A DNA stretch of 64,000 bases, from IMG/VR virus record IMGVR_UViG_3300009181_000033, positions 62,001 to 126,000 of that record; one strand, 5' to 3'. The notes below the pieces were generated by a model. The model saw only the letters and a list, made by a program, of their open reading frames with translations, did not search any database and was not told where the DNA came from. Shown here piece by piece: positions 1 through 64,000 of the stretch. How positions within the stretch are numbered: the stretch's first letter is position 1; each line of letters starts with the position of its first letter. The position numbers and the translations under genes are program-made.

Positions 1-66
1 GCAACCTGATTGTAGTTAATCCTACCTCCGGGCCTCCCCAATGTATCGAGGAAGGGATTGTAAAAA

Positions 67-237
67 TCACCCCATAAAACCCTCCACCTGATTATTGGAG
101 TTTTTTCTCACAATGGTTCCGGTGGAACTGGAGTAAAGGAAACGAACCATATCTCCAATTTTCCAATCAACCTCATCGAGTAGTTTTCCATCGAGGGTGA
201 GGAGGGAGGAGATGAATACCGTGTTTATTTCACTCAT
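67..237 (-). CDS. small KOW/SH3-like family protein (WKIGDMVRF)
   Basis: Start reassigned to the ATG at 237, overlapping the upstream stop; carries the family motif internally. Confidence 0.5.
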   Translation of the reverse strand: MSEINTVFISSLLTLDGKLLDEVDWKIGDMVRFLYSSSTGTIVRKNSNNQVEGFMG

Positions 238-419
238 GATTCTTTCTCCAGTTCCCCTGGGGCGATGATTTGTTCCGGACGGAAATAAATCTGTTTCCCA
301 TCGGGTAGCAGGGTGAGGTAGGATTGAATCCCATAGGAATTCCACCTTATATCCAGGATTATCCCGGTTCTTGTTGGCTCACCAAAAAAGTTTGTAAAAC
401 ACAGATCACCAACATCCAT
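234..419 (-). CDS. MKPGD-family small protein (MDVGDL...GII...YLTLLPDG)
   Basis: Family motif; GTGCAA promoter 36 nt upstream. Confidence 0.7.
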   Translation of the reverse strand: MDVGDLCFTNFFGEPTRTGIILDIRWNSYGIQSYLTLLPDGKQIYFRPEQIIAPGELEKES

Positions 420-455
420 AACCCTATCCTATCATGGTTCCTCAGGGTTTTGCAC
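420..455 (-). promoter_or_regulatory. leaderless phage promoter GTGCAA-N18-TAGGAT-N6-ATG
   Basis: One of about 35 copies with fixed spacing to the start codon. Confidence 0.7.
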
Positions 456-701
456 CGTTCCTAGAACAATATAGGTTCCATCGGTTACGTAAGAATAGTT
501 CTCACACCTTCTCATGGGAACTTCGTGTTTAAAAACCGTTCCAGGCCGGGAAGAATGAATCAATAGGATCTTTGAAACACCATCACCAGGAATTCCAGGA
601 AGTTCACCAACGATTGTATAAATTGTGTTTCTGGATTGGGATAGGATAACATCACCAACCTGTAATTCACTCTCCAGGGCAACGGAACCGATCTCCCTCA
701 C
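432..701 (-). CDS. hypothetical protein, KOW-like (LQVGDVI)
   Basis: ORF track; its C-terminus VQNPEEP is encoded by the next promoter. Confidence 0.6.
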   Translation of the reverse strand: MREIGSVALESELQVGDVILSQSRNTIYTIVGELPGIPGDGVSKILLIHSSRPGTVFKHEVPMRRCENYSYVTDGTYIVLGTVQNPEEP

Positions 702-703
702 CG

Positions 704-886
704 TTACCCCACAAGGTGTTTATCGTGGCGGAATTCTGTTAGGATCTCCCACAGGAGGGCCGGAAGTGAATCATGGATGTGAAGGTAACCTGGTATACCA
801 TCATACATGCAACACCAGGCCGGGCCAGGTGAAATAACTCCGGGCTTTTCTCTCCAAATCCTGAATGATTTCATTAGGTTAAACAT
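704..886 (-). CDS. hypothetical protein
   Basis: ORF packs tightly between its neighbours. Confidence 0.55.
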   Translation of the reverse strand: MFNLMKSFRIWREKPGVISPGPAWCCMYDGIPGYLHIHDSLPALLWEILTEFRHDKHLVG

Positions 887-1099
887 TCAACTACGAATTT
901 CTAGTTCAGCTTCGAGTTCGGTGATTTGCCTTTTTAATTCAGCAATTTGTAATCTAATCTGAGCGGTGGAAAGATTACTAAAATCTTTTGGTTTAGGTAA
1001 ACCAATCATTCTACTTTTTTCTTTCTTATCTTCGGTTAGTTGGGCTCGCTTAATTTCTTCTGTAATAATCTGCTTAAGTTGTGCTGCGGTGATTTTCAT
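887..1099 (-). CDS. putative virion protein with MKIT..QL..II.EE leader
   Basis: N-terminal motif shared with other ORFs; ATATTTA directly upstream. Confidence 0.65.
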   Translation of the reverse strand: MKITAAQLKQIITEEIKRAQLTEDKKEKSRMIGLPKPKDFSNLSTAQIRLQIAELKRQITELEAELEIRS

Positions 1100-1244
1100 G
1101 GTGATAAATATATCTCCTAATTAAAAATGTCAGTGAAGTTGAAAATATCATATACTGATGATTAGCAACGCGAGGTGTATCATAGGGATATTTATTTATT
1201 GTGAGTTAGAGAAAAGATACGGCCTTGTGCCGTATCATGAATCG

Positions 1245-1649
1245 TCATATTCTATCATGCTGAGTTTCAATGTATTTTTTCACACTTTCTTCGTTGGTTT
1301 CTCCAACAGATCCGTAGAAGGTTCCTCTACTCCACAAACCTGATCCCCAAAATTTTCTACCTTTTAGTTTTGGAAACTTAGTGAAGATATACACAGCTGA
1401 TATTGATTTCAACGTTTTTGCTATTTCTATCGGAGCTGTTTGATGATCCGCCTGAACAAAAATGTGAACATGATCTGGCATCACTTCAATGGTATGTAAT
1501 AGCCAACCATATTCTCCACAAGTTTCTGCAATGATATGTTTTGTCTCGACAGCAATATCATCTTTTAACACTGCATGTCGATATTTTGGGCACCAAACGA
1601 TGTGATAACCGAGTGAATGAACGCAATTATTTTCTGATATTTTTTGCAT
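1245..1649 (-). CDS. tnpA: IS200-type Y1 (HUH) transposase
   Basis: YHIVWCPKYR, DHVH (HUH), LWSRG, catalytic YIETQ; likely start MQKISENN. Confidence 0.95.
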   Translation of the reverse strand: MQKISENNCVHSLGYHIVWCPKYRHAVLKDDIAVETKHIIAETCGEYGWLLHTIEVMPDHVHIFVQADHQTAPIEIAKTLKSISAVYIFTKFPKLKGRKFWGSGLWSRGTFYGSVGETNEESVKKYIETQHDRI

Positions 1650-1668
1650 ATTGGTTATACTTATAAAC

Positions 1669-2832
1669 GTGAACAGGACGATCAAGGTAAAATTACAACT
1701 TTCTGATGCAGATGTTCTCTCGCTTAGAGAAACTCAGAAGATTGTTTCGTCCTGCTTCAACGATCACGTAGCTTGGTCATTTAAGAAGAAGTCTTGGTCG
1801 AAGTTAACTGCCCATAAAGATCTCTATTTCTCACAGAGAGAAAAATTCCCTCAACTTCCGTCTGCAATGTTGCAATCCACAAGAGATACAGCTCTTGAAT
1901 CTGTAAAAGCGTTAAAATTCAAGTTTCAGCCTAAGAAATCTGAAAACAGCGGGATTAGGTACGATAAGAGATTGTTCTCACTAAGAGGAGAACAACTTAC
2001 TTTGAGCTCTATAAACGGTAGAATTAAGACAATAGTTCAATTCCCTGAATGGTGTAAGGAAGTTGTAAAAAAGGGAAAGGTTCAAGGAATTCAACTTTGC
2101 TGGGACAAGAAAAAGAAACAGTTTAATGCGAGTATAGTCTTTAGCTTGTTCGATATTAAGCCTAAATCAGACGGAACAGTCATAGGCTTAGATAGAGGTT
2201 TGATCAACTTAGTGACGAGTTCAGAAGGTGAAATTTTTGGTGGGAAATCAGTCAGAAAGAATCAGAGGAAGTTCCTCTACTTGAGGAAGAAGTTGTCGAC
2301 AAAAGGTACTCATTCCGCTAAAAGGCTTCTTAGGAAGATTAGTGGAAAAGAGCAGCGGTTCAGTCGAGAAATTAATCACATCATTGCGAAAGAATTGTCT
2401 GAAAGAAGTGAAGTCAAAACGTATGTCATAGAGGATTTAAGCGGAATTAGAAACAAATCAAGAGGAAGAAAGATGAACAAGATTCTCTCCTCTTGGGCTT
2501 TTAAACAGTTTGAATCTTTCTTGACTTATAAGTGCACAGCAAAAGGAATATCTGTCGAAAAAGTTGATGCAAGATATACGTCACAAAGATGTTCTTGTTG
2601 CGGAACAATTAGAAAAGAAAATCGTTTGAGAGGAAGATACTCCTGTAATCGATGTAGTTTCACAAAACACGCAGACATTAATGCAGCAATTAATATCAGA
2701 GATCGTTGGATCTCTAAATCATCTCGCAGCTTGAACTGTGAGCAGGATGCAGTCAATCATCCACACGGAAACAGTGTTGTTCTTGACGTTGGATCAAGCG
2801 CTGAGTTCCAAGGTCACGGCCTCGTGCCGTGA
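1669..2832 (+). CDS. tnpB: RNA-guided endonuclease TnpB
   Basis: RuvC motifs GLDRG / IEDL / HADINAA, TSQRCSCCG zinc ribbon; GTG start at 1669 after ATACTTA. Confidence 0.95.
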   Translation: MNRTIKVKLQLSDADVLSLRETQKIVSSCFNDHVAWSFKKKSWSKLTAHKDLYFSQREKFPQLPSAMLQSTRDTALESVKALKFKFQPKKSENSGIRYDKRLFSLRGEQLTLSSINGRIKTIVQFPEWCKEVVKKGKVQGIQLCWDKKKKQFNASIVFSLFDIKPKSDGTVIGLDRGLINLVTSSEGEIFGGKSVRKNQRKFLYLRKKLSTKGTHSAKRLLRKISGKEQRFSREINHIIAKELSERSEVKTYVIEDLSGIRNKSRGRKMNKILSSWAFKQFESFLTYKCTAKGISVEKVDARYTSQRCSCCGTIRKENRLRGRYSCNRCSFTKHADINAAINIRDRWISKSSRSLNCEQDAVNHPHGNSVVLDVGSSAEFQGHGLVP

Positions 2833-2840
2833 CTATTTGA

Positions 2841-3109
2841 CCCTCCGCATTACATTTCGGGAAACTCCGTTCATCCGTTAATCCCTCGTGTTGGAAGAAG
2901 ATCTCTTCCGATTCCTTGAATAAGGAACGTAGATCCTCGTAGCCCAGCTCAATGGAATTGGTTCCACTTCCCCAAGGATCGGTGATTCCAATACTAAACC
3001 TCTTGTAGGTTGGATTCCAATGAATGCTTAGATGATTTCCTTCCATATCATGAAAACCAGCCGAGGTGTTCTTCTTCTTTTTTGCCGTGGTGTTCAACCC
3101 CTTCTTCAT
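2841..3109 (-). CDS. hypothetical protein whose stop was displaced by the IS insertion
   Basis: Promoter at 3110-3145; native end would be CNAEG-TAA at the empty site; now reads on into the IS to 2753. Confidence 0.6.
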
Positions 3110-3413
3110 GATTCTATTCTATCATCCTCCTGCGAAACTTTGCACCGGATCAACATCACTCATGAAAAGGTAGAATTCCTTAACACCTTCGTAATCCCAC
3201 ACACCAACTCGAATTCCAAACTGTTGAACCGCACTGATCCAGGAACCGTGAGGAGATCTTGAGTTCTGTGGGGAATCATAGGTAAATCCCCCGGCCGAGA
3301 TCCATTTTCCACCCTTTTCCACCCCACGAAATCCTCGGTTCTTACCGGATTTTATTGGTGGTTGAGATGAAATATTTCCGTGTGGATCACAGCCAAGTTC
3401 CTCAAGGTTCATG

Positions 3414-3815
3414 TTACGCGTTTTCCCATCCTCCAACCGGCCGATATCCGGAAGGATACTGGCAAACATAACCACGCCAACCATCGGCCTCGCATCCTTC
3501 CAAGGCATCCGAAAGATTGTTCCAGGTGGTTGGATTCCACGAGGCTATTTTTCCTGTTGGAGAACCATCAACAGTGTAGGCAATTCCGTACAACATTCGC
3601 CCATCCAATTCCTTGGTGTGCCTAACCCATTCCTGAAGTGCCCCAATTAGATTTTCTGCCTCCTTCCAACCTTCGGAGGAGGGAGGAAGAGAAAAAGAAG
3701 TACTTTCGTGATAATCAACAGTAACAATTCTCAGTGTTCCATCTACAATCATCTCCAGGAACAAATCACCGTGTTTTTCGGAATCAATTTCGCTTGTGTA
3801 TAGATCTGCACTCAT
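3414..3815 (-). CDS. hypothetical protein
   Basis: GTGCAA promoter at 3816-3851. Confidence 0.65.
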   Translation of the reverse strand: MSADLYTSEIDSEKHGDLFLEMIVDGTLRIVTVDYHESTSFSLPPSSEGWKEAENLIGALQEWVRHTKELDGRMLYGIAYTVDGSPTGKIASWNPTTWNNLSDALEGCEADGWRGYVCQYPSGYRPVGGWENA

Positions 3816-3851
3816 GTTTCTATTCTACCTCACTCAGGTATGGGTTTGCAC

Positions 3852-4031
3852 TCACCTGATCACCTCGTAACAACTTCGAAACCCATTGAATTCCCAACGA
3901 ACAATCTCTCCGTTTCCCAAAAGAACCTCAACATTTCTCCAGGATACCTTGAGAATCAATCCAATCTCAGGTGTGTAACGGTGAACCACCAATTTTCCAG
4001 GTTGAATATCGTTAACACTTGAAGGAATCAC
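3852..4031 (-). CDS. MKPGD-family small protein (IQPGKLVV), not in the ORF track
   Basis: Manual translation, 59 aa, GTGA overlap with the upstream gene. Confidence 0.6.
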   Translation of the reverse strand: MIPSSVNDIQPGKLVVHRYTPEIGLILKVSWRNVEVLLGNGEIVRWEFNGFRSCYEVIR

Positions 4032-4345
4032 GGATCATCCTTTTCATCCTTACACATGTGATCCAAATAGAATGGAAGGGCACCTGGTGGCATGGGTTGA
4101 ACCTGAAACATTTGTTGGGAAATTTGAGTATAATTCCGTGTGATGGGCCTCACGATATTATCAAAGGGATTCTTAAAATTGCTCCATAACACCTTGGCAT
4201 TGTTTTCATCGATTTTTTCCACCACCGTTCCAAGTGAATGTGGGGCCAAATAAAACCGTACCATATCACCTGGTTTTGGTTCATTACAAAACTTGCCTTC
4301 GATGGTTACCAGGGTTCTAATATCCATGATTCTAATATCACTCAT
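4028..4345 (-). CDS. MKPGD-family protein with C-terminal extension
   Basis: PKPGDMVRF...LGTVV...VLWS. Confidence 0.7.
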   Translation of the reverse strand: MSDIRIMDIRTLVTIEGKFCNEPKPGDMVRFYLAPHSLGTVVEKIDENNAKVLWSNFKNPFDNIVRPITRNYTQISQQMFQVQPMPPGALPFYLDHMCKDEKDDP

Positions 4346-4599
4346 GATTCACCTTCCACCTGTTGAGGAATTGCCCGATTTAACCAACCAATAATACCCC
4401 TTGAGGTGATAACCCGGCAACCATTTCCACCTCGTTCAAAGGAATCCTCCAATACCATTGCGAGTTCTCCTGTTTCAAAGAATCCACTAAAACCATTGGG
4501 ATTTTCTTCGATCTTTCCCCACCTGGCACGGAGAACATTACCGAACATCTTATCAATCTCAGGAATTCCTCCTAAACGAACGAGTTCACCAGGTTTCAC
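4342..4599 (-). CDS. MKPGD-family small protein
   Basis: MKPGELVR...GIIGW. Confidence 0.75.
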   Translation of the reverse strand: MKPGELVRLGGIPEIDKMFGNVLRARWGKIEENPNGFSGFFETGELAMVLEDSFERGGNGCRVITSRGIIGWLNRAIPQQVEGES

Positions 4600-4640
4600 T
4601 TGAGCACCTCTATGCTAGAGTACCACACTGATCGGGTGTT

Positions 4641-4835
4641 TTACACGCACGAGATCATCTCAAGACTGACCGGTTGGAGGCTCAAGGTTCTCCCGTCTTG
4701 AAGCACGATCTTCCAAACATCCAGTGTTCCACGTTTCCCAGGGCTCAACACGATACCCAACATCCCGTTGTACTCTTTGGTCCAGGACTTGTCACCCGCC
4801 CTCACTTTCACTCGAACCAGATCACCAGGTTTCAT
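4641..4835 (-). CDS. MKPGD-family small protein, KOW-like
   Basis: MKPGDLVRV...GMLGIVL...LEMIS. Confidence 0.75.
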   Translation of the reverse strand: MKPGDLVRVKVRAGDKSWTKEYNGMLGIVLSPGKRGTLDVWKIVLQDGRTLSLQPVSLEMISCV

Positions 4836-5047
4836 ACGATCACCTCAGTTTTAAGGTGTGTTACCTGAGATGATTCGGATAAATCCGGCCATAAAATACG
4901 TACCCTATTTTTATCAAATATTTCTAGTACAATTCCAAGCCTCATGTGGCCATTGTAGAAGTTACCTACCATATCACCTGGTTGTGGATTGTGTACCGGG
5001 CCACCGGTGGGGGCAGAAAGTGAAAGTGTGTAGTGATTAGAGATCAC
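4832..5047 (-). CDS. MKPGD-family small protein
   Basis: PQPGDMV...LGIVL...ILWP. Confidence 0.65.
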   Translation of the reverse strand: MISNHYTLSLSAPTGGPVHNPQPGDMVGNFYNGHMRLGIVLEIFDKNRVRILWPDLSESSQVTHLKTEVIV

Positions 5048-5050
5048 AAT

Positions 5051-5269
5051 TCACTTTACCTCATCTGTGTAACCTGAGAAAATATTGATTACTCCACGAT
5101 CGGTAATCACATGGTAAAATACCCGAGGATTATCACCGCTTTCCACAGATTCCTCCAGAAAAATTCCGATGGTATCCGAAGAAAATCGAATCACAGGTTC
5201 CCCTGGTTTATAATCAAGAGGATATCCATGGGAATGTGCATAGATTCGAATCAAATCACCCGGTTTCAT
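5051..5269 (-). CDS. MKPGD-family small protein
   Basis: MKPGDLIR...GIFLE. Confidence 0.75.
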   Translation of the reverse strand: MKPGDLIRIYAHSHGYPLDYKPGEPVIRFSSDTIGIFLEESVESGDNPRVFYHVITDRGVINIFSGYTDEVK

Positions 5270-5433
5270 GTGGGAAACTCCGTTAGGTTGTGTTCCTGAT
5301 ATGCCAACTTCTGACCCGTGGATGGGTCAAGAACAACACAATAATCCTTTCCAAAAGTTTCAATGATAATCAATGGGGTTCGAGAATCAATGAGTCTGGA
5401 TCCCTTAAGAAAAACCATATCACCTGGTTTCAC
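5266..5433 (-). CDS. MKPGD-family small protein, not in the ORF track
   Basis: Manual translation (V/M)KPGDMVFL, 55 aa. Confidence 0.65.
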   Translation of the reverse strand: MKPGDMVFLKGSRLIDSRTPLIIIETFGKDYCVVLDPSTGQKLAYQEHNLTEFPT

Positions 5434-5606
5434 GAGATCACCTGGTAATAGTTAAGGAAGTATGCTTGTGCACCATGATTCACCTTGCCATTTGTGAATA
5501 AAACAACAAACCCGTATTCAGTTTCCTCAAGAATCACACCCATCTCCTCATCATGAAAAACCGAGGCATTTGTATAGATGGTATGAATCATATCACCGGT
5601 TTTCAT
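5430..5606 (-). CDS. MKPGD-family small protein, not in the ORF track
   Basis: MKTGDMI..., 58 aa, with its own GTGCAA promoter. Confidence 0.65.
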   Translation of the reverse strand: MKTGDMIHTIYTNASVFHDEEMGVILEETEYGFVVLFTNGKVNHGAQAYFLNYYQVIS

Positions 5607-5642
5607 GATTCACTCTACCATCCCTTTACGGAACTTTGCACC

Positions 5643-5837
5643 TCAAAGTGATTCTATTTCATCATAGAAAACTGGGAATATCTTTGCAGTTGCTGGATGA
5701 AGAACCTGAGATGGTTCGGATTGATCCACACCCATATCCTCCAGGAGTATGAAAAAATCATCTCGAATTTCACGAATCACCAAGGAACCATAGATATCGG
5801 AATCCACAGTCAATCGTACGAGATCACCACGAATCAT
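5643..5837 (-). CDS. MKPGD-family small protein
   Basis: MIRGDLVR. Confidence 0.7.
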   Translation of the reverse strand: MIRGDLVRLTVDSDIYGSLVIREIRDDFFILLEDMGVDQSEPSQVLHPATAKIFPVFYDEIESL

Positions 5838-6028
5838 ACAGGTTTAATCCTTTCCAGGCCAATTCTTTTCACACCGGTGCTGGTGATGATTTCACAGGTT
5901 GGAAATGATGGTGAATAATCTGGATGATTCCACAGAATTTGCTGAACATAAATTCCAAGATAAGGAATGGCATAAGTGTAGGAGTTAACCATCATTCCTT
6001 CAACTTTTACGAGATCACCGGGTTTCAT
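5834..6028 (-). CDS. MKPGD-family small protein
   Basis: MKPGDLVK. Confidence 0.75.
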   Translation of the reverse strand: MKPGDLVKVEGMMVNSYTYAIPYLGIYVQQILWNHPDYSPSFPTCEIITSTGVKRIGLERIKPV

Positions 6029-6248
6029 TGAGAATCTCCATATCCATTCTATAAACCCAACGTACTCCTCGAGGAAATAAAACCTTCAAAACATCCTGAC
6101 CCCATTGATTCTGATGTTCTTCAAGAAGGCAAACAATCTCATTTTTTTCCATGTGAATTTCCCAGGAATCACACTGATCATCAGTGTATACACGTACCAC
6201 ACCAACCTGAATTTTATTGCTGACACGAAGAAGATCACCAGGTTTCAT
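6015..6248 (-). CDS. MKPGD-family small protein
   Basis: MKPGDLLR...KVLFPRGVRW. Confidence 0.75.
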   Translation of the reverse strand: MKPGDLLRVSNKIQVGVVRVYTDDQCDSWEIHMEKNEIVCLLEEHQNQWGQDVLKVLFPRGVRWVYRMDMEILNETR

Positions 6249-6508
6249 ACCAATTCCAGATCACATCTTTTTATCCAACCACAACCACCTAATGTAGGTA
6301 AAACCTTTACCCAAAATGTTTGGATGTGTTTTCCATCACCAGGAATTTCCTTTTGTTCCAATACAATTCCAACATCAATGTAACTGAATTTTCCTACGTG
6401 GCACTTCCTATAGATCGATTCAAAACTCGGCGGATCATCCCACAGCACCTTAAATGGTTCCTCACCCTCCAATTCAGGAATGATTCGTACCATATCACCG
6501 GGTTTCAT
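6245..6508 (-). CDS. MKPGD-family small protein
   Basis: MKPGDMVR...GIVLE...WVKV...GW; promoter at 6509-6544. Confidence 0.75.
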   Translation of the reverse strand: MKPGDMVRIIPELEGEEPFKVLWDDPPSFESIYRKCHVGKFSYIDVGIVLEQKEIPGDGKHIQTFWVKVLPTLGGCGWIKRCDLELV

Positions 6509-6517
6509 GATTCCAAT

Positions 6518-6787
6518 CTACCACATCCATTCCACGGTTTGCACATCTTCTTCTCGAATCCAACCAATTCCGGTGGGACAAGAAATCTTCAACCACCTCT
6601 CGTAGATCTCATCATCTTCATCCACGTAAACATCACATTCCAATACCAATCCAACATCCAAGTAGTGAAAATGGGTTGCAGGTGGAATAAGAATTCCAGC
6701 CTTTGTGTACAACACCAAGGTGGCAACATCAGGAAAGTTTGGATCCAAACTTTCCGCACGAATTCGTACGAGATATCCAGGGATCAC
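6518..6787 (-). CDS. MKPGD-family small protein
   Basis: MIPGYLVR...CPTGIGW; close paralogue of 8294-8563. Confidence 0.75.
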   Translation of the reverse strand: MIPGYLVRIRAESLDPNFPDVATLVLYTKAGILIPPATHFHYLDVGLVLECDVYVDEDDEIYERWLKISCPTGIGWIREEDVQTVEWMW

Positions 6788-6999
6788 GAGATAACCTCGA
6801 GGATGGAATCTGTGAGTTCCGCAATTCTTCCTTTACCCATCCAATTAGGGAGAGTTTCGTTCATGAGAATCGTACACAGGTGAACCTGATCATATCCACC
6901 CGAATCACGGAAACAACCTTCCATCGGGCGAATGTGTAGGATGATTCCAATCATTTCCCTTCCTTGATCATGGGTTCGTACCAGATCACCAGGTTTCAC
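6784..6999 (-). CDS. MKPGD-family small protein
   Basis: MKPGDLVR...LEVIS. Confidence 0.75.
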   Translation of the reverse strand: MKPGDLVRTHDQGREMIGIILHIRPMEGCFRDSGGYDQVHLCTILMNETLPNWMGKGRIAELTDSILEVIS

Positions 7000-7232
7000 G
7001 TGAGAACCTCTATATCATCCTCAATCTCTTCATCCTTCAACCAGGTTCTTCCAACCATTCTAACAGGGGAGGTGAGAAAAACATGGATCTCGTTGTACTT
7101 GGATCCTGGCTTCTTTGGGATGAAATCAATCACCATTCCAAACCAATCACCATAAACGTTATCAAAAACTTGATGACGATGGTAAAAATCAGGCGGAACA
7201 GGTTTGTTTCTAACCATATCACCAGGTTTCAT
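6996..7232 (-). CDS. MKPGD-family small protein
   Basis: MKPGDMVR; promoter upstream. Confidence 0.75.
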   Translation of the reverse strand: MKPGDMVRNKPVPPDFYHRHQVFDNVYGDWFGMVIDFIPKKPGSKYNEIHVFLTSPVRMVGRTWLKDEEIEDDIEVLT

Positions 7233-7250
7233 GGTTCTACCTTACCACAC

Positions 7251-7487
7251 TCACATGTGGGTTTGCATGGTTTGCCGGGTTGATTCCATACGATAAGCGG
7301 TTTGAGGTTCAACCACGATTAGGTCTGATTCCCTACAATGAACGATTCCTTGGGAAGGAAACAACACAGACCACCATGGAAACGGATCATAGGTTTTCGG
7401 TGTGTGACTCTCAAGCAAGAATCCATATTCAATGTCCAGATTCATTTCCCATCGAAACTTCCAACAGACAAGATCACCGGGGCTCAT
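7251..7487 (-). CDS. MKPGD-family small protein
   Basis: MSPGDLV. Confidence 0.7.
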   Translation of the reverse strand: MSPGDLVCWKFRWEMNLDIEYGFLLESHTPKTYDPFPWWSVLFPSQGIVHCRESDLIVVEPQTAYRMESTRQTMQTHM

Positions 7488-7746
7488 TTCGCTTCACTCT
7501 CTTCAAAAATGAATCCTCACCATGATCACCTGAATACAGATAATCGATATCCCTCATCACCTGTGACAGGTTTCTAAGAATAGGAATCTGTTCACGTAGG
7601 TAACTCAAAACCTCTTCACCGTAACCTCGATAATATCCCCACTCATCTTTTAGATCGTTATTCTCAATCTCGTGCTCAAGCTCATCAGCAAACTGGTGAA
7701 CCTGATAATAGATGTAACCGTTGTTATTGAAACTTCCTCCGCTCAT
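7474..7746 (-). CDS. hypothetical protein (MSGGSF...SGD), duplicated at 9936-10202
   Basis: Closely similar second copy. Confidence 0.75.
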   Translation of the reverse strand: MSGGSFNNNGYIYYQVHQFADELEHEIENNDLKDEWGYYRGYGEEVLSYLREQIPILRNLSQVMRDIDYLYSGDHGEDSFLKRVKRNEPR

Positions 7747-7994
7747 TTGCTTCCTCCTTTCAAGATTTCTTCTACGAGTAACTCAGGCTCACCCCATCTT
7801 TCGATCGAACGCCAAGGTAAAGAACCGAGCTCATTTCGCCGTAGCTGGCTCAAATCGTTGAGCTCAGTGATTCCGTAGATTTCAGCGTTCTCAATCTCTT
7901 CGTGGGCATATTTGAATCCAATTTTGCCAGCCTCGGACTCATCCTTCGCCTCTACGAGAATTTCTGTTTGAAATGTCACGCGATAAAGTTTCAT
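7743..7994 (-). CDS. hypothetical protein, paralogue of 10223-10489
   Basis: LYRxTFQTEILV...GSLPWR shared. Confidence 0.75.
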   Translation of the reverse strand: MKLYRVTFQTEILVEAKDESEAGKIGFKYAHEEIENAEIYGITELNDLSQLRRNELGSLPWRSIERWGEPELLVEEILKGGSK

Positions 7995-8251
7995 GGTAGC
8001 ACTTTATCATAGTTTGGACTGGGTTTGCACTCAATGGCTACATTTGCGATCCATAATGGTTGTCCATGCACCAGGATTCTCGTGAATTCTTCACGAATCT
8101 CTAGGATGACCCCTACGTCCTCGGAATAAACAATGACAGCCTTGTGATACCCATATTCCCCTGGATAGCTAGCGTATGCTTTTCTTCCAAGATCAAGGCC
8201 ATGCATCACGGCCCACCGTGGGATCGTAGAGACCATATCACCAGGTTTCAT
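7991..8251 (-). CDS. MKPGD-family small protein
   Basis: MKPGDMV; promoter at 8252-8287. Confidence 0.75.
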   Translation of the reverse strand: MKPGDMVSTIPRWAVMHGLDLGRKAYASYPGEYGYHKAVIVYSEDVGVILEIREEFTRILVHGQPLWIANVAIECKPSPNYDKVLP

Positions 8252-8293
8252 GGTTTTATCTTACCACACTCACGTGTGGGTTTGCACCGGGTT

Positions 8294-8563
8294 TCATGAT
8301 AACTTCTTGATATACACGAGTGGCAACCAACCGATTCCGGTGGGACAAACTATCCTTGCCCAAACACCATCGAGTTCTGGTGGGTCATACTTGTTGACAT
8401 TCATAATTTCCACAATGGTTCCAATGTGATCATAGTGGAATCGAGCAGTAGACTCAAGCCGAGTGGACCAGATACCGGGGGAAGAGTAGAACAAAACATC
8501 AGGCTCAGGATGGTTACGATTCTGGATTCGTTTGTTGAGGATGACAAGATCACCGGGTTTCAT
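8294..8563 (-). CDS. MKPGD-family small protein
   Basis: MKPGDLV...CPTGIGW. Confidence 0.75.
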   Translation of the reverse strand: MKPGDLVILNKRIQNRNHPEPDVLFYSSPGIWSTRLESTARFHYDHIGTIVEIMNVNKYDPPELDGVWARIVCPTGIGWLPLVYIKKLS

Positions 8564-9558
8564 GGCACCCGAGAGAACACCTTATCGAGTGACATCCCAT
8601 CCGTTTCATCAACCAACCGTGTGTCACCTAGGATCTTCATTCGGGTATCCCGGGAAGGTGGACCAAACTCACGAACGAACTTGAACCTGGAAGGGCGGTT
8701 CTTGATGGAGTCATCGATTCGACTGATGTTGTTTGCTGTCATGATGAAAACATTCCCCCTGTAATCATTGTGCACCCCATCGAGGGCATTGATGATTGCA
8801 TCAAATGTGAACTTCACCTGATCGTTCTTCATGGAACACTCCCTCCCGTCAAAGTAGTTATCAAAGTCCTCGAGGAGAACGATTGAGCGAGGAGGAACGG
8901 AGGCGAACATCATTGCAACATCCAGGTTGTTGTACTCCGGATTGAGGTAGACAACATTGATGGGCAAGGAATACTTTCGCGAGAGATACTTTACGAACTG
9001 TGTCTTTCCGTTTCCTGGTGGGCCATAGAGGAGGCAGCCTGTCTTGTTTGACTCTCCCGAGAGCACCTTTACAACATCCCGCTCAATGTCATTGTAGAGT
9101 TCCTTGTCAAGGACGGGTTCTGTATGAGGATCACACTTGAGTTCCCCCAGCCTGTCACAACCGTGAGGCGTGAGGGCCATCACGGGAGCATAATCTGAAT
9201 CGGTCTCACGGGTGAGGAGTTTGTTGATATTCTCACGGTTCCACCTCATGAACGTGAGGACCGTCATCTCCTCCTTTCCTTGCCATCCGGCAGTGAGCAA
9301 CCTCTCTCCACGAGAGAAATACATGTAAACTCCCCGAAGTTTCACGATTGCATCATAGGTGTTCGGAAACTTTGGCTCGGAAACGTGCTCACCAGCCAGG
9401 ACCCACTTGAACTGTGCCTCCTTTTCAATCAAACTGATTACCCTCTTGGAGGTGTCGTTGTCCAGCCGATACGAACCAGTCAACAAGTACTTGAAGATTG
9501 CCCAGATCGATACAAATGTAGAACCAAGAATTCCAATCAATCCAAAGAATGTGTTCAT
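8560..9558 (-). CDS. membrane-anchored AAA+ ATPase, BCS1-like
   Basis: N-terminal TM helix, GPPGNGKT, VLLEDFD, LDGV, MTAN, RPSRF. Confidence 0.85.
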   Translation of the reverse strand: MNTFFGLIGILGSTFVSIWAIFKYLLTGSYRLDNDTSKRVISLIEKEAQFKWVLAGEHVSEPKFPNTYDAIVKLRGVYMYFSRGERLLTAGWQGKEEMTVLTFMRWNRENINKLLTRETDSDYAPVMALTPHGCDRLGELKCDPHTEPVLDKELYNDIERDVVKVLSGESNKTGCLLYGPPGNGKTQFVKYLSRKYSLPINVVYLNPEYNNLDVAMMFASVPPRSIVLLEDFDNYFDGRECSMKNDQVKFTFDAIINALDGVHNDYRGNVFIMTANNISRIDDSIKNRPSRFKFVREFGPPSRDTRMKILGDTRLVDETDGMSLDKVFSRVP

Positions 9559-9562
9559 TTAT

Positions 9563-9910
9563 TTAACCACCAGAATCTTTCGCCATCCAAAGGCCAAAAG
9601 GTAGACCCGAAAGAGCCGAGATCCAGAACCAGTTCCACCAACCCATGAAAGCGTAACCCGTGAAGAGATTAACACCTACCCAAACGAATGATCCCATGGC
9701 AAGGAAAGCTCCTGGGAACACAACACACCATGCCAAAATCCTGATGAAACCCGGAAATACTGTGGCAATTGCCGCCAGAATTGCTGTCATTACAATGAAT
9801 TGCATTTTTACCTCGTGAAGATCTTGATGAGAACAATCACAATGAAACACGGGATCACAATTGAGGCTACTGTACCCCACATCAACCAGGTCGCCATCTT
9901 CAGGAACCAC
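9563..9910 (-). CDS. putative membrane protein (start uncertain, possibly at MQFIV)
   Basis: Hydrophobic segments. Confidence 0.55.
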   Translation of the reverse strand: MVPEDGDLVDVGYSSLNCDPVFHCDCSHQDLHEVKMQFIVMTAILAAIATVFPGFIRILAWCVVFPGAFLAMGSFVWVGVNLFTGYAFMGWWNWFWISALSGLPFGLWMAKDSGG

Positions 9911-9935
9911 GTAACTGCGTCAACCAAAACATTAA

Positions 9936-10202
9936 TCATAAATTCTTCTTCACCCTCTCTAGGAACGAATCCTCATCGTGATCACCAGAATACAGGTAAT
10001 CAATGTCCCTCATCACCTGCGACATCTTTCTAAGAATAGGAATCTGTTCACGCAGGTAACTCAACACATCTTCACTGTAACCTGGGCAATATCCCTACTC
10101 ATCTTTTCGATCATTATTCTCAATCGCATGCTCAAGTTCATCAACAAACTGACTCACCTGATAATAAATGTACCCATTCGAATTGAAGTGTCCGCCTGAC
10201 AT
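9936..10202 (-). pseudogene. second copy of 7474-7746 with TGG>TAG at 10095-10097
   Basis: Aligns full length with the first copy; Trp codon replaced by TAG. Confidence 0.75.
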
Positions 10203-10222
10203 AATTTCCTCCTACAGCTCTT

Positions 10223-10489
10223 TCACGCAGAGTTTCTTTCTCTCAGGATTTCTTCAACAGTTAGTTCAGGTTCCTTTGCCAAATCACGTTGGATGTTTCT
10301 CCACGGCAAAGAACCACGTTCACCTCGAAGGAGTTGATCCTCTGCTGTGATCTCCTTGATGGAATACACGTTCGTATTTCCATTACCAATCTCCTCTTCT
10401 AGATTATTGTACCCAATTCGTTCTGCCTCACGTTCATCCGAGGCATCCACCAAGATCTCTGTTTGAAATGTCAGCCTATAAAGGGTCAT
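10223..10489 (-). CDS. hypothetical protein, paralogue of 7743-7994
   Basis: Promoter at 10490-10525. Confidence 0.75.
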   Translation of the reverse strand: MTLYRLTFQTEILVDASDEREAERIGYNNLEEEIGNGNTNVYSIKEITAEDQLLRGERGSLPWRNIQRDLAKEPELTVEEILRERNSA

Positions 10490-10513
10490 GTCACTACCTT
10501 AAACCACAAGGTA

Positions 10514-10798
10514 TCAGATTTGCACATCTACATTCATTACTGTTCCAGGAGAAATCAACTTAATCTCATCCTCTTCCTCCACGAAAATTTCTTTCACAAC
10601 ACCTTCACACAAAAGTTTTAAGGTTGAATATGAAGTTTCCCAACGCCCAAATGGATCTTGATTTTGACCTTCATCGTGATTCAATACCACACCCACAATC
10701 ACACCACATTCCATTCCTTCCCAAATCTTGGTAATCTTAATCAAATTACCCCTCATCAAACCTAAACACTGTGATCTAGACATACTTGAATCCCCCAA
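10514..10798 (-). CDS. MKPGD-like small protein (MRGNLI)
   Basis: Family-like pattern; start uncertain. Confidence 0.55.
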   Translation of the reverse strand: MGDSSMSRSQCLGLMRGNLIKITKIWEGMECGVIVGVVLNHDEGQNQDPFGRWETSYSTLKLLCEGVVKEIFVEEEDEIKLISPGTVMNVDVQI

Positions 10799-10880
10799 AG
10801 GTTAATCACGTAAGAAGAATGTCACCACCCACACTCGACAAATTCTCAACAAATTCCATCACTCATTTCCTTCCACATAA

Positions 10881-10920
10881 AACTTCGGTCGGATCCCCAC
10901 AAAGAAAATCCGACCGAAAT
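10881..10920 (-). terminator. conserved TCGGTCGGAT...ATCCGACCGA hairpin
   Basis: The same hairpin follows all three lectin-like genes. Confidence 0.8.
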
Positions 10921-10946
10921 TGTTTTAATCGTGTTTAATCATTAAA

Positions 10947-11825
10947 TCAAACCAACCCACCACGAGTCATCAGATCCGTAGTCACAGCGGCACGCTGAGA
11001 ATCGGTCAGAGAACCCTTCCAGATGTGAAGTTGTGAGATTGAAACGTTAAGATCTTTACCCACCAACATTTGGTTTACTGTGATTGCACTTCTTCCACCA
11101 TTTCCATACTGCGCAAAAGAACCATCGTCTTGATAGACAGTTTTACTGACACCATTTTGCCAGAACTTGAACTGACCTGCTGCAGTAGATGCAGATGTAC
11201 CAGTGTATTCCATCAACCACAATTGAGGCACTGCTGTAATATTTGCATCACACTTGAAATTTCCCAAATTATTAATGGTGGATCTTCTGGAGAAATAAAC
11301 ACCAGATCCGTAACCGTAAAGACCTGGTGCTCTACAGAACATATTGCCATCAGTCGTGCTCATGAACGCAGCTAAACCGACAACACCACCAGCATGTGTA
11401 GCACCTTGACCCGAAGTGGGGATAATTAACGCAGCAACCGTGTATGCACCTGTATATCCAGAAATTTTTGACGCCCAATCATTTGCTTTTAAGTATAAAT
11501 CTCCTCCCAAAACAGCAGTTGGTAGTGTTATGCCATTTGAAGACCATCCAGAAGCTCTATATTCTGGTCCATAGTTCGAACCAACGGTCAAGTTTTGTAC
11601 GGCACTGCTGTCTGGAATAGATGAAATTCTACTAGTTCCAGAAACACTGGCAAATGTAGCTGATGCTACATCCCAGTGACTTTGCTCCAAACCTGCAATC
11701 ACGTAAGCGGGATCAGAGCTCCCACCCCCTGATGATGAGACCCCAACTCCCATTGAGGTGCTTTTTGTCGTGTCACCGTTGATCACAACTTGTTTACTTG
11801 TATCTCCACTTATTGTTATCGGCAT
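10947..11825 (-). CDS. putative virion LamG/concanavalin-like protein with MPI..GD..K N-terminus
   Basis: Gly/Ser/Thr-rich; resembles the C-terminal module of 51565-54633; ATACTTA upstream. Confidence 0.65.
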   Translation of the reverse strand: MPITISGDTSKQVVINGDTTKSTSMGVGVSSSGGGSSDPAYVIAGLEQSHWDVASATFASVSGTSRISSIPDSSAVQNLTVGSNYGPEYRASGWSSNGITLPTAVLGGDLYLKANDWASKISGYTGAYTVAALIIPTSGQGATHAGGVVGLAAFMSTTDGNMFCRAPGLYGYGSGVYFSRRSTINNLGNFKCDANITAVPQLWLMEYTGTSASTAAGQFKFWQNGVSKTVYQDDGSFAQYGNGGRSAITVNQMLVGKDLNVSISQLHIWKGSLTDSQRAAVTTDLMTRGGLV

Positions 11826-12021
11826 AATTTTTCTCCTATGGGTTAAGAATCCTTAATGAATTCTGTGCAAATAAGTATGGTGCAACTGCGGGAAACAAAT
11901 TACGTGAATGTTTGTAACATGATCTGATGCCCACATATACGAACAATTGGTTTGAGATCACAGGTGTAAAAAACTTTTTTCTATCTCTTCTCTCTTCATG
12001 CCAACACCATAAACTACCCCA

Positions 12022-12234
12022 CTAACTCTTTTCACAAACCACCTCAAACTCCACCACATCAAAGAGATCACAGATATCTTTCATCCGACCTCGGTGGGTT
12101 ATTCCATTACTCAACAGGTACTTGTAGGACAATCCCCAGGTGTCTTCAGTCACCGACAGGATAACTCCGGTCAAGTTTGAATGTCCATTTCTCTGCAGGT
12201 ACTCGTTTGGAAGTAATAGATCACCAGGTTTCAT
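12022..12234 (-). CDS. MKPGD-family small protein
   Basis: MKPGDLL. Confidence 0.75.
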   Translation of the reverse strand: MKPGDLLLPNEYLQRNGHSNLTGVILSVTEDTWGLSYKYLLSNGITHRGRMKDICDLFDVVEFEVVCEKS

Positions 12235-12431
12235 TCCACCAACTCCAGGTAATTTCGATGAAGTCTAACAATCATCTTGCCCGTGTCAGGGTGACCCACC
12301 CTCAACACCTGCAACATCTCCAGCTGGTATTTGGTGTACTTCTTCCCTTTGGTGGGTACGTACTCCGGACCAAGCACCACCCCAAGAATGTCGGGTGAAG
12401 TCTTGAATCGAACCAGGTTACCAGGCTTCAT
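12231..12431 (-). CDS. MKPGD-family small protein
   Basis: MKPGNLVRF; promoter at 12432-12467. Confidence 0.75.
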   Translation of the reverse strand: MKPGNLVRFKTSPDILGVVLGPEYVPTKGKKYTKYQLEMLQVLRVGHPDTGKMIVRLHRNYLELVE

Positions 12432-12588
12432 GATTCAAACTTACCACACTGAAATGGGGGTTTGCACCCGTGCCTAGATCTCCACATCATCTTATCTTTT
12501 GCGCGCCAAGTGAACAACCCGTGGAACCTTCCGATCTCCACGCACAACCTCTTGTTCCGACCCTCCATCGATCTCTTGGATGGGATGC

Positions 12589-13772
12589 TGAATAACTTAC
12601 GGCACAAGGCCGTAAGGTTCGAGGGTAGTCTTGCCTTCATCGACTTTACCCTTTAGGGACTTCAGCTCGGACGGTTTTGCCGTCCTTCGGCCCTTCCTGC
12701 AAATCTCTTTCTTCACAGGATCGATCTTTAGGCGTAATGCGATGTTGAAAGCTGCATTCACGTCCGCATGATCAATGTGTTCACAGTGCAAACAGTGAAA
12801 CACTTTTCCATTTCTGCTCTCTTTATCAACGACTCCGCAACGAGAACACGAGGTTGATGTCCAAGCAGGATCAACAACGTTCAACTCTACACCTTGCTCC
12901 TTGGCTTTGTAAGTGAGAAGCATTCTCACTTGATAGAACGGCCAAGAGTTCAAAGTATGATTTCCTTGTTTGCGGTACTTCTTCGTACAATCTTTTCTGA
13001 TCCCTGAGAGATCTTCTAACTTAATTCCAACTCCACTTTTCTTTGCTTCTTTGACTATTGTAGTTGTGATCTTGTGAATCGTATCGGTCGTCTTCCTTCT
13101 CTCACGATCCTTGATCTTCTTCAGCTGTGACCACTGCTTCTTCTCTTGCAGGTTCTGCCTAATATTCTTATACTTCTTCTTCAAGAAGGGAATCTGTTTT
13201 CCAAACTTCTTGATTTTTCCTGTCTGCGGATTTGCCACAACAATGGAGTGAGAAGTTGAGTTAAGATCGATGCCGATGAAACCTTTAGGTTCATCGACCT
13301 GTTGATCAGGGAAAGTCACAGAAACATAAGCCCAAGTTTTATCAATCTCAACTTGATTAAGCTTTGTCCAATCAGAAGGAAACCAACAGCGAAATTCTAC
13401 CCTAAGACTTGGAATCCGTAGTTTCCTAGTTTCTGCATCAAACTTTAGATTTTGACCAGGAACCGTTAGTTTAACCTTTTTTGGGTTAACTGATTTGATC
13501 TTCTTATTCAGTCCATACTTTCTAACGATCTGATTAGCAATCTCAGATTTTAGGCCGATATGTTTAATAGCTTTTGTTGAGACGAGACCATTTTCAAGAG
13601 CGTACTGAGCAACTTTAATTGCCTTCTCAAAGAGAGAAGGCTCAAAGCTTACACCATGTTTCACCTTGAATGTCTTGATCATCTCCATAATAAGTATTCT
13701 TTACTTAAGAAAAGTACTAAACAAAAATTCATGATACGGCACAAGGCCGATATCCTTTCTTTTTGTTAGCGT
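12589..13772 (-). mobile_element. IS1341-like tnpB-only element (IS200/IS605 family), target TTTAC
   Basis: Left hairpin GATATCGGC-CTTGT-GCCGTATC; right hairpin TTACGGC-CTTGT-GCCGTAA then GTTATTCA; excision rejoins an ORF (CYFT/HPIQEIDGG). Confidence 0.88.
12597..13688 (-). CDS. tnpB: RNA-guided endonuclease TnpB
   Basis: GIDLN / LEDL / HADVNAA, TSTSCSRCG zinc ribbon. Confidence 0.93.
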   Translation of the reverse strand: MEMIKTFKVKHGVSFEPSLFEKAIKVAQYALENGLVSTKAIKHIGLKSEIANQIVRKYGLNKKIKSVNPKKVKLTVPGQNLKFDAETRKLRIPSLRVEFRCWFPSDWTKLNQVEIDKTWAYVSVTFPDQQVDEPKGFIGIDLNSTSHSIVVANPQTGKIKKFGKQIPFLKKKYKNIRQNLQEKKQWSQLKKIKDRERRKTTDTIHKITTTIVKEAKKSGVGIKLEDLSGIRKDCTKKYRKQGNHTLNSWPFYQVRMLLTYKAKEQGVELNVVDPAWTSTSCSRCGVVDKESRNGKVFHCLHCEHIDHADVNAAFNIALRLKIDPVKKEICRKGRRTAKPSELKSLKGKVDEGKTTLEPYGLVP

Positions 13773-13898
13773 GTAAAGTAGCACATGCGAATATTAAATC
13801 GATAGGAAATTACCCACTCAAATCCCGTGCGTTTGCTCTTGCCGGTCTTCGGATCGTAACGAACACCTGTCCAGGAAAAATTCATAGGTTCACCTTCA

Positions 13899-14702
13899 TC
13901 ATACAATAATAGTTTCCTCTGGTCTAACGGTTCCAAAGTAAGATGCCCGGGCCACCACACACTCGATAGAATTAGAAACACGTACCTTACAAGGTGTATG
14001 TGTGTGTCCTGCCAAAACAATCACACGTTTCTTCTTTCTACCTTCCATAACTCTCTCAATCATTTGGCCTAAAACAGTGTTTGCATTGTACGGCAACCAA
14101 AACTTTTCCATCTTGGTTCCAACCGCCCGGGTTGCCTCCTTCCACGGTGGGAAATGTGTAACAATGAAAATCGTCTTGTGACTCTCCAGGGAATCAACCA
14201 ATTTCTTCTCCAGTTGATTCGCAGACATTTCCGCAAGATGCCTAAAGAACTTGATTCTCGATTCCATGTCAGGCAAAACCCTCAAGTCATGTGTCAACAA
14301 CCAATCAGTTGTCCACTTCAAATACGATGGATCACCTGACAATGCATCATACCAACCTTCGGCACCAATCAGGGCAACATCTTCGTTGAGAGAAACAACA
14401 TCACTCTCGGTCAACCAATGAAGATTCGGATAAAAATCACAGAGTCGACGAACATCATCATGAACCGAATCCATGTATCGCCCATGATAATCATGGTTGC
14501 CAAGCACGAAATAGATTGGACCTGGAAAGTTACGTGCAAGATACCGCAAATCGTTTTCAAGATTCTTCCCAGAGGAAATATCCCCAGAAAGAAACAAACC
14601 ATCCGCATGAAGTCCTTCCAACCTTCGAACAAAGAACCTCTTCATCCACGGCAAAACCGACATATTTAAATGCGGATCACTATACCAAACATATCGTTTC
14701 AT
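13899..14702 (-). CDS. calcineurin-like metallophosphoesterase
   Basis: SDPH, GD, GNHD, THFPP, GHTH motifs. Confidence 0.9.
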   Translation of the reverse strand: MKRYVWYSDPHLNMSVLPWMKRFFVRRLEGLHADGLFLSGDISSGKNLENDLRYLARNFPGPIYFVLGNHDYHGRYMDSVHDDVRRLCDFYPNLHWLTESDVVSLNEDVALIGAEGWYDALSGDPSYLKWTTDWLLTHDLRVLPDMESRIKFFRHLAEMSANQLEKKLVDSLESHKTIFIVTHFPPWKEATRAVGTKMEKFWLPYNANTVLGQMIERVMEGRKKKRVIVLAGHTHTPCKVRVSNSIECVVARASYFGTVRPEETIIV

Positions 14703-15088
14703 ACATCCTCCAAATCAATCTCAAGTTCCCGCTTGCGTACCCAACTCCCGCCTTCCCTCGCCCAAAACTCCAACACCTTCAATGACTCCGAAGTCATGGT
14801 TGGTCCCACATTACAACATCCGGAATTTGGTGGATCACCATAGTAGAGATCTGGAATCAACAGAGAAGGTGGTTCCTTTTGATCTGCGGAGAATTTATCC
14901 CGCGTTAGTGAAACCTTAAAGAGTGTTCCACACGCCTGACAGACAATCAGGTATAAAACTACTTCGTTTGCATAGGGATTCGGTGCCAGGTCCGGATGAA
15001 ATGCACCATACCGTGGAACACCATTGTCATCCCACCACTCAGGCTTCTCAGTGATGCGTGAGAGAATGTCAGAATAACGTGTCTTCAT
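14699..15088 (-). CDS. hypothetical Cys-containing phage protein
   Basis: WWDDNGVPRY, CQACG, YGDPP. Confidence 0.7.
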   Translation of the reverse strand: MKTRYSDILSRITEKPEWWDDNGVPRYGAFHPDLAPNPYANEVVLYLIVCQACGTLFKVSLTRDKFSADQKEPPSLLIPDLYYGDPPNSGCCNVGPTMTSESLKVLEFWAREGGSWVRKRELEIDLEDV

Positions 15089-15127
15089 AAATAACCAGTT
15101 GATCCATAATACTTAGTTAGTATTAAG

Positions 15128-16186
15128 ATGAATAATGAGCAATTATTAAGAGAAGTAATTAGATTATCGTTAGTTGAACAATCGTTTCAACAACCTCAAT
15201 CAAAGATGCGCAAAATTAAACTAACAGTGCCTCAAGAAAGTGGTCTAATAAAGACAATAGAACTTTCTGAGAGTTATATTGTCGGTGTTCTTGGTATACC
15301 AAGAAATCTTCTATTAGAAAGTGTTTACGATTCCAAACTAAATAAAGTCATATTGAAAGAACATCTTCTATTTGAAGGTTGGTGGAGTGAAGCAAAACAA
15401 CTTCTTGGAAAAGGTATTGATAAAATCAAAGAAACAAGCAATGACATTGTTGATGTCATTGAAAACTTTGGATCAAATGCTAAAGGTGTGGTTGCAGGTC
15501 TTTGGGCGGCAGCATCTGACAGTAACATTCTAGGAAAAGTAACAGGCGCTGCATCACAACTTGCAAGTAGAAGAGCAACTGACATTTTTGAGCCACTTAC
15601 CAAGATTACAAACTTATTAAAAAGTACAGAAATTGGCAAAAAAGCAGCTGGTGTATTTTCAAATATCATTGAAAAAATTAAAACTTTACTGAAGTCTTTC
15701 ACTTCGTTAGATGGATGGAAAGGAATGTTGTCTTCTGCTGCTGTTTATCTTGGCATAAAGTTTCTCAGATCTAAAATCGGAACTACAATTCAAGACATAG
15801 CAGATAAATGTAAATCAGGAGATTGGAAAAGCATTGCAAATGAAATTACAAAAGGTGTTTTTGCAAAAAGTTTAGATGCAATATCTGCTCCCGAAACTGA
15901 GCAAGAAAATGAAGAAAATGAAGAAGATGAAGAAGATGAAGAAACTTCATCCGAAGGTTCGTATATACGAATAGTCATCAACTTCATTAACAGCAAAGTT
16001 ATTAATGCGATTAAAAACTTTATTTTTGAAAAAATCAAATCAATCGCCGGCGATGCCATCGCAGCGCTCGCAGGCCCGGTAGCATGGATAAAAACCGCAG
16101 TAACAATATTCAAAACAACAGATTTCGTTGTTGAAACTTTAATGGACATAATTTCACGCGCAAAAGGTCCATTTAACAAATTGTAA
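15128..16186 (+). CDS. putative virion (internal) protein with LLREVIR..L.E leader and acidic tract
   Basis: AT-rich, opposite strand to its neighbours, ATACTTA upstream. Confidence 0.7.
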   Translation: MNNEQLLREVIRLSLVEQSFQQPQSKMRKIKLTVPQESGLIKTIELSESYIVGVLGIPRNLLLESVYDSKLNKVILKEHLLFEGWWSEAKQLLGKGIDKIKETSNDIVDVIENFGSNAKGVVAGLWAAASDSNILGKVTGAASQLASRRATDIFEPLTKITNLLKSTEIGKKAAGVFSNIIEKIKTLLKSFTSLDGWKGMLSSAAVYLGIKFLRSKIGTTIQDIADKCKSGDWKSIANEITKGVFAKSLDAISAPETEQENEENEEDEEDEETSSEGSYIRIVINFINSKVINAIKNFIFEKIKSIAGDAIAALAGPVAWIKTAVTIFKTTDFVVETLMDIISRAKGPFNKL

Positions 16187-16343
16187 CCTTACATCGGTGT
16201 AACAACAATTAACTTACGCGAGAAATATAGAAAAATACCTATATATCAAAATACGAAATCAGCAAAAACAAAAAGTAAAAACAAACGATTAAAGTACCTA
16301 CAACCTTCCCTTGTGATTCATCGGACCTGTCGCTGTAATCGTC

Positions 16344-16613
16344 CTAAAACTCACTCCCGGCGTCGTCGACAAGTGTCCCCCCCAACTGACACCTGCTTCC
16401 CATCTCCATTAGCCTAACCCAAGAATGCATCACCCAACCAATTTCGGTACCAAACATAACCTTCAACCAATCTTCACCCCACCAATTTTCGATGTCCAAT
16501 ACGAGTCCGGGAATTCCATAAACATTCATTAACCTCTGTCCACCAAAATTTCCAATTTGGACACAAGGCGAAATGTTCTCTGTAGCCGTACACACCAAAT
16601 CGCCGGGTTTCAT
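16344..16613 (-). CDS. MKPGD-family small protein
   Basis: MKPGDLV...WLKV...IGW. Confidence 0.75.
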   Translation of the reverse strand: MKPGDLVCTATENISPCVQIGNFGGQRLMNVYGIPGLVLDIENWWGEDWLKVMFGTEIGWVMHSWVRLMEMGSRCQLGGTLVDDAGSEF

Positions 16614-16957
16614 GGGCTCACTGGATGTCTTTCATCTACGCAACGAAGTGGATCCTCACAAGAACACACAACAAGGGTGCTTCCATCGTCTTTCTCCTGA
16701 ATTTCAATAAATCCCTTTACACACTCAATCCTTGTATCCATCTTCGCTAAAACAACGAAAGGAGTGCACGTTGTGGGAACTGTGGGAGTTGAAACAGTTG
16801 TTGCCTGAGACAATGAATCATCAATGTTTTTCGAAATAAAAAGTGTAATAACAATTAAAGTTGCAACTGCAAATACACCTACGAAAATTCTTCTCTTACT
16901 CATGTCATTCTTCTCCATAAACATAATTTGCTTCAGTTTCATGTCCATTCGGCCCAA
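16610..16957 (-). CDS. putative membrane-anchored protein
   Basis: Single TM helix, Cys-rich tail; start uncertain. Confidence 0.55.
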   Translation of the reverse strand: MGRMDMKLKQIMFMEKNDMSKRRIFVGVFAVATLIVITLFISKNIDDSLSQATTVSTPTVPTTCTPFVVLAKMDTRIECVKGFIEIQEKDDGSTLVVCSCEDPLRCVDERHPVSP

Positions 16958-17154
16958 TTGTAATCAATCAAATAGATGGCTTGTCCATGTAACACCTCTA
17001 GTCCATGTTTCGTAAGGGTACGTGTGTTTGCCGTGATTGCAATACCTTTTCCCGCGTGTTCACTAACATCATCCAGCAACATTCCAAAGCATACTCGCCA
17101 TCGGGATTTTTCACTCTCCCACTTTCTCCACTTCACCATATCACCTGGCTTCAC
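16939..17154 (-). CDS. MKPGD-family small protein
   Basis: GTG start (V)KPGDMVKW. Confidence 0.65.
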   Translation of the reverse strand: MKPGDMVKWRKWESEKSRWRVCFGMLLDDVSEHAGKGIAITANTRTLTKHGLEVLHGQAIYLIDYNWAEWT

Positions 17155-17371
17155 TGACAACCTCAAATTCCAGCTCATCATTTGGCATCTGAAAGAAATC
17201 CCAAACATCAACCACACCATCGTTCTTTAGAACACGAAACACGTGGGTAGGATAGACACCAAGTCCTCGTGACCAATAATCGAGCGGATTAAGAACCTCT
17301 AGGATCAATCCAGATTCACCATCCTCAAAGAACGTGGTCTTGATGTAGTCACCCGACTTTGGAGAAATCAC
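17141..17371 (-). CDS. MKPGD-family small protein
   Basis: KSGDYI...GLILE...RVL. Confidence 0.7.
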   Translation of the reverse strand: MISPKSGDYIKTTFFEDGESGLILEVLNPLDYWSRGLGVYPTHVFRVLKNDGVVDVWDFFQMPNDELEFEVVSEAR

Positions 17372-17598
17372 TTTACCTCCGTAAAATAACTAGAGTTACT
17401 CCAACCAACGTATCCATTCGCCAACCACCGAACCCACAATTCACGATTCTTGGCAGTCTCAAGAATGATTCCGGTTGTATTGCGGGGTGCATCTGGAATG
17501 AGAGGATTTACCCAATCGTTCTTGAAATTTTCAGCCCCAGGAATCGACGTAAACATCGGGAGATTACAGAGACACTTGACGAGGCTTCCTGACTGCAT
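17368..17598 (-). CDS. MKPGD-family small protein
   Basis: MQSGSLVK...GIILE...VGW. Confidence 0.7.
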   Translation of the reverse strand: MQSGSLVKCLCNLPMFTSIPGAENFKNDWVNPLIPDAPRNTTGIILETAKNRELWVRWLANGYVGWSNSSYFTEVK

Positions 17599-17664
17599 AT
17601 AACTACCATATCACGTCTCAATCACAAATTTGCAAAATTTGCACAAGTTTTTTCTATCTTGAAA

Positions 17665-18320
17665 TCAACCTGAGGAAAGGAAGTTTTGCATTTTCGGACT
17701 AGACTTCGCAAGAGTCGACCACACAACACGACCGATTCTCACCGGTCCCAATGCCAAAACTTCATTCTCGTCAGACTTACTCCTCAACGAGAGCAAATTA
17801 TAAAACCCATCAGGTCCACTCAAAAACGTTCCGCTGTTTTCGGCCACGTCTGCCGCCAAGATCACAATCATTCTCTTTCCAGGTGGCACAGAAGCTGTTG
17901 CAAATCGATACGCAATCGCCGGTTCATTCGTCCACGAATCAGCATTTTTTTGTGGGCTATATGTTCCACCCACAACCGCGTCACCTTCCAGCTCGTCAGC
18001 GAAGTCAGGAGATACTCCAAGTCCCCGGAGAAGCCCCACAGCCTCCTCCTTTGACAGTAACATTCCTCTATAAACTGTTTGAACAGCAGGCGGTTTCAAC
18101 ACGTCATCGTACGATCCATCCGCCAAACCAGCACGTAGCACGGCAACAGATTCAGGCGACATGTTGGTGCTCCACAAGATCTGCTTCGAAAGTTGTCGAA
18201 AAGTATCCTTTTCTATTTCGGTATCAGGTTCAGGCAAACGTTGAACTCTCGAATCACCAAAGGCATATGCACTATTTCTTCCCTAATGAGAGAACGAAGC
18301 TCAGATAAACGTATCTTCAT
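17665..18320 (-). CDS. putative ADP-ribosyltransferase-fold virion protein, frameshifted near 18275
   Basis: VYRG / SWT / ENEVL triad; leader MKIRLSELRSLIREE starts at 18320 in another frame. Confidence 0.55.
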
Positions 18321-18341
18321 GACGTTAAATATGGTCCCATC

Positions 18342-18611
18342 TTATTCAAGATTGTCGACGTTGTCTACGAGAGTCTTGAGAATCCAGCCCATTTTTCCTC
18401 GAGAAGTCAATGCCCACACATAATTTTCACATTCTGACGTCCTAATAACTACTCCTATTTCTTCGTACTTAAAGGTGCCGATTGTGTCGATTATCTCTTC
18501 ATTCCATATGCGTGCAGAAATGGAAGGAGTGATGAGATCGCCAGGAAATATTTTTTTTGATTTTTCTCCGCCGATCTTCTTGGGAGCGTTGCCCACATAT
18601 CGATGTTTCAT
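18342..18611 (-). CDS. MKPGD-family small protein
   Basis: FPGDLI...GVVI...TSRGKMGW. Confidence 0.7.
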   Translation of the reverse strand: MKHRYVGNAPKKIGGEKSKKIFPGDLITPSISARIWNEEIIDTIGTFKYEEIGVVIRTSECENYVWALTSRGKMGWILKTLVDNVDNLE

Positions 18612-18612
18612 G

Positions 18613-18843
18613 TTATGATATTTTTTCTATTGAAAATATAAGATTTGAATTTAAAGAAGAATAGTCATCACCTATCAAAAAGCGAAGCCACGTAAATTCG
18701 CCCCATTTCCCAGAGCCTGATCTTGAATTTTGTTGTGTTTCAATAAAAATGCCGACGTACACGGAACCCATGATGCTCCGAATTTTAACCAGATCACCCG
18801 GGTCCAATTCAATTTCTTTGGAGCTATTATATTTCACCAACAT
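18613..18843 (-). CDS. MKPGD-family small protein
   Basis: DPGDLVKI...GIFIE. Confidence 0.7.
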   Translation of the reverse strand: MLVKYNSSKEIELDPGDLVKIRSIMGSVYVGIFIETQQNSRSGSGKWGEFTWLRFLIGDDYSSLNSNLIFSIEKIS

Positions 18844-19084
18844 GGCTCAAAACTCTCACCAAAAAATTATTTTCCAATTCCTTGCTGGTTATCCAAACAC
18901 TCTTAACACAACCATCCACCAATAGCTTCATTGCAAAAACCCCGACCATCTCCAAATCACAAATCTTATTATCAAATCCCAAAAAAATTGCCAAAAAATG
19001 ATTGTTCTCTATCGAGTGACTATACACCCCTCTGATCTCGAGAAGATCACCGATAGTGATTTTTTCATTTTTATTTTTCGACAT
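18827..19084 (-). CDS. MKPGD-family small protein
   Basis: TIGDLL...LLVDG. Confidence 0.65.
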   Translation of the reverse strand: MSKNKNEKITIGDLLEIRGVYSHSIENNHFLAIFLGFDNKICDLEMVGVFAMKLLVDGCVKSVWITSKELENNFLVRVLSHVGEI

Positions 19085-19176
19085 CGAAAATAATTATATT
19101 TGATTTGTTGAAAGTGAAATCATTGGCTTGGCCAACTCCCAATAATTCAATTCCTGATAAAATGAGTTTCATAAGA

Positions 19177-19226
19177 AAATCGGTCGGACTCCCACAAAGA
19201 GAATCCGACCGAAGTTGTTTTTTGTG
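19177..19226 (-). terminator. conserved hairpin, near-identical to 54743-54794
   Basis: CACAAAAAACAACTTCGGTCGGATTCTCTT.GTGGGAGTCCGACCGATTTT. Confidence 0.8.
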
Positions 19227-19238
19227 TTACCTAACGAA

Positions 19239-22200
19239 TCAACCAATTAGGGTGAATGGTGCAGTGGGTGGCGTGAAGTCTCCACTGTACAACGCAGTTC
19301 CCTTGGTGAATCGCACTTCGTCAATGTAGCCATTGAACTCAATTCCCAAAACAGTGGAATAGTCAAACACGTTGCCCAAAATCAAACCATTTTGAGCCAA
19401 GTTAAACGAAAATGTTGTTGAGCCATCGCACACACCGTTCAAGTAAACGTATACTGTGTTTCCTTTTCTAGAAACTGCAACGTGATACCAGGTGTTTAAT
19501 TGGATCGCAGTATTGCAAGTCAGATAGGTACCACCTGCTGTATAGAGCTTCAACTTATTCGCAGAGTTCGTACAGATGAGGAGACCATCCTGTGAACTAA
19601 CTCTGGTGTCAACCATACTATTGTAGTAGTCTCCAGGGAAACCCGTGCTCATGGCACTCATATTGAACCAATACTCTATTGTAAAGTCACCTGTTCCAAG
19701 CGCAAAGTCAGAAGAAGTCGCCGCAACCCTTGCGCCCGACCCTCTACCTCCTGGTAGATAGAGCGAAGAACTTCCAAATTTCGACTTGGTCGTTGAGATA
19801 GCAGTCCCGGTCCCATACGCTGTAAATGTCTTTGGTGAAGTTGAACTGTCCGTGAACGTTGTGCTTCCATTTGATCCCTCAAAGTGAAGCAAACAATTAT
19901 TCCCATCGGTAAATGGTGCAGTGGGTGGCGTGAAGCTGTTGTTGTAGGCACACTTTCCAACCAATATGCGGAATTCATCAAAGTAACCATTGGTTGTTCT
20001 GGCACCGCCGGCGGCTGTCGGACAATTTCCGATATAAATTGTATCAGTGTATAAGGTTCCTGTAGCCCCTGACGTTCCAACAAGATTTCCATCGTAATAG
20101 ATCTTTATTGGACCCGAGCTGGTTTCTCTTGTTACTGCGAAATGGTGCCAAGCATTTGCAGTGACTGTACCAGTCGCCGCCAATGAACCACCCCAGCTAG
20201 TACCGTTATATGACCAATACGAATACAATTGATTTGCACCAGTCACCATCAAAAGCAATCCTTTAAATTCATCACCTGTTATTATAAATTGCTCACCTGC
20301 GCTTAAAGCATTCAGGTAGAACCAACCCTCAATGGTGAAGGGACGGTCGAGGAGAGCAATGGGTCTAGCTTCGGTGCGATCCATTTTGACATAATTTGCA
20401 ACATTTCCATTTAGTTTTAGAGAAGAACCTCCAAATTTTGACTGCAATGTTGAAATTTGAGCGGCACCGATAAATGAAACTCTACAAGGCGCAATATTCG
20501 TTGTTTCGTCTATCGTTGAAGTTTGACCATTGATGCCATCAAAATTTAACAAAACTGCAGTCTTTGAATTGCCGGTAACTGGTGTGGTTGGAGCAGTGAA
20601 ATTTCCAGTATAAACTGCCTCACCTAATTGAACCCTTATGTTGTCCATGTAACCATCAAAAGGTGATATTGACTGGGCATGCGCAGCCAAACCTACGTAG
20701 AAATAACGGTAGGAACCAAATGTTGTATTGCAAGCTTGTGACAACACAGATGTACCATTAACATAAATGTTAAATGTGGATCCATTACGAACTGCTGCTA
20801 TGTGGTACCACTGATTAATCTGTGGAACAAACGAAGTGACCCCCGCATAACCGGTCGCATCATCAACAAATCTCAGTACATTTGTTGAACTTTGAATAAA
20901 CAATTGAGGACCAGCAACACCCGCAGAACCATTCCAGAACTCTATGAGATTTTGGAAACCAATGTTGTTGGAATTAAAGTAGAACCAACCTTCCATCGTG
21001 AAGTCTTGTGTTCCAAAGGAATAAGTGTTTGCACTTGGGTTTGCGAACTGGAGCTTGTTGGTGTTGGTGCCATTGAGGTAAAGGGATTTGCCACCGAACT
21101 TTGATTGGGCGGTGGAGGTGGCAACGGTGCCGATGCGATGCTGGGTTAGGGGAGATTGGGCAGAGTCTAAAAGGGGAGAAACGTCTTTTACGGTAACAGT
21201 ACTGTTGCCATTATTTGAAACAAATAATTTTGAATTTGCAGCAACAACACCATAAGGATTAGTAAATCCTGCAAAAGTTGTCGTAACTGAATTTGTTGAA
21301 ATGTCTATAACAGAAACTGTGTTTCCACTATAATTAGCAACATATAGTTTTTTGCCATCTGGACTCACAGATGATCCATATGGTGCTGCACCGACAGTGA
21401 TATCGGTTCCTTTTGTTGAGCTTGAAAAATAAACTGGTGACACGGTCCCGCTAGCATTAGTGTAATTTGAATAGTAAGCAGCGTTAGTTGCTTTTGTTGC
21501 AACATAAGCTCCGGAAAAACCGGTTAAAGTTGACAACAGAGATATAGCACCAGTATCTTGGTTTAAAGAATAAACCTTTACGCTAGATCCTAAGCTTACA
21601 TATAATTTAGTGCCATCAGACGATACTACTGGGGCATATACACCCCATGTCGTGTCTCCCAATAGTGTAGCCGAAGGTGTTGCGGCAGTTAAATCAATCC
21701 TATATAAACCTGCGTTTTGACATGCGACGAATAAAAATTTATCATTTGTAGTTATTGCCGACGAATGAACGCCAGTTCCTGTTGTCACAGAGCTAAAAGA
21801 GCCATTTGTTGTGTCTACAATATAAACTTTATTTTGACTGTAGTTAGTTCCATAAATTTTCGTACCCGTTGAATTTATTGTCAACTGGTGAATTTTATTA
21901 CCCTCTGTTTCGAGAGTTTGTGTTTTCGTTCCTGAGGCAACGTCAATTACATGAATTCCACTTCCCGAAGCGAGAGACCATGAACCAATATAAGCTTTTG
22001 CACCATCAGGCGAAAGAATACCTTGCATTGGTGTTGTGGCGCTTATTGTTGAGTCTGCCACCGAAGCAGCGTCATCGAAGTGCAGCAACATCTTCGTATA
22101 AGGATCAGTAGTGATCGTGGCGGTTCCATTGATAATCTGCTGGATGATAGAAGATGTCCTCTTACGAAGAGCGGTCTTCGACATGTCACCCTTGTTCTTG

Positions 22201-22241
22201 GCGACGACCTTGGTCATGTCGCCCTTAAATTTTATAGGCAT
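19239..22241 (-). CDS. large virion adhesin-like protein: YVTN beta-propeller + three LamG/concanavalin-like domains
   Basis: LYVANYSGNTVSVID; repeated SKFGGSS / FTIEGWFY / WYHIA / GYxDE units; true start MPIKFKG at 22241. Confidence 0.85.
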   Translation of the reverse strand: MPIKFKGDMTKVVAKNKGDMSKTALRKRTSSIIQQIINGTATITTDPYTKMLLHFDDAASVADSTISATTPMQGILSPDGAKAYIGSWSLASGSGIHVIDVASGTKTQTLETEGNKIHQLTINSTGTKIYGTNYSQNKVYIVDTTNGSFSSVTTGTGVHSSAITTNDKFLFVACQNAGLYRIDLTAATPSATLLGDTTWGVYAPVVSSDGTKLYVSLGSSVKVYSLNQDTGAISLLSTLTGFSGAYVATKATNAAYYSNYTNASGTVSPVYFSSSTKGTDITVGAAPYGSSVSPDGKKLYVANYSGNTVSVIDISTNSVTTTFAGFTNPYGVVAANSKLFVSNNGNSTVTVKDVSPLLDSAQSPLTQHRIGTVATSTAQSKFGGKSLYLNGTNTNKLQFANPSANTYSFGTQDFTMEGWFYFNSNNIGFQNLIEFWNGSAGVAGPQLFIQSSTNVLRFVDDATGYAGVTSFVPQINQWYHIAAVRNGSTFNIYVNGTSVLSQACNTTFGSYRYFYVGLAAHAQSISPFDGYMDNIRVQLGEAVYTGNFTAPTTPVTGNSKTAVLLNFDGINGQTSTIDETTNIAPCRVSFIGAAQISTLQSKFGGSSLKLNGNVANYVKMDRTEARPIALLDRPFTIEGWFYLNALSAGEQFIITGDEFKGLLLMVTGANQLYSYWSYNGTSWGGSLAATGTVTANAWHHFAVTRETSSGPIKIYYDGNLVGTSGATGTLYTDTIYIGNCPTAAGGARTTNGYFDEFRILVGKCAYNNSFTPPTAPFTDGNNCLLHFEGSNGSTTFTDSSTSPKTFTAYGTGTAISTTKSKFGSSSLYLPGGRGSGARVAATSSDFALGTGDFTIEYWFNMSAMSTGFPGDYYNSMVDTRVSSQDGLLICTNSANKLKLYTAGGTYLTCNTAIQLNTWYHVAVSRKGNTVYVYLNGVCDGSTTFSFNLAQNGLILGNVFDYSTVLGIEFNGYIDEVRFTKGTALYSGDFTPPTAPFTLIG

Positions 22242-22307
22242 AATAGTACTAATTTCCTTTCCGGAACTCCGCGAAAGTTCCGTCGACGTATAAATATAAT
22301 TCAATGT
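22201..22307 (-). repeat. 107-bp perfect inverted repeat, copy A (partner 51499-51605)
   Basis: Direct comparison; covers ATATTTA, a 5' UTR hairpin, the RBS and the first ~13 codons. Confidence 0.92.
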
Positions 22308-22314
22308 CGAATAT

Positions 22315-22590
22315 TTAAAATTTAAAAGCGCTGTCCTTCGGCGCGTCCAGGACCAGGTGCATGTCTCCTTCCCACACATCGAAAGACTTGATGAATCCAT
22401 CGATTAAAATGGTGGCTGTGACCATCGGTGGGAAAACCAATTGTCCTTCTTCTGGCAGCTCGAGCGCCAACAACAGGCCCGTATAGCGCCGGCCGCCGGA
22501 ATATACGTCGACAAAATCGCCGGGCTTGAAATCTTTCCAATTCGAATTTTTCACGGCCATCTCACTTGACATTGAACAGGAAAAATCCAA
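22315..22590 (-). CDS. MKPGD-family small protein (FKPGDFV)
   Basis: Family motif; start probably MAVKNS. Confidence 0.65.
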   Translation of the reverse strand: MDFSCSMSSEMAVKNSNWKDFKPGDFVDVYSGGRRYTGLLLALELPEEGQLVFPPMVTATILIDGFIKSFDVWEGDMHLVLDAPKDSAFKF

Positions 22591-22984
22591 ACAACATCAC
22601 GGCCGTCGCAACAACTTTCCTCACCGTCAACTGCTCACCTAAAAATATCACGGTCAAAGCAGTCGTCACCACCGGGCTCGTCGACACCATCGTCGACAAC
22701 ATCCCAGGGTCAGAACTCCCCTTCAACAAGGTGCCAAACATGACGGCCGCAAACACGTTCATCAAGAGGCTTATGACGGCAAATAAAACGCCCAAAGAAC
22801 TGTACCCAACAATCCCATTCCTATTTATCAAATAAAGGAAAACTGGAATCTCCAACGCGTATACGGCGCCGGCGACGATCTGCATCTGATACGGATGAAT
22901 GCGATCCACCGCCATCTTTCTGAAAAATGCCGACACACCAAACAACAGGATCGTCGGAATCAATAAACCCAGGTGCTTCAACAT
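22562..22984 (-). CDS. EamA/DMT-family membrane transporter
   Basis: Multiple TM helices, SPVVT...FLGEQLT motif. Confidence 0.8.
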   Translation of the reverse strand: MLKHLGLLIPTILLFGVSAFFRKMAVDRIHPYQMQIVAGAVYALEIPVFLYLINRNGIVGYSSLGVLFAVISLLMNVFAAVMFGTLLKGSSDPGMLSTMVSTSPVVTTALTVIFLGEQLTVRKVVATAVMLFGFFLFNVK

Positions 22985-23048
22985 AAATTTCGAAAACTAT
23001 ATATTGTCGTTCCCCAGCGTTTTAGCAATTTTTAATTTTATTTTTAGA

Positions 23049-23609
23049 TCAACATCCGTCGTCGTCCAACACCTTTTCCCTCATGCGACCCAAAAGGCCA
23101 CCCAGGCCTTCCTTTTTAATGATCCTGTCGAACTGTCTCCGATAATTCTCTGATAAACTCATCCCCTCGAATTCTATGTCAACCACCTTATATCCGCCAT
23201 CCTCATTCCTCAGCCTATAACCAACCTCAACAGGCTCGGCACGAGAACTCCTTGGCGGAACAGCAACTCCCCTAACAAAATCACCCTCGGAAGTCCACGC
23301 AACCTTCCAACCAACGACACCCTTGATGTTTCTCTGATAACTCCTCCTCACCAGAATTCCCATCATCATACGAAACTCAAGGCGCTCAACATCTGTCATC
23401 CCAGACCAGTGGTCATGCATTGCAGACTGCGCCATCGCCTCGTAATCAACCACCTCGTCAAGCACAAGCAACAAAGCAGTCGGATTCTTTGCACTCCTCA
23501 GAATCTCGGAATGCTTGGCAACCACGTACTCCTGGGGAGTCAGGGCAAAAACATCACAAGCAGATAGTCCAACAAAACAAAAAACAAAGGCACACAAGGA
23601 CTTCTTCAT
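23049..23609 (-). CDS. mlaC: MlaC/Ttg2D-like periplasmic phospholipid-binding protein
   Basis: Signal peptide, DYEAMAQ..M..HW, YKVVDIEFEGMSL.ENYRRQF..II. Confidence 0.85.
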   Translation of the reverse strand: MKKSLCAFVFCFVGLSACDVFALTPQEYVVAKHSEILRSAKNPTALLLVLDEVVDYEAMAQSAMHDHWSGMTDVERLEFRMMMGILVRRSYQRNIKGVVGWKVAWTSEGDFVRGVAVPPRSSRAEPVEVGYRLRNEDGGYKVVDIEFEGMSLSENYRRQFDRIIKKEGLGGLLGRMREKVLDDDGC

Positions 23610-23837
23610 GGCACAAATCTATGTTCCTTCAATAAGCATGTATAAAACATTTCATGACATTTTGATCACGAAATAATCACGCAGTCACAGCACCCTTGAG
23701 GCTCGTGCCAAATCCTTCAACAAATTTGATTCGATACGTGAATAACTTTCCTCCCACCGAGCTCACACAAAGCCACCCCTATTTTTTCTCAAATATATTC
23801 ACACACAAAAACTTTAATCTACATATATAGCTTCGTC

Positions 23838-24209
23838 ATGAAGCTACTCAATAAACTCGTTGCCAAAATACACGAAATAAAGAAGTCACACCTCAGGTCA
23901 CCACAATGGGACGAAGTCAGGGACGCGTTCGTCAAAAAATACCCGACATGTGCAGCATGCGGCGGCACGGAATCCCTACAAGTCCACCACATAAAACCAT
24001 TCCACCTACATCCGGAATTGGAACTCGACGAGGGTAACCTCATCAGCCTATGCATGGGCGAACACAACTGTCACCTCAACATCGGCCACGGCGACTCATT
24101 CAAATGCTACAACCCGGACGTCGACATCGACTCCGCCCACTTCAGGCTCGGCTCCCCCAACGAGAGAAAATTTATCATAGAAAACGCAAAAAAGAAGCGG
24201 CGCTCCTGA
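23838..24209 (+). CDS. HNH endonuclease
   Basis: CAACG...QVHHI.P...NLISLC...CH. Confidence 0.85.
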   Translation: MKLLNKLVAKIHEIKKSHLRSPQWDEVRDAFVKKYPTCAACGGTESLQVHHIKPFHLHPELELDEGNLISLCMGEHNCHLNIGHGDSFKCYNPDVDIDSAHFRLGSPNERKFIIENAKKKRRS

Positions 24210-24215
24210 GAATAT

Positions 24216-24626
24216 TCACCGCGACCTGAACGCCGGCTTATACCGCTCAACAACCTGAACGTTCTCGCTCTCAACGCCCATCACCTCACGAATAACTCCC
24301 AAGGCACGATCCACGTCAAACGTCTTGCAGCTGAACGCGTCCAAACTAAAGAACCGCTGCAACGGCCACGCATGCACACTCAAATGCGAAGTCGATATAA
24401 CCTGTACCCCGGTTATCCCTCCCTCGTCCTCAAAACACCCCGTCTCACGCACACGCTCGAGCACTTCAGGATCCACAGGAACCTCGTATATCATCGGTCG
24501 ATCCAATGGCTTCATCTCCAGCACATCGGTCAAAGCAGCAAACAATCTCCCTAAACCCGCGCGCGTGAACACAGCAACATCCCGCACACGAGCGTCAACA
24601 ATAATATGCAATCCAGCGTCTTCCAT
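24216..24626 (-). CDS. speD: S-adenosylmethionine decarboxylase proenzyme-like
   Basis: GLHIIVD, GITG...STSHLSVHAWP, LDAFSCK. Confidence 0.85.
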   Translation of the reverse strand: MEDAGLHIIVDARVRDVAVFTRAGLGRLFAALTDVLEMKPLDRPMIYEVPVDPEVLERVRETGCFEDEGGITGVQVISTSHLSVHAWPLQRFFSLDAFSCKTFDVDRALGVIREVMGVESENVQVVERYKPAFRSR

Positions 24627-24720
24627 CAGAAACTCCTTTCAGCGAACACGCATAACTATTCAACAAAAAAGAAAGGGCACCACACATGATGCCCTTCTAA
24701 TCATCTTTTCTAACTTCTAG

Positions 24721-24912
24721 TCACATCATCATAGGATCAATGTCGCCCATTTTCTTGTGAGCAGCCTGAGCCTCAGCCGGCTCATACTCGTGATCATATC
24801 CACAGGTACCACACGCCTCATAATCTGCCGGCACGTCAGCAGGAACTGCACCCATCACACGACTCACTTCTTCTTTAATAATTCTTCTTAATTGTGAAAC
24901 TGTTAATCTCAT
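24721..24912 (-). CDS. small protein with MRLT.SQLRRIIKEE leader
   Basis: Leader motif; CGTCG..H.Y. Confidence 0.7.
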   Translation of the reverse strand: MRLTVSQLRRIIKEEVSRVMGAVPADVPADYEACGTCGYDHEYEPAEAQAAHKKMGDIDPMMM

Positions 24913-25074
24913 CGTATATTTTCTCCCTGCTTGCTTATTGCTTAGTTATATATATTTCATAAAACAAAATGGGGGTTTTTACGCCCCCATTTTTATTAAC
25001 AATATTCCCGGGCTCCCCGGGCGCGCGATCGAGCACCCTTTTACAACCAACATTTTCAAGCTCGATCAATAAGG

Positions 25075-25446
25075 TTAGGCTGACAGCTCTCTTGAACTGA
25101 TCTCATCTGCCAAATTTCTTGAACTTGTTCCAATATAACCAAGAACCTCGCCCAAGGCTCGGGCCGCAGGATTCTTGCCCTCACCGGTCATCTTAAACCC
25201 AGCTGAATCAAGAATGTACCCATAGAGGCCTCGAAGATCCAACTTCCTCGAAAGAGCTCCAACAGCCTTCGGCGTCGACATCAGCTCCTTCGCTGCCTCA
25301 AGAACACCAGGCACATCATGCATCTTCCGTATCACAACAGCCCCTCCCACCGTATCCTCATGCTCACCACCAACATTCTTCATGTCCTCAGACAAACCAA
25401 TCTCTTCCCGAATAATCCGCCTGAGCTGCAACGTCGTCAACTTCAT
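25075..25446 (-). CDS. putative virion protein with MKLTTLQLRRIIREE leader
   Basis: Leader motif; ATAGTTA upstream. Confidence 0.7.
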   Translation of the reverse strand: MKLTTLQLRRIIREEIGLSEDMKNVGGEHEDTVGGAVVIRKMHDVPGVLEAAKELMSTPKAVGALSRKLDLRGLYGYILDSAGFKMTGEGKNPAARALGEVLGYIGTSSRNLADEISSRELSA

Positions 25447-25476
25447 GCCCATAACTATGGACCCCTCCCACAAAAC

Positions 25477-25761
25477 CTAAAACTCTCTCGTCGTACGATA
25501 ATCAAACTCAATCGCACCATCATCGTTCTTGTACGCTATCACTGACACACGCCACTTCTCCCGACCCTCCTCAGCAAACGTATCCGCCATCACCTCAACA
25601 GCATCCATCACATCATCCAACACCCCAGGATCTGTCGTCCACTGTTCCACAAATTCAGACAACGACTGCTCACTCCCCTCAAACATCCCATGCGTACAAT
25701 CCTCACGATGCGAATCCCAAATGTATTGCAACCTCGACATAATAAAATCTTCCTTTCTCAA
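25477..25761 (-). CDS. hypothetical acidic protein
   Basis: ORF with RBS-like GAAAGGA before MSRLQY. Confidence 0.6.
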   Translation of the reverse strand: MRKEDFIMSRLQYIWDSHREDCTHGMFEGSEQSLSEFVEQWTTDPGVLDDVMDAVEVMADTFAEEGREKWRVSVIAYKNDDGAIEFDYRTTREF

Positions 25762-25779
25762 CTCAAATCACACATAAAA

Positions 25780-26050
25780 CAAATTCCAAAAAAAATTTCC
25801 GGGAAATTTTCGAGAATACAACTGACACCAAAAAAACCATCCCACGGAAAATAGCCCGCAAGGCAAAGCAAACGAATGGGAAAAAATCCCCGGGAATTTT
25901 CGAACACCCTTAGCCGCGGCGGTGCTGCAGAAAGCCCACATAGTTCGCATATGGCCGGGGGGCCCCGGGGCTAAAAGGGGCTGTTTTGGGGCTGTTTTTG
26001 GGGCCCACCTGGCTGCATTTAGGCTTATTTTGGCGCCTTTTTGAGGGGGG
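25780..26050. other. strand-skew switch site 1 (C/A-rich to G/T-rich); candidate terminus or origin
   Basis: Non-coding; repeated AAAA(T)..CCGGGAA(A)TTTTCGA; GC palindromes; motifs shared in inverted form with 49285-49523. Confidence 0.55.
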
Positions 26051-26597
26051 CTGGTGGGTTGTTGTGGGGGCTGGAGGAGGCTGGGGGTGGCTGGGGTGTA
26101 TACCATTCGATGTCATCTAGGTTATAGGTATCGAAGAGGGAGGGGGAGTGTGAGGGTAGGGGGATTGAGGATAGGTCGAGTTCGAAGTTGTCGTGCCAAA
26201 TTGCCATAGTTTCGTGGATGTTGTGTGGGGGTGAGGGGAGTGATTCTGGGGGTTGGGTGATTTTGAAGGACTGCATTCTGATAAGTAGGTGGAGATTCCT
26301 TTGTTTCAGCCGAAGATTTTGAAGTAGAGCCAGATGAAGGGTGAGGTGAAGAGGCCGAGGAGGATGATGGAGAGGATTGCGCAGCCTGGGGCTATGGATG
26401 TGGTGCCTTTGCCTTTGTTGGTGATGAGGTCTGTGGCTACGGCGGTTGCGAAGATCTTTCCTGTGTTGCTGGCTTTGAACATGGTGTTTCTCCTTTTTGT
26501 TTGGTTGTGTTTGGAGCGGGATGTCGGTAATGCTCCGACCTTTCGGGCTTGGAAAGCCCGCGCACATCTGTCTATACCAATCCCGCGAATGTGTGGG

Positions 26598-26670
26598 TGG
26601 GGCCGAACGGAATTGAACCGTTAACCTACCGGTTAAAAGCCGGCTGCTCTACCTGTTGAGCTACGGTCCC
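26598..26670 (-). tRNA. tRNA-Lys(TTT), A4-C69 mismatch, no encoded CCA
   Basis: Cloverleaf GGGACCG..CTTTTAA..GTTCAATT. Confidence 0.85.
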
Positions 26671-26764
26671 GGGTGTGTTACTTGGGATCCCCCATATGGA
26701 TCCTTTTCACTTATTCAATAATAAATACAATCTGCTGTTTCCTCGCACATGGGTTGAGGTAACA

Positions 26765-26839
26765 TGGCGACCTCACGGAGACTTGAACTCCGATATCGAC
26801 CTTGAAAGGGTCGAGTCCTGACCTTTAGACGATGAGGCC
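26765..26839 (-). tRNA. tRNA-Glu(TTC)
   Basis: Cloverleaf with CCA. Confidence 0.9.
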
Positions 26840-26869
26840 GTTGTGATTAATTGTCAAGTTAAGTTAGAT

Positions 26870-26960
26870 TGGCGGATTCTCAAGGATTCGAACCTTGGGT
26901 GGGCTATTAACCCACGGCGGTTTTCAAAACCGCTGCCTTAAACCTCTCGGCCAAGAATCC
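26870..26960 (-). tRNA. tRNA-Ser(TGA)
   Basis: Long variable arm, G73, CCA. Confidence 0.92.
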
Positions 26961-27100
26961 ATATGACTTACAGTGTTTCATTTGACTTTCTTAACTTAAT
27001 CTACCGAGTCTTAGTTTTACACCACCAGATTCACATTTTTTCATCCTCAAATCTTATTAGCTAAAAAAGTTAGACTAGCTGTCTAGGTCGTAATATATAT

Positions 27101-27883
27101 ATGATTATGGAACATAAAGATTTTCTGTGTGAGCATTGTGAGCGTGTCTGCAAGAATGCCATGTCGCTATCTCAACATCGTTTAAGATGTGAGAAGAATC
27201 CTGGGAATATTAAAGATAATTTCTATCTACCTTCTAGGAAGGGAAAATACAAGAAAGACAATCCTTCAGAGTTGACGTTGAAGAGGCGAGCTGCTCGAGC
27301 TAGAAAAGTCTTATTTGAGGAGAATGGCTCACTATCTTGCTTGTACTGTGAAAAACTCACCGAGGATTATTCATGTTTAACTGTACATGAATCAATGTGT
27401 CCAAAGAATCCCAACAGAGGAGACAGAAGCCTTAGTGAAGAGACTAAAAAGAAATTATCACTTATCACGAAGGGTAGAAAGATGTCAGATGAGTTTAAGA
27501 CAAAGATTAGTGAGGCAATGAAGCGAGCTATTCTTGAGCATCCTGAATCTTATACGTCATCCAACAGAGGAAGGGTAAAACAGATTATTGTCGATGGAGT
27601 TAAGCTTCATGGTTCATGGGAGGCAACTTTTTATTCCTGGGCAAAAGAAAATAATCTGAATCCTGAAAGGTGTTTGACTGGATTTGATTACTTCTGGAAT
27701 GGGAAGAACAGAAAGTATTTTCCGGATTTTTATCTTCCGAATCTTGATCTTTATGTCGAAGTGAAAGGATATGAGACCGAACAAGATAGAGAAAAATGGA
27801 GACAGTTTCCTGAGAAGATTATTGTTCTAAAAAAAGAAGAGATAAGAAGCATTCTGAAAGGATCTTATTCAATCCGATTTTAA
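27101..27883 (+). CDS. free-standing homing-type endonuclease: Zn-finger repeats, NUMOD3-like helices, PD-(D/E)xK domain
   Basis: CEHC..H..C, SEETKKKLS, YFPDFYLP...YVEVKG; antisense inside the tRNA cluster. Confidence 0.8.
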   Translation: MIMEHKDFLCEHCERVCKNAMSLSQHRLRCEKNPGNIKDNFYLPSRKGKYKKDNPSELTLKRRAARARKVLFEENGSLSCLYCEKLTEDYSCLTVHESMCPKNPNRGDRSLSEETKKKLSLITKGRKMSDEFKTKISEAMKRAILEHPESYTSSNRGRVKQIIVDGVKLHGSWEATFYSWAKENNLNPERCLTGFDYFWNGKNRKYFPDFYLPNLDLYVEVKGYETEQDREKWRQFPEKIIVLKKEEIRSILKGSYSIRF

Positions 27884-27889
27884 AGAGTT

Positions 27890-27967
27890 TGGTGGAACGG
27901 GTGGGACTCGAACCCACACATGTCCGGTTATGAGCCGGGTAATCTGAACCAATTGATTTACCGTTCC
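27890..27967 (-). tRNA. tRNA(CAT), Met or Ile2
   Basis: Cloverleaf, CTCATAA loop, AATC/GATT D-stem, CCA. Confidence 0.85.
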
Positions 27968-27978
27968 ATTTAGAGATT

Positions 27979-28056
27979 TGGTGGGACAGGAGGGACTCGA
28001 ACCCCCACATGTTCGCTTATGAGGCGACTAATCTGAACCTATTGATTTACTGTCCC
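27979..28056 (-). tRNA. tRNA(CAT), Met or Ile2, tandem paralogue
   Basis: Same D-arm as the neighbour with covarying stems, CCA. Confidence 0.85.
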
Positions 28057-28067
28057 ATTTTAGTATT

Positions 28068-28144
28068 TGGCACCCCCAGATGGATTCGAACCACCGACCG
28101 GTCGGGTAGAAACCGACAGCTCTAATCCGCTGAGCTATGGGGGC
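28068..28144 (-). tRNA. tRNA-Arg(TCT)
   Basis: Cloverleaf, CCA. Confidence 0.9.
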
Positions 28145-28169
28145 GTGTTGTGTTTTCTTTTGTGATTTT

Positions 28170-28254
28170 TGGTGGAAGGTGATGGATTCGAACCATCGAA
28201 GGCGGTGCCGGCAGATTTACAGTCTGCTCCCTTTAGCCACTCGGGAAACCTTCC
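28170..28254 (-). tRNA. tRNA-Tyr(GTA)
   Basis: Long variable arm, CCA. Confidence 0.92.
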
Positions 28255-28285
28255 TTGGAGACGTTACGTTGATTATCAAAGAACG

Positions 28286-28371
28286 TGGTACCAGGGACGG
28301 GACTCGAACCCGTACGACTGTGAGGTCCGCGGATTTTAAGTCCGCTGCGTATACCATTCCGCCACCCTGGC
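28286..28371 (-). tRNA. tRNA-Leu(TAA)
   Basis: Long variable arm, CCA. Confidence 0.92.
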
Positions 28372-28417
28372 AAGGTGAGGGACCTATTGTGACCGGGTCC
28401 CTGGGCGGTGTATTTAT

Positions 28418-28738
28418 TTACTTAGTTTTGGTCTTGGTCGCCGTTGGTGTCTTCTTGGTGGGTGTTGTCTTCTCGAGGAGGACTGGAACGACCTGTGCGT
28501 AGTAGGATGATGGGACGTCAGGTCGACGATGGTTGATGTTGGAGGCGCATGAGGCAGCCTTGGATCGTGAGTAGAAGATCTGGGCTTCGGCCTTGACAGA
28601 CCAGATTCCACGGAGTCGACCGGAGTATGCACGGCGGTTGAGGAACTTGCCTGCGTTTGCCTCCCGCACGATGTAGGCGGTGTAGTACTTGTCCATGTCG
28701 ATGTCTGAGGCGAACTGCTGCGTCTTGGTGTTATTCAT
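28418..28738 (-). CDS. hypothetical protein
   Basis: Promoter-like GTAAATC..TATAA upstream, hairpin downstream. Confidence 0.65.
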   Translation of the reverse strand: MNNTKTQQFASDIDMDKYYTAYIVREANAGKFLNRRAYSGRLRGIWSVKAEAQIFYSRSKAASCASNINHRRPDVPSSYYAQVVPVLLEKTTPTKKTPTATKTKTK

Positions 28739-28798
28739 GTTGTTTATATTATTCTTTCCTTGGCTGGATTTACAAACTATTTTTTGGGGTGGAATCTG

Positions 28799-29014
28799 TT
28801 AGGCTGCGAGGATTGTGGCGGTGTTGGAGGCGATGTGTTTGGCGTTGTCGTTGGTGGTGATGATGGCTTCTTGTGAGTTTGAGAAGAAGATGTTGTTGCG
28901 TGGGTCGATGATGGGGTCGATGTGGATGATGGGGAGGAAGGATCCTGAGGGAGTGAGGATGACTTGACCGATTTGGAGGGAGCTGACCTTGGTGGTTGTT
29001 GTGTTGTTGCTCAT
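28799..29014 (-). CDS. hypothetical protein (LQIGQVI)
   Basis: ORF track; KOW-like start. Confidence 0.55.
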   Translation of the reverse strand: MSNNTTTTKVSSLQIGQVILTPSGSFLPIIHIDPIIDPRNNIFFSNSQEAIITTNDNAKHIASNTATILAA

Positions 29015-29038
29015 GGTGGGTATAAGTATGTTGATTTT

Positions 29039-29112
29039 GAGCCACCTGTCGGAATCGAACCGACGACCTACGGGTTAAAAGCCCGCTGCTCTACCGACTG
29101 AGATACAGTCCC
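29039..29112 (-). pseudogene. chimeric tRNA: Lys(TTT) 5' half fused to the 3' half of a GCCACCT/AGGTGGC (Thr-type) tRNA
   Basis: Acceptor strands GGGACTG and AGGTGGC do not pair; AGGTGGC pairs with GCCACCT at 29774-29780. Confidence 0.8.
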
Positions 29113-29148
29113 ATGACGTCAATCTAAGCGAGGCGACCCCAGTGGGAA

Positions 29149-29232
29149 TGGAGCCTGAGGTCAGATTCGAACTGACGTGGGTTACCCGCCGCGTTACAAA
29201 TGCGGTCCAATCGACCTCTATGGGACTCAGGC
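29149..29232 (-). tRNA. tRNA-Thr(TGT) with atypical long variable arm
   Basis: GCCTGAG/CTCAGGC, TTTGTAA loop, GGGTAACCC extra arm, T73-CCA. Confidence 0.8.
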
Positions 29233-29703
29233 TTGATTCTTGAATTCTCTGTTACCTTTTCTTATTCGTGTTGATGTTTTTTCTTTTGATGATCTTCCCC
29301 AATTTCTAAAGTTAGGTGTTAGTGCGTGACAGTTAGGACATAATACTCTAAGATTTTCTTTTGTATTATTAGTATGATTACCGTCGATATGATCGATTTC
29401 TAGAATTGTCTGTCCATTATCTCGTGTCTTATTATAACCGCATTGAGAACAAGTATTATTCGCTTCTTGCAATAATCGTTCTCGTCGTTTACCGTAACCC
29501 AGCTTTTCAAAAGGAACCGAAGACCAATCAGTATAAGAATGTTGATTCTTTGCTTCTTTACCTCTTCTCGACTTCATTGCTTCGTAAAAAGCTTCTGTCT
29601 TGGGAGGAACAGCAATCCTATCAGGGTTTTCCTTACAGTGCCTTTCATGATATTTCAATCCTCTTTTTCCACATTCTCTTGAACAATATTTACATGTATC
29701 CAT
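29227..29703 (-). CDS. HNH homing endonuclease
   Basis: CSQCG, LEIDHIDGN..NN..ENLRVLCPNCH; stop codon lies inside tRNA-Thr. Confidence 0.9.
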   Translation of the reverse strand: MDTCKYCSRECGKRGLKYHERHCKENPDRIAVPPKTEAFYEAMKSRRGKEAKNQHSYTDWSSVPFEKLGYGKRRERLLQEANNTCSQCGYNKTRDNGQTILEIDHIDGNHTNNTKENLRVLCPNCHALTPNFRNWGRSSKEKTSTRIRKGNREFKNQA

Positions 29704-29747
29704 ATTACTAAGTATTAGTTACATGCAACCGTTGACCAAAAAAAGTG

Positions 29748-29780
29748 AAACCGTTGCTCTACCAGCTGAGCTAAGGTGGC
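29748..29780 (-). pseudogene. orphan tRNA 5' half (Thr-type), broken in the anticodon loop
   Basis: GCCACCTTAGCTCAGCTGGTAGAGCAACGGTTT followed by unrelated sequence. Confidence 0.8.
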
Positions 29781-29815
29781 GGGTTGTGGGCGGGTTGTTT
29801 CCGCCCGAGGTGTGT

Positions 29816-30520
29816 TTATCCGTTCATCGTCTTGGAGGGCTTGACGGTGTCGTCGCTCCTGGTGATGAGCTCAACATCGGAGGTGAAGAGGTAGATGGGC
29901 TTGCGGCCTTCGATCTCCACGTAGCATCTGATGCGCTGTGAGCTGTCGACGATGCCGGTGAGTCCGATGAAGCGAGGATCTCCGCCGATGATGCGGACGA
30001 GGTCGCCTTGTTCGATCCTGACGTTGCGAGATCGCTCGGTGGCGGCGACACGGTTGTGATGTTGGAGATGGAGTGAAATTGATGCGATGGTGGCTGCATC
30101 GAAGTTGGAGATGATGTCGCTGAAGATGACAGCGGCTTGGTCGTTGAGCTTCGGCAGCTTGGCGCCGGCCTTCTCGACCTTCTTCATGTGTGCCGGCTTC
30201 TTGTTGTCGTTGAGAGCCTGTAGCGCTGCCAGCTTCTCTGCCTTGGCTGCAGCTCGGGCGCCGCGCCGGTCGGCACGCTCTGCCTCGAGCTTGGAGAGCT
30301 TGTTGGCCTTGTTTGCCTCGCGGGTGGCCTTGCGCTCGGCCTTTGCCTCGTCGTCGGTGGATGGCGACTTCTTGCCCTTGGCAAGTTCGGCCTTGACAGG
30401 CTTTGCCATGGCAACGGCCGGCTCGGAGGAAGCGGATGCGTCCTTGGCAGCCTTGCGAGCCTTGGCAGCAGCGAGAGCCTTATCGATTGCGGAGAGCTTG
30501 GTCGTGTCAGTCATTTCCAT
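29816..30520 (-). CDS. Lys/Ala-rich protein with C-terminal KOW motif
   Basis: Histone-H1-like N-terminus; IEQGDLVRIIGGD..FIGLTGIV. Confidence 0.75.
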   Translation of the reverse strand: MEMTDTTKLSAIDKALAAAKARKAAKDASASSEPAVAMAKPVKAELAKGKKSPSTDDEAKAERKATREANKANKLSKLEAERADRRGARAAAKAEKLAALQALNDNKKPAHMKKVEKAGAKLPKLNDQAAVIFSDIISNFDAATIASISLHLQHHNRVAATERSRNVRIEQGDLVRIIGGDPRFIGLTGIVDSSQRIRCYVEIEGRKPIYLFTSDVELITRSDDTVKPSKTMNG

Positions 30521-30861
30521 ATTCCTTGTTGTTTGGTTGCCGTTACTTTCTTAATTTACTCTGTGGTTGCCGACTTTGCACCGACTATTTTTCGTTTGCG
30601 ATTTTAATTTCTTCCTCCGTTGGAGGGCGCAGTTTGAAGCTGGAGGAAGGAATGACGAAGATTCCGTCGTAGATGAGATCCCCTGCCATGTTGAGGCAAC
30701 CCCCGATGGTGTCGATGATGGGGAAGGTCTCGCCGATGTAGTGATTCACGTAGACTCGTTTATTGACGTCGAAGTATATCCAGTCTTTGGTGAGTACCGC
30801 CATCAGGCGAGGTGTCGTGTTGTTGAGTTTTGGATAGAGAGGCTTTTGCTTTTCTTCCATG

Positions 30862-31212
30862 TCAGTAGTGTCCTGGTCGAGTGGTGTGACCCGACCAGGC
30901 GGTACCGTCCCAGATGTATGCATGTTCTGTGCCAAAATCTGGCCAAGCTTCTCGAAGCATCTCGTCGAGGTTGTCGTAGAAGACGAATTCCTTGTCTTCC
31001 CCACGATCCCTGGCGTATGCCACGGTCTCGGCGAGGGTGTCACCCAAGGAGCTCAGGTTGCCGAGCTCCACGAGTTCTCGAGCTAGCTTGGATGAGTTGT
31101 AATGATTCGTGAGGGTTGCGCCTACTCCCTCAGGGCGGCCGTCGTAGTGACAGTAAACGCCCTCGATGGATCCGTTAGCGTGAATGATTCCGATGCATGA
31201 GCGAGTTGACAT
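30862..31212 (-). CDS. conserved-looking phage hypothetical protein
   Basis: MSTRS.IG...GVYCHYDG.PEGVG..L. Confidence 0.75.
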   Translation of the reverse strand: MSTRSCIGIIHANGSIEGVYCHYDGRPEGVGATLTNHYNSSKLARELVELGNLSSLGDTLAETVAYARDRGEDKEFVFYDNLDEMLREAWPDFGTEHAYIWDGTAWSGHTTRPGHY

Positions 31213-31221
31213 GTGTACCTT

Positions 31222-31452
31222 TCAGTGATTGGATGCGAGGGCGAGAGGTTGGACTTCGGTGCGTAGTCTCTGGACGGTGGAGAGGAAGCCGATGTAGGCT
31301 TCGTCGATGGCATCGATCTCCCTGAAGTCAGGGTCGGTGGCGTTCTCCTCCAGGACTTGCAGCTCTTTGATGCGATTCTTCATCTGTCTCAGCTCGAATT
31401 CGAGTGAGGTGAGGTGAGACATCTTCAGGGTGTAGAACAGCTGAGGAATCAT
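31222..31452 (-). CDS. hypothetical protein
   Basis: RBS AAAGGAA, GC3 codon pattern. Confidence 0.6.
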   Translation of the reverse strand: MIPQLFYTLKMSHLTSLEFELRQMKNRIKELQVLEENATDPDFREIDAIDEAYIGFLSTVQRLRTEVQPLALASNH

Positions 31453-31463
31453 TCTTTTTCCTT

Positions 31464-31721
31464 TCAGTAGGAAGCCTGGCGACAGATGACTGGCTTTTGG
31501 CTTGACGGCATTAGGAGCCTCTTCTTGTAGCCGTTTCCGACATTGATGCAGTTGAAGTAGAAGACTGCTTGAGCCAGATCACCACGGAACGAGTAGCGGG
31601 TTCGGTAGCTACCCTTGCTGTACCGGCCGACCTGCACGAGGAACTCGGTGGCGGAGGAGTATGCAATGTGCTTGCCGTTGAGTGTTGCGGTCTTGAGGTT
31701 CGTCTGCATTCCGTTCATCAT
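31464..31721 (-). CDS. hypothetical protein
   Basis: GTGCAAAGTCAAC promoter upstream. Confidence 0.7.
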   Translation of the reverse strand: MMNGMQTNLKTATLNGKHIAYSSATEFLVQVGRYSKGSYRTRYSFRGDLAQAVFYFNCINVGNGYKKRLLMPSSQKPVICRQASY

Positions 31722-31963
31722 GATCTTAATCTACCTTGAGGATTGTTGACTTTGCACTCAGTCGAGAGAGGCCTTCAGATTCGCGATGCCGATCTCGAAC
31801 GCCCGGATGTCGAGAGGATCCGTGGCGGTACGCAGGGACTCCGTCATGCTGTCGAGCAGCGTTCGACGGTATTCCACCGGCAGATTGGTGAGGTCGAGCT
31901 TCTTAACTTCGGATCGGTTGGCTTCCATGGTTCTACTCTATCAGGTTGAGGTGGAACTTTTCA

Positions 31964-32188
31964 CTACCTGCCCCATTGCTGAGGAATCGACTTTCGAAGA
32001 ATCTCGAGGATTCCGCCGAAGTTGCCCAAATCATCATCATCATCGAGATCATCTAGTGCGGCACGAATCCGCTTCGCCTCCTCGAGGGTCATGCACATGG
32101 AGACACAGTCAGACTTACCTGGCACACCTGGTACATACTTTGTGATGATCATGATCTCTTTGTACTCCTTCTCAGTTGAGCTTTTCAC
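31964..32188 (-). CDS. hypothetical protein
   Basis: ORF track; real start may be an internal Met after a GTGAAA promoter variant. Confidence 0.5.
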   Translation of the reverse strand: MKSSTEKEYKEIMIITKYVPGVPGKSDCVSMCMTLEEAKRIRAALDDLDDDDDLGNFGGILEILRKSIPQQWGR

Positions 32189-32535
32189 ACTCGGCCGATG
32201 GCGGAAAGGAACTGCTTCTTCGCCTCGGCGCCGAGGACCGCACCGACCATCACGTAGAGCGCCTCGCGGAAGGACGTGAACTTGGCGAGGGTCGCCGAGA
32301 ACTCCATGACGTGGTTACCGTGGATGGGGGAGATGTAGGAGGCGTTCCGTTTGACCGCGTCATTGATCTCATCGAGTGAGCGGACGAGGCGACATCCGAT
32401 ACTCTCAAGTTCCTCAGCGTGTCGATCGACCGTCGCGGCGATGGTCAGGAGGTCGCACTGTGTGAGGGTCCACTCCCTCTCGTTGGGGGAGATGAGGGTG
32501 AGAACAGCGTTCTCGAACTTATTGGTGTTGTTCAT
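32185..32535 (-). CDS. hypothetical protein
   Basis: GTGCAA promoter 36 nt upstream. Confidence 0.7.
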   Translation of the reverse strand: MNNTNKFENAVLTLISPNEREWTLTQCDLLTIAATVDRHAEELESIGCRLVRSLDEINDAVKRNASYISPIHGNHVMEFSATLAKFTSFREALYVMVGAVLGAEAKKQFLSAIGRV

Positions 32536-33049
32536 AGATTAGTTATACTTCAGCGAATGTTGACTTTGCACTCACATGCAGAAGAAGAGCACCACGGTGG
32601 CGTAGAAGCAAGCTAGTGTGAAGCACCCGACGATTCCGTACGCCACCGTCCGCACCGCGAACTGCGCGGGAGAGATGCGTTCACCACGGCTGTTCACCAT
32701 CAGTTCCTTCAGCTCGTCAACCATGAGACAAGTGTACTCCGCAGAATGTTGACCTTGCACCGCTCCAAAAATATTTTTTATTTTCTTCCCTCCCCAGGAC
32801 CCTCCGACAATCCCCGGACTGCATCCCCAGGCTGCCCAGGATGCCCTCAGAATAGTCTTTGCCACCAGGACGGGTTGACATCCATGCCGGCATTTGAAAA
32901 CACTCCTGAAGGCATCCTGGCGCAAGTATGTCAAAGAGCGGGATTAGAATGGTGTCAAATCTGACCCATGGGTCTATCTCGAATCAGCTTGTTTTCAAAT
33001 GCCGGGTATGACAATAAATGTCACATTGACATGTGCTTTTTTGTGTACT

Positions 33050-33277
33050 TTAGAGAGCAGATGGGACAGTGGGTCTAGGGGGTAGGATGACTTCCTCGTC
33101 GTCGATGATTGAGGTGTCGATGAGATCGTTCATGTCCTTAGCAGACCTCTTAAGGTAATACCTCCCGCCGTCAACCGAAATGGAACCACACTTGCAGGTG
33201 ACGAAGTCATGCACGCCTCTGCTCTCGATGTTGTCGCTGCACTTCCTGCATTGAGCTGAGTTTCTGAGGATGCCCAT
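33050..33277 (-). CDS. small Zn-ribbon phage protein
   Basis: RNSAQCRKC.D.IES..HDFVTCKCG.ISVDGG; start at MGILRN. Confidence 0.75.
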   Translation of the reverse strand: MGILRNSAQCRKCSDNIESRGVHDFVTCKCGSISVDGGRYYLKRSAKDMNDLIDTSIIDDEEVILPPRPTVPSAL

Positions 33278-33290
33278 GGTGTTAAGCCTT

Positions 33291-34607
33291 TCAGCGCCAG
33301 GCGCCGTTGATCTGCTTCGCGTTGTCCATCTGGACGAGGACGTCCGAGGTGTGGAAGTGCATCTTGCAACCCTTGCCAAGGACGTAGCCTCGGCGGATCC
33401 TCGAGGGACCAGGAGCTGCACACTCTCCGTCGGTCATGATGAGCAAGCCATCCCAGCGGCCACGGTTCTTCGGATCGTTGGCGAGCTGAGTGGGAGCATT
33501 GAAGTCGGTTCCGCCACCACGAACCCTCTTGGCAGGAATGTTTGCGCCCTTGCGCCAGGTGTAGACATCCTTGTTGAGAGCGATCGTGTCGAAGGGAACA
33601 ACGTCGATGGTGACGTTCTTGGTGAGGCTACCGAGTTCACCGAAGAATTCTGCCAGCATGTTGTTGCTGACCGATCCCGACTGATCGATGGCGACAAGGA
33701 TCTTGGCTACGTAGCCTTTCTTGACGCCTGGGTGGATGTAAGGGTAGCGCTTGTTGATTCGCTTGATCGAGGTGCTGCGGCCGCCCTTGACGAGGTTGCC
33801 GACGAACTGGCGAAGGACGTTCCGCCAATTGATCACGGTGGTGATCGACTTGCGGATGGCTTCAATCATGTCGGCCGACATGTTTCCCCAGCCATTGGCC
33901 TGGGCGTCGGCGTGCTTGGCTGCCTTCTCGACCATTGCCCTGACCTTGCCTTCAACGTATTCACGCTTCTCCTCCGGAATGCTGTCCCAGGCGTCATGGT
34001 CGTCCATCGAGACAATGATGTTGCCTTCCCCGGTGAGTTCTTCGGGAGTCATGCCTTGCTTCTCGGCTTCCTCCTTGATCTTTTCGAAGTACCATTCGGA
34101 AGACTGCATGGGTGGAAGCTTGGCGATGATCTCCGCCAGCTTCATGCCCTGCTTCTCGTCTGCCGTGAAGTCTCGGCCTTCGGGGTGCTTTGGGAAGACA
34201 CCGGGAACGAGTGCGAATTCGGGGAGGATGCGATCACCCGTGACGTGGGAGGAATATTGCTTATTTTCCTTGTCGAGGAGGATGGAGTTAATGGCAAGAT
34301 CGGTGGCGACGTTCCAAAGTTGGGGTGGTGTCTTGCGGCGTGCCTGGACGTGGCCGAACACGAGGTGATAGTATTCGTGATTGATGACACCACGGATCTC
34401 GCGTGGCGAGAGGGAACCGAAGAATTCCGGGTTCCAGTACATCACGATTTCGTCGTTCTTCTCATTGAAGGCGACCGCGGCTGTGGGGATCGATCGAGTC
34501 GGAGTCTTCTGGATATGTCTGCTGAGCTCTGCGAAGAAAGGAGAATCCTGCAGGAAAGAAATGAGATGCCTGTCAAGGTTGAAATCCGTCTCAGCTTGAG
34601 TGAACAT
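33291..34607 (-). CDS. DUF2201-type HExxH metallopeptidase + VWA domain protein
   Basis: INHEYYH, NVATDLAIN, MIDAS DQSGS, GGGT, TDG. Confidence 0.9.
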   Translation of the reverse strand: MFTQAETDFNLDRHLISFLQDSPFFAELSRHIQKTPTRSIPTAAVAFNEKNDEIVMYWNPEFFGSLSPREIRGVINHEYYHLVFGHVQARRKTPPQLWNVATDLAINSILLDKENKQYSSHVTGDRILPEFALVPGVFPKHPEGRDFTADEKQGMKLAEIIAKLPPMQSSEWYFEKIKEEAEKQGMTPEELTGEGNIIVSMDDHDAWDSIPEEKREYVEGKVRAMVEKAAKHADAQANGWGNMSADMIEAIRKSITTVINWRNVLRQFVGNLVKGGRSTSIKRINKRYPYIHPGVKKGYVAKILVAIDQSGSVSNNMLAEFFGELGSLTKNVTIDVVPFDTIALNKDVYTWRKGANIPAKRVRGGGTDFNAPTQLANDPKNRGRWDGLLIMTDGECAAPGPSRIRRGYVLGKGCKMHFHTSDVLVQMDNAKQINGAWR

Positions 34608-34686
34608 AAATTACCCTTATCACTGAAGGTGCGGACTTTGCACCGGTGGTCAAAACAATTTCTTTCCCACAAGATCCTATTTAAAT

Positions 34687-34956
34687 TCAGTCGAATCTCT
34701 TCACTGTCACAGTTGTCGTGGTGACGACTTCCTCGGTGCAAACTCTGAAGTTCTCCTTGGGAATGTCCCAGTAGAACCATCTGAGATTGCCGTTCGACAG
34801 GAGCTGAGTATTGCTATATTCCCCGAATATATACTCAGTTCCTGCCGGCACAACGGTGATGGTCTCTGACTGGAGATTATTATATGACCATTCCTTTGTG
34901 AGGATGGCCACCTTACGCGTATTTTTTGAGGTGGATGTTTCGCTCTTGCTGCCCAT
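34687..34956 (-). CDS. hypothetical protein
   Basis: ORF track; start approximate. Confidence 0.5.
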   Translation of the reverse strand: MGSKSETSTSKNTRKVAILTKEWSYNNLQSETITVVPAGTEYIFGEYSNTQLLSNGNLRWFYWDIPKENFRVCTEEVVTTTTVTVKRFD

Positions 34957-35113
34957 GGTGTACATCCTAAAATGCTGTTGAGCAATCTTACAACTATTTT
35001 TAGAAAATCATTTTAAGCAGATCATCTGCTCCCAGGAGGGAACATCAAAGCTACTGAGCCTATCACGATTGTGATCCAAAAAATGGAAACTATGATATCG
35101 CTCATGGCAGGTT

Positions 35114-35335
35114 TCAGATTGGATTCTTTTCGAGAGCCTCGAGTGTTGCTTCTGTGACCCGCTGTTCTCTTCTCTGGAGGAGCTCTAACCAGGATTCATC
35201 TGAACTGATCATTGCTTGGATCGTCTGGGTGACGGCGTCTGTGATCTGATCGTTAACTCCGTTGGGAAAAGACATGTGATTGAGCAGAAGCACGATGAGC
35301 TCTTCGTTGGTGTAACGTTTTGTGATGGACAACAT
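35114..35335 (-). CDS. hypothetical protein
   Basis: RBS AAAGGTG. Confidence 0.55.
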   Translation of the reverse strand: MLSITKRYTNEELIVLLLNHMSFPNGVNDQITDAVTQTIQAMISSDESWLELLQRREQRVTEATLEALEKNPI

Positions 35336-35553
35336 GTTTCACCTTTTCATGGCGCTGAGCTTGCCCAGTACCTTCTCCAAAGAGCCTTGTCGAACCTTTA
35401 AATCATTCTCTTCCTCAGAGTCCTCGAGGGTACTGTATAATCGAAGCTCAATCTCATCCAGCTTGTAACGGACGAGCGTGTGTAGGTGTGTGATGTCGAT
35501 ATTGTCTAGCATAGCCCAAGCATTTTAAGACATCTTTTTTCATTGTACAAATT

Positions 35554-35628
35554 TGGTGGATCCAGTGGGATTCGAACCTACAGCCTACGGGTTAAAAGCC
35601 CGCTGCACTACCGTTGTGCTATGGATCC
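35554..35628 (-). tRNA. tRNA-Lys(TTT)
   Basis: Complete cloverleaf with CCA. Confidence 0.92.
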
Positions 35629-35688
35629 AGAAAAGAAAAGAGAAGGAGGAGCATTAAGGAAGCTTGGGCTAGAAGAAAAGCTGAGAAA

Positions 35689-36465
35689 TCAAGAACATTG
35701 GATGATGCCTTTCTCATAGAGACCTCGGTTGTTGATACCAAGGACGTACGTCCTGCCTGACGTACCAAACCTATTTTTAGAAACTGTGAAGATTCTCTCA
35801 CCGTATGTCTCCGACTTCTTCTCAAGGTCCACGTAGACCTCACCTCTCACGTCGACGGCATGCAGGATTGTGTTCTTTCCTGCGAAGACGGCCGGTCCAT
35901 TGCCGTGGCTTTTTGTCACCTGACCGATGAAGATCACAACACCGAAGTTCTTCTTGGCCCAGTCGGTCAAAGCCTCGACCGAACGGACGGCCGTCATGGA
36001 ATTCGTGAGGGCACCGTTGTACTTGCCATCGTCCAGGGTCTGAAGCGAGTCCTGGAGGATGAACACCTGCTTGCCGGGGTTCGCCTTGCGGAGAGAATCG
36101 GCATGCTTCAGCAGGTCGCTGACCAAGGTGTCCTGTCCGACGACGAAGCCGTTGCGGAGACCGAGGCGCTCCACGACCATCTTGACCTGATAGAGGCTTT
36201 CCTCACCGGTATTGTAGAGACAGATGTGACCGGCTGAGGTGATGGCGTTGGCAAGCTGGAGGAGCAAGGTTGTCTTGCCGGCGCCAGGGGTGCCGGTGAG
36301 CATCATGACGGAGGAGGGCACGAAGCCGTCACCGCCGAGGGCGTCGTCGAACCAGGAGATGCCGACCTTCTTGCGATCGCGGAGAGCATCGGGGACCTGG
36401 ATGTCCATGATGTTCATGCCGCGCTTGAGACCACGAATTCCGACGTTCAGATTCATCTTCGACAT
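35689..36465 (-). CDS. RadA/Sms-like RecA-family ATPase (core only)
   Basis: GTPGAGKT, GEES, DSLQT, GQVTK, LHAVD and KNRFG signature; no Zn finger or Lon-like domain. Confidence 0.85.
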   Translation of the reverse strand: MSKMNLNVGIRGLKRGMNIMDIQVPDALRDRKKVGISWFDDALGGDGFVPSSVMMLTGTPGAGKTTLLLQLANAITSAGHICLYNTGEESLYQVKMVVERLGLRNGFVVGQDTLVSDLLKHADSLRKANPGKQVFILQDSLQTLDDGKYNGALTNSMTAVRSVEALTDWAKKNFGVVIFIGQVTKSHGNGPAVFAGKNTILHAVDVRGEVYVDLEKKSETYGERIFTVSKNRFGTSGRTYVLGINNRGLYEKGIIQCS

Positions 36466-36802
36466 TTCGATTTCCTCTCGGCGTTCCGGGTTACTCTCTT
36501 AACCTATCATGCCGGTTGCAGACCTTGCACCAGGCACCCAACTTTTTATTGAACCACGATAGAATACGCGGGTCGAGAGAGATTCATGGAGCACCTCACC
36601 CCGCTCTCATTGAAGACGACGTCGACGAACGAACAGGCCGAACCGCCTTCGTAGCCAGCGGCCGCAAGATCGTAGTCCTGCAAGTCGTAGACCATGCGAG
36701 TGTAGCAGTCGGACGTGGTCGTTGCAAGACGACCGTTCACCTTGAGGAGCGTTCCCTTGTTCATAGTTAAGTTGTACCTTGCTGGTTGCAGACCTTGCAC
36801 CA

Positions 36803-37237
36803 TCAATCGAAAATAGGCTCAAAGTCACGCAAATTTGAGGCGAGATAAATCCTTCCGCCCACGAGGAACTTGAAGCGCTGGACTCTCCTCGTGCTCTTCC
36901 CCAGGTTCCAAGGGGATTCTTCCACGCGACAGTCGCCCATGTATACCGCGAGGGTTCCACTCTCAATCATCCGGACACTAACACGTGAACCGATCTTGGC
37001 GGAGACAAGGTAGGAGTGCTCGTGTCGACGGTAGATTTTCTCGTCGAAGCGGGCATCCTCGTATAAATGAATTCTGTTATTCCAGAGCGAACCCACCGTG
37101 AGGTGCGGGGCGCGGATCTCCATTTCCTCGTCAGTGCTGTAATCGTGGACCAACGGAAATGGCAGGAGTTCCTTAGGTCGGGAGACCTGATCATCTTTCC
37201 ACTGGACCTTGGGACGGCTAGTTCGATAATAGCTCAT
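36803..37237 (-). CDS. hypothetical protein
   Basis: ATGA overlap; TVGSLW..GTLAVY. Confidence 0.6.
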   Translation of the reverse strand: MSYYRTSRPKVQWKDDQVSRPKELLPFPLVHDYSTDEEMEIRAPHLTVGSLWNNRIHLYEDARFDEKIYRRHEHSYLVSAKIGSRVSVRMIESGTLAVYMGDCRVEESPWNLGKSTRRVQRFKFLVGGRIYLASNLRDFEPIFD

Positions 37238-37434
37238 GTCTCCACCCTGGAATTGTTTTCGAAGGCCACCTGGAGAGAACAGGGCTCGAGGACGAAAGTG
37301 TCGTACCCACTTACCACGACGGCCATGCCTTCACGGGTGATATCAACCCATCGCCCAGTACGCCCCTCGGCCGTGATGACGTACGACCCCAACTGAGGGA
37401 TCTTCGACGTCTTTCTTCTCTCGTTCCAGTTCAC
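37234..37434 (-). CDS. hypothetical protein
   Basis: GTGCAA promoter 36 nt upstream. Confidence 0.65.
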   Translation of the reverse strand: MNWNERRKTSKIPQLGSYVITAEGRTGRWVDITREGMAVVVSGYDTFVLEPCSLQVAFENNSRVET

Positions 37435-37607
37435 TTTCTTAATCTACTCCGCCAACCGCCAAACTTGCACCAACCACAAAAAATATTTGAAGGCCTGAAA
37501 CAATACCCCCAAATCCCCGCACCCGCGACCGGTCGGAAACCATCCCCAGAAGAGCCCAGAATGCCCTCAGAATAGCTTTACTCCCAATGCCATAGGTTCT
37601 TTTGTCG

Positions 37608-37970
37608 TTAGCCAGAAAGTTTTTTCTTGGCTAGCTTCTTCATCGGCAAGAGAATATCCTGGCATGCGTGGTTTAACACCATCCTCTTGCGGTTGAGCTT
37701 CTGGCTCCTCGTGGGAGGAGTGGATCCACCCTCTTCAGGAAACAAGCCAAATGTCTTCATTGTCGCAGGCTTGTTAACCCTGGGCTTCTCCAGCCTCTTC
37801 TTCACAAGCGTACGCCAGATCTTCCGAAACTTTCTCTTCATCACAAGAGCCTCATCAGGGGGAAGGCTTGACAAGACGATGCAGATGTCATTGCTCACAG
37901 GTTCAATGGGCGCAATTCCCATCATGTGCCAAATGGCATTGAGCAACATCCGATCATGTTCGTTATTCAT
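37608..37970 (-). CDS. basic hypothetical protein
   Basis: KRKFRKIWR; start likely MNNEHD. Confidence 0.6.
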   Translation of the reverse strand: MNNEHDRMLLNAIWHMMGIAPIEPVSNDICIVLSSLPPDEALVMKRKFRKIWRTLVKKRLEKPRVNKPATMKTFGLFPEEGGSTPPTRSQKLNRKRMVLNHACQDILLPMKKLAKKKLSG

Positions 37971-37972
37971 TT

Positions 37973-38530
37973 TCAATTTCCCCTGGATACAGACCACTTC
38001 AGGTAAGTCTTCAAACACGCTAGCTTCAGAGAATCAAATGCTTCCTTTCGAACCGTTAGCTTGAGCCTCTTCGCCAACTTCCATCCCCTGTGCCACGCCT
38101 CGATCTCTTCCTCAACACAAGCGACCTTGTGCTGGAAGGTCCTGTTGACACCCGGATGACTCATGAACGGATAACCCATTCCGAATCGATCGTGATTTTC
38201 GTTCGAATTAATCAGGAAGTGACCACACTCGTGGAGCAGGTACATGAACTGGTTCTCAGGTTTCGCCGAAGAACAGATGGAGATGTTCTTGTTTTCATGG
38301 TCGTAGGCACCTGCTAGCTTTGACTTGAAGGTTACCGAGATTCCTTTTGAGGCGCACCAATTAACCAAACGATCGAGATTGCGAATAGAAACAGTATCAA
38401 CACACCATTGCATCTCCAGGGTTGTCTTGGCCGTCCCGGAACGCAGGTCCCGCTGAAAGCGGTCCCACGCCCGGGTACGCCAGAGCTCCCTATCAAAGCT
38501 CCGACCGGCCGTCGATGACATCGACATCAC
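37973..38530 (-). CDS. HExxH zincin-like metallopeptidase (ImmA/IrrE-like)
   Basis: LLHECGH...EEEIEAW. Confidence 0.75.
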   Translation of the reverse strand: MMSMSSTAGRSFDRELWRTRAWDRFQRDLRSGTAKTTLEMQWCVDTVSIRNLDRLVNWCASKGISVTFKSKLAGAYDHENKNISICSSAKPENQFMYLLHECGHFLINSNENHDRFGMGYPFMSHPGVNRTFQHKVACVEEEIEAWHRGWKLAKRLKLTVRKEAFDSLKLACLKTYLKWSVSRGN

Positions 38531-39645
38531 TTCCTGCTCTTCTTGGCTCGAGCAGGTGCTTCAGTTGTCTGTCCGCTCAACGCCTTGGCCTGTGTCTCCT
38601 CGTTAACGCCAAACACCTCGAGGATGGTCGAAACACAATGCTTGTGAACCTGCTTCGAGAGAGCCAGATTCTCAGTGCCATTGCTCGTCATTTTCGACCA
38701 AGCCGACACACGAAGTTCACCAGGGAGATCCTTCATGAACTTGTGAAGATTCTCACCTTGCTTGTCGGTGAGCTCCTTCAGGGTCTTGGTGATGTAGTCA
38801 GCCACCTTTTCGATCAGGACATTCTGTTTCTCCTGGCCGAGCTTGGCAACCTTCTTCTTCACCTTGTCATAGTCGCTCAACACCTCCTCGCCGGTGACCT
38901 GATTGTCGATGGTCTTGGCGAAGGAGTGATAGGCGATGGTCGCCTCCGTGCCGACGTAGCCGAGGCACATCGGGTAGAAGAGCGGGTCGTTGGGCTGGTC
39001 GGCAATCCCGGCCGTGACCAGTGCACGGCTCAGGCGCTCCCACGAACGGCGGCTAGGCGTAACCTTGCCAGGCTCCACGTCCTTGGGCGCATCGAGCCAC
39101 TTCTCGTTGCTGGCGATAAAATCGACAACGAATTCGTGGACGCCACCATCCGCTCGGGCCCACGTGGCCCAATCCTCAACCGTGGGAGTTAGGTCGATGG
39201 TCCAGAAGCGGTCCAGGAGGGCGGGATCCATCTCGTTAACGGTGTAGCTTGCACCGGTGTTGACGGCCGCATAGACGCGTGTCTTGGGATGGAGCTTCCA
39301 TCCGTTTAACTCGCGGTCCAGGACGATCTGGAAAGCGGCCTGTTGCACCTCGTTGGTGCCGCGATTTAGCTCGTCCAGGAAGAGACAGACAGGCTCCATG
39401 CAGGAACGCTTGAACCAGTCAGGAGGGTTGAAGCGAGTCACCTCGCCGTCGGTGCTGGGGAGACCGACCATGTCGCCCTCGGTCATTTGCGAGAGACGGC
39501 GGTCAATAACATCCAAGCCAAACACCTTCGCAACCTGCCGCACAATCTGCGACTTGCCGATACCGTGTGGACCACGGAGCAGCACCGAGTCGAAGGGAAG
39601 CTTGGAAGCCACGGACATGAAGGTCTTGATGCTCATCGTCGTCAT
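38527..39645 (-). CDS. MoxR/AAA_5-like ATPase
   Basis: GPHGIGKS, LFLDELNR, DPALLDRF, PSRRSW. Confidence 0.9.
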   Translation of the reverse strand: MTTMSIKTFMSVASKLPFDSVLLRGPHGIGKSQIVRQVAKVFGLDVIDRRLSQMTEGDMVGLPSTDGEVTRFNPPDWFKRSCMEPVCLFLDELNRGTNEVQQAAFQIVLDRELNGWKLHPKTRVYAAVNTGASYTVNEMDPALLDRFWTIDLTPTVEDWATWARADGGVHEFVVDFIASNEKWLDAPKDVEPGKVTPSRRSWERLSRALVTAGIADQPNDPLFYPMCLGYVGTEATIAYHSFAKTIDNQVTGEEVLSDYDKVKKKVAKLGQEKQNVLIEKVADYITKTLKELTDKQGENLHKFMKDLPGELRVSAWSKMTSNGTENLALSKQVHKHCVSTILEVFGVNEETQAKALSGQTTEAPARAKKSRK

Positions 39646-39698
39646 GCTGTATGTTCTCCTGATTCGCTGTCAGTTGATAGTTTAGTTATGCTGCTTGC

Positions 39699-39929
39699 TC
39701 AGCCGACCTTGCACCCCTCAGCAAAAATTTTTTCAACCTCAATTTTGAGGAGCTTGTACGCAATACGCCAGTCACGATCCTTGGCAGTCGCAAGCTGCTG
39801 GTCGTTCACCGTCAAGGCTGTGACATAATACTTCCCAAGCCTTTCTCCCGTCACGATAGGCTTGAGAGACTTGCCAAAGAGCTCAGTAAACTTGAGCTCA
39901 ACCTGCTTCTTAGGGTTCGGCTTGAACAT
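39699..39929 (-). CDS. hypothetical protein
   Basis: Promoter upstream; C-terminus CKVG comes from the next promoter. Confidence 0.65.
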   Translation of the reverse strand: MFKPNPKKQVELKFTELFGKSLKPIVTGERLGKYYVTALTVNDQQLATAKDRDWRIAYKLLKIEVEKIFAEGCKVG

Positions 39930-40320
39930 GTTCTTATACTACCTCAGGAGCCTGCAGGTTTGCACCGGCAAGATAATTTTCCTTCTGTTTTTCACTGGCA
40001 ATGTCAAAGGATGGTCGGTCACAATTGGCACAGAGGAAGTCCCCTGCCTCGTCCACCGTGCCCACGTTCTTATCGGTACAGACAACACAATACTGGGTGC
40101 AGATCTTGTAATTCTTGTTCATTTCATCTTTCCAATTTCTTCTTTGAGCGCCTTATAAGACCAAAAGCAATACATCACCGTCAACACGAACCAAAACAGC
40201 AAAGCCATCTCGAGGAGAGCAGAGTTCCGAGATGCCCAGTACGTGTTCAGAACAGTGCTAAGGAATCCGTAAGAAAAAGACATGTAAATCACCGTCACAA
40301 TGAATAACGGCATGTTGTCT

Positions 40321-40536
40321 TCAACCAGTCTTCTCTGTGTACGATCTTGCCAGAATGCTCCTGACCGGCGCATCGGCCGCCTCGAGAGTCACCAGGATGT
40401 CATAGAGCTCACCCAGCCTGGCATTGTTACTCTTCTTCTCAATCTCGAGAAGCGTTGCCACCGTACGGCGAGCCGCCAAGGTGAGCTCCGTAAGCCTCTC
40501 AAGCTGATCGATCTTCATGTCTTCGTCCATGTTCAA
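40321..40536 (-). CDS. hypothetical protein
   Basis: ORF packing and codon pattern. Confidence 0.55.
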   Translation of the reverse strand: MNMDEDMKIDQLERLTELTLAARRTVATLLEIEKKSNNARLGELYDILVTLEAADAPVRSILARSYTEKTG

Positions 40537-40895
40537 TCTCCAATCGTGTTGCTGTTGTTGATGATCATCACGGTGTAGGTGTCGCCCTCGATAACCACCT
40601 TGGGCTCACGTACACACTTCAACATCTCGCTGAACCTCTTCACCATGCGTTCAGCTGCCTCCTTCACCTCAGGCTTGTGGCTGTCAAGCGGCGCCAACCT
40701 GAAGGTGAGATAGTAGCCTGTGTAGTCGATCCAGGATCCCTGCTCGAGCACGGAACCGAACTCCTCGAAGATGAGACATCTGAAGTGCTTGGAGACAGCT
40801 TCGGTTACCTGCCTGAAGATGCGAGCAACCTCACCGAGAATTTGGTAGTAGTGCTCGTTGAGAGCGTCAGCCGGGGTGAACGGGTACTTGATCAC
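40533..40895 (-). CDS. hypothetical protein
   Basis: GTG start after GGAGG, overlapping the upstream stop. Confidence 0.6.
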   Translation of the reverse strand: MIKYPFTPADALNEHYYQILGEVARIFRQVTEAVSKHFRCLIFEEFGSVLEQGSWIDYTGYYLTFRLAPLDSHKPEVKEAAERMVKRFSEMLKCVREPKVVIEGDTYTVMIINNSNTIGD

Positions 40896-41662
40896 ATATC
40901 CTCCGAGGTAAACCAGGCGACATCGCCCTTGGTGTTCTTGAGACCGAACCGGGCAGCCCACGTGCCACGGAACTGGGTAACCTTCTTCCAGAAGAGACGG
41001 CCGGTGAAACCCTTCACGGTGAGCTCCGTGCCGTTGGCGGGAAGGTTGACGAAAGCAGCCTCGGCGTCAACCTTGGTAGCGGCAGCCTTCGCCTCACGCT
41101 TGGCTTCCCGCTTCGCCGCATGAGCCGCCTCGGCAGCGACACGCTTCTCCTCATTGATCCTGCGCGCCGCGGCAACAGCAGTTGCCTTGGCGGAGCGGTC
41201 GCGGTTTGAGGCATCCATATAGGCTTCCCAGGCGATGAAGTTGGCCCACATCAGGGGATCACCCGAGACGAAGGTAGCAGCGTCGGTTTGAGGGTTAACG
41301 AGCTTGCTGGCCATCCGGTCGCCGTGAAGGTTGGTGCAGTCGACCCAAGCGAACTGCTCGAAGAACTCGAGCTCGCGCACCTTGTCGGTGAGGTAGTCAG
41401 GCAGCTGTTCGTGGTCTCCGCGCAGCGAACCCCAGTGAGCCCGGGGACGATCGGTGTTGATGTGCTCCGGCGGGATGCCGTGGGTGCCGAGCCACACCAG
41501 GGCGTAGGTGCACTGGGTGGTGCGGTAGTCGGAGTAGTCCATCGTGTCGGACCAGTTACGGGTCTCGGTGGTGCGCTCGACGCGGAGCACCCGGCTAACG
41601 AACACCTCAGACTCGAGGTCGATGTTGTTGTCGTAGTCGCGGGTGATGAGGGTGATTGCCAT
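40892..41662 (-). CDS. hypothetical protein with Ala-rich helix
   Basis: Strong GC3 bias, RBS GGAG. Confidence 0.75.
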   Translation of the reverse strand: MAITLITRDYDNNIDLESEVFVSRVLRVERTTETRNWSDTMDYSDYRTTQCTYALVWLGTHGIPPEHINTDRPRAHWGSLRGDHEQLPDYLTDKVRELEFFEQFAWVDCTNLHGDRMASKLVNPQTDAATFVSGDPLMWANFIAWEAYMDASNRDRSAKATAVAAARRINEEKRVAAEAAHAAKREAKREAKAAATKVDAEAAFVNLPANGTELTVKGFTGRLFWKKVTQFRGTWAARFGLKNTKGDVAWFTSEDM

Positions 41663-41709
41663 GTCGTTCGCTCCGAGTTATCGGGTGGCTCCATTGCCAC
41701 CTGATAGAA

Positions 41710-41985
41710 TTAGTATACCAAGCTGGTTGCCGACTTTGCACCGGCGATGTTCGTGCGGAAGCAGACGCGTCCGTTCTCGATAACATACTCCCATCCCATC
41801 AGCTGCGCAAAAGCATACGCCTCGCGGTGATCAATAGGACAGACAGGAGCATGGTCGAGGTGGTGGAAGTGGTTGCATGGGTTGTTGTCGTTGTCGAAGG
41901 CGTCCGGGCCCTCGACGATGAACGTGGTATCGAGCGGAGCATAGGTGGGGTTGTTGACGCTATCATCGAAGCAGACGTAGAGCAT
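41710..41985 (-). CDS. hypothetical protein
   Basis: RBS AAAGGA. Confidence 0.6.
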   Translation of the reverse strand: MLYVCFDDSVNNPTYAPLDTTFIVEGPDAFDNDNNPCNHFHHLDHAPVCPIDHREAYAFAQLMGWEYVIENGRVCFRTNIAGAKSATSLVY

Positions 41986-42017
41986 GATGTATTCCTTTCA
42001 GCACTGGGTTGAGGTGA

Positions 42018-42299
42018 TCAGTCGTTGAAGATCTCGATGGAGATCCCATCAGTCGACTTGAACTGGAGGGAGATGACGTCTCCGTGCATCCGCCTAGGGC
42101 GGTCAAAGACGAATAGCTTCGAGACGCCGGTCTTGGATGATCGCACGTAGAATCCCTCGTCCAGGGAATCGTTGCTCACCTGTGCCACACGGAAATTCGG
42201 AATGGAGCTCATCTCGCACGTGCCGAGCTTGCCATCCCAGACGAAGAGACGGCCGTCATATACAGGAACTTGCTGCTTTCCGTTAACCTTCATATTCAT
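42018..42299 (-). CDS. hypothetical protein
   Basis: GTGCAAAGTCAAC promoter upstream. Confidence 0.7.
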   Translation of the reverse strand: MNMKVNGKQQVPVYDGRLFVWDGKLGTCEMSSIPNFRVAQVSNDSLDEGFYVRSSKTGVSKLFVFDRPRRMHGDVISLQFKSTDGISIEIFND

Positions 42300-42352
42300 G
42301 GTTATACCTCCCCCGTTGTTGACTTTGCACCTTCAAAGAGAATTTTCTTCAG

Positions 42353-42544
42353 TCACCTTACGAAGACAGGAGCACACTCGTAGAGGGGAGAGCTGGAGAC
42401 CCTGATGTTGTAGTAACCCCTCTTCTCGAGGGCCGTGACGGCCGAGGGTACCTTATTGGAACTGACCTGCTTGCGTCCAGGCTTGCCTGCGGGAGTGCGG
42501 TAGGCGAGCTCATATACGCTGATCTTCTCGGCGAAGCTGCTCAT
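42353..42544 (-). CDS. hypothetical protein, first gene of the leftward arm
   Basis: Start MSSFAEK after AAAGGAA. Confidence 0.6.
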   Translation of the reverse strand: MSSFAEKISVYELAYRTPAGKPGRKQVSSNKVPSAVTALEKRGYYNIRVSSSPLYECAPVFVR

Positions 42545-42559
42545 GTCCAATTCCTTTCC

Positions 42560-42700
42560 ATAAATCAAAACTAACACTCGACAACGCGACATTGCACCAA
42601 AAAACAAGAAAAAAATTTCTTTGCGCAATATTGCGGTGCTTTTGAACAAATTTATTTTTGGTGTGCAAAGCGTGAACTGGGCGAGGTACAACAGGATAAT
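42560..42700. promoter_or_regulatory. back-to-back GTGCAA promoters with A/T-rich spacer: divergence point of the early-type block
   Basis: TTGCAC at ~42592 and GTGCAA at ~42663; coding strand switches here. Confidence 0.7.
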
Positions 42701-42702
42701 CG

Positions 42703-42942
42703 ATGGACTTCAACGATTTCCTGAAGGAAGCACTTGAACCTGACGTCAACCTGAGGCAGGGACAGAAGCTCATGATCAACCTTCACTCGGTTCGGAAAGA
42801 CCTATACGGGAAGCTCTTCAACGGCTCACTCGAAGGCAAGACTTTTTCGTGGGTGTTGTACGACTGTTTCTACGAAGACTAGAAGATGTGGGCGACAATT
42901 GAGTGGCTTGGAGAAAACTGGTGCAAAGTCGGCAACGAGTGA
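42703..42942 (+). pseudogene. small ORF with in-frame TAG at 42880
   Basis: MDFNDF...DCFYED*KMWATIEWLGENW reads on plausibly after the stop. Confidence 0.45.
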
Positions 42943-43313
42943 GGTGCAACTGAATCATGAACGAAGAAGTCAACGTGACGTTAACTGCTCGTGAGCTTGT
43001 CGACACGTATCGTGCCGTGCGATCCCTGATGGGTCACTCGTGTCGGACGAAGCTATCAGTAACTACTACGAGCGACTGGACAGAATTCACTCCAAACTGA
43101 TTGATGCAACTGTGCAAGTGGCTTCCAAGAACAAGGAGGATGGACAATGAGTAACACACGTAAGGTAACGAGACTTCTTATTGACATGATGGATAACGGC
43201 GTGCTTGATCCTAATAATCTGGCTCTGCTGTGTCTCGGTTACATGTCTGAAGATGACGTGGCTGATATGGCTCGCCTCAACGATCTTCTCGAGGAGGAGG
43301 AGGATGATGATGC

Positions 43314-43679
43314 ATGATTGAGCCAATAGTCGAATTCAGACTGGAGCGTGTGGAAAATCGGCCGGACCGGTTTAACTATTATCCCATAGGCAATGGCATG
43401 GTGGCGTCCATACAAGCTGGACATGCCAACTATTGTCATCCTCGAATTACAGATCCATCGTCTGACGCTTACACCGAATTTGAAGTTGCCCTATTCTTCC
43501 TCAACGAGTGGTACCACCCTCACACCAACGAGAAGCTCTGTGACAGAAAATGGGCTTCGCATTGGTCGCCTAACGACCAAGTTGGAGCCTACGTTCCCCG
43601 GGTAGAAGTTATCAACATGATCAACGACCTTCGAGATTATTTCAAGGTCACGTACGCAGGAAAGGAAACAGACACATGA
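43314..43679 (+). CDS. phage hypothetical protein
   Basis: NGMVASIQAG..NYCHPR; RBS GGAGG. Confidence 0.7.
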   Translation: MIEPIVEFRLERVENRPDRFNYYPIGNGMVASIQAGHANYCHPRITDPSSDAYTEFEVALFFLNEWYHPHTNEKLCDRKWASHWSPNDQVGAYVPRVEVINMINDLRDYFKVTYAGKETDT

Positions 43680-43975
43680 TGATCAAGGCGAATGACGTTG
43701 TCTTCTGGAAGGGTCCCAATGGTCTCTACCGCCGCTGGGCAGACGTGGTAGACACGAACGGTGACCAGGTAAAGATCAAGCTCCGCCACGACATTTTCGA
43801 CTACGACCCTTGCAACGGAAAGCGCCACCTGCGGGAAGGAGAGATCCTCAGTGTGCCAATCAACGAAGTCATTTACAACAGCGAATACTATCGATCGAAG
43901 GAGAAGATCAAGGATCACATGGAGTCAGTGAGGAAAGAAAGCAAGAAACCCATTGCCGTAGGAGAAATCTGGTGA
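43676..43975 (+). CDS. hypothetical SH3-like protein
   Basis: ATGA overlap; IKANDVV. Confidence 0.65.
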   Translation: MMIKANDVVFWKGPNGLYRRWADVVDTNGDQVKIKLRHDIFDYDPCNGKRHLREGEILSVPINEVIYNSEYYRSKEKIKDHMESVRKESKKPIAVGEIW

Positions 43976-44175
43976 AGAAAGTCATTTGCTTGCTGTTGCT
44001 TGCTTCTTTCACCCTGGTTTCAACAGCACAAGCTGGCACGGCCGAGTGCGCAACCATCACAGACCACGACACAAGAATGATGTGCTTTGCCTCCCAAACT
44101 AACAACTCCTCGTACTGCTCTTTCATCAAAGACCACGACAAGCGTGCACAGTGCCGCATTATGACGGGGAATTAA
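43972..44175 (+). CDS. small secreted Cys-repeat protein
   Basis: Signal peptide; C..I.DHD.R..C twice. Confidence 0.65.
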   Translation: MKKVICLLLLASFTLVSTAQAGTAECATITDHDTRMMCFASQTNNSSYCSFIKDHDKRAQCRIMTGN

Positions 44176-44228
44176 AATAATCTCACCCGTCGGTGCAAAG
44201 TCAACTCCGAACAAGGTAATCTAGAACC

Positions 44229-44948
44229 ATGAAGACGAAGAAGAGCACCGACGAGCTGGAAAACGACGACTTCATCATCGAATCCCCCGCCGGAGAATCC
44301 TCCGACGACTGGGACACCGTCTCCGATAACGTTCCACGCTCCATGCTCGGAGCTCCTTCAAAGGATCGATCAGCCTCACGACCGGACATCTCCAAGCTCC
44401 CCAGCGGAATCGGACCTGACGGAATCCCAACCTTCGTGCGAGGTGACAAGGTCGTCATCGAACGATACTCCGGAGCACTCAAGGGTCACCCGTACCTCGA
44501 CACCCGTACCTACGTCATCCAGAACGTAGACACGGTCACCGGAAAGATCACCATGTACGACGCCGCCCAAGGCCAGTTCGCCACCGACAACTGGAAGGCC
44601 GGACTGCAGAACGGCAACGTCTACAAGCTAGCCAAGAATACCACCATCGATCTCTCCTCCAAGCGCAAGCGCGGTCGTCCCCGCAAGAACCCCGACGCTC
44701 CCACCAACGTCGCCAAGCCCCCTCCCGCCCTCGACGCCAACGGCATGCCCGTCGTCAAGAAGCGCGGCCGTCCCGCAGGCTCAAAGAACCGTCCCAAGGA
44801 AGTCATCATCAACGAAAAGCGGGCAAAGAAGGACGCACGATTCTTCAAGCGCTACGCCAAGCACCCTTCCTCCCACCAACAGAAGGCCGATCCCAAGTGG
44901 ATCTTCCTCCTCCCCATGGTCGACCTCCTCAAGGTCCTCACCAGGTAA
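44229..44948 (+). CDS. AT-hook (HMGA-like) DNA-binding protein
   Basis: Acidic N-terminus; KRKRGRPRK and KKRGRPAGSKNRPK; promoter at 44193-44228. Confidence 0.75.
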   Translation: MKTKKSTDELENDDFIIESPAGESSDDWDTVSDNVPRSMLGAPSKDRSASRPDISKLPSGIGPDGIPTFVRGDKVVIERYSGALKGHPYLDTRTYVIQNVDTVTGKITMYDAAQGQFATDNWKAGLQNGNVYKLAKNTTIDLSSKRKRGRPRKNPDAPTNVAKPPPALDANGMPVVKKRGRPAGSKNRPKEVIINEKRAKKDARFFKRYAKHPSSHQQKADPKWIFLLPMVDLLKVLTR

Positions 44949-44951
44949 CCC

Positions 44952-45227
44952 ATGCAAGGCTCACTCTGGCGGGTGAAGATGCATGTCTACGGACACACCT
45001 TCAATGGGAACGGTGACATGTTCCTCTTGAAGCCAGGTGAGCTCGTCGTTGTAGGAGACGGAATGGTTCAAGGCGACATGCTAGGGTGGGCAGACTCACA
45101 ATTCAGACCATTCGATCGAAAACTCGTGAACGCCCATCTGTGGGTCAAGGTGCTCCTACCACGCCAGTGTTGGATGAATCGGACATACTTCAACCGTGAT
45201 TCCATGTGGCTGGATAGGGTCTCATGA
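44952..45227 (+). CDS. SH3-like small protein
   Basis: KPGELVV...WVKVL. Confidence 0.6.
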   Translation: MQGSLWRVKMHVYGHTFNGNGDMFLLKPGELVVVGDGMVQGDMLGWADSQFRPFDRKLVNAHLWVKVLLPRQCWMNRTYFNRDSMWLDRVS

Positions 45228-45439
45228 GGAGGTTCGAGGCGGGCGACTTGATCACCCTGAAATATGCGTACGCTTACTCCCCATCATCGATCGCACCCGC
45301 AATCGTACTCGAGGTCATTCGAGGTGGATACAAGGTGCTCTTCCCAAACGGCGTCTACGAACTCAGCTCAGACTACGCCCACGAATCATGCCAACTTCTT
45401 CAAGATTTCGGTGCAAAGTCAACATTCGCTGAAGTATAA
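45224..45439 (+). CDS. MKPGD-like small protein
   Basis: FEAGDLI...IVLE...YKVLFPNG. Confidence 0.65.
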   Translation: MRRFEAGDLITLKYAYAYSPSSIAPAIVLEVIRGGYKVLFPNGVYELSSDYAHESCQLLQDFGAKSTFAEV

Positions 45440-45473
45440 CTGAATTGAAGGTGAGGAAAGGAAGGGCAAGAAC

Positions 45474-45773
45474 GTGAACAAGAACGTGAACAACTTCGTC
45501 GTCCAGGTTATCGAGCACTACAACGACCGCGGCGGTGACGGTGGCATGGCCACGACCATCGTCGGTGTGGTGAAGACCCTCGAGGCGGGCATGCAGATGC
45601 TCGATGATATGGGTGCCAAGGAAGGCCGAGTCCTTCAGATCTTCCCTCCCATGGTCCGCGAGGACGGACGGCTCGTCCCTGGTCCGCCCGACGTCTTCCC
45701 TTACTGTGCTCCTCCTCAGAAGAAGGCCCGTGGCAAGAAGATCGCTGCGGATGTAGCCGAAACTGCTGAGTGA
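45474..45773 (+). CDS. hypothetical protein
   Basis: Promoter at ~45410 and RBS. Confidence 0.6.
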   Translation: MNKNVNNFVVQVIEHYNDRGGDGGMATTIVGVVKTLEAGMQMLDDMGAKEGRVLQIFPPMVREDGRLVPGPPDVFPYCAPPQKKARGKKIAADVAETAE

Positions 45774-46039
45774 GAAAATCTGACGGACAGTGAAAAGCTC
45801 AACATCAAAAGGAGTATAACAGGATCATGAACGAATTCAGTCACGCGGAACTGCGGCTCATCCTCGAAGGCCTTGATGTCGTCCGTGAACGGATGCGGGA
45901 AGATATCAGTGTCAACCTCAACCTCGGCGAGGAAGAGTACAACCAGGTGGTCAGGCTCCAAGACAAGATCATCGAGGCCCTGGAATCTCGCTGCTTCTAC
46001 TGAGTATAAAGTCAACACCCTCTGGAGTATAACTGAATC

Positions 46040-46408
46040 ATGAAGGGCATGAAGAAGGTTGTCACCCTCCCAGCCGGAACCAAATACCACTGGAATCGCT
46101 CACCAGAAGAAGTAAAAGATATCTACAGTCGACTCCCTCCACTCGATGACGCCGGCGAACCCACCATCGTCAACTCCACAGGCACCTCCCACCTCAATGA
46201 ACCAACGATAGTCACCATCACCAAAACACGTAAGATCGACTGGCACTCCTGGTTCAATAAACCCAAATTCCTCGTCGAAGGGCTAACCACCATCAACGGA
46301 AACCCAAAAATCATCATGTTCTCCCTACCCCCCAACGAGTTCTTCCGCCTCGAGGAAGAGGAAGTCATCGTTAACGCCTCGCGAGTCCGCCGGCCCGTGG
46401 CACGCTGA
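46040..46408 (+). CDS. hypothetical protein, paralogue of 46808-47167
   Basis: PAGT.Y, D.AGEP, WFNKP, TING.P shared. Confidence 0.75.
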   Translation: MKGMKKVVTLPAGTKYHWNRSPEEVKDIYSRLPPLDDAGEPTIVNSTGTSHLNEPTIVTITKTRKIDWHSWFNKPKFLVEGLTTINGNPKIIMFSLPPNEFFRLEEEEVIVNASRVRRPVAR

Positions 46409-46417
46409 ACTTCGCCA

Positions 46418-46453
46418 GTGCAAAGTCAACATCAAAAGGAGTATAATAGAATC
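46418..46453 (+). promoter_or_regulatory. consensus leaderless promoter GTGCAA-N18-TATAAT-N6-ATG
   Basis: Perfect -10 box; near-identical copies at ~45790 and 47135. Confidence 0.8.
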
Positions 46454-46618
46454 ATGGTCAGCAAGGATAAGCAGGCACAGGTTGCTCAGGACGCTCTCTA
46501 CGAGATTGGTTGGGAGATGACTCCTGCCGAGGCTCGTGAGCAGCTCGATTTCTTCGCGAAGATGAGCATTGATATTTGGCTTCAATCTGGTCAGACGGAC
46601 CAATTTGCTTGGGAGTGA
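46454..46618 (+). CDS. hypothetical protein
   Basis: Start reassigned to MVSKDK. Confidence 0.6.
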   Translation: MVSKDKQAQVAQDALYEIGWEMTPAEAREQLDFFAKMSIDIWLQSGQTDQFAWE

Positions 46619-46767
46619 TCATGACATTATACGATGTTGTTTATACTAATTCGTTGGGAATTCGCCAGCTCACCGTTGTATCTTCTTTGGTGATTAAAGA
46701 GACGATTGCTCTTTATTCTCGTGAAGGTGGAGTGATTTTTTCGATCAAGCAGCGGACATAACCGCTT

Positions 46768-46809
46768 GGGACTGTAGCACAATGGCAGTGCAGCTGGCTT
46801 TTAACCAGT
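46768..46809 (+). pseudogene. tRNA-Lys(TTT) 5' half without T arm
   Basis: GGGACTGTAGCACAATGGCAGTGCAGCTGGCTTTTAACCAGT followed by coding sequence. Confidence 0.8.
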
Positions 46810-47167
46810 GGCTCAACGGCTACGACCTGTGAAAGCAAGGGAGACGATCGTCATTCCGGCGGGCACCACGTACTACTACACCCGCACCAAGGAAGAGTGC
46901 GAAGACATCCGCCAACGTGACATCGCAACCGGCAACAACTACGACTCGGCAGGCGAACCAAAAATCTACAGCCGAATCACATCCAGCCGAATCCAAGAAA
47001 ACACCTTCTGCACGATCATCAAGAACCGCAACATCGAGTGGGACACTTGGTTCAATAAGCCATCCCACCTCCTCGAGGTGCTAGCAACGATAAACGGCGC
47101 ACCAAGAATTATTTTAGTCAAAGACCCACGCCGGGTGCAAAGTCAACATCAAAAGGAGTTTAACTAA
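46808..47167 (+). CDS. hypothetical protein, paralogue of 46040-46408
   Basis: Shared motifs. Confidence 0.7.
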   Translation: MAQRLRPVKARETIVIPAGTTYYYTRTKEECEDIRQRDIATGNNYDSAGEPKIYSRITSSRIQENTFCTIIKNRNIEWDTWFNKPSHLLEVLATINGAPRIILVKDPRRVQSQHQKEFN

Positions 47168-47170
47168 ACT

Positions 47171-47668
47171 ATGAACGCTGAACAACTCAAGGAGATTCTC
47201 CACCACCATGCCCTCTGGATCCTCAACCCCGAAGAGGGTTGCAGAGCGAATCTGAGTGGAGCGAATCTGAGCGGAGCGAATCTGTTCAGGGCGAATCTGA
47301 GCGAAGCGTTTCTGTGCGAAGCGTTTCTGTGGGGAGCGTATCTGAACGGAGCGTATCTGAACGGAGCTGATCTGAGTGGAGCGGATCTGAGCAGAGCGAA
47401 TCTGTGGGAAGCGAATCTGTTCAGGGCGTATCTGTGGGAAGCGAATCTGAGTGGAGCGAATCTGAGCGGAGCGAATCTGAGCAGAGCGAATCTGAGTGGA
47501 GCGAATCTGAGTGGAGCCGATCTGCGCGGAGCCGATCTGCTGGATGCAAAGTTCACAGTGGAACTGAAGGACGCAAGAAATCTTCACGCCGTTGTTTACC
47601 ATCCACAACAATTGCCATTTTTGGCACTGAACCCTAGTTTCCTGGAATCTGTGCAAAGTTCCACCTGA
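47171..47668 (+). CDS. pentapeptide repeat protein
   Basis: About 21 A(N/D/Y/F)LXX units encoded by a 15-bp tandem repeat. Confidence 0.95.
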   Translation: MNAEQLKEILHHHALWILNPEEGCRANLSGANLSGANLFRANLSEAFLCEAFLWGAYLNGAYLNGADLSGADLSRANLWEANLFRAYLWEANLSGANLSGANLSRANLSGANLSGADLRGADLLDAKFTVELKDARNLHAVVYHPQQLPFLALNPSFLESVQSST

Positions 47669-47686
47669 AAGAGGTATAACTAAACC

Positions 47687-47884
47687 ATGAACAACGACAC
47701 GATCCGAGGTCTCTCCCCCTACGCCGACTTTAAACACGCTGATCTCGTCCGAAGCTCGCGATTGGCGGCGATCGTCAATTCAGCCGCTTCCAAGGGCCAC
47801 AAGGTCCGTCACGACATTGCCGAGGCTTTGGCCATGGAGCTCGAGTACCTCGCTCTTAACTTCGACCTGGTGCCGAAGAAGTGA
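47687..47884 (+). CDS. hypothetical protein, paralogue of 48079-48267
   Basis: LEYL.LNFDLVPKK shared; promoter at 47651. Confidence 0.7.
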   Translation: MNNDTIRGLSPYADFKHADLVRSSRLAAIVNSAASKGHKVRHDIAEALAMELEYLALNFDLVPKK

Positions 47885-48078
47885 CTCGAACGGTGCAAAG
47901 TTCGCCTGAGAAAGGATATACTAGGACCATGGAACAAGATTGGGAACAAGACCTGCAGTACCTTCCCGACCCCAATGAACACGCCAAGGAATGCTGGGAG
48001 TGGTTCAGGGACGCGATCGAGACACTCGACGTCACAGAAGCGGTGCAAAGTTCAACCGAGAAGTGATAGGATAGAACC

Positions 48079-48267
48079 ATGAGCAACGACAAGTCCCACC
48101 TCCATCCCGACCTCCACGATGCCTCCCTCGAGAAGGCCTGCAAGATGGCCAATGGCCTCACCCACACGGCCCACAAGAGCCGCACCACGGTCGAGAGCGA
48201 TGCCGCCGACCTCCACTACATGCTCGAATACCTCAGACTTAACTTTGACCTCGTCCCGAAGAAGTGA
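48079..48267 (+). CDS. hypothetical protein, paralogue of 47687-47884
   Basis: Promoter at 48043. Confidence 0.7.
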   Translation: MSNDKSHLHPDLHDASLEKACKMANGLTHTAHKSRTTVESDAADLHYMLEYLRLNFDLVPKK

Positions 48268-48276
48268 GGAACAACC

Positions 48277-48483
48277 ATGAACATAACAGATGAATTTGTC
48301 ATCCACCGGGCCAAACGAACCAACTCCGGCGCCTACATCCTCCTCTGCAACCTTCCACAGAACGAAGTAACTCCCTGGGTCACCTGGTACTCGGAAGATA
48401 TCACAGGCACACACAGGATCAACGGCAACTACTTCTACTCAGATGAAGCAGCAGACGCCTTCAAGGACTTCGAGGAGAGATAA
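48277..48483 (+). CDS. hypothetical protein (PWVTW..GNYF..A.KDF.ER)
   Basis: RBS GAGGA. Confidence 0.7.
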   Translation: MNITDEFVIHRAKRTNSGAYILLCNLPQNEVTPWVTWYSEDITGTHRINGNYFYSDEAADAFKDFEER

Positions 48484-48489
48484 ACCACA

Positions 48490-48729
48490 ATGCCCCTACT
48501 ACTAGTCGCAGCCATCGCAATCGCCATCGCCTACTTCTCCCCCCGCGCCGCCAACATCATCGCAGGCCTAATCACATTCGGCTTCATCGTCCCATTCTAC
48601 ACATTCGGCGGAGGCACATTCATCTGGACCATCACCACCCTCTGCGGACTATCCATCCCATACATCATCTGCTGCTTCGGCGGACTAATCATCGGCTCCC
48701 TCCTCGCCATGGCCATCTACTCAGAATAA
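48490..48729 (+). CDS. small membrane protein
   Basis: Hydrophobic; architecture similar to 9563-9910. Confidence 0.6.
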   Translation: MPLLLVAAIAIAIAYFSPRAANIIAGLITFGFIVPFYTFGGGTFIWTITTLCGLSIPYIICCFGGLIIGSLLAMAIYSE

Positions 48730-48736
48730 ATACACC

Positions 48737-49081
48737 ATGCCCTTCCCTCCAATCGGCTCCCTCTGGCATGCAATCCCCAACTCCCAAGAAATCTTCGCCT
48801 ACCCAATCGGCCCATCATCCAACATCACCACCATCAGAAATCACCACACCATCCTCGTACTAAAACACCCCGACCCTCGCCACACCACAAACTCATCCCC
48901 CAATAACCCAAAAGGCCTCATCAACGTAATCGTCTTCCCCGAAACACTCCACGCCACCATCTTCTCCTCCAACTTCCACAACACCCTATCCCCAATCGCC
49001 GGAGAAAACAAAAGCACCCCCACACTCCCCCAGGACAACCAACCCAAAACCGAGACTACTTTTCCCCCAGGGAGAGACTAA
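48737..49081 (+). CDS. hypothetical protein in a C/A-skewed zone
   Basis: PIGSLW start like other SH3-type ORFs. Confidence 0.45.
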   Translation: MPFPPIGSLWHAIPNSQEIFAYPIGPSSNITTIRNHHTILVLKHPDPRHTTNSSPNNPKGLINVIVFPETLHATIFSSNFHNTLSPIAGENKSTPTLPQDNQPKTETTFPPGRD

Positions 49082-49530
49082 CCAAATATCACCCAAAATG
49101 CCCAACACCACACCCACACGCCGTGAGGGCACTTTACCCAACAGAGACTACAATTCCCCCAGGGAGAGACCAACACACCCCACAACCAACACCCCACAAT
49201 GCCCCCACAACACAAGAAAGCATACCCACCAAAAGAACTACTTCTCCCCCAAGGAGAACACAACAACACACACAACACCTAACAAAAAAGGCGCCCAGGG
49301 CAGCGCAAACCGCATAATGAGTTTTTCGAGGAAAAAAACGCATTTTTTTCACTTTTTTTTGGGACTTAGTCATCGCCGGCCCGATAGTGCGCTTTTTGCC
49401 ACCCTGGGCGCAATTGTCTCCTGCTAGCCTCGTCTCCGGGGCGCTCCAGGCGTGTATGCACGTGCACGCTTGTGGGGGCCGTGGGAGGGCATTTGTGGGT
49501 TAGTTGAGTTTCCCGGGGATTTTGTTGGTG
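49050..49530. other. strand-skew switch site 2; candidate terminus or origin
   Basis: Three ACTAC..TCCCCCA(G/A)GGAGA direct repeats, GC palindromes, inverted motifs shared with site 1. Confidence 0.55.
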
Positions 49531-49812
49531 GTGGTGGTGGGTTTGGGGGGGTGATATCTGTTTCGCCCATGGGTTGAGGCTAGGGACGCGTCCCAGTCTA
49601 TGGTGTTGGGGATGATGGGGTGGAGACCTGTGTCTTGGGGTTTTCTTTGTTGTTGAAGTTCTAGTGGGAGAAGTCTTCTGTGGTTTCTATGTTATGTGAT
49701 TAGGGGTGATGGTTGGGTATCTTTTGGGGGTGGGGTGTGGATGAGCGTATTAGTTGGTTTGTTTTTCGTGTTGTGGGGAGCTGGGTTTTTAAGGTTTGTC
49801 ACTCGCTGGTGG

Positions 49813-50070
49813 TTATGTGTCGTCTTTGATTTCTTGGCAGTCTTCGTCTAGTGTTGGGTAGATGAGGGCGTTGAGCATTTTGAGTAGGTCTTCTTGGAGG
49901 TCCCATTTTGAGGAGCCGGATGGGAGGTATTCTTCGGAGTAGTTGGTGATGTTGCCGTGTGTGTTGTGGAAGACTTCTCTGATGGTGAAGATGTATGAGG
50001 GAGGGTGGTTGTTGTCGCCGTCTTCTAGGGTAGACCTGATGATCCTGTATTTTGGGTGTGTTTTTTTCAT
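49813..50070 (-). CDS. hypothetical phage protein
   Basis: YRII...IREVF...G.I...DL.KML.A. Confidence 0.6.
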   Translation of the reverse strand: MKKTHPKYRIIRSTLEDGDNNHPPSYIFTIREVFHNTHGNITNYSEEYLPSGSSKWDLQEDLLKMLNALIYPTLDEDCQEIKDDT

Positions 50071-50133
50071 TGGTGTGTTTGAATTAGAAAATCCTCCTCC
50101 CGGGGTTTTGGAAGGAGGATTGGTGTGGGTGGG

Positions 50134-51372
50134 TTAGGAGATTGTGATTTCTAGTTCGAAGCCGAGGAATTCTATGAGTGATTTCCATCCTGAGTTGGCT
50201 GTTGATTGGAGGGTGGAGATTGCGTATTCGTAGAGGGAGTTGATTTTTTGGGTTGTTTTTTCCCAGAGGGATTGTGCCCAGGAGGAGATTTTTTCCCATG
50301 TGTTGGAGAGGGCTGATTTGGCTGAGTCTTTGGCGGCTTCGATGGAGTCGAAGAATCCTTCTTTGAGGAGTGATTGGTGTTGTGAGATTATTTCTCTGTT
50401 TTCTTTTTTGAGTTTTGAGGAGACGAGTGCTTTGAATTTTTCTGCTTCGTTGAGCATTGCGCCGATGACGTCGTTCATGGAGCGTTGTCCTTTGGTGGAT
50501 TTGCGTGATTTGAACTTGACTTGGATGGAGACGTCGGAGTATTTTTTGGCGAGTGCCGTTGTGATTCTTTTTAGTTCGAATGCTTTTTGGAGGGATGATT
50601 CTTGGTCTTTTGGGTTTGTGCCGGAGATGCCTTTTTTCTTTTTGTCTCCGTAGATTGTGGTGGCGCCTGCTGTGGTGAGGAGCCAGTCTGCATGTCCTTG
50701 TGATTCTTTGCCGAACTTCATGAGTCCGCTCATGGATTCGAAGACGAAGGCGTCTTTTAGTTCTGGGTTGGATTCTGGGTCGAGGATGCTGTCGAGTTCT
50801 GTTTGGATTTCTTCTTGGATTTTTTCTTGTTGGATGAGTTGTTTTTCTTCTTTGGTTTTCCCGCCGGCGGCGTAGCCTGAGCTCTTTCTGATTTCGGAGA
50901 CGTCCATTGAGTATTCGACTCCGCTGCGCATTTTCTTGATTTTTTCTAGGACTTCCCCTGCGTAGCCTGAGGCGTCGTAGCCTGCTATTTCGAGGGCGGC
51001 CATGTAGGTTGCCACGGCTTCTCCTCTCTCGCCCGACATGAATTGTCCTGATCCCATCTTGAGGGATATCTTTTGTCCCCCGATGATGAGGTCTGTCTTT
51101 GGTGTTGGGTTGGTTCCGCCGTTTTCCGACCAGAACTTGGAGACGGGTTGGGCGGCGGGCTTGTTGGCTTCGGGGTCTGGGATGGTGTAGCCGAGGTCCC
51201 CTTGGATTCCCTTTGCTATGGCTTTTGCGAGGGTGTTGAAGTGTTGTGGTTCTTCTCCTTTCGCTGCGTCTATGATGGCTGTTTCCAGTTGTGATGCGGC
51301 GCCTAGTTTGTCTTTGGCCAGGTTTTCTTTGAGGCAGAGCTTGACGTAATTTCTCAGGATGGTTTCGTTCAT
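50134..51372 (-). CDS. putative virion protein with possible PD-(D/E)xK-like domain
   Basis: Leader ILRNYVK..LKE; TPKTDL...ISLK; ATATTTA upstream. Confidence 0.65.
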   Translation of the reverse strand: MNETILRNYVKLCLKENLAKDKLGAASQLETAIIDAAKGEEPQHFNTLAKAIAKGIQGDLGYTIPDPEANKPAAQPVSKFWSENGGTNPTPKTDLIIGGQKISLKMGSGQFMSGERGEAVATYMAALEIAGYDASGYAGEVLEKIKKMRSGVEYSMDVSEIRKSSGYAAGGKTKEEKQLIQQEKIQEEIQTELDSILDPESNPELKDAFVFESMSGLMKFGKESQGHADWLLTTAGATTIYGDKKKKGISGTNPKDQESSLQKAFELKRITTALAKKYSDVSIQVKFKSRKSTKGQRSMNDVIGAMLNEAEKFKALVSSKLKKENREIISQHQSLLKEGFFDSIEAAKDSAKSALSNTWEKISSWAQSLWEKTTQKINSLYEYAISTLQSTANSGWKSLIEFLGFELEITIS

Positions 51373-51498
51373 GATGACATTAAATATGCCATCTTTTTTC
51401 TTTTATTCGCCCGGCCCGAAAAGATGCCATCTCGAACCTTTTCACCTGAAGTTGTTGGTTTAGCGCTGCGGCGGACTTCTTTTGCCTCCGATAATTCA

Positions 51499-51605
51499 AC
51501 ATTGAATTATATTTATACGTCGACGGAACTTTCGCGGAGTTCCGGAAAGGAAATTAGTACTATTATGCCTATAAAATTTAAGGGCGACATGACCAAGGTC
51601 GTCGC
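51499..51605 (+). repeat. 107-bp perfect inverted repeat, copy B (partner 22201-22307)
   Basis: Direct comparison. Confidence 0.92.
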
Positions 51606-54600
51606 TAAAAACAAGGGTGATATGACAAAGACAACCCTCCGTAAAAGGGTATCACAGATTTTAAGTGGAGGATCTTCGGGTTCTTCAACAAATGACATCT
51701 ACACCAAGATGCTCCTTCATTTTGACGATACCACAACATCTTCATCTTCAATATCTGCATATTATCCTTTTAGGTGCATCAAATCTTTTGATGGAACAAA
51801 GTTATATGTGGGAACCCACGGTCCGGACACGGGAAGTCAAGGAATTCACGTAATTGATGTCGCAACCAATACAAAAATAAAAACAATTTCTACAACTGGC
51901 AGTGTAATATCTCTTGTTACAAATTCAACGGGAACTAGAATTTATCGTACAAATTACGGTGTGAACAGTTCCTCGAATAGTGGTTCAACAGTTGAAGTAA
52001 TCGATACGTCAAATGATGCTGTCTTAAGTACAATTACTGTTGGATCATCAACAATGTACATTGCAATAACTCCTGATGATAAATTTCTATATGTCACAAG
52101 AGAGTACGGGGGTTTATATCGAATAGATACAGCCACGTTAACCCTAACTGATCTAGGAATTACAACAGCAAAATTTTCACCCATAATATCATCTGATGGA
52201 ACAAAGTTAATTGTAAATGATTCTACATCGGTTTATTGTTACTCAATAAATAAAACGACGGGTGGTTTGACTTTAGTGACCACATTGACAGGTTTTACTA
52301 ATCCTTTTACGTCGTGTTCAGATTCCACTAACGTATATGTTATGAATAAAACTACTTCTGGAACTGTGATACCAGTATCATGGTCAACCTTTACAAAGGG
52401 AACTGCAATAAGCGTGGGCCAGGAACCTTATGGCGGTAGCGTAAGTTCAGATGGAAAACTGTACGTTCCAAACGTTGCTGGCAATACGATTTCTGTCATT
52501 GACACTGCGACCTTGAAAGTTGTTGGTACGTTAACTGGATATACTTCGCCTCGTGATGCAATTGTTTTTGGTTCAAAGTTATTTGTTGCTAATTACACAG
52601 CGAGTGGTTCCATTTCCGTTATTGATCAAGCATCTTTCTCCGATGCAGCCCCGTCAGCAATAAAACAATTTAAGTTTGGCACCGTGACCACTTCCACCGC
52701 CCAGTCCAAGTTCGGTGGCAAGTCACTCGCCCTCGACGGCACCAACACCAACAAGCTCCAGTTTGCCAATCCAAAGACGAAGGCAATGGATTTCTCAAAT
52801 CAACCGTTCTGTGTTGAAGGTTGGTTCTACTTGAATTCACTAACAGGCAATTCATGGTTATTCGGATTTGCCAACAGTGATACAGGCGATTGGCAAGGTC
52901 TCCATGTCGAATTAGATCCCTCTAATCGATTTGCAGTTTACTTGACAACGAATGGTGCAACATGGGATTTGGGTCAACCAGGTATTTCAACAACGACAAC
53001 ACCTTCAATTAATTCTTGGTTTCACCTTGCCTTGACAAGGGAGACAGTCGGGGGCGATATAAAATTGTTCCATAACGGAACCCTGATCGGAACCAAGTCA
53101 ACAACTGCCACGCTTTACACTGGCGATTACATGCAAATTGGTAGAACCAATTATGTTAACGCCACTAGGGTTAATGGTTACGTCGATGATTTCCGTGTTG
53201 TTGTTGGTTCTTGTCCTTACTCTGCATCTGCCTTCGTTGTTCCCACGGCAGAGCTCACTGCAACCGCAGATACAAAGTTGCTCATCAAGGGATCAACCAC
53301 CATCAAGGATGAATCCTCGCTCAACCTCTACACGCAAGCACTTGGTTCTGCCGCATCCTCAACGGTTCAGTCCAAATTCGGTGGTTCTTCCATCAAGATT
53401 GCCTCTGCAACGGGTGATTACGTTAGGGTTTACAACAACACCCAACCCATCGACCTCCGCGACCGTGATTTTACTATCGAGGGTTGGTTCTATTTCAATC
53501 AAAAGAATGTTGGCTATCAACCTCTTTTGGGGATGTATACCGATGGTGACATGCAAGGATTTAACATGTGCCATGAGTCTGGTTCCGGACAAATAGTTTT
53601 TGCATATCTTGCAAATGGATCGTGGGGATCATTAAACTCTGGAGTGAATGCAGACACTGGTTCATGGCATCACATTGCTGTGACTAGATCTGGAACTTCC
53701 CTAAGATTCTTTTTTAACGGACAATTAAAGGCAACAAATACACTCGCTGCTGGTGCATCATTTGCAAGTAAAGACTATATTTTTGCGGGTTACTATCAAC
53801 ACCTGCCTGGCGGTGCAAAAACTTTCAACGGTTACATTGACGAAGTCCGCATATTGGTTGAAAAGTGTGCGTATGCTACCAACTTTACTCCTCAAACAAC
53901 ACAACATCAATTAGGTGCCAATATTGGTCTACCTAACACTGCTGCCCTCACGAATTCATTTACAAATACCACCTTGCCAGGTCTAAAGGTTTGGTACAAG
54001 GCAGACTCGATAACTGGATTGGCGGATGGTGCTTCCGTTACAAGTTGGGTTGACAGTTCAGGCAATGGAAAGAGTCTATCAGGCACAGGGGCAATCTATC
54101 AAGCAACGGGCATCAATGGTAGACCCATTGTTTACTTCAATGGTTCAGGTAATCTCACGGCAACCAATACAGGTCTCCCAACGGGTAATCCAGCAAGGAC
54201 AGTTTATACGGTTGGTTATAAGGGTGGAACTAACGCAAATCAAGAAATGTGGGGTTGGGGTGATAACTCAACCGGTCGCGTGGGTCTTTGGTGGGGCAAT
54301 AATGCTGTATGTTATGAATCCATGGGACCGACGACGGGATGGTATTCTACGGTTGTGGGGAACAAATTTATTTTAACTCATGCCCACGGCGCCGGAGAGA
54401 ACCTCACCCAAAATCCACTTTATGCAAACGGGGTTCCTACAACAATGTCAGCGACAGGAACGGCCAACATAGGCACTAGCACTATTGCTGTTGGTCACAT
54501 TCCAGGTTATACTGACGCCCTTTATTGGGTGGGTGGGTGTGCAGAAATATTGGTATTTGATAGAAAACATACTAATTCAGAGCGCCAGCAAGTTGAAGCA

Positions 54601-54633
54601 TATCTGGCAGAAAAGTATGGAATCTCCGTTTAG
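51565..54633 (+). CDS. large virion adhesin-like protein: YVTN beta-propeller, two LamG domains and a different C-terminal lectin module
   Basis: Paralogue of 19239-22241; C-terminal WYKADS...VTSWVDSSGNG...VEAYLAEKYG. Confidence 0.85.
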   Translation: MPIKFKGDMTKVVAKNKGDMTKTTLRKRVSQILSGGSSGSSTNDIYTKMLLHFDDTTTSSSSISAYYPFRCIKSFDGTKLYVGTHGPDTGSQGIHVIDVATNTKIKTISTTGSVISLVTNSTGTRIYRTNYGVNSSSNSGSTVEVIDTSNDAVLSTITVGSSTMYIAITPDDKFLYVTREYGGLYRIDTATLTLTDLGITTAKFSPIISSDGTKLIVNDSTSVYCYSINKTTGGLTLVTTLTGFTNPFTSCSDSTNVYVMNKTTSGTVIPVSWSTFTKGTAISVGQEPYGGSVSSDGKLYVPNVAGNTISVIDTATLKVVGTLTGYTSPRDAIVFGSKLFVANYTASGSISVIDQASFSDAAPSAIKQFKFGTVTTSTAQSKFGGKSLALDGTNTNKLQFANPKTKAMDFSNQPFCVEGWFYLNSLTGNSWLFGFANSDTGDWQGLHVELDPSNRFAVYLTTNGATWDLGQPGISTTTTPSINSWFHLALTRETVGGDIKLFHNGTLIGTKSTTATLYTGDYMQIGRTNYVNATRVNGYVDDFRVVVGSCPYSASAFVVPTAELTATADTKLLIKGSTTIKDESSLNLYTQALGSAASSTVQSKFGGSSIKIASATGDYVRVYNNTQPIDLRDRDFTIEGWFYFNQKNVGYQPLLGMYTDGDMQGFNMCHESGSGQIVFAYLANGSWGSLNSGVNADTGSWHHIAVTRSGTSLRFFFNGQLKATNTLAAGASFASKDYIFAGYYQHLPGGAKTFNGYIDEVRILVEKCAYATNFTPQTTQHQLGANIGLPNTAALTNSFTNTTLPGLKVWYKADSITGLADGASVTSWVDSSGNGKSLSGTGAIYQATGINGRPIVYFNGSGNLTATNTGLPTGNPARTVYTVGYKGGTNANQEMWGWGDNSTGRVGLWWGNNAVCYESMGPTTGWYSTVVGNKFILTHAHGAGENLTQNPLYANGVPTTMSATGTANIGTSTIAVGHIPGYTDALYWVGGCAEILVFDRKHTNSERQQVEAYLAEKYGISV

Positions 54634-54742
54634 CTCAAGTTGCAATGTATAATGTGGTTTTGAATGACTCACAAGTCCTCCAAAATTACAATGCGATGAA
54701 AGATCAACTTAGATTTACACTAACACTATAAGTCTAAGGCAA

Positions 54743-54794
54743 CACAAAAAACAACTTCGGTCGGATTCTCTTCGTGGGAGTCCGACCGATTTTT
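54743..54794 (+). terminator. conserved hairpin terminator
   Basis: Near-identical to 19177-19226. Confidence 0.8.
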
Positions 54795-54911
54795 ATTGCA
54801 TTGTTGAATTCGGCCACAACTTTTCTTTTTGTTCAAATTCAATATCGAATAATTTGAAATTGGTTGTTATTTATGTTTGTGGGCCTGGCGGTTCCATAGG
54901 AGGTTGAGACA

Positions 54912-55211
54912 ATGAAGGGAATTGTTGTTTTGCTCTGTGCGTTGGCTTTACTGGGTTGTGATGAAGACTGGGGGGTTGCTGGATCTGGTGGCGGGAGCGT
55001 TGACGCAGGAATCGATTCTGCCGGAAGTGGCGGGATGTCTTTGCCGCACAACTTGCCATGGGTCATATGTGGTGGCTACATTGAAAGGGAAGTCATTATA
55101 GAAGGTCAGGCGCATATCTTAGAGGAACCCGTTGATTGCAATGAACACATTGAGCCCGGCGATGACGTGATGGGAGGCTGGAGATCACCGTTCGAATCTG
55201 TGGTGAGGTGA
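54912..55211 (+). CDS. putative lipoprotein
   Basis: LLGC lipobox followed by GSGGGSVDAG. Confidence 0.65.
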   Translation: MKGIVVLLCALALLGCDEDWGVAGSGGGSVDAGIDSAGSGGMSLPHNLPWVICGGYIEREVIIEGQAHILEEPVDCNEHIEPGDDVMGGWRSPFESVVR

Positions 55212-55218
55212 CGCCAAC

Positions 55219-55629
55219 TTATTGTTCATTGACAATTTTGAAATGATAGTGCATTTCTCTCTTGATGCGAGGGACAGCTAGGAATCTCGGGATGATTTGC
55301 GGAAAATTGAAGATCTCAACCTCCACGCTGTGTGGGGAGAGTGAGAGTGTTCCTCGCACACCTTCTAGCAAGCCTCTGTCTATCCCAAAAGACATCTTTG
55401 AGCTATTCCTGTGCCAATGCATGCCATGTTTTTCAAGGCGTTTTGCAAGCGCCTCTGCTGCTGCAATTGCCTCGCTGTCACTTAAGGAGTGATCGTGGAC
55501 ATAGCGAATGTCAGGCTTGGGCTTAATTGTCGGAAGAGCATGTGGAGAGATGGCTGCAGTGGTCGGGGTTGGCGTGGGATGACATGCCGTGAGGAAGATA
55601 AAAATCGCAAGTATCGCGGCAGATCTCAT
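55219..55629 (-). CDS. PHA-granule-region family-like protein with lipoprotein signal
   Basis: LTAC lipobox; H.LS..EA...A..L...G..W...F...G.L....V.V. Confidence 0.6.
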   Translation of the reverse strand: MRSAAILAIFIFLTACHPTPTPTTAAISPHALPTIKPKPDIRYVHDHSLSDSEAIAAAEALAKRLEKHGMHWHRNSSKMSFGIDRGLLEGVRGTLSLSPHSVEVEIFNFPQIIPRFLAVPRIKREMHYHFKIVNEQ

Positions 55630-55973
55630 CTGTTGTAGTCGTCTTGTATCCTAACAATGTCGTCCTCACCAAAGTAAGTGCCTGTTTGGACTTCGATGAA
55701 GGTGAGAACGTCTGCCGGGTGATTGTTGGCAATCCTATGCTTGGCATTTGTGGGGATGTGAAAGTGCTGGTTGGGCCCGCAAGGATATTCCTGGTCTTCG
55801 AGTGTAATTGTGCCATAGCCTGAAAGAATGATCCAGTGCTCTGACCTCTTGGAGTGAGTCTGATAGGAGAGCCTCTGGCCCGGGTCGACAGTAATTAGCT
55901 TGGTGTGGTAGTTGTTTCCCTGCGAGAGGGTTTGGTAAGTCCCCCAAGGCCTTCTTGTTACTGTGCTGTTCAT
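55626..55973 (-). CDS. mannose-6-phosphate isomerase type II C-terminal cupin
   Basis: RPWG, PGQRLSYQ.H..RSEHW, IEVQTG.Y.GEDDIVR.QDDY.R. Confidence 0.92.
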   Translation of the reverse strand: MNSTVTRRPWGTYQTLSQGNNYHTKLITVDPGQRLSYQTHSKRSEHWIILSGYGTITLEDQEYPCGPNQHFHIPTNAKHRIANNHPADVLTFIEVQTGTYFGEDDIVRIQDDYNR

Positions 55974-56668
55974 GTTTCATAGTTCCTGTCGAAGAATTGT
56001 CTACCTGCTTTTCTAATGAGACCACGGAGGTACCTCTGTGAGAAGGTTTCGAGAGCACCGCCAGCACGTGAGAGTCTTGCTTGCAGGTCTTCGTGTTCTG
56101 TTTGCATTCCCGAGAGCATTCCTTTTTCCCAGCCTTCGGCTTCGTAGGCGTAGTTGAGGAAGTCTTCTTTTCGGAGTGAGCAGTCGTCTTGTGCCTCTGG
56201 AGTCTGAGGATCGTCTGCGTTGTCAAGTTTCTTCTTCCCTCGAGTGCCCTTTGAGGCCATGTTATGCCAGGCGCTTATAGCCATTGATGTCATGCTTTCT
56301 CTATCCGAGATGATGAGACCTGATGGTGACGTGGCGTATGCGCAACCGTAGACTATTTTTCCTGGACCTGCGGCCATGGCTATCTGATAGGCATCCCAAC
56401 AAGGATCGTTGGGTTTCGTGATGTTAACGTAACCAATGATGTGTGGTTCAATAAGACTTGATAATTCTTTGAGACCCAAGGTTTCTGCGTTCTCTTCGCT
56501 TGAGAAAGCATCAAGCAGAGAGTCTTCGAAGCCGGGAACGTCATAGATAACCGTGATGATAGCATGGCCGTTGTCGACAACAACGGCGCCGTATCCATCG
56601 ACTGAAGGAGTTCCGGCTTCTTTGAGGAGTCGTTTATAGATTCCCTCGAGGATAACATCGTTTTTCAT
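55970..56668 (-). CDS. putative virion protein with leader ending LLKE
   Basis: Start MKNDVILE after ATATTTA. Confidence 0.65.
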   Translation of the reverse strand: MKNDVILEGIYKRLLKEAGTPSVDGYGAVVVDNGHAIITVIYDVPGFEDSLLDAFSSEENAETLGLKELSSLIEPHIIGYVNITKPNDPCWDAYQIAMAAGPGKIVYGCAYATSPSGLIISDRESMTSMAISAWHNMASKGTRGKKKLDNADDPQTPEAQDDCSLRKEDFLNYAYEAEGWEKGMLSGMQTEHEDLQARLSRAGGALETFSQRYLRGLIRKAGRQFFDRNYET

Positions 56669-56727
56669 GTCACATAAATATGATACATTAGTAGACTTTT
56701 TATCGATATGTCGTATTGTTGTGGTGT

Positions 56728-57804
56728 ATGAGTGAAGATTACTATGCCGTGCTGGGAATTGGTCGAGATGCCAGTGATGAAGACATTCGGCGGGCCTACA
56801 AGAACATAGCAAAAAAAGATCATCCTGACCGCAATCCAGGAGACAAATCGGCAGAGGAGCGCTTTAAGAAAGCAAATGAAGCGTACGCCGTGCTGTCAAA
56901 TGCGGAAAAGAAGAGCCATTATGATCAATGGGGAAATGTCGGTCCTTCCCAGGGTGGATGGCCGTCTGGGGGCGATCCATTCTCAAATTTCCAGGATATT
57001 TTTGCTGATATGTTTGGTGGAGGTCGTAGACACGGTCCGAGCCATCACGACCCGACCGCGCAGGTCCGAGGTGAAGACATTCAAATTGTGCAAAGAATAT
57101 CTTTGAGGGATTCGATGTTGGGATGCAGCAAAGAAATGTCGCTGGAGTTGCCGACAGGGTGCGATGATTGTGGTGGAACAGGGGCGAAAAAAGGAACATC
57201 TCGTGCGAGATGCAACGGGTGCGGAGGTGCCGGACATGTGGTGATAAAACAAGGTTTTATGTCAATAACTCATCCGTGCGGAAAGTGTGGCGGCCGTGGT
57301 GACGTTGTGGAGTCTCCATGTGTAAAATGTCGTGGTGAAGGTCATGTGGCAAGGAAGAAAAAAATAAGCGTCACTATCCCGCCAGGAATCGATACGGGCC
57401 AACAATTGAGGGTGACGGCTGCCGGTGTGGCCGGGAGAAATGGTGGGCCGGCGGGTGATGTATATGTAGTTGTCGAAGTTGAGCCCTTGAACAATTGGCG
57501 AAGGGAAGGGAGTGATCTGGTGACCATGCAGTTGATCGACCTCTTTACTGCTTCGAAGGGTGGTGAGGTCAATTTGGAACTTCCAAGCGGAAAGAAAATT
57601 GACGTTACCGTGCCTGCCGGTACACAACCTGGGACCGAAATAACTTCAAGGGACAATGGCATGCCGAGTGTTAGGAGCCAAAACACAAGGGGCAATTTGA
57701 GGGTTTTGATAAATGTAAAAATTCCCGAGGTGACGTCAGAGAGAGGAAAGATCTTGTTGGGAGCATTAGAAAAGGAATTGGCTTCCCCTGGGACGATCAA
57801 TTAG
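56728..57804 (+). CDS. dnaJ: chaperone DnaJ
   Basis: J domain with HPD, G/F region, four CxxCxGxG repeats, C-terminal domain. Confidence 0.95.
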   Translation: MSEDYYAVLGIGRDASDEDIRRAYKNIAKKDHPDRNPGDKSAEERFKKANEAYAVLSNAEKKSHYDQWGNVGPSQGGWPSGGDPFSNFQDIFADMFGGGRRHGPSHHDPTAQVRGEDIQIVQRISLRDSMLGCSKEMSLELPTGCDDCGGTGAKKGTSRARCNGCGGAGHVVIKQGFMSITHPCGKCGGRGDVVESPCVKCRGEGHVARKKKISVTIPPGIDTGQQLRVTAAGVAGRNGGPAGDVYVVVEVEPLNNWRREGSDLVTMQLIDLFTASKGGEVNLELPSGKKIDVTVPAGTQPGTEITSRDNGMPSVRSQNTRGNLRVLINVKIPEVTSERGKILLGALEKELASPGTIN

Positions 57805-58439
57805 GCCCTGTGCTTCTTTCTCTTGTAGCGAAGAAGTTCGTCGACGATGAGAGACTGTTTGTCTTCGGCTGCGTGCCCCCAAGCCCAGAGCATATTTGAT
57901 TCATGTTTCTTTATTTCCTCCTCCATTTGGAAAGCTCTTTTTTCAAGTGCATCCATCATTTCAGGTGAAGGGTCTTGAATTTTTATGTTGAGTTCAGCGG
58001 CCACGTCAATCAAGGTTTCAATTTCGCCTTTGTTCCATGCCTCGAGGGCTGTCTTGTAGGCTTCTGTCAGCTCCGGATCGCCACCATTCTTGTCGGGATG
58101 AGTTTTGAGTGCAATTTGCTTCCACAACTTTTTGAAGACCTCGACCGTTAGCACCTCCGGTTGCACAATGTCTGCCTCTGTTGTGTCCTCTTCGTCCTTT
58201 ATTTGCTCTTCATTATCCCCATCGATTTCCTGCTCTTCTTTTTTTTCGTCATTTTTCTGACTGTCATCTGATTCGTGTGTTGGAGCCGGGATAGGCGAGA
58301 GATCGGGTGCTTTTTCGTAAAGCTTTCCGCCCATCTCGGACTCGAACTTTGACAATTTTTCCTTGCGGTCTTCAAGCTCAACCTTGAGGTATCCAACCTT
58401 GTGCAGAAGCCCCTTCCATTTCTTTTCCAAGTTGTTCAT
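57801..58439 (-). CDS. J-domain protein
   Basis: ALKTHPDK; coiled coils. Confidence 0.8.
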   Translation of the reverse strand: MNNLEKKWKGLLHKVGYLKVELEDRKEKLSKFESEMGGKLYEKAPDLSPIPAPTHESDDSQKNDEKKEEQEIDGDNEEQIKDEEDTTEADIVQPEVLTVEVFKKLWKQIALKTHPDKNGGDPELTEAYKTALEAWNKGEIETLIDVAAELNIKIQDPSPEMMDALEKRAFQMEEEIKKHESNMLWAWGHAAEDKQSLIVDELLRYKRKKHRA

Positions 58440-58596
58440 GAAAATAAATATATTTTTGTTTTCAACTTAGATTTTTTTTAAACAATTGTCAAAACATTTT
58501 CACATGCGAATATTTATGCGTTGGAGAGTTTTTCGGTGAAATGGTTGCACCTGCGAGCGCTCCAAGACCTTATATCGATAAAGGAAGGTACAAAAT

Positions 58597-61269
58597 ATGT
58601 CAACAACACGCCTTCAGCAATCTCAAGTTAGCGGCTCATTGTCATACAATGACAATGTTGGCCGTAGCGATTTGTTCAAAGCCAATAGATCGCTAGCTGA
58701 TGATCTCAACTCCCTACGCACTCAGGTGAAGGGAATATTAGGTACACAGACCTGGATGGATGAGCAGGCTTTGAGCCTGAGCAACCTCAAGGCTCAATTG
58801 ACCGGCACATTGAGCGCCAACAACGTTGCTGCAGCGGGGACCCTCTCGGTCGCCGGCGCCGCAACAGTGGGCGGAATCCTCGATGTCAACAACACAATCT
58901 CGGCTTCAGCCATCAAGATCGATTGGGACGTTGCCCAACGCCTCTATATCGTCGATTCAGATGGTTCATTGAAGGACGAAGCAAAACTCGTGTTCAATGG
59001 TTCAAAATTAACAGTCACCGGTTCATTCGAATCGACCGGCAACGCTCTCGTCAATGCATTGACCGCTTCTAACGGGATAAATGTTAGCGCCGGTGGTCTA
59101 AGCATTGCCGGTGATCGTCTCTATGTGGATGGCACACTCGGAGTGACTGGCGTCAGCAATTTCGCCAGCGTATACGCTTCAGGGCTTGCAGGCATCTCCG
59201 GTTCACTCACAGTGGCCGGCGCAACATCCCTCAAGTCAGGCTTGAACGTCACCGGATCCATGTCAGGTTCTGGTGCACTCCAGGTCGGTGGAGCTGCAAC
59301 GGTTGCAGGAATCCTCGATGTCAACAACACAATCTCAGCTTCGGCCCTCAAGATCGATGGGGACGTTGCTCAGAGACTCTACATCGTCGACGCAGACGGC
59401 TCATTGAAGGATGAAGCCAACATGGTGTTCGACGGTTCAGCCTTCAAGGTCACTGGCTCCATCTCTGGCTCAGGTGCCATGCAGGCCGGCGGAGCTCTCA
59501 CCGTTGGTGGTGCTGCGGCCTTCAATAGCTCCATGTCAGTTGCAGGTGCTGCTGCATTCAACAGCAGCATGACACTCACCGGCTCATTTGCAATGACCGG
59601 GTCCATGGACGTGAGCGGGTCAGCTTTGTTCCGCAATGGCCTTGAAATCGCGGGCGATGCCCTCGAGATCACCGGCTCATTCGCTGTCACCGGCTCAACT
59701 TCCTTTGACGGCAGCGTCAAGCTCGTTGGTGACGTTGCAAAACGCCTCTACATCGTCGGAGACGACGGTGCGGTGAAGGACGAAGCCAAACTAGTGTTCA
59801 ACGGCTCTACATTGTTTGTGACAGGTGGGTTGGACGTCAGCAGCGGCCTCACAGTCGCTGGTGTCACCGTCAACACCTCTGTTGCCGACTTCAACGCCGG
59901 GATAACCGCGGACGTGATCAAGATCGACGGTGACGTCGCTCAAAGACTCTACATCGTTGGTGCTTCTGGTGAACTCAATGACGAAGAGAAACTAACGTTT
60001 AATGGGTCTGCCTTCAAGGTCACAGGCGTCGTCTCCGGATCAGGCAACTTCCAGGCCGGCGGATCACTCGCCGTCGCTGGTGCTGCTTCGCTCAGCTCCA
60101 CATTGGGTGTAACAGGCCTCGCCACACTAAACAATGGCTTGACTGTCAACTCTGCGGCCGCTGACTTCAACGCCGGGATAACCGCTAACGAGATCAAGAT
60201 CGACAGCGACGTCGCTCAGCGTCTTTACATCGTTGGTGCTTCTGGTGAGCTCAATGACGAAGAGAAACTAACGTTTGATGGGTCTGCCTTCAAGGTGACC
60301 GGTGCCGTTTCTGGTTCCGGAAACTTCCAAGCTGGTGGAACACTCACCGTTGCCGGTGCAGCTTCACTCAACAGCACTCTAGCTGTTGCTGGTGCCGCTG
60401 ACCTCAATGGTGCATTGGACGTCGCTGGCCAGGTTGACCTCGCCGCTTCAGGTGTTGCGACAAACGTTCGCGGCACTTTGAGCGTTGCGCAGGCAGCCAA
60501 CTTCAGCAACAACGTCGTTGTCGCTGGCGATCTCTTCGTCAACGGTACAACCACATACATCAACACGAGCGAAGTTCGCGTTGCTGATGCGTTCATGTAC
60601 CTCGCCACTGGCTCACTCGGTACAACCGACTCAGGTATCGTCCTCCACGGCGGTGCAGGCGTTGGAATGGACCTCGTCATGGGACAGGACGGTGGTGCCG
60701 GAGAGTTCATCTTCGGTAAGGGCTCTCGTGGGCCCGACGGGAATGGGGAGATGGACGGCATCGAGCTCGTCCCTGCCTGGATGTCTGAGCTCAAGCTCGG
60801 CTCACAAGAAGGGCTCTTCAGCGGCTCGTTGGCGCTCTCCGGATCGGACCTCAAGGTCAAGTCCGCCTCGGGTGCCCTCAAGCTCGTTGCCTTCGGGGAC
60901 GAGGAATTCAGCGTTGCCGCTGACACCCAAATGTCTGCATTCCAGACCCAATTCGGTTCCAGCACAACATTGGTTGGTGCCATCCTCGGCCTAGCCGGTG
61001 TTGGCGGCGCTAGCTCCTTCCGCAAGGGCAAGATCTCAGGTTCAGCCATTTCTACACAGTATGGCGGCACCCTTGACTTCTCTTCGGTTGGTGCTCTCCG
61101 CGCGACCGGCGATGCAGCCGCTGGTATGGACGTATACCTCAACGGTGTGCTCCTCGTCCAAGGCGACGATTATACTGTCGCCGCAGTCGATGAGATAACA
61201 TTCGTCGCTGGATTCAGGGTTGTTGCCGATGACAGCATAGTTGTTGTAATTCGCAACGCTGCTTTGTGA
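58597..61269 (+). CDS. large repetitive virion fibre-like protein
   Basis: Five DVA(Q/K)RLYIV...DE...F.GS repeats, many TGS/SGS beta units, C-terminal VYLNG..DY domain. Confidence 0.8.
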   Translation: MSTTRLQQSQVSGSLSYNDNVGRSDLFKANRSLADDLNSLRTQVKGILGTQTWMDEQALSLSNLKAQLTGTLSANNVAAAGTLSVAGAATVGGILDVNNTISASAIKIDWDVAQRLYIVDSDGSLKDEAKLVFNGSKLTVTGSFESTGNALVNALTASNGINVSAGGLSIAGDRLYVDGTLGVTGVSNFASVYASGLAGISGSLTVAGATSLKSGLNVTGSMSGSGALQVGGAATVAGILDVNNTISASALKIDGDVAQRLYIVDADGSLKDEANMVFDGSAFKVTGSISGSGAMQAGGALTVGGAAAFNSSMSVAGAAAFNSSMTLTGSFAMTGSMDVSGSALFRNGLEIAGDALEITGSFAVTGSTSFDGSVKLVGDVAKRLYIVGDDGAVKDEAKLVFNGSTLFVTGGLDVSSGLTVAGVTVNTSVADFNAGITADVIKIDGDVAQRLYIVGASGELNDEEKLTFNGSAFKVTGVVSGSGNFQAGGSLAVAGAASLSSTLGVTGLATLNNGLTVNSAAADFNAGITANEIKIDSDVAQRLYIVGASGELNDEEKLTFDGSAFKVTGAVSGSGNFQAGGTLTVAGAASLNSTLAVAGAADLNGALDVAGQVDLAASGVATNVRGTLSVAQAANFSNNVVVAGDLFVNGTTTYINTSEVRVADAFMYLATGSLGTTDSGIVLHGGAGVGMDLVMGQDGGAGEFIFGKGSRGPDGNGEMDGIELVPAWMSELKLGSQEGLFSGSLALSGSDLKVKSASGALKLVAFGDEEFSVAADTQMSAFQTQFGSSTTLVGAILGLAGVGGASSFRKGKISGSAISTQYGGTLDFSSVGALRATGDAAAGMDVYLNGVLLVQGDDYTVAAVDEITFVAGFRVVADDSIVVVIRNAAL

Positions 61270-61275
61270 TAACAT

Positions 61276-61313
61276 GATATGCGGCACCTGACCTAGGTCA
61301 GGTGCCGCATATC
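61276..61313 (+). terminator. perfect 38-bp palindrome after the fibre gene
   Basis: GATATGCGGCACCTGACCT|AGGTCAGGTGCCGCATATC. Confidence 0.75.
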
Positions 61314-61442
61314 TTTATCTTAGAATTTCTAACATCGCAAGGGACACTACTTATATCAGATCCGCTGCAAAGGCTGCTTTTGCATTGTGAATTCCTACGT
61401 TAATAATATTTAACAGCAACAAAAGAAAGGTTATATAACAAC

Positions 61443-61873
61443 ATGGCTGACGTCACGAGAATATCAGGAAGAGGGCCTGCAGGCCCAAAAGGGGATACCG
61501 GACCTTCGGGAGCAGTGTTTCCTCTTTATTAAGCGGTGTTAGCAGCACCAACAACTCATCTTCAGCCCCTCTTGTCGTTGGGTCCGCGTACCTGGATCCT
61601 TCCACGGTCAATGCTTCCAACATTGCTTTTGAGACAATATTGGGAGTTTCTGGTGGTGGTGCTTCATCAGCGGCAAATATCGTTCTATTTGATCTGACAA
61701 CTGGCACAGCAGTATGCACTCTCAGCTCAACATCTAGTGCGGGTGAGTTTAAACAACAAACAATATCGATGCCAAATTCAGCAAAGCACTATGAAGTTAG
61801 ACTTTACGCATCGAACACCTCAGGATCATCTACCAGGGCGATTGCTAGCATGGCTAGACTTCGCTTTTATTGA
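61443..61873 (+). CDS. short collagen-like structural protein, frameshifted near 61510; paralogue of 61885-62346
   Basis: MADVTRISGRGPAGPKGDTGPS, then a -1 shift into SSLLSG...YEVRLY...MARLRFY. Confidence 0.65.
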
Positions 61874-61884
61874 GGAGAACCATT

Positions 61885-62346
61885 ATGCCCATAAAATGGA
61901 AAGGATCGAATACATCCACTACAAAACTCAATATTTTTGGCGTGGGATCTGAGGGTCCCAGGGGTGAGCAGGGTCCTGCTGGCACCACGCTATTATCAGT
62001 TTTTAATGGATCTATTTCTACAATGAATGGTTCTTCGAGTCCTGAAGTTCTCGGATCAACATATGTTGATCCGACAAAAATTGGAGGCACCAAGATGGTC
62101 CTTGAGGGATCGATAGCTTCTGTTGGTGGAGGTAATTCCACCGCTGCAAACCTGGTGCTCTTCAACAAGACATCGAACTCTGTCGCGACCACAGTTTCGA
62201 CTACACTACAAAATTCGACCTTCGTGAGCTCTGAATTGAACATGCCCGCCTCGCCGGGGTTGTACGAGGTCAGGCTCTACGTATCCAACGCAACTGGTGC
62301 AACCAGCGCCGCTGTGGCGTACATGGCTCGTCTCCGTTTCTATTGA
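61885..62346 (+). CDS. structural protein with MPIKWKG N-terminus and short G-X-Y tract
   Basis: GPRGEQGPAG; YEVRLY...MARLRFY. Confidence 0.75.
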   Translation: MPIKWKGSNTSTTKLNIFGVGSEGPRGEQGPAGTTLLSVFNGSISTMNGSSSPEVLGSTYVDPTKIGGTKMVLEGSIASVGGGNSTAANLVLFNKTSNSVATTVSTTLQNSTFVSSELNMPASPGLYEVRLYVSNATGATSAAVAYMARLRFY

Positions 62347-62371
62347 ATCTAACGAATAAAGGAAAACAAAA

Positions 62372-63418
62372 ATGGCACTACCTACATTAGCAAAAACATG
62401 GGAAATCAACGCAAATGACGCATATAACTATCAAGGATCAGTTCTCGCAGTTGCAAGGCTTGCAACTTGGAAACTTTTCACTGCACTCAAATCCTCGGGT
62501 TGGATAGTTCAGTCGTCATCAAATGGAACAACAGCATCAGCATCAGATTTGTGGACAGATAGCTCTAAACTTAATTGGAATGGGAACGGCCTGGCTAGAT
62601 CATGAGTCGTCTTAAGAAACTCCGTATTCGGTAGCACTTATGACATTTGTATAGATTGCTTGTCAGGCGCCGGCGCTTTGAACGTTAACCCTCAAAATTT
62701 TGCCATTGTTGCTCGTAAACTTGGTTATGTAACAACTTCGTTGGTAACGACGTCTAGACCAGGTGGATCCAACGCTGGAGATGCAGAGCAAGTCATTGGA
62801 AATCATTCACTTGCAACTGGTGGACCATCTTGGAGTCAGCAGTGGTTTGGTGGAGACCAAGCTGATCAAGCCCTAGTTTTTCACTGGCAACGTGCTACAG
62901 ACAATTCGGCATTTAGATTTTTTATCTACAACCAAGATATTCTAACATATTTCTTTATGTTGGAAAAAGCCGGTAATCCATCTGCTGCTTGGACAAGTGC
63001 GTCATCAGACAGTCAGGTTGTGGGCTGGGGTATTTCTAGGTACGCTAGCGCCACAACAGTAGATATTGGCACAAATTTATGGACCAACGGTGTTCTAATG
63101 ACTAGATTGGGAACCTCACCCCAGACTGTCGGACTTCGTACTACGGTTGAAAGTTACAACGGTGGTTGGGTAACTCAGGGCATCATAAATGATCAGACTC
63201 TTGAGTATCCAATGATTCCAATGGGCCTTGTCTGCACGAATGCTCCATACCGCATGCGCCTAGGAAACATTGTTGACATGTGGCATACGCAGATCACCCT
63301 GCCCCATGGATCTACTTTCCCATCCGATGGAACTCGTCAATTCCTTCAGTTGGGCACCGTAATCATTCCTTGGGGAACTTCTGCATCTCCAGGTCCCCTG
63401 CTCCGCACACGTTTCTGA
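62372..63418 (+). CDS. putative structural protein with in-frame TGA at 62603
   Basis: 62372-62605 and 62660-63418 are in the same frame with one stop between (ARS*VVL). Confidence 0.65.
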
Positions 63419-63446
63419 TTCTTTGTAGTCAAGAAAGGAGTCTAGA

Positions 63447-63809
63447 ATGGCAGACTATAGCGGAGGTTCTATTTTCACAGGAGATTGGTCTAATATACCA
63501 ATGTCAGAACTTCGTCCTCGTGACAACCCACTCGTCGGTCCGTTCTTGGGGGCGGTAACTGACAACGATCTGATTTGTAAGATTGGTGGAGACTTAAGTC
63601 CACGTGACAACCCACTACCCGGTTGGTTGGGACTTGAGCTACCAGTGCAAAACACGGTCACCTATTACTATGCAATGCGCGGTAAGGACAACACCGGTTA
63701 CAAGACCTGGGTCGCGTCAGGTTCGCCTGACACAACAGCATCACAGTACACAGGCTCGCTCAGTGGAACGATGACAGACATCGTCGTATTGCAGAGTTGG
63801 ACCAAGTAA
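63447..63809 (+). CDS. putative structural protein
   Basis: RBS AAAGGAG; internal L.PRDNPL repeat. Confidence 0.7.
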   Translation: MADYSGGSIFTGDWSNIPMSELRPRDNPLVGPFLGAVTDNDLICKIGGDLSPRDNPLPGWLGLELPVQNTVTYYYAMRGKDNTGYKTWVASGSPDTTASQYTGSLSGTMTDIVVLQSWTK

Positions 63810-63832
63810 CCAAAAACAAAATCACCATTTTT

Positions 63833-63868
63833 CCACCCGGGAGCTATCGAGTTTCCGGGTGGTTTTTT
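63833..63868 (+). terminator. rho-independent terminator
   Basis: CCACCCGGGA...TTCCGGGTGG followed by a T tract. Confidence 0.8.
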
Positions 63869-64000
63869 ATTTTGTGAAGTTTTTAATTCATATACGAAAA
63901 TATTCAACTGCGAATATTTATTATTTCGGAGGGTATGTCCATGAGCAAGGGTCCGTTATCTCCAAAGGATATGGAGAATTACATACTAGAAATTAAGTCT

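What the first reader, a model, noticed from the sequence alone, without database searches (positions are those of the whole stretch)
67..22590. Array of ~30 hyper-divergent 'MKPGDLV' KOW/SH3-like mini-proteins
Seen: about 30 minus-strand ORFs of 55-110 aa share only a skeleton: (K/x)PGD(L/M)V, a variable loop, G(I/L)(V/I)LE, (W/Y)xV(L), G(x)GW, and LE(V/L)I/V. Many are chained by ATGA/GTGA overlaps, so the DNA motif (A/G)TGAAACC(T/C)GGTGAT recurs at the junctions. Established: this pattern resembles KOW/SH3/Tudor beta-barrels (NusG, L24, CarD). Inference: the array is a diversified library of small binding modules with a conserved scaffold and variable loop. It could act as an anti-defence or host-range repertoire, reshuffled by recombination at the conserved starts.
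Basis: partly seen in the sequence, partly recalled or inferred. Interest (0 to 1): 0.78.

Follow-up and report, generated by a model that had tools for sequence, protein, structure and literature searches.

The report
Shuffled SH3-like mini-gene array, huge phage
A 298-kb freshwater phage carries about 30 tiny genes for one unnamed family of SH3-like barrel proteins. A short shared start/stop junction couples their translation and is also where related phages gain, lose and reshuffle these genes.

Summary
Thirty-two minus-strand ORFs (55-105 aa) between 67 and 22590 share the (K)PGD(L/M)V ... G(I/V)(V/I)LE ... VL ... GW ... LEV(I) skeleton. Leave-one-out profiles recover 24 firmly, 5 at the borderline and 3 not at all. 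The start motif occurs 15 times against 0.02 expected.

Two AlphaFold models show the same five-strand SH3-like barrel. Profile comparisons place the family nearest bacterial SH3, and no Pfam, PHROG or NCBIfam model captures it. It forms arrays of up to about 24 copies in many large uncultured phages.

New here: the junction is a composite translational signal. The C-terminal Leu-Glu-Val is coded as GAG-GT (87% GAG against 46% background), a Shine-Dalgarno-like core 5-6 nt before the next start. ATGAAACCnGGTGA holds TGA stops in both other frames, and 72% of motif-first genes overlap an upstream ORF by 4 or 14 nt.

Near-identical relatives and four lake metagenomes differ by whole-gene indels whose breakpoints fall on this motif. 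Paralogues are old, orthologues are under purifying selection, and gene order is shuffled between phages.

The binding, anti-defence or host-range role remains untested.

The parts
67..237 (-). Truncated family member with an N-terminal extension. It has KIGDMV and GTIV but no C-terminal half.
   Evidence: Gene call of 56 aa. Leave-one-out E=0.015 for the longer ORF 67-345. 89% identical to part of L086:1990-2313.
234..419 (-). Family member (MDVGDL...).
   Evidence: Leave-one-out E=1.3e-3. Orthologue at 60% in L086.
432..701 (-). Doubtful member (LQVGDVI...).
   Evidence: Leave-one-out E=40. Included only on the motif and its position.
3852..4031 (-). Family member with a short N-terminal extension (IQPGKLV).
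   Evidence: Leave-one-out E=0.31. Orthologues at 62-67% in L086 and L070, and at about 93% in L046-L049, which the family HMM recognises.
4028..4345 (-). Family member with an N-terminal extension (PKPGDMV). Absent from L046-L049.
   Evidence: Leave-one-out E=2.4e-6..
4342..4599 (-). Family member (MKPGELV).
   Evidence: Leave-one-out E=8.8e-7. Orthologues at 94-98% in L046-L049.
4641..4835 (-). Minimal family member of 64 aa, used for the first structure model. Present or absent in lake populations.
   Evidence: AlphaFold pLDDT 93.7, five strands. Leave-one-out E=1.2e-6. Deleted from start motif to start motif in L046-L049 and in runs X3 and X5.
4832..5047 (-). Family member with an N-terminal extension (PQPGDMV).
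   Evidence: Leave-one-out E=4e-5.
5051..5269 (-). Family member (MKPGDLI).
   Evidence: Leave-one-out E=1.9e-9. Orthologue P0004 at 79% with dN/dS 0.22.
5266..5433 (-). Family member (GTG start, MKPGDMV).
   Evidence: Leave-one-out E=4.3e-3. Relatives carry an extra cassette on each side of it.
5430..5606 (-). Family member (MKTGDMI).
   Evidence: Leave-one-out E=3.5e-7. A 78-nt in-frame deletion variant occurs in run X2.
5643..5837 (-). Weak family member (MIRGDLV). Tandemly duplicated in L004 and in run X2.
   Evidence: Leave-one-out E=0.08. Duplication shown.
5834..6028 (-). Family member. Its start motif holds the stop codon of the upstream gene (14-nt overlap).
   Evidence: Leave-one-out E=9.3e-5.. 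Orthologue at 64% in L096.
6015..6248 (-). Family member ending ..ILNETR. This tail is the next gene's start motif read in another frame.
   Evidence: Leave-one-out E=3.4e-6.. Orthologue at 70% in L070.
6245..6508 (-). Family member of 87 aa with a long loop. L004 has an extra cassette just before it.
   Evidence: Leave-one-out E=9.5e-9.. Orthologues at 60-62% in L128, L086 and L070.
6518..6787 (-). Family member (MIPGYLV).
   Evidence: Leave-one-out E=4.5e-5.
6784..6999 (-). Family member. Deleted from start motif to start motif in run X3.
   Evidence: Leave-one-out E=1.1e-6. Joint 6774->6986.
6996..7232 (-). Family member.
   Evidence: Leave-one-out E=4e-4. Orthologues at 60% in L070 and L058.
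7251..7487 (-). Family member (MSPGDLV). In L004 its start is a chimera with the start of 8294-8563.
   Evidence: Leave-one-out E=8.5e-7. Crossover lies inside CCGGTGATCTTGTC.
7991..8251 (-). Family member.
   Evidence: Leave-one-out E=2.5e-7.
8252..8296 (-). Solo junction. A start motif is fused to the 3' tail of a member, forming a 13-codon mini-ORF. It looks like the scar of a cassette deletion.
   Evidence: Read from the sequence. The repeat also occurs at 7213-7273 and 12408-12467.
8294..8563 (-). Family member of 89 aa with a 38-residue loop insertion, used for the second structure model.
   Evidence: AlphaFold pLDDT 82.8 with the same five strands. Leave-one-out E=6.8e-9.
10514..10798 (-). 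Borderline member (MRGNLI).
   Evidence: Leave-one-out E=0.018.
12022..12234 (-). Family member.
   Evidence: Leave-one-out E=1.1e-5.
12231..12431 (-). Family member (MKPGNLV).
   Evidence: Leave-one-out E=5e-5.
16344..16613 (-). Family member.
   Evidence: Leave-one-out E=7.4e-8.
16939..17154 (-). Family member starting at a GTG (VKPGDMV). It has a 14-nt overlap with the upstream gene.
   Evidence: Leave-one-out E=1.9e-3 for the longer ORF 16939-17220. P0020 begins at this GTG..
17141..17371 (-). Borderline member ending ..VVSEAR, which is the next start motif read in another frame.
   Evidence: Leave-one-out E=0.019..
17368..17598 (-). Borderline member (MQSGSLV).
   Evidence: Leave-one-out E=0.032.
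18342..18611 (-). Family member with an N-terminal extension (IFPGDLI).
   Evidence: Leave-one-out E=5.4e-4.
18613..18843 (-). Family member with an N-terminal extension (LDPGDLV).
   Evidence: Leave-one-out E=2.6e-6.
18827..19084 (-). Doubtful member (ITIGDLL).
   Evidence: Leave-one-out E=8.1.
22315..22590 (-). Borderline member with an N-terminal extension (FKPGDFV).
   Evidence: Leave-one-out E=0.049.

Best explanation
The region is a cassette array of one undescribed family of single-domain, cytoplasmic SH3-superfamily mini-proteins, carried by a 298-kb uncultured freshwater phage.

Shown:
- Each cassette is a complete small gene.
- Neighbouring cassettes are joined by a conserved composite junction of about 30 nt that lies inside the coding sequence. 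The last strand of the upstream protein (Leu-Glu-Val-Ile) is coded as nTn-GAG-GTn-ATn, which gives a GAGGT Shine-Dalgarno-like core 5-6 nt before the next start codon.
- The start motif ATG-AAA-CCn-GGT-GA carries a TGA in each of the other two reading frames. An upstream gene in either frame therefore ends inside it, with a 4-nt or a 14-nt overlap.
- These starts are the only sizeable identity between otherwise unalignable cassettes. Whole cassettes are deleted, duplicated, inserted and replaced there. Because stop, ribosome site and start all lie within the repeat, each such event leaves intact genes on both sides.

Inferred:
- The junction couples translation along the chain.
- Its conservation comes from this translational role, and recombination exploits it.
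- The result is a pool of old, individually conserved subfamilies that related phages carry in different numbers, combinations and orders.
- The proteins are small binding modules. Their subfamily-specific loops sit where SH3 domains bind ligands, so each probably docks onto a different host or competitor protein. The array would then be an accessory, strain-variable host-interaction repertoire.
For: Family and fold:
- Alignment A1 and leave-one-out HMMs support the family.
- Two models, 64 aa at pLDDT 93.7 and 89 aa at pLDDT 82.8, share the same five strands. The extra residues of the longer one sit in the beta1-beta2 loop.
- Structure searches return only SH3-like barrels: PetP, PsaE, NdhS, YorP, KOW domains of Spt5 and NusG, eL21 and Mind bomb repeats, at TM 0.65-0.8 and Z up to 8.8.
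- The family profile's best matches among PDB sequences are SH3 domains, E=6.5e-4.
- hhalign gives 94.9% probability against bacterial SH3 repeats and 88.9% against Mind-bomb SH3 repeats.
- The ESM Atlas gives viral 'hypothetical' clusters as neighbours by features and SH3b proteins as neighbours by structure.

Junction:
- The motif is enriched 15 against 0.02 expected.
- Of 194 motif-first genes in non-redundant loci, 73 have a 14-nt overlap and 67 a 4-nt overlap.
- The Gly codon is GGT in 81% of 27 window members and in 72% of 122 diverse members found without the exact seed motif, against 34% background. It is only 40% when the motif is not at the gene start. The Pro third position varies freely.
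- The Glu codon in the C-terminal xE[VIL]x is GAG in 86 of 99 cases against 46% background, p=2e-17. Glu lies at two preferred distances from the stop codon, which match the two overlap classes.

Turnover:
- L004 (98-99.6% identical) differs from the window by three events. A four-gene deletion has its crossover inside two start motifs. An extra gene is flanked by a 20-21-nt direct repeat of the start. There is also a tandem duplication.
- L046-L050 have two extra and two missing cassettes across eight slots. Their homology blocks overlap by 17-36 nt at the junctions.
- In contigs from four lake metagenomes, 17 of 26 joint endpoints lie at start motifs, which cover 8.7% of the stretch (p about 1e-12). 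For well-anchored joints the count is 9 of 16 (p about 2e-6). Both alleles of one deletion coexist in run X5.
- Starts share in-register exact runs of up to 24 nt, and 21 pairs share 14 nt or more. Gene interiors share at most 6 nt.

Age and selection:
- 27 of 32 members have their best match in another phage.
- Gene order is shuffled in L070, L086 and L096.
- Pooled dN/dS is 0.34, and per-gene dS ranges from 0.03 to 0.54, a mosaic pattern.
- Within orthologue pairs, loops are 54% and cores 61% identical.

Spread:
- 261 members in 51 of 89 phage loci, with up to 19 per locus in that scan. A re-scan of single loci gave 21-24 in L096, L086 and L070.
- Chains of 14-nt overlaps occur in a different 266-kb phage.
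- All named hits are 'hypothetical protein'.
Against: - No experiment or expression data bears on function, and no RNA run was listed. The host is unknown.
- No member is fused to an informative domain. The array's neighbours (AAA ATPase, metallophosphoesterase, LamG proteins) do not point to a pathway.
- The Shine-Dalgarno reading assumes that the unknown host uses SD-led initiation. Only about half of the larger genes in the window show an SD-like sequence upstream.
- GGT is still preferred (76%) in genes where no upstream ORF uses the ggTGA stop. The hidden-stop explanation is therefore incomplete.
- Structural matches form a plateau across KOW, Tudor, PsaE and SH3 domains, so the fold gives no specific function.
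- Metagenome contigs can be chimeric. Against this, the same variants recur across assemblers and samples, and the shared motif is shorter than Logan's 31-mers.
Confidence: 0.6

Rival explanations
1. The proteins are KOW/Sm-like factors that bind nucleic acid or the ribosome or RNA polymerase. They would tune host or phage transcription and translation, rather than being a repertoire of protein binders.
For: Top VIA-align matches include Spt5 and NusG KOW domains and the ribosomal proteins eL21 and eS4, at Z 7.6-8.8. The N-terminal PGDxVrV...G..G.V pattern resembles a KOW motif.
Against: Only 1 of 70 members touches Pfam KOW, at E=0.1. Window members are mostly acidic, with median pI 5.4; 20 of 30 lie below pI 6 and 2 above pI 8. 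Thirty different paralogues are hard to reconcile with a single conserved machine as target. Profile matches favour SH3 over KOW.
Confidence: 0.12
2. The shared N-terminus MKPGDLV is a targeting or processing signal, like the capsid-targeting leader of T-even internal proteins. The array would then encode proteins packed into the virion and injected with the DNA.
For: A conserved N-terminal heptapeptide on otherwise divergent small proteins in a locus that is polymorphic between strains. The comparison with the T-even internal-protein locus rests on my own knowledge.
Against: In both models residues 6-9 form strand 1 of the barrel, not a detachable leader. Homology runs the whole length of the proteins. 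The synonymous GGT constraint points to a nucleic-acid-level reason. Seven members carry the motif internally, after N-terminal extensions.
Confidence: 0.07
3. The ORFs are decaying or neutral ORFan filler produced by tandem duplication, with no maintained function.
For: The region is plastic. It holds IS200/IS605 elements, a truncated member at 67-237, a deletion scar at 8252-8296, and variable copy number between strains.
Against: dN/dS is 0.2-0.55 for the orthologue pairs with appreciable divergence, and two low-divergence pairs (dS about 0.03) give about 1.5. Orthologues are kept at 44-89% identity in other phages, with conserved loops. The models are confident. No recent duplicates exist within the window: the best paralogue scores are 40 bits or less.
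Confidence: 0.05
4. The chain is translated as multi-domain products by programmed frameshifting or read-through at the junctions, giving a tandem-SH3 polyprotein rather than separate mini-proteins.
For: Natural fusions exist: two-domain proteins P0006, P0026 and L133:748-1161, and the repeat protein P0007. Neighbouring genes overlap in shifted frames.
Against: Every cassette has its own start codon, placed at a fixed distance after a GAGGT. Stops are present in both alternative frames of the motif. Frame offsets between neighbours are irregular (+1, +2 or gaps). No slippery heptamer is conserved in the motif.
Confidence: 0.03

Closest known systems
Bacterial SH3 domains (SH3b, Pfam SH3_3 PF08239) and Mind-bomb SH3 repeats (SH3_15 PF18346)
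   Same: The five-strand barrel is shared, as is the sequence logic G.(I/V)(V/I)L ... W.kV ... G..GW(I/V) ... L. hhalign gives 94.9% and 88.9% probability over 57-60 columns. The structural neighbours in the ESM Atlas are SH3b proteins.
   Different: Members do not reach Pfam thresholds; 6 of 70 give weak SH3_3 hits. They are stand-alone proteins of 55-105 aa without signal peptides, not domains of cell-wall hydrolases or E3 ligases. They have their own conserved N-terminal MKPGD strand.
PeSL-mediated modular shuffling in the hyperplastic regions of T4-type phages (Arbiol et al. 2010, PMC2839356; Comeau et al. 2014, PMC4122927)
   Same: Short conserved sequences flank small accessory ORFs. They are the endpoints of the insertions, deletions and replacements that distinguish closely related phages (abstract; here).
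   Different: PeSLs are intergenic cassettes made of a promoter and a terminator. Here the repeat lies inside the coding sequence (stop of one gene, ribosome site, start of the next) and all cassettes belong to one protein family. The sigma-70 and terminator scans show no enrichment.
Lineage-specific expansions of small domains in jumbo phages, for example about 35 zinc-ribbon copies in Bacillus phage G (Iyer et al. 2021, PMC7824862)
   Same: Tens of copies of one small domain in a very large phage genome, with unknown function.
   Different: The fold differs. Here the copies are old subfamilies shared and reshuffled among related phages, not a private expansion, and they are joined by a conserved coupling junction.
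Small stand-alone SH3-like proteins: YorP of the Bacillus SPbeta prophage (2HEQ), PetP, NdhS and PsaE of cyanobacteria
   Same: Single-domain SH3-like barrels of 55-85 aa. They are the best structural matches, at TM 0.7-0.8 and Z 8.2-8.8. That PetP, NdhS and PsaE act by docking onto large complexes is my own knowledge.
   Different: No sequence relationship was detected (10-22% identity in the structural alignments). None of them is known as a multi-copy array.
Translational coupling through overlapping stop and start codons (ATGA), common in phage operons
   Same: Twelve of the 22 motif-first genes in the window and 67 of 194 across loci use aTGA overlaps.
   Different: A second, 14-nt overlap class uses a TGA within codons 4-5 of the downstream gene; it accounts for 73 of 194 cases. 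Both classes keep the same GAGGT-to-start spacing. The arrangement is conserved across a whole gene family, so that C-terminal tails (..NETR..NESR) predict the next gene's N-terminus.

Membership tests
SH3-like small beta-barrel fold (SH3/KOW/Tudor/PsaE class) | Five antiparallel strands forming a small barrel of about 60 residues | tested here: met
   Two AlphaFold models (pLDDT 93.7 and 82.8) have strands at 6-9/26-35/38-45/50-53/58-62 and at 6-9/48-56/66-73/76-81/85-87. All top structural matches are SH3-like barrels.
Pfam SH3_3 (bacterial SH3, PF08239) | Score at or above the Pfam gathering threshold (27 bits) | tested here: not met
   Six of 70 members give sub-threshold hits, best E=1.4e-4. 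The two-domain relative P0026 scores 22.5 bits against the 27-bit cut-off.
Pfam SH3_3 (bacterial SH3, PF08239) | Remote homology over the whole domain | tested here: met
   hhalign of A2 against SH3b repeats cut from P0010 and P0024 gives 94.9% probability, E=4.4e-8, over 57 columns.
Pfam SH3_15 (Mind bomb SH3 repeat, PF18346) | Profile match to the repeat | tested here: inconclusive
   None of the 70 members is listed for SH3_15 at E<=1. hhalign against repeats of P0012 (itself SH3_15 at E=4e-22) gives 88.9% probability.
KOW motif (PF00467) | Match to the 27-residue KOW motif; occurrence within NusG/Spt5 or ribosomal proteins | tested here: not met
   One of 70 members matches, at E=0.1. The proteins are stand-alone. 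KOW domains appear only as fold-level neighbours.
Tudor/chromo-type readers | Aromatic cage for methylated ligands | not tested
   Tudor domains appear at Z 7.1-7.5. No cage analysis was made.
PeSL-type modular shuffling (T4-type hyperplastic regions) | Indels between close relatives end in short conserved repeats that flank accessory ORFs | tested here: met
   17 of 26 joint endpoints lie at motifs that cover 8.7% of the stretch.
PeSL-type modular shuffling (T4-type hyperplastic regions) | The repeat is an early sigma-70-like promoter plus a stem-loop terminator | tested here: not met
   The repeat lies in the coding start. 34 promoter-like sites were found against 39.4 expected, and 17 terminator-like sites against 17.0 expected.
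PeSL-type modular shuffling (T4-type hyperplastic regions) | Excised mini-circles | not testable with these tools
   Needs PCR or long reads on phage DNA.
T-even internal-protein locus with a capsid-targeting sequence | A cleavable N-terminal leader shared by otherwise unrelated proteins | tested here: not met
   The shared N-terminus is strand 1 of the fold, and the proteins are homologous throughout. Cleavage itself cannot be tested here.

The most novel reading that the evidence does not exclude
The junction is more than a by-product of translational coupling. It may be a selected, frame-independent 'cassette boundary' that lets huge phages swap ready-made SH3-like binder genes within and between genomes without ever breaking a gene. 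This would be a recombinase-free counterpart of integron cassettes. It would give lake phage populations a combinatorial repertoire that varies between strains and is aimed at host defence or takeover targets. The GGT bias in genes that do not currently need the hidden stop would be the trace of that selection.
Probability: 0.22. Interest if true: 0.85.

Novelty: new variant of a known kind. Interest (0 to 1): 0.62.

Why it matters
Huge phages are full of small unnamed genes, and how these regions are organised and renewed is poorly understood. This case gives three things.

First, it defines a widespread and so far unannotated protein family with a confident fold. It has hundreds of members in many large uncultured phages and is absent from Pfam, PHROGs and NCBIfam.

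Second, it is a clear example of overlapping codes. Two pieces of the protein 'signature' are also a ribosome-binding site and a pair of out-of-frame stop codons, and this is visible as strong synonymous-codon bias.

Third, it gives direct population evidence that this junction is where cassettes are gained, lost and exchanged in nature.

If the proteins prove to be specific binders of host factors, the arrays would be a natural library of compact binding scaffolds and a marker locus for phage-host arms races in lakes. Annotators would also benefit, because the ..NETR-type tails and the 14-nt overlaps can mislead gene callers.

Tried and rejected
- DNA search of the array and of 30-54 kb against GenBank phages found no match. 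tblastn of two family members against the same collection also found nothing. No cultured relative was found this way.
- Pfam, PHROGs and NCBIfam scans of members gave only sporadic sub-threshold hits.
I used the AAA ATPase and a DNA pattern instead.
- Loci centred on AAA-ATPase relatives (37-66% identity; L043 is a partial match) hold almost no family members within 10 kb. The array is therefore not tied to that gene.
Most fall in unrelated proteins such as NlpC/P60 and EVE-like proteins, and none forms an array.
- The profile hit to P0005 (NlpC/P60 repeats) rests on the PGDVVFF string and was set aside as spurious.
- Consensus promoter and terminator scans showed no enrichment.
- An RNA run search listed none, so expression could not be checked.
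- Recent tandem duplication as the origin of the array is rejected. The best within-window paralogue scores are 40 bits or less.
- Ongoing hypervariation of the loops is rejected. Orthologue loops are 54% identical.

Full report
**Where the window comes from**

The window is part of a 297,894-bp contig from a freshwater metagenome (JGI 3300009181, also IMG/VR UViG_3300009181_000033). The contig looks like a huge phage. It carries a cluster of 11 tRNA genes. It also has phage-type ATPases, an endonuclease and structural-protein matches, and two LamG/beta-propeller proteins of about 1050 aa. It matches no GenBank phage at the DNA level.

**Checking the observation**

The ORF list and alignment A1 show 32 minus-strand ORFs with the described skeleton. 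The DNA motif RTGAAACCNGGTGAT, allowing one mismatch, occurs 15 times. All copies are on the minus strand between 4585 and 17154, against 0.02 expected.

HMM hits on the training members are circular, so I ran leave-one-out profiles against all 513 window ORFs of 40 aa or more.
- 24 members are recovered at E<=0.005.
- 5 members fall at E 0.015-0.05.
- 5643-5837 (0.08), 432-701 (40) and 18827-19084 (8.1) are not recovered on their own.
- 3852-4031 also fails alone (0.31), but the family HMM recognises its orthologues in other contigs.

No further member lies in 22.6-64 kb or on the plus strand. Two untrained members lie beyond the left edge of the window, in L001.

**Fold and family**

- A 64-aa member (4641-4835), modelled with A1, gives pLDDT 93.7 and five strands.
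- An 89-aa member (8294-8563), modelled with the 70-sequence alignment A2, gives pLDDT 82.8 and the same five strands. Its 38 extra residues sit in a lower-confidence beta1-beta2 connection.
- Foldseek and VIA-align return only SH3-like small barrels: PetP, PsaE, NdhS, YorP, KOW domains of Spt5 and NusG, eL21, eS4, Mind bomb repeats and Tudor domains. TM-scores are 0.65-0.8 and Z reaches 8.8, but no single family stands out.
- BFVD returns many unnamed small phage proteins.
- At the sequence level, the A2 profile's best PDB matches are canonical SH3 domains (Pex13 SH3, E=6.5e-4).
- Six of 70 members touch Pfam SH3_3 below threshold, and only one touches KOW.
- Profile-profile comparison gives 94.9% probability against bacterial SH3 repeats and 88.9% against Mind-bomb SH3 repeats.
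- ESM Atlas neighbours by features are viral 'hypothetical protein' clusters. Neighbours by structure are SH3b proteins.
- No Pfam, PHROG or NCBIfam model captures the family, and every named database hit is 'hypothetical protein'.

The family is therefore a new, unannotated branch of the SH3 superfamily.

Column statistics over 255 members show low entropy in the strands. The two connections that correspond to the RT and n-Src loops of SH3 domains have about 4 bits of entropy and insertions of up to 29 and 21 residues.

**Spread**

- An exhaustive profile search of 1.84 billion representatives found 45 hits at E<=1e-3. Most are proteins of 56-99 aa that start with the motif at residue 1.
- Scanning IMG/VR for the start motif gave 86 loci. 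The family HMM finds 261 members in 51 of the 89 loci scanned, with up to 19 per locus in that scan. A re-scan of single loci gave 21-24 members in L096, L086 and L070. Most of these loci come from contigs of 50-600 kb.
- A different 266-kb phage (L140) shows a chain of genes with 14-nt overlaps next to an AAA ATPase, a metallophosphoesterase and a LamG protein, as in the window.
- The same pattern in bacterial and archaeal genomes gives only single matches, mostly in unrelated proteins.

**The junction is a composite translational signal**

The motif ATG-AAA-CCn-GGT-GA contains TGA in both other frames (aTGA and ggTGA).
- Among 194 family genes in non-redundant loci whose start codon lies three codons before the invariant Gly, 73 overlap an upstream ORF of 40 or more codons by 14 nt. 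In these the stop lies in ggTGA.
- Another 67 overlap by 4 nt (aTGA), and 54 do neither.
- In the window the counts are 3, 12 and 7.

The 14-nt class explains the recurring C-terminal tails ..NETR..NESR..NEDR and ..SEAR seen across phages. They are the next gene's MKPGD, MKVGD or MKIGD start read in another frame.

Synonymous sites confirm a constraint at the DNA level.
- The motif Gly is GGT in 22 of 27 window members and in 88 of 122 diverse members found without the exact seed, against 34% background (p=7e-7 and 1e-17). The Pro third position is unconstrained.
- GGT is at 76% even in the classes that do not use the ggTGA stop. It falls to 40% in the 40 members whose motif is not at the gene start.
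- At the other end of the gene, the Glu of the C-terminal xE[VIL]x is GAG in 86 of 99 cases against 46% background (p=2e-17). Glu lies at two preferred distances from the stop, which match the two overlap classes.

GAG-GTn gives a GAGGT core 5-6 nt before the next start in both classes. Some other genes in the window have AGGAG or GGAGG upstream, so SD-led initiation is plausible here, though it is not universal.

Reading this junction as a translational coupling device is an inference from established knowledge of overlapping stop-start coupling.

**Turnover at the junction**

*L004*, an ENA contig 98-99.6% identical to the window, differs by three events.
- It lacks window 7488-8543 (four genes). 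The crossover lies inside CCGGTGATCTTGTC, which is shared by the starts of 8294-8563 and 7251-7487. This yields a chimeric start, MKPGD in place of MSPGD.
- It has an extra 74-aa member flanked by a 20-21-nt direct repeat of the start.
- It has a tandem duplication of 5609-5890, with its junction at about 9 nt of microhomology next to a start codon.

*L046-L050* come from another lake series. Compared with the window they have two extra and two missing cassettes across eight slots. Their homology blocks overlap by 17-36 nt at the junctions.

*Contigs from four lake metagenomes*, laid on 3800-8600, show 13 joints.
- 17 of 26 endpoints lie within a few nt of a start motif, although motifs cover only 8.7% of the stretch (p about 1e-12).
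- For joints anchored by 30 nt or more on each side, 9 of 16 endpoints do so (p about 2e-6).
- The same deletion of 4641-4835 appears in L046-L049, X3 and X5. The same duplication appears in L004 and X2.
- Run X5 holds both alleles of the deletion.

Starts share in-register exact runs of up to 24 nt, and 21 pairs share 14 nt or more. Codons 31-43 share at most 6 nt.

**Age and selection**

- 27 of 32 window members have their best match in another phage's array. About 14 have clear orthologues at 44-89% identity. The best within-window paralogue scores never exceed 40 bits.
- In L070, L086 and L096 only 20-45% of members have a window counterpart, and their order is scrambled.
- Pooled dN/dS between the window and L046 is 0.34. 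Per-gene dS ranges from 0.03 to 0.54, which indicates a mosaic history.
- Within orthologue pairs the loops are 54% identical and the core 61%.

The loops are therefore specific to each subfamily and conserved, not continuously hypervariable. The repertoire varies through which cassettes are present and in what order.

**Function**

This part is inference.
- The proteins have no signal peptides.
- Window members are mostly acidic, with median pI 5.4. This argues against general nucleic-acid binding.
- They vary exactly where SH3 domains bind ligands.
- The locus is plastic: it holds IS200/IS605 elements and is polymorphic within single lake samples. That fits accessory host-interaction genes.

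I therefore favour small binding modules with subfamily-specific targets. I put this at about one in three. The architecture and the turnover mechanism I hold at about 0.9.

**Comparison with known systems**

The closest known mechanism is PeSL-mediated modular shuffling in T4-type phages (PMC2839356, PMC4122927). The difference is that PeSLs are intergenic promoter-terminator cassettes. Here the repeat is the coding junction itself, and all cassettes belong to one family.

Large expansions of a small domain in a jumbo phage have a precedent in the roughly 35 zinc ribbons of Bacillus phage G (PMC7824862).

**Verdict**

The finding is real and well structured. It is an undescribed SH3-superfamily mini-protein family arranged as a translationally coupled cassette array that is reshuffled by recombination. 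I rate it a new variant of known kinds, with function still open.

Noticed in passing
window 1245-2832 and 12597-13688: An IS200/IS605-type element sits inside the array region: Y1 transposase 1245-1685 (-) and TnpB 1651-2832 (+). A second, solo TnpB lies at 12597-13688 (-).
   Followed up: partly
window 7474-7994 and about 9936-10489: A two-gene module that does not belong to the family (7474-7746 and 7743-7994) is duplicated, with 84% nucleotide identity over 240 nt. In the second copy the 7474-like gene is split into ORFs of 35 and 43 aa, so it is probably decaying.
   Followed up: partly
window 19239-22400 (-) and 51424-54633 (+): Two proteins of about 1050 aa share the same architecture, a beta-propeller followed by LamG (Laminin_G_3) domains: three LamG stretches in 19239-22400 and two in 51424-54633. 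They may be receptor-binding or fibre proteins.
   Followed up: no
window 26512-35628: Eleven tRNA genes, all on the minus strand (Gly, Lys x2, Glu, Ser, Met x2, Arg, Tyr, Leu, Thr). Rfam also reports a partial tRNA-like match at 29048-29105 that ARAGORN does not call.
   Followed up: no
window 1-22000 against 30000-50000: G+C is 0.40-0.43 across the array region (0.47 in the 8-10 kb bin that holds the AAA ATPase gene) and 0.49-0.56 further on. The array region is thus compositionally distinct from the rest of the genome segment.
   Followed up: no
window 8232-8296, 7213-7273, 12408-12467: A junction repeat of about 60 nt (GTGCAAACCC...GTGTGGTAAG, a spacer, then the next start) is present at 82-92% identity. 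The copy at 8252-8296 begins with a truncated start motif and reads as a 13-codon mini-ORF, which looks like the scar of a cassette deletion. It contains a small hairpin, CCACAC-GTGA-GTGTGG. Whether it acts as a promoter or terminator is unknown.
   Followed up: partly
window 19180-19212 (-): A strong terminator-like hairpin (14 pairs followed by a T-rich tail, TTTTCTT) lies just after the large LamG gene and before the sub-array that starts at 19084.
   Followed up: no
P0007, P0006, P0026, L133:748-1161: Natural fusions of the family occur elsewhere. There are two-domain proteins, and an 803-aa protein with several repeats, a PDZ domain and a C-terminal hydrophobic segment.
   Followed up: partly
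window 58597-61269 (+): An 890-aa protein has a weak match to phage structural protein family phrog_697. It also has a short sub-threshold match to the rifampin ADP-ribosyltransferase family Arr-ms, at residues 253-277.
   Followed up: no

What the first reader, a model, noticed from the sequence alone, without database searches (positions are those of the whole stretch)
420..48078. ~35 leaderless promoters that act as cassette boundaries and supply stop codons
Seen: GTGCAA begins exactly 36 nt before the start codon at 455, 3145, 3851, 6544, 8030, 8287, 10525, 12467, 42921, 44193, 46418, 47135, 47651, 47893 and 48043, with further copies between 30 and 43 kb. Each has an 18-nt spacer and a TANNN(T/C) box 6 nt before the ATG, leaving no room for an RBS. 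Upstream ORFs often run into the motif and end inside it (VQNPEEP*, VQTVEWMW*, VQSST*, VQSQHQKEFN*, CKVG*, AKSTFAEV*). Inference: these are sigma70-like promoters with an unusual -35 box that produce leaderless mRNAs. They also appear to be recombination joints for one-gene cassettes, like the promoter-bounded modules of T-even phages.
Basis: partly seen in the sequence, partly recalled or inferred. Interest (0 to 1): 0.75.

Follow-up and report, generated by a model that had tools for sequence, protein, structure and literature searches.

The report
Leaderless promoter array in jumbo phage
About 36 copies of one promoter-like motif (GTGCAAA, 18 bases, TAnnnT, 6 bases, ATG) sit in front of small genes of a 298-kb freshwater phage and its relatives, so these genes are probably transcribed from their own start codon without a ribosome-binding leader; this has not been shown by RNA data.

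Summary
The window is bases 62001-126000 of a 297,894-bp freshwater jumbo phage with terminal repeats. GTGCAA is followed by ATG at exactly +36 in 30 of 175 genomic copies, against about 3 at other offsets. A matrix that ignores the ATG finds about 44 sites where 0.3-5 are expected. About 36 lie in the window, always in the direction of the gene. Of these, 27 have ATG and 1 has GTG exactly 6 nt after TAnnnT. Five have a 27-43 nt leader with a Shine-Dalgarno sequence, and one precedes a tRNA array.

The architecture is shared by a clade of related viral contigs: 348 sites, 85% with ATG at +36. Orthologous genes keep it while the spacers diverge. The best reading is a promoter class with an unusual -35 box that gives leaderless mRNAs. 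No RNA run was listed, so transcription starts are untested.

The cassette idea is partly supported. Homology between promoters stops at the motif, downstream genes are unrelated, and most strain breakpoints fall on motifs. Recombination at the motif is not proven, and stem-loops are absent. A second motif, ATA(C/T/G)TTA, is also placed for leaderless starts. The phage also appears to have a split sigma factor.

The parts
417..455 (-). class-I promoter GTGCAAA-N17-TAGGAT-N6-ATG; 61-aa ORF to 234
3107..3145 (-). class-I promoter, ATG at +36; 118-aa ORF to 2753
3813..3851 (-). class-I promoter, ATG at +36; 133-aa ORF to 3414
5603..5641 (-). class-I promoter, ATG one base early (+35); 58-aa ORF
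6506..6544 (-). class-I promoter, ATG at +36; 87-aa ORF; upstream ORF ends on the TAG of the -10 box
7230..7268 (-). class-I promoter, variant ATGCAAA, ATG at +36; 78-aa ORF
7992..8030 (-). class-I promoter, ATG at +36; 83-aa ORF
8249..8287 (-). class-I promoter, ATG at +36; 86-aa ORF
10487..10525 (-). class-I promoter, ATG at +36; 88-aa ORF
12429..12467 (-). class-I promoter, ATG at +36; 66-aa ORF
26984..27022 (-). class-I-like promoter (GTGTAAA, TAAGTT) with no ATG; its predicted start lies 26 nt before the tRNA-Ser/Glu/Lys/Gly array
30544..30581 (-). class-I promoter, 17-nt spacer, leadered (gene start about 61 nt from the motif start)
31719..31757 (-). class-I promoter, ATG at +36; 85-aa ORF
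31926..31964 (-). class-I promoter, variant GTGAAAA, ATG at +36; 56-aa ORF; homology to relatives starts at its first base
32150..32188 (-). weaker class-I site, GTGAAAA/TACAAA, ATG at +36; 62-aa ORF
32533..32571 (-). class-I promoter, ATG at +36; 116-aa ORF; spacer identical to that of site 45411
32722..32760 (-). class-I promoter, ATG at +36; 50-aa ORF
34605..34643 (-). class-I promoter of the DUF2201 metallopeptidase-like gene (438 aa); leaderless in all relatives examined
36492..36530 (-). class-I promoter with a 29-nt leader and GAGG, for the KaiC-like ATPase gene; leadered in all relatives examined
36762..36800 (-). class-I promoter, ATG at +36; 72-aa ORF
37432..37470 (-). class-I promoter with GTG at +36; 66-aa ORF
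39676..39714 (-). class-I promoter (CATAAC box) with a 33-nt leader and AGGAG, for the AAA_5 ATPase gene; leadered in the relatives
39927..39965 (-). class-I promoter, ATG at +36; 76-aa ORF
41703..41741 (-). class-I promoter with a 43-nt leader and GGAG; 256-aa gene
42292..42330 (-). class-I promoter, ATG at +31 and +37; 91-93-aa ORF
42559..42597 (-). class-I promoter, left member of the divergent pair. The ATG at +36 opens only 6 codons; the real start is probably 15-20 nt further on
42663..42701 (+). class-I promoter, right member of the divergent pair; ATG at +40 (4-nt leader); 59-aa ORF
42921..42959 (+). class-I promoter (TGCAAC box), ATG at +36; 47-aa ORF
44193..44231 (+). class-I promoter, ATG at +36; 239-aa AT-hook protein
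45411..45449 (+). class-I promoter with a 27-nt purine-rich leader; 99-aa gene; strain homology ends at 45420 and 45441
45790..45829 (+). class-I promoter, GTGAAAA with a 19-nt spacer, ATG 6 nt after the box; 58-aa ORF
46004..46042 (+). class-I promoter, variant GTATAAA, ATG at +36; 122-aa ORF; one strain has a 385-nt insertion just upstream
46418..46456 (+). class-I promoter, TATAAT box, ATG at +36; 54-aa ORF; spacer identical to that of 47135
47135..47173 (+). class-I promoter, ATG at +36; 165-aa pentapeptide-repeat protein; upstream ORF ends at TAA inside it
47651..47689 (+). class-I promoter, ATG at +36; 65-aa ORF (paralogue of the 48079 gene)
47893..47931 (+). class-I promoter, ATG at +36; 45-aa ORF
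48043..48081 (+). class-I promoter, ATG at +36; 62-aa ORF; homology to two relatives starts at its first base

Best explanation
The motif is one class of phage promoter ('class I'). It is used for the many small pre-replicative genes of a clade of freshwater jumbo phages.

Anatomy, with +1 as the A of ATG:
- (G)GTGCAAA(G/C)(T/C)C at -37 to -27
- a spacer of fixed length (18 nt after GTGCAA, 17 after TGCAAA)
- G at -14, often as TGn
- TAnnn(T/C) at -12 to -7
- an A-rich 6-nt stretch ending in C or T
- ATG

RNA polymerase holoenzyme would open the -10 box and start on the A of the start codon. The mRNA would then have no 5' leader and no Shine-Dalgarno sequence, and would be translated by ribosomes that recognise the 5'-terminal AUG.

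Nearly every small gene has its own copy, and there are no terminators between them. Transcripts should therefore be nested, with each gene translated mainly from its own transcript. A minority of the same promoters (for the KaiC-like ATPase, the AAA_5 ATPase and others) carry a normal 27-43 nt leader with a Shine-Dalgarno sequence. One copy drives a tRNA array.

The promoter fills the whole intergenic space. Its TGA/TAG/TAA triplets therefore end whatever frame runs into it. Promoter plus gene behaves as the unit that is gained, lost or moved between relatives.

Shown: the motif, its statistics, its placement, its conservation, and the modular pattern. Inferred: promoter activity, the start site, the reading factor, and recombination at the motif.

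Which factor reads GTGCAAA is open. It could be the unknown host's primary sigma. It could also be the phage's own two-piece sigma. The phage sigma stops after region 4.1. A separate 92-aa zinc-ribbon protein carries region 4.2, with two changes in the recognition helix.
For: - Offset spike: 30 ATG at +36 against about 3 at other offsets.
- 43 sites against 0.3 expected, scored without the ATG. Spacer of 18 nt in 43 of 53 sites, and ATG 6 nt after the box in 31.
- -1 is C/T in 28 of 30, +1 is A, and G at -14 in 21 of 30.
- A divergent pair 66 nt apart at 42597/42663.
- The same motif occurs with Shine-Dalgarno leaders and before tRNA-Ser.
- 31 ATG to 1 GTG at these sites, against 74% ATG genome-wide in my own rough gene calls.
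- Public gene calls of the same genome (JGI and Logan records) pick the same ATGs.
- Relatives: 11 sites against 0 control in a 42-kb contig; 33, 19 and 32 sites against 0 control in three large contigs; 348 sites in 42 loci, 295 with ATG at +36.
- The ligase and DUF2201 orthologues keep boxes, spacing and N-terminus while the spacers differ. The KaiC-like and AAA_5 orthologues keep the leadered form.
- A second, unrelated motif ATA(C/T/G)TTA is also placed so that a start 5 nt after it falls on the ATG (14 at +12 against about 2.5). Leaderless design thus recurs with a different promoter.
- Canonical TTGACA-N17-TATAAT sites are not enriched (24 against 22.4).
- Modularity.
Against: - No transcript data: no RNA run was listed for this phage.
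- The host is unknown, so its ability to translate leaderless mRNA is unknown.
- The -35 box matches TTGACA in only 3 of 6 positions. No organism with such a consensus is known to me.
- The composite motif is not enriched in 156 Myxococcota genomes, the phylum with the nearest cellular homologues of the phage's MlaC-like gene.
- A purine-rich GGAG/GAGG/AAGG sits 12-13 nt before many of these ATGs. It could act as a distant Shine-Dalgarno sequence on read-through transcripts.
- The sigma gene itself lies downstream of a class-I site. That is awkward if class I needs that sigma.
Confidence: 0.66

Rival explanations
1. The motif is a promoter, but the messages are not truly leaderless. Most translation would come from read-through transcripts. 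In these, the G-rich element just 5' of the -10 box acts as a long-spaced Shine-Dalgarno sequence, or ribosomes that terminate in the motif re-initiate at the ATG 3-20 nt further on.
For: - GGAG/GAGG/AAGG lies 12-13 nt before the ATG in about two thirds of the sites in 34-49 kb.
- There are no terminators between the genes.
- In 13 of 30 sites the upstream frame stops inside the motif, and in 9 more just before it.
Against: - Genuine Shine-Dalgarno genes here have spacings of 7-10 nt.
- The G at -14 fits an extended -10 box.
- The near-exclusive ATG and the C/T at -1 fit a start site, not a ribosome site.
- The first promoters of each arm (42597/42663) have no upstream transcript to read through.
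Confidence: 0.12
2. The motif acts at the RNA level or as a binding site, not as a promoter. It could be a processing or cleavage site or a translational operator placed 36 nt before start codons. It could also be an operator for a phage repressor.
For: - The upstream half (GTGCAAAGTC, often followed by TTC-N6-GAA-like or CAAC spacer families) is longer and more invariant than a usual -35 box.
- The spacers fall into families.
Against: - The downstream half is a textbook extended -10 box at the textbook distance.
- No conserved secondary structure: mean z of -0.1 to -0.2.
- The motif occurs where no upstream transcript can exist (the divergent pair), before tRNAs, and at variable distance from ATG when a Shine-Dalgarno leader follows.
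Confidence: 0.07
3. The repeats are above all recombination or mobility sites, the ends of a mobile one-gene element. Any promoter activity would be secondary.
For: - Breakpoints between strains and relatives fall on the motif.
- Identical 31-nt promoter copies lie before unrelated genes.
- Gene units sit at different places in relatives.
Against: - No inverted repeats, target duplications or associated recombinase at the units.
- The two IS200/IS605 elements in the window are separate entities with their own ends.
- The strict phase with the ATG, and the retention of the motif before conserved core genes (ligase, DUF2201) across the clade, fit expression signals.
Confidence: 0.06

Closest known systems
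PeSL (promoter-early stem-loop) regulatory cassettes of T4-type phages RB49 and phi1 (Arbiol et al. 2010, PMC2839356)
   Same: About 50 repeated early-promoter elements per genome, concentrated in regions full of small genes without known homologues. They usually sit directly before such a gene and contain the stop codon of the upstream gene. Insertions, deletions and replacements between close relatives are associated with them.
   Different: PeSLs match the E. coli sigma70 consensus, carry a stem-loop terminator, end with a Shine-Dalgarno sequence and span about 100 bp. Here the -35 box is GTGCAAA. Stem-loops and terminators are not enriched. There is no Shine-Dalgarno sequence, the element is 39 bp long, and the phage has a DnaE-type polymerase with no T4 kinship. 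Mini-circles were not looked for.
Leaderless genes with the -10 box next to the ORF: Deinococcus-Thermus bacteria (PMC12340547) and the middle and late genes of Thermus phage phiYS40 (Sevostyanova et al. 2007, known to me from memory and cited; the paper is not held)
   Same: TAnnnT (often TGnTA) a few bases before the start codon, transcription starting at or next to it, and no Shine-Dalgarno sequence. A phage can use this for dozens of genes.
   Different: As I recall them, those promoters have no conserved -35 element and depend on the -10 box. Here a highly conserved upstream box at a fixed 18 nt is the strongest part of the motif. The genes look early rather than middle or late. The host is a freshwater organism of unknown phylum. 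The phage MlaC-like gene suggests a Gram-negative (two-membrane) host: in the control genomes that family was found only in E. coli and Caulobacter, and the nearest homologues found in genomes are from Myxococcota.
T4 middle promoters (MotA box at -30 plus a sigma70 -10 box; from my own knowledge)
   Same: A phage-specific conserved box replaces the host -35 element, while a host-type TAnnnT -10 box is kept. There are tens of copies before early and middle genes.
   Different: The box sequence and spacing differ (TGCTTtA centred at -30, against GTGCAAA at -36 to -30). T4 middle transcripts have leaders. MotA/AsiA homologues were not searched for. Here the candidate reader is a free-standing sigma region 4.2 protein.
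Extended -10 TGnTA motif of leaderless mRNAs in Bradyrhizobium japonicum (PMC4842269), and the absence of leaderless transcripts in jumbo phage phiKZ (PMC8244752)
   Same: Leaderless transcripts in a Gram-negative bacterium are associated with an extended -10 motif, as at many sites here.
   Different: That is a host-wide minority class without a special -35 box. In the phiKZ study, which mapped transcript starts early in infection, no leaderless transcript was found, so the design here is not a general jumbo-phage trait.

Membership tests
sigma70-type -35/-10 promoter | -10 hexamer TAnnnT | tested here: met
   T 28/30, A 26/30 and T/C 28/30 at the three defining positions; G at -14 in 21/30
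sigma70-type -35/-10 promoter | Two boxes separated by 17 +/- 1 bp | tested here: met
   18 nt after GTGCAA (17 after TGCAAA) in 43 of 53 sites
sigma70-type -35/-10 promoter | -35 hexamer resembling TTGACA | tested here: not met
   GTGCAA or TGCAAA matches 3 of 6 positions; canonical TTGACA-N16-18-TATAAT sites are not enriched, 24 against 22.4
sigma70-type -35/-10 promoter | Transcription starts 6-8 nt after the -10 box | not testable with these tools
   No RNA run was listed for this sequence
Leaderless mRNA gene (-10 box adjacent to ORF) | -10 box 5-8 nt before the start codon, with no Shine-Dalgarno sequence between | tested here: met
   6 nt in 31 sites; the 6 nt are A-rich and end in C/T
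Leaderless mRNA gene (-10 box adjacent to ORF) | Strong preference for AUG as start codon | tested here: met
   31 ATG to 1 GTG at these sites, against 74% ATG in my rough genome-wide gene calls
Leaderless mRNA gene (-10 box adjacent to ORF) | Primary 5' end on the start codon | not testable with these tools
   No RNA run listed
Leaderless mRNA gene (-10 box adjacent to ORF) | No usable ribosome-binding sequence upstream on longer transcripts | tested here: inconclusive
   GGAG/GAGG/AAGG lies 12-13 nt before the ATG at many sites
PeSL cassettes of T4-type phages | Stem-loop acting as terminator within the element | tested here: not met
   Terminator-like sites 19 against 18 expected; folding z of -0.1 to -0.2 for the motif and its upstream 45 nt
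PeSL cassettes of T4-type phages | Shine-Dalgarno sequence and start codon at the 3' end of the element | tested here: not met
   The ATG follows the -10 box after 6 nt
PeSL cassettes of T4-type phages | Concentrated in variable regions, directly before small genes of unknown function | tested here: met
   Sites lie before ORFs of 45-240 aa that mostly have no Pfam match and no paralogues
PeSL cassettes of T4-type phages | Insertions, deletions and replacements between close relatives bounded by the elements | tested here: inconclusive
   7 of 9 robust breakpoints lie on motifs, and one 385-nt insertion lies next to a motif. HSPs start at motifs. But short contigs, motif-only cross-matches and the lack of other intergenic DNA confound the test
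PeSL cassettes of T4-type phages | Host phage of the T4 superfamily | tested here: not met
   DnaE-type polymerase, at most 30% identity to any cultured phage, and a sigma70-family sigma
T4 middle (MotA-dependent) promoters | MotA box (a/t)(a/t)(a/t)TGCTTtA centred at -30 | tested here: not met
   The conserved box is GTGCAAA(G/C)(T/C)C at -36 to -27
T4 middle (MotA-dependent) promoters | MotA and AsiA homologues encoded | not tested
   No search was made; a free-standing sigma region 4.2 protein was found instead

The most novel reading that the evidence does not exclude
This phage clade runs its whole gene-expression programme on leaderless mRNAs, using its own two-piece sigma factor.

The truncated sigma (regions 1.2 to 4.1) would read the -10-only class II motif ATA(C/T/G)TTA. 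Together with the separately encoded zinc-ribbon region-4.2 protein, it would read GTGCAAA at class I promoters. The recognition helix of that small protein reads TRMRICQIE instead of TRERIRQIE. The small protein might be brought in with the virion.

Translation of each small gene would then be tied to firing of its own promoter. The 39-bp promoter would double as the homology patch that lets one-gene units move between genomes.
Probability: 0.2. Interest if true: 0.85.

Novelty: new variant of a known kind. Interest (0 to 1): 0.62.

Why it matters
If transcription really starts on these ATGs, this phage clade makes leaderless translation the rule for dozens of genes per genome, from two different promoter types. 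Its host is probably not one of the phyla known for leaderless mRNAs.

It would give three things:
- a compact 39-bp element that carries promoter, start site, start codon and upstream stop codon together;
- a sequence rule for correcting gene starts in these genomes, because ORF finders often pick the GTG of the -35 box;
- a second, independent case, after the T4-type PeSLs, of promoters marking the units of gene shuffling in phage genomes.

The unusual -35 box, together with a sigma factor that seems split inside region 4, also offers a direct test of how -35 specificity can be re-assigned.

Tried and rejected
- Transcript evidence: no RNA run was listed, so transcription starts could not be checked.
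- Near-identical DNA in cultured phages: none. The polymerase has at most 30% identity to any cultured phage.
- Host identification:
  - The first TnpB has no close relative in species genomes. Its named distant hits are cyanobacterial at only 44-46% identity, and cluster look-ups gave no organism names.
  - HIP1 and palindrome avoidance are uninformative.
  - The nearest homologues of the MlaC-like gene found in genomes, using one conserved peptide pattern, are from Myxococcota at 31-40% identity. The composite motif is at control level in 5 such genomes and in 151 further Myxococcota genomes. No host is claimed.
- Tandem duplication as the source of the repeats: rejected. Only one paralogous pair is found among 32 downstream proteins.
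- Initiator tRNA: the two phage tRNA-Met genes have a paired 1:72 end and lack the GGG/CCC anticodon stem, so they are not initiator-like.
- Canonical sigma70 promoters and intrinsic terminators: neither is enriched.
- Stem-loops in or before the motif: none.
- Complex prediction of the truncated sigma with the region-4.2 protein: weak support only. Score 0.53 against a best control of 0.00. That mark was reached by 51 of 78 solved complexes and 2 of 108 mismatched pairs, but passes at or under 0.60 are more often wrong than right unless the pairing was already likely. The pass may also reflect memory of the intact sigma-4 fold.
- Matrix hits at 34736(+), 39254(-) and 45909(+) were dropped as chance. 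They lie inside ORFs and have no proper -10 box.

Full report
WHAT THE WINDOW IS. The window is bases 62001-126000 of a 297,894-bp virus record with direct terminal repeats, rated complete. It was assembled from freshwater metagenomes. The phage encodes a tail sheath, a DnaE-type DNA polymerase, an SbcCD-like nuclease, 11 tRNAs in the window, and two IS200/IS605-type elements. No cultured phage is close: there is no DNA match, and the polymerase has at most 30% identity to any cultured phage.

THE OBSERVATION.
- Sites up to 42597 are on the minus strand and sites from 42663 on are on the plus strand. The array therefore forms two arms that diverge from a 66-nt gap.
- In the whole genome, 175 GTGCAA copies give 30 ATG at offset +36, against 1-8 at any other offset.
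- A weight matrix over -1 to +35, which does not see the ATG, finds 43 sites at a score where Markov shuffles give 0.3.
- With the two halves scored separately and the spacer left free, 44 sites reach a score where 5 are expected. The spacer is 18 nt in 43 of 53 sites, and ATG lies exactly 6 nt after the -10-like box in 31.
- Variants of the first box (GTGAAA, ATGCAA, GTATAA, GTGTAA) found by the matrix also have the ATG in place.
- The consensus is (G)GTGCAAA(G/C)(T/C)C, then a variable stretch, G-n-G-(G/A), TAnnn(T/C), an A-rich stretch ending in C or T, then ATG.

WHY A PROMOTER, AND WHY LEADERLESS.
- The downstream half is a standard -10 hexamer, frequently with the TGn extension.
- The two halves are at promoter distance.
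- The base before the ATG is a pyrimidine in 28 of 30 sites and the next base is the A of ATG. That is the usual start-site pair, and it sits 7 nt after the hexamer.
- The motif always points the same way as the gene behind it.
- At the strand switch, two copies stand back to back with T-rich DNA between them. No upstream transcript could feed them.
- The same motif also occurs with a 27-43 nt leader that carries GAGG, AGGAG or GGAG at normal distance (sites 30581, 36530, 39714, 41741, 45411).
- A GTGTAAA variant lies 26 nt before the tRNA-Ser gene that heads a four-tRNA array.

These last cases show that the motif does not need an ATG. This argues for a DNA-level transcription signal rather than a translation signal. 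Start codons at the exact position are ATG 31 times and GTG once, against 74% ATG in my rough genome-wide gene calls. Leaderless messages are expected to prefer AUG in this way. In 20 of 30 sites the TAG or TAA that opens the -10 box is in frame with the ATG, so the ORF cannot start further upstream. Public gene calls of the same genome (JGI and Logan records) pick the same ATGs. No RNA run holding this sequence was listed, so the start site itself remains an inference.

CONSERVATION.
- A relative with 54% protein identity in the DUF2201 gene has 7 exact sites and 4 one-mismatch sites in 42 kb, against none for the reversed control.
- A pattern scan of the viral collection found many freshwater contigs with several copies.
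- In 42 loci the matrix finds 348 sites, of which 295 (85%) have ATG at +36.
- Three large contigs hold 33, 19 and 32 exact sites, against 0 in controls.
- The DNA ligase and DUF2201 genes of distant relatives (phage sigma 69-71% identical to this phage's sigma) keep GTGCAAA, TAnnnT, the spacing and the ATG, while the spacer sequences differ completely. Their proteins begin at the same residues.
- The KaiC-like ATPase and AAA_5 ATPase genes have the leadered form here and in every relative examined.
- The leaderless or leadered state is therefore a conserved property of each gene.

A SECOND PROMOTER CLASS SUPPORTS THE READING.
- Upstream regions elsewhere in the genome are enriched in ATA(C/T/G)TTA: ATACTTA occurs in 13 of 134 upstream regions against 0.43 expected.
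- 41 intergenic copies lie between 33 and 256 kb, including before the sheath gene. There is no -35 box, only A/T-rich DNA.
- ATG follows at +12 in 14 copies (background about 2.5) and at +15 in 8. A start 5 nt after the motif would again fall on the ATG.
- In the window these sites coincide with ORF starts at 1099, 29703, 51372 and 58439 (+12) and at 29014 (+15).
- Two unrelated motifs, each at its own proper distance from the start codon, are hard to explain except by transcription starting on the ATG.
- Canonical TTGACA-N17-TATAAT sites are at chance level (24 against 22.4) and lie inside genes.

WHO READS THE MOTIF. This is open.
- The phage encodes a 270-aa sigma70-family protein at 41.7-42.5 kb of the genome. 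It aligns with primary sigmas from region 1.2 to region 4.1 and ends about 20 residues after RLRFGL, so it lacks the region 4.2 helix-turn-helix. The truncation is conserved in relatives.
- A separate 92-aa protein at about 286.9 kb has four conserved cysteines and matches exactly the missing part of the region 4 profile, positions 21-49.
- Its helix-turn-helix, IGKIYGLTRMRICQIEKNI, is identical in two orthologues that are only 45% identical overall. It differs from the primary-sigma sequence TRERIRQIE at two positions. From my own knowledge, residues of this helix contact -35 bases.
- Both genes were found together in this phage and in the two large relatives that carry either. Neither was found in the third large related contig, which is rated 65% complete.
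- A complex prediction gave weak support only: 0.53 against a best control of 0.00. That mark was reached by 51 of 78 solved complexes and 2 of 108 mismatches, but scores at or under 0.60 are weak. The interface covers sigma residues 221-270.

The simplest model is that the host primary sigma reads class I and the truncated phage sigma reads the -10-only class II. The alternative is that the two phage pieces together read GTGCAAA. That alternative fits the odd -35 box. It also fits the absence of the composite motif from the bacterial genomes I could test. It would, however, need the factor to be present before the sigma gene, which lies behind a class-I site, is transcribed.

STOP CODONS. The claim is correct, and it follows from tight packing. 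In 13 of 30 sites an open frame of at least 60 codons runs into the motif and ends there, and in 9 more it ends within 30 nt before it. The motif offers stops mainly in the frame of the ATG (26 of 30 sites: TGA at +21, TAG/TAA at +24, TAA at +30) and in frame 2 (21 of 30), but rarely in frame 1 (8 of 30). This matches the frames of the ORFs that end inside it: 9, 3 and 1.

CASSETTES.
- Pairs of promoters share up to 100% of the 18-nt spacer while the 60 nt on either side are at random identity (32571 with 45411; 46418 with 47135).
- Among 32 proteins encoded directly behind the promoters there is only one paralogous pair. The repeats are therefore not left over from gene duplication.
- In relatives, the conserved core genes are separated by different sets of small promoter-plus-gene units. 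Some of these have homologues elsewhere in this genome, even on the other arm.
- Of 16 DNA matches between relatives and this genome that cover a gene behind a class-I site, 14 begin at or after the first base of the motif, 5 of them within 3 nt of it. None crosses into the upstream gene by more than 15 nt.
- Contigs of four other freshwater runs were laid on 42300-48200. The robust ends of near-identical homology are at 45420, 45441, 45824, 45992/46000, 46417, 47148 and 48043, all within motifs that cover about 8.5% of the stretch. Two others, at 45132 and 46804-46809, are not. One strain has 385 extra letters just before the 46004 promoter and a further copy of that promoter before the 45827 gene.

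Caveats: the contigs are short, many laid pieces are motif-only cross-matches, and the intergenic DNA here is almost all promoter. Selection for intact genes would therefore give the same picture as crossing-over within the motif.

COMPARISON WITH WHAT IS KNOWN.
- The PeSL cassettes of T4-type phages are the nearest precedent for promoters as shuffling units (PMC2839356). But they have consensus sigma70 boxes, a stem-loop terminator and a Shine-Dalgarno sequence. Here stem-loops and terminators are at chance level.
- The -10 box next to the ORF is established in Deinococcus-Thermus (PMC12340547). A paper that cites the phiYS40 work calls that phage's genes leaderless and notes a TGnTA-like promoter motif. 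From memory, those are the middle and late genes and their promoters lack a conserved -35 element.
- Leaderless transcripts with a TGnTA motif exist in Bradyrhizobium.
- None was found in the early-infection transcript-start map of jumbo phage phiKZ.
- A full-text search for GTGCAA with 'promoter' and 'phage' found nothing relevant.

I therefore file this as a new variant of known kinds: a leaderless promoter array with a novel, strongly conserved upstream box, shared by a clade of uncultured freshwater jumbo phages.

VERDICT.
- Observation: confirmed.
- Promoter identity: likely, about 0.85.
- Start on the ATG: likely but unmeasured. Together with promoter identity, about 0.66.
- Promoter-plus-gene as the unit of exchange: probable.
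- The motif as the actual crossover site: possible, about one in three.

Noticed in passing
window 1099-1111(-), 29014-29029(-), 29703-29715(-), 51372-51387(-), 58439-58451(-), 15109-15130(+); genome-wide 33-256 kb: A second promoter-like motif, ATA(C/T/G)TTA, has no -35 box. There are 41 intergenic copies, and ATG follows at +12 (14 copies) or +15 (8 copies). It lies before the sheath gene and many large genes. It is probably the late class, and it is also placed for leaderless starts.
   Followed up: partly
outside the window: genome 41.66-42.47 kb (L009:1060-1872, minus) and about 286.83-287.11 kb (L010:1327-1605, plus): The phage sigma70-family protein stops after region 4.1. A separate 92-aa protein with four conserved cysteines carries region 4.2, with recognition helix TRMRICQIE. 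Both are conserved, and both were found in the two large relatives that carry either. Complex prediction gave weak support only (0.53 against a best control of 0.00). This may be a sigma factor split inside region 4.
   Followed up: partly
window 31964-32188(-), 46418-46618(+), 47881-48066(+); also L038: ORF finders take the GTG of the -35 box, or another upstream codon, as the start when the -10 box has no in-frame stop. This adds about 12 false codons. Gene starts in this clade could be corrected with the motif.
   Followed up: partly
window 1245-2832 and 12597-13688: An IS200/IS605-type element lies between class-I sites 455 and 3145. It has a Y1 transposase-like ORF at 1245-1685(-) and a TnpB at 1651-2832(+). 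A second TnpB at 12597-13688(-) has a class-II motif 9 nt before its ATG. A relative has a 92% identical copy of the second one (L078).
   Followed up: partly
window 23049-23609(-): A MlaC-like lipid-binding protein gene sits in the phage. Using one conserved peptide pattern, the nearest homologues found in genomes are from Myxococcota (Polyangia) metagenome-assembled genomes, at 31-40% identity. This is a weak host hint. The promoter motif is not enriched in 156 genomes of that phylum.
   Followed up: partly
window 58597-61269(+): An 890-aa protein has a short match (residues 253-277) to the rifampin ADP-ribosyltransferase (Arr) family. It might be an enzyme that modifies host RNA polymerase. 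This is not examined further.
   Followed up: no
window 19239-22400(-) and 51424-54633(+): Two large paralogous proteins (1053 and 1069 aa) with a beta-propeller and Laminin_G_3 domains lie on opposite strands. They are probably receptor-binding or fibre proteins. Short DNA repeats between the two regions show up in relatives (L075).
   Followed up: no
window 47651-48081 and relatives G002-G004: The 'variable' spacers fall into families, for example AGTTC-N6-GAAAGG and AGTCAACC-N-GAAC. In relatives these recur every 200-250 nt in arrays of tiny genes at contig ends. The spacer may hold a second binding site, for example for shut-off of early transcription.
   Followed up: no
window 5430-5606, 6245-6508, 6996-7232, 7991-8251, 12231-12431 (all minus): Five small proteins behind class-I promoters start with MKPGDMV or MKTGDMI but show no other detectable similarity. 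Two others start with MKLYRVTFQTEIL or MTLYRLTFQTEIL. They may be very diverged families.
   Followed up: no
window 30000-50000 against the rest: G+C is 49-56% in the promoter-dense 30-50 kb stretch, against 40-47% in 0-24 kb of the window and 36-45% in most of the genome. The -10 boxes follow suit: TATAAC/TACAAC in the G+C-rich part, TAGAAT/TAAGGT in the other.
   Followed up: no
outside the window: genome 184571-188485(-): The DnaE-type polymerase gene has a Hint-domain match at residues 475-512, which suggests an intein.
   Followed up: no

What the first reader, a model, noticed from the sequence alone, without database searches (positions are those of the whole stretch)
887..56668. Unrelated proteins share an N-terminal leader and an ATA(T/C)TTA motif: a likely capsid-loading signal
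Seen: MKITAAQLKQIITEE (1099), EQLLREVIRLSLVE (15128), MKIRLSELRSLIREE (18320), MRLTVSQLRRIIKEE (24912), MKLTTLQLRRIIREE (25446), ILRNYVKLCLKE (51372) and YKRLLKE (56668) head otherwise unrelated cargo domains. Most lie shortly after ATATTTA or a variant of it. Established: T4 internal proteins use a short capsid-targeting sequence that is removed at Glu by the prohead protease. Inference: a portable packaging tag delivers varied effectors with the DNA.
Basis: partly seen in the sequence, partly recalled or inferred. Interest (0 to 1): 0.62.

Follow-up and report, generated by a model that had tools for sequence, protein, structure and literature searches.

The report
Shared leader tags on phage proteins
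A 298-kb T4-like phage from fresh water puts one of two short N-terminal tags, each ending in the cutting motif of its head protease, on dozens of unrelated proteins, most likely to load them into the capsid as T4 does with its internal proteins; no experiment has yet shown this.

Summary
Four window genes (starts 1099, 18320, 24912, 25446, all minus strand) begin with a conserved leader, M-K-(I/L)-T-x-x-Q-L-R-R-I-I-x-E-E. Two more (15128, 51372) carry a second leader class, M-N-E-x-L-L-R-x-Y-V-R-x-x-L-x-E. The seventh (56668) is only a resemblance.

The window lies in a complete 297,894-bp T4-like genome with a gp21-type (Peptidase_S77) prohead protease and a gp23 capsid protein. The class-1 leader occurs in at least 119 IMG/VR loci, with 10-27 copies per related 280-300 kb genome. 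It is fused to more than 120 unrelated cargo groups and is essentially absent from prokaryote genomes. Synonymous codons vary freely.

Both leaders end in (I/L)-x-E, the T4 gp21 cleavage motif. That motif is also conserved at the capsid-protein maturation site. Two conserved small genes next to the protease share the leader.

One cargo is an ADP-ribosyltransferase-fold domain, frame-broken here. Its intact homologues carry class 1, class 2 or no leader.

ATA(T/C)TTA is not part of the tag. It is an oriented promoter-like box, ATAnTTA, that also precedes sheath, fibre and scaffold-like genes, so it is probably the late promoter.

Best reading: a T4-CTS-like capsid-loading propeptide system on a much larger scale. 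Packaging and cleavage remain untested.

The parts
887..1099 (-). 70-aa gene with a class-1 leader (first 15 codons, 1055-1099) and a small coiled-coil-like cargo
   Evidence: Translation. External leader profile E 2.7e-5 at the first Met; E 2.2e-10 with profile A1, which includes this sequence.
1105..1111 (-). ATATTTA box, 5 nt before the ATG at 1099
18213..18320 (-). 35-aa ORF holding only a class-1 leader variant; out of frame with the body below
   Evidence: The same leader heads intact homologues P0029 and P0160.
18326..18332 (-). ATATTTA box, 5 nt before the ATG at 18320
17665..18282 (-). Open frame (stop to stop) of an ADP-ribosyltransferase-fold body. It overlaps the leader ORF over 18213-18282 in another frame, so this is a frame-broken leader-plus-enzyme gene. 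I left it broken.
   Evidence: The big search found 418 relatives. The R-G / S-W / E-x-E positions are invariant. The AF2 model has pLDDT 94.8. Fold hits are almost all ART-fold proteins. An independent sample has an identical contig over 18170-18471, and another strain lacks 17789-18614.
24721..24912 (-). 63-aa gene with a class-1 leader
   Evidence: Profile E 4e-10. No ATAnTTA box within 50 nt.
25075..25446 (-). 123-aa gene with a class-1 leader (true start is the ATG at 25446)
   Evidence: Profile E 1.3e-7.
25452..25458 (-). ATAGTTA variant of the box, 5 nt before the ATG at 25446
15128..16186 (+). 352-aa gene with a class-2 leader; cargo is rich in amphipathic helices
   Evidence: External class-2 profile E 0.09, fourth of 6,625 ORFs, at the N-terminus.
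15109..15115 (+). ATACTTA box, 12 nt before the ATG at 15128
50134..51372 (-). 412-aa gene with a class-2 leader. The cargo has an invariant T-P-K-T-D ... I-S-L-K motif, a weak lead to a PD-(D/E)XK nuclease.
   Evidence: Class-2 profile E 0.048. Close homologues keep the leader. Atlas lead. The AF2 model was too poor to use.
51381..51387 (-). ATATTTA box, 8 nt before the ATG at 51372
55970..56668 (-). 232-aa gene whose N-terminus only resembles class 2; the cargo has a lead to a GNAT acetyltransferase fold
   Evidence: No profile hit. Atlas result.
56675..56681 (-). ATATTTA box, 6 nt before the ATG at 56668

Best explanation
The two N-terminal leaders are most likely capsid-targeting propeptides of a T4-like jumbo phage. 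Each is a 14-22-residue amphipathic, charged helix that would dock the protein into the prohead core while the head assembles. The gp21-family protease would then cut after the conserved Glu of the (I/L)-x-E motif, at I-I-K-E and again at L-L-x-E in class 1, and at L-x-E in class 2. The cargo would stay inside the head and enter the host with the DNA.

Leader genes are probably switched on with the structural genes from an ATAnTTA box read by the phage's gp55-like late sigma factor. Where the box lies 5 nt before the ATG, the mRNA would be leaderless.

Shown here: the leaders, their modularity, the protease gene, the matching motif at the capsid-protein maturation site, the leader-like N-termini of head-module proteins, and the distribution of the box. 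Inferred: docking, cleavage, packaging, injection and late timing.
For: 1. The genome is a complete T4-like phage with Peptidase_S77 (E 1e-25; phrog_207 E 2e-49) and Gp23.

2. T4 precedent: internal proteins share only a 10-19-residue CTS, which gp21 removes at L/I-x-E (PMC9026906; PMC3012670).

3. Eight of the nine strong class-1 hits start at the first Met of their ORF. Positions 16-22, which the search pattern did not constrain, are conserved as [KR]-A-[RK]-L-L-x-E.

4. Synonymous codons vary freely, so selection acts on the peptide.

5. The 166 leader proteins fall into 122 cargo clusters, 95 of them singletons.

6. The same ART-fold cargo occurs with a class-1 leader, a class-2 leader or no leader.

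7. In the capsid protein, the T4 gp23 cleavage site aligns with a conserved V/L-L-[KR]-E in all five clade genomes.

8. Two conserved small genes between the protease and the capsid gene carry leader-like N-termini. Profile-profile comparison gives probability 89.6% (E 1.9e-6) and 62% (E 7.5e-5), both in register.

9. All four related 278-293 kb genomes with leaders have S77, as do 2 of 5 fragments that are 16-29% complete.

10. In 596 Gb of prokaryote genomes the pattern occurs only 8 times. All are MAG contigs, and the two long ones (305 kb and 101 kb, the latter the same length as an IMG/VR contig) are probably mis-binned phage.

11. The ATAnTTA box precedes two tail sheath genes, a tail fibre gene, a head-decoration-like gene, an adaptor-like gene and a scaffold-like gene. 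A gp55-like late sigma factor is encoded.

12. An ART enzyme behind a removable N-terminal propeptide parallels T4 Alt.
Against: - There are no virion proteomics, no cleavage data and no expression data. No RNA runs hold this DNA.
- The leader profile finds nothing in T4 itself, and I saw no resemblance to the T4 CTS beyond an M-K start and a hydrophobic-x-E end.
- The leader is far more conserved across genomes (capsid proteins 63-77% identical) than the mutation-tolerant T4 CTS would require. That could point to another, more exacting partner.
- Cargo is mostly small (median 105 aa with leader) and acidic (-0.08 net charge per residue), unlike the basic T4 internal proteins.
- Ten to 27 copies per genome, often in SD-driven tandem arrays without their own box in relatives, exceeds anything known for T4.
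- One ORF has an internal second copy.
- L/I-x-E is short and common, so its presence alone proves little.
Confidence: 0.55

Rival explanations
1. Core filler rather than effectors. The leaders do target proteins to the prohead core, but most of the small acidic cargos are scaffold-like or internal-peptide precursors. These would be chopped up and expelled, or kept as acidic peptides, like T4 gp67 and gp68. They would not be functional proteins delivered to the host.
For: Cargo is short, acidic and mostly orphan. The best non-array relatives of the leader are head-module core-type proteins. T4 gp67 and gp68 are small and are cut into fragments.
Against: Some cargos look like folded enzymes. 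One is an ART fold with an intact catalytic triad in its homologues. There are weaker leads to a GNAT fold and a nuclease. Extreme cargo diversity and strain-level presence/absence fit arms-race proteins better than structural filler.
Confidence: 0.2
2. The leader is a docking or oligomerisation helix for a partner unrelated to the capsid, for example a host or phage hub protein. It would be shared by a large family of host-takeover proteins, and its (I/L)-x-E ending would be incidental.
For: Invariance of about 10 leader residues across diverged genomes suggests a very specific partner. In the window the genes sit among small early-type genes. In relatives they form SD-driven tandem arrays without their own promoter box.
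Against: The leader is optional on the same enzyme domain and interchangeable with a different leader class. Head-morphogenesis genes next to the protease carry it. In this genome the leader genes use the box seen before structural genes, not the box of their early-type neighbours. Every genome at least 84% complete that I checked for the protease (five, all 278-298 kb T4-like) encodes S77, as do two of five 16-29%-complete fragments; the 484-kb LR756508.1 and phage immuto also hit the leader profile, and only immuto's annotated protease gene was seen.
Confidence: 0.15
3. Chance similarity, low-complexity sequence, or a nucleotide-level element (RNA structure or recombination site) rather than a peptide signal.
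For: The leaders are short and rich in K, R, E, I and L. The 56668 example has no statistical support.
Against: I estimate about 4e-4 chance matches of the 44-nt degenerate pattern in IMG/VR, yet at least 119 loci were found. All six Leu codons and four or more Arg codons are used at invariant residues. Hits sit at N-terminal Met positions.
Confidence: 0.02

Closest known systems
Capsid targeting sequence (CTS) of phage T4 internal proteins IPI, IPII, IPIII and the propeptide of Alt
   Same: A short N-terminal tag on otherwise unrelated proteins. The phage encodes a gp21-family prohead protease. The tag ends in hydrophobic-x-Glu, the gp21 motif. Cargo loci are polymorphic. One cargo is an ADP-ribosyltransferase-fold enzyme, like Alt (PMC9026906, PMC3012670).
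   Different: The leader profile finds nothing in the T4 genome. The tag is longer (14-22 aa), with a second cleavage-type motif. There are two interchangeable leader classes. Each genome has 10-27 or more tagged genes, not about four. Cargo is mostly acidic. Function is untested here.
Propeptide-processed internal head and ejection proteins of giant phages phiKZ, 201phi2-1 and SPN3US
   Same: A jumbo phage with many head-internal proteins, cut after Glu by a diverged gp21-like protease. Propeptides with redundant cleavage sites are proposed to direct incorporation (PMC9026906; PMC5694885 and PMC7411985, abstracts listed).
   Different: Those phages use S/A/G-x-E and have no single conserved leader sequence. 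Here a nearly invariant leader with I/L at P3 is shared, in a true T4-type (gp23 and gp21) lineage.
Cargo-loading peptides of encapsulins
   Same: Short terminal peptides that load diverse enzymes into an HK97-fold shell (PMC8346489, abstract listed).
   Different: To my knowledge encapsulin tags are usually C-terminal, are not cleaved, and serve a cellular compartment rather than a virion. There is no sequence relation.
T4 late promoter TATAAATA read by gp55
   Same: A single short AT-rich box, without a -35 element, lies upstream of structural genes in a phage that encodes a gp55-like sigma factor.
   Different: The consensus here is ATAnTTA, and TATAAATA occurs only 6 times. In about 29 cases the box lies 4-8 nt from the ATG (peak at 5), which would give leaderless mRNAs. 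No transcript ends are available.

Membership tests
T4-type capsid targeting sequence / prohead-protease propeptide | The phage encodes a gp21-family (Peptidase_S77) prohead protease | tested here: met
   PF03420 E 1e-25 and 6e-25; phrog_207 E 2e-49.
T4-type capsid targeting sequence / prohead-protease propeptide | A short tag at the extreme N-terminus | tested here: met
   Eight of nine strong hits start at the first Met of the ORF. The leader is 15-22 residues long. One internal extra copy exists.
T4-type capsid targeting sequence / prohead-protease propeptide | The tag ends in the protease motif L/I-x-E | tested here: met
   I-I-[KR]-E and L-L-x-E in class 1; L-x-E in class 2. The same motif is conserved at the site aligned with the T4 gp23 cleavage site.
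T4-type capsid targeting sequence / prohead-protease propeptide | The tag is shared by otherwise unrelated proteins (modular) | tested here: met
   122 cargo clusters among 166 proteins. One enzyme domain occurs with either leader or none.
T4-type capsid targeting sequence / prohead-protease propeptide | Sequence relationship to the T4 CTS | tested here: not met
   The leader profile finds no match in the whole T4 genome at E up to 0.1. This is therefore an analogue, not a sequence member.
T4-type capsid targeting sequence / prohead-protease propeptide | The tag is necessary and sufficient for incorporation into proheads, and is removed in the virion | not testable with these tools
   This needs virion mass spectrometry or a reporter fusion. 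The structure-based protease-substrate test gave no answer.
ADP-ribosyltransferase, R-S-E type (cargo of the gene at 17665-18320) | Catalytic Arg, Ser-x-Ser/Thr and Glu-x-Glu motifs in order | tested here: met
   R57-G58, S101-W102 and E157/E159 are invariant in 58 sequences.
ADP-ribosyltransferase, R-S-E type (cargo of the gene at 17665-18320) | ART fold | tested here: met
   The AF2 model has pLDDT 94.8. Foldseek top hits are dominated by ART-fold chains, best E 1.6e-3. In the VIA-align wide search, by my reading of the entry titles, about 46 of the top 50 entries are ART-fold, with Z 8.3-4.1. Single scores are middling; the consistency is what carries weight.
ADP-ribosyltransferase, R-S-E type (cargo of the gene at 17665-18320) | NAD-dependent transfer activity and an identified target | not testable with these tools
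   The copy in the window is also frame-broken.
T4-type late promoter | A gp55-like late sigma factor is encoded | tested here: met
   T4 gp55 matches genome 13434-13775 at E 7e-4; phrog_234 E 2e-6. Both are weak but concordant.
T4-type late promoter | The box lies upstream of structural genes, in sense orientation | tested here: met
   52 sense against 17 antisense occurrences. It precedes sheath (two genes), fibre, decoration-like, adaptor-like and scaffold-like genes.
T4-type late promoter | Consensus TATAAATA | tested here: not met
   Only 6 copies in 298 kb. The box here is ATAnTTA.
T4-type late promoter | Transcripts start just downstream, late in infection | not testable with these tools
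   No RNA run holds this DNA.

The most novel reading that the evidence does not exclude
A whole clade of uncultured 280-480 kb T4-like phages uses two interchangeable, nearly invariant address tags to load a large and fast-turning-over set of proteins into the capsid, tens per genome. These include ADP-ribosyltransferase-, acetyltransferase- and nuclease-like enzymes, and the phages inject them with the DNA. If so, the injected proteome of these phages can be read directly from sequence. Many of these genes would be transcribed as leaderless late mRNAs from an ATAnTTA box placed 5 nt before the ATG.
Probability: 0.3. Interest if true: 0.8.

Novelty: new variant of a known kind. Interest (0 to 1): 0.62.

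Why it matters
If the leaders are packaging tags, a 15-22-residue motif identifies, from sequence alone, the proteins that a widespread group of uncultured freshwater and marine jumbo phages carries in the capsid and delivers to the host. That would be a catalogue of candidate host-takeover and anti-defence proteins: more than 120 cargo groups in a capped sample.

It would also show that the T4 CTS principle, known from a handful of coliphage proteins, has been scaled up to dozens of genes per genome with a different and far more conserved tag. Such a tag would be a natural handle for loading foreign proteins into large capsids.

The promoter-like box gives a testable late-promoter consensus for this lineage.

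Tried and rejected
- **Protease-substrate complex.** Predicting the protease with the 63-aa leader protein P0003 gave no answer (score 0.01). This is not evidence either way.
- **Named phages.** tblastn of leader proteins against 50,697 named phage records found nothing useful. Only a profile search found a leader-like gene in Flavobacterium phage immuto and 12 in the 484-kb LR756508.1.
- **Word-based protein search with P0003.** Only 3 proteins, because a 15-residue match cannot reach significance in 5.8 billion sequences.
- **Family scans of cargos and head-module proteins.** Pfam and PHROGs gave essentially nothing.
- **T4 gp67 and gp68.** BLASTP of the two head-module proteins against them showed no similarity.
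- **P0005 structure.** The AF2 model had pLDDT 54.6, so no fold search was run. The nuclease idea remains a weak lead.
- **The 285-aa head-module protein upstream of the protease.** I thought it might carry a class-2-like N-terminus. The class-2 profile does not support this, so I dropped it.
- **Bacteroidota -7 promoter (TAnnTTTG).** By eye the register does not fit, and many genes have Shine-Dalgarno sites. Dropped.
- **RNA- or DNA-level element.** Rejected because synonymous codons vary freely.
- **Short-contig look-ups of leader-ART homologues.** These gave no genomic context.
- **Transcript evidence.** No RNA sequencing runs were found.
- **Typed peptides.** I rebuilt it from references.

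Full report
**What the window is.** The 64-kb window is positions 62,001-126,000 of a single 297,894-bp virus record with direct terminal repeats, rated complete. The genome encodes a gp21-family prohead protease (Peptidase_S77, E 1e-25; phrog_207, E 2e-49) and a Gp23-family major capsid protein. It is therefore a T4-like jumbo phage.

It has no near relative among 50,697 named phage records. By capsid protein, the nearest records are:
- a 484-kb uncultured phage (50% identity);
- Flavobacterium phage immuto (43%);
- Microcystis phage Mel-JY01;
- Rhodothermus phage RM378.

The DNA is held by freshwater metagenomes from several studies.

**Checking the peptide observation.** They fall into two classes.

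*Class 1* is M-K-(I/L)-T-x-x-Q-L-R-R-I-I-x-E-E, at window 1099, 18320, 24912 and 25446.
I estimate about 4e-4 chance matches.
- A profile built only from those foreign sequences, searched against all 6,625 ORFs of this genome, gives nine hits at E below 1e-4. Eight start at the first Met of their ORF. Three are window genes (24912, 25446, 1099). One is an internal second copy inside a 308-aa ORF.
- Positions 16-22, which the search pattern did not constrain, are also conserved ([KR]-A-[RK]-L-L-x-E).
- Invariant residues use all synonymous codons. Selection therefore acts on the peptide, not on an RNA or DNA element.

*Class 2* is M-N-E-x-L-L-R-x-Y-V-R-x-x-L-x-E, at window 15128 and 51372.
- It occurs in 10 further IMG/VR loci against about 0.1 expected by my estimate.
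- With an external profile the two window genes rank second-to-fourth of 6,625 ORFs, at their first Met, though only at E 0.05-0.09.

Window 56668 has no profile support.

**Modularity.** Removing the first 25 residues leaves 166 distinct leader proteins in 122 BLAST clusters, of which 95 are singletons. Median length is 105 aa, and the cargo is on average acidic.

The strongest single result concerns window 18320.
- There the leader stands alone in a 35-aa ORF. It overlaps, in another frame, a 205-codon open frame (17665-18282) over 18213-18282.
- The exhaustive protein search with that body found 418 relatives.
- Many intact 200-240-aa homologues begin with the same class-1 leader. Others begin with a class-2 leader. 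Others have no leader and start directly at the conserved domain.
- The two leaders are therefore optional, interchangeable add-ons. The window copy is a frame-broken leader-plus-domain gene.
- The break is not an assembly accident. A contig from an independent study is identical over 18170-18471, and a third sample carries a strain that lacks 17789-18614 altogether.

**What the cargos are.**
- *Body of the 18320 gene.* It has invariant Arg-Gly, Ser-Trp and Glu-x-Glu positions and folds with pLDDT 94.8. Its structural neighbours are almost exclusively ADP-ribosyltransferase-fold proteins. The Foldseek best hit has E 1.6e-3. In the wide VIA-align search, by my reading of the entry titles, about 46 of the top 50 entries are ART-fold, with Z 8.3 to 4.1. 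This parallels T4 Alt, a head-packaged ADP-ribosyltransferase that loses an N-terminal propeptide (PMC9026906).
- *Window 56668 cargo.* There is a lead to a GNAT acetyltransferase fold.
- *Window 51372 cargo.* There is a weak lead to a PD-(D/E)XK nuclease, but its model was too poor to test.
- *All other cargos.* No Pfam or PHROG family.

**Link to head assembly.**
- *Background.* In T4, internal proteins share only a 10-19-residue capsid targeting sequence. It docks them into the prohead core, and gp21 removes it at L/I-x-E (PMC9026906; PMC3012670).
- *Motif.* Both leader classes here end in (I/L)-x-E at residues 14-17, and class 1 has a second such site at residue 22.
- *Capsid site.* In an alignment with T4 gp23, the known T4 maturation site aligns with a conserved V/L-L-[KR]-E followed by S or A in this phage and in four relatives. 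The clade's protease therefore probably keeps the T4 specificity.
- *Relatives.* Those four relatives (278-293 kb; capsid proteins 63-77% identical) all encode S77. They carry 11-27 class-1 leaders each, mostly in tight tandem arrays. Smaller leader-bearing contigs are 16-29% complete fragments, and two of five include S77.
- *Head module.* In all five genomes, two small genes between the protease and the capsid gene have leader-like N-termini in register with the leader. Profile-profile comparison, with those proteins left out of the leader profile, gives probability 89.6% (E 1.9e-6) and 62% (E 7.5e-5).
- *Specificity to phage.* In 596 Gb of prokaryote genomes the leader pattern occurs only eight times. 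All are MAG contigs, and the two long ones (305 kb and 101 kb, the latter the same length as an IMG/VR contig) are probably mis-binned phage.

**The DNA motif.** ATATTTA is not over-represented genome-wide, but its placement is far from random.
- ATAnTTA occurs 52 times in sense and 17 times in antisense orientation within 50 nt upstream of my 396 gene calls.
- Spacing to the ATG is bimodal. One mode is a sharp peak at 5 nt (13 boxes, against 2 for the control word). The other is 14-38 nt, with a Shine-Dalgarno site in between.
- The box precedes two tail sheath genes, a 1,702-aa tail fibre gene, a head-decoration-like gene, an adaptor-like gene and the scaffold-like gene.
- It does not precede the neighbouring small early-type genes, which have a different upstream box.
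- The genome encodes a gp55-like late sigma factor. T4's own TATAAATA occurs only six times.

I therefore read ATAnTTA as the probable late promoter. This argues for co-expression with the structural genes. It is not part of a loading signal. The 5-nt spacing suggests leaderless mRNAs, but that is inference only, because no RNA data exist.

**Mechanism and confidence.** The best-supported account is a T4-CTS-like system. The leader docks the protein into the prohead core. The S77 protease cuts after the conserved Glu. The cargo stays in the head and enters the host with the DNA.

I give this 0.55, because docking, cleavage and packaging are all inferred. Several features differ from T4:
- there is no match to T4;
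- the leader is extremely conserved;
- the cargo is acidic;
- there are tens of copies per genome.

The main rivals are:
- the tagged proteins are core filler that is degraded rather than delivered (0.2);
- the leader docks to some other partner (0.15).

Chance and nucleotide-level explanations are excluded for class 1.

**Novelty.** I found no paper containing the leader sequence and no family model for it. The principle is known from T4, so this is a new variant of a known kind. It has a different tag, two interchangeable classes, and a much larger repertoire, in an uncultured lineage.

A cultured entry point exists. Flavobacterium phage immuto has an S77 protease and one leader-like 252-aa protein, immuto35A_190. 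I found no virion proteomics for it.

**Constraints observed.** Read laying was given 2,001 letters. The frame-broken ADP-ribosyltransferase-fold gene was read only by reference and left broken; natural intact homologues were used instead.

Noticed in passing
window about 4000-17000, minus strand: More than 20 small paralogous genes begin M-K-P-G-D-(L/M)-V. Each is preceded directly by a conserved G-G-T-A-N3-4-T-A-(G/A)-A-A-y-C box before the ATG. This upstream element differs from that of the leader genes and looks like a -10 box abutting the start codon.
   Followed up: partly
window 26512-29232 and 35554-35628, minus strand: A cluster of ten tRNA genes (Gly, Lys, Glu, Ser, Met x2, Arg, Tyr, Leu, Thr) plus a second tRNA-Lys.
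   Followed up: no
window 19239-22400 (-) and 51424-54633 (+): Two paralogous LamG/beta-propeller genes of about 1,050 aa lie in inverted orientation (160-nt arms, 92% complementary). They flank a 29-kb segment with higher G+C (0.47-0.54 against 0.42) that holds the tRNAs and many plus-strand genes. This may be an acquired or invertible segment.
   Followed up: partly
window 17789-18614: A strain in an independent freshwater sample lacks these 826 nt (11 other letters in their place). The deletion removes the leader ORF, most of the ART-fold body and the neighbouring 89-aa gene.
   Followed up: partly
window 58597-61269, plus strand: An 890-aa protein has a short weak match to the rifampin ADP-ribosyltransferase family (E 1e-6, residues 253-277) and to PHROG structural and tail-fibre families. 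It has no leader.
   Followed up: no
window 57801-58439, minus strand: A 212-aa gene has ATATTTA exactly 5 nt before its ATG. Its N-terminus is helical and ends in L-x-E-like motifs, but it matches neither leader profile.
   Followed up: no
genome 192339-193265, minus strand (outside the window; L142:340-1266): A 308-aa ORF carries two class-1 leader copies, one N-terminal and one internal near residue 80.
   Followed up: no
genome about 160920, minus strand (outside the window): A 28-codon open frame consists of a class-2 leader with no body. Identical 19-aa truncated class-2 ORFs occur on four IMG/VR contigs. These may be further broken leader genes.
   Followed up: no
L132 (IMG/VR contig, 270-aa ORF): A class-2 leader is fused to a cargo with a DnaQ-like exonuclease motif (F-D-T-E-T-T-G), recognised by eye.
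   Followed up: no
genome 248887-250338, minus strand (L138:13988-15439): An HNH-type homing endonuclease gene lies just downstream of the capsid gene, preceded by an ATAATTA box 7 nt before its ATG.
   Followed up: no
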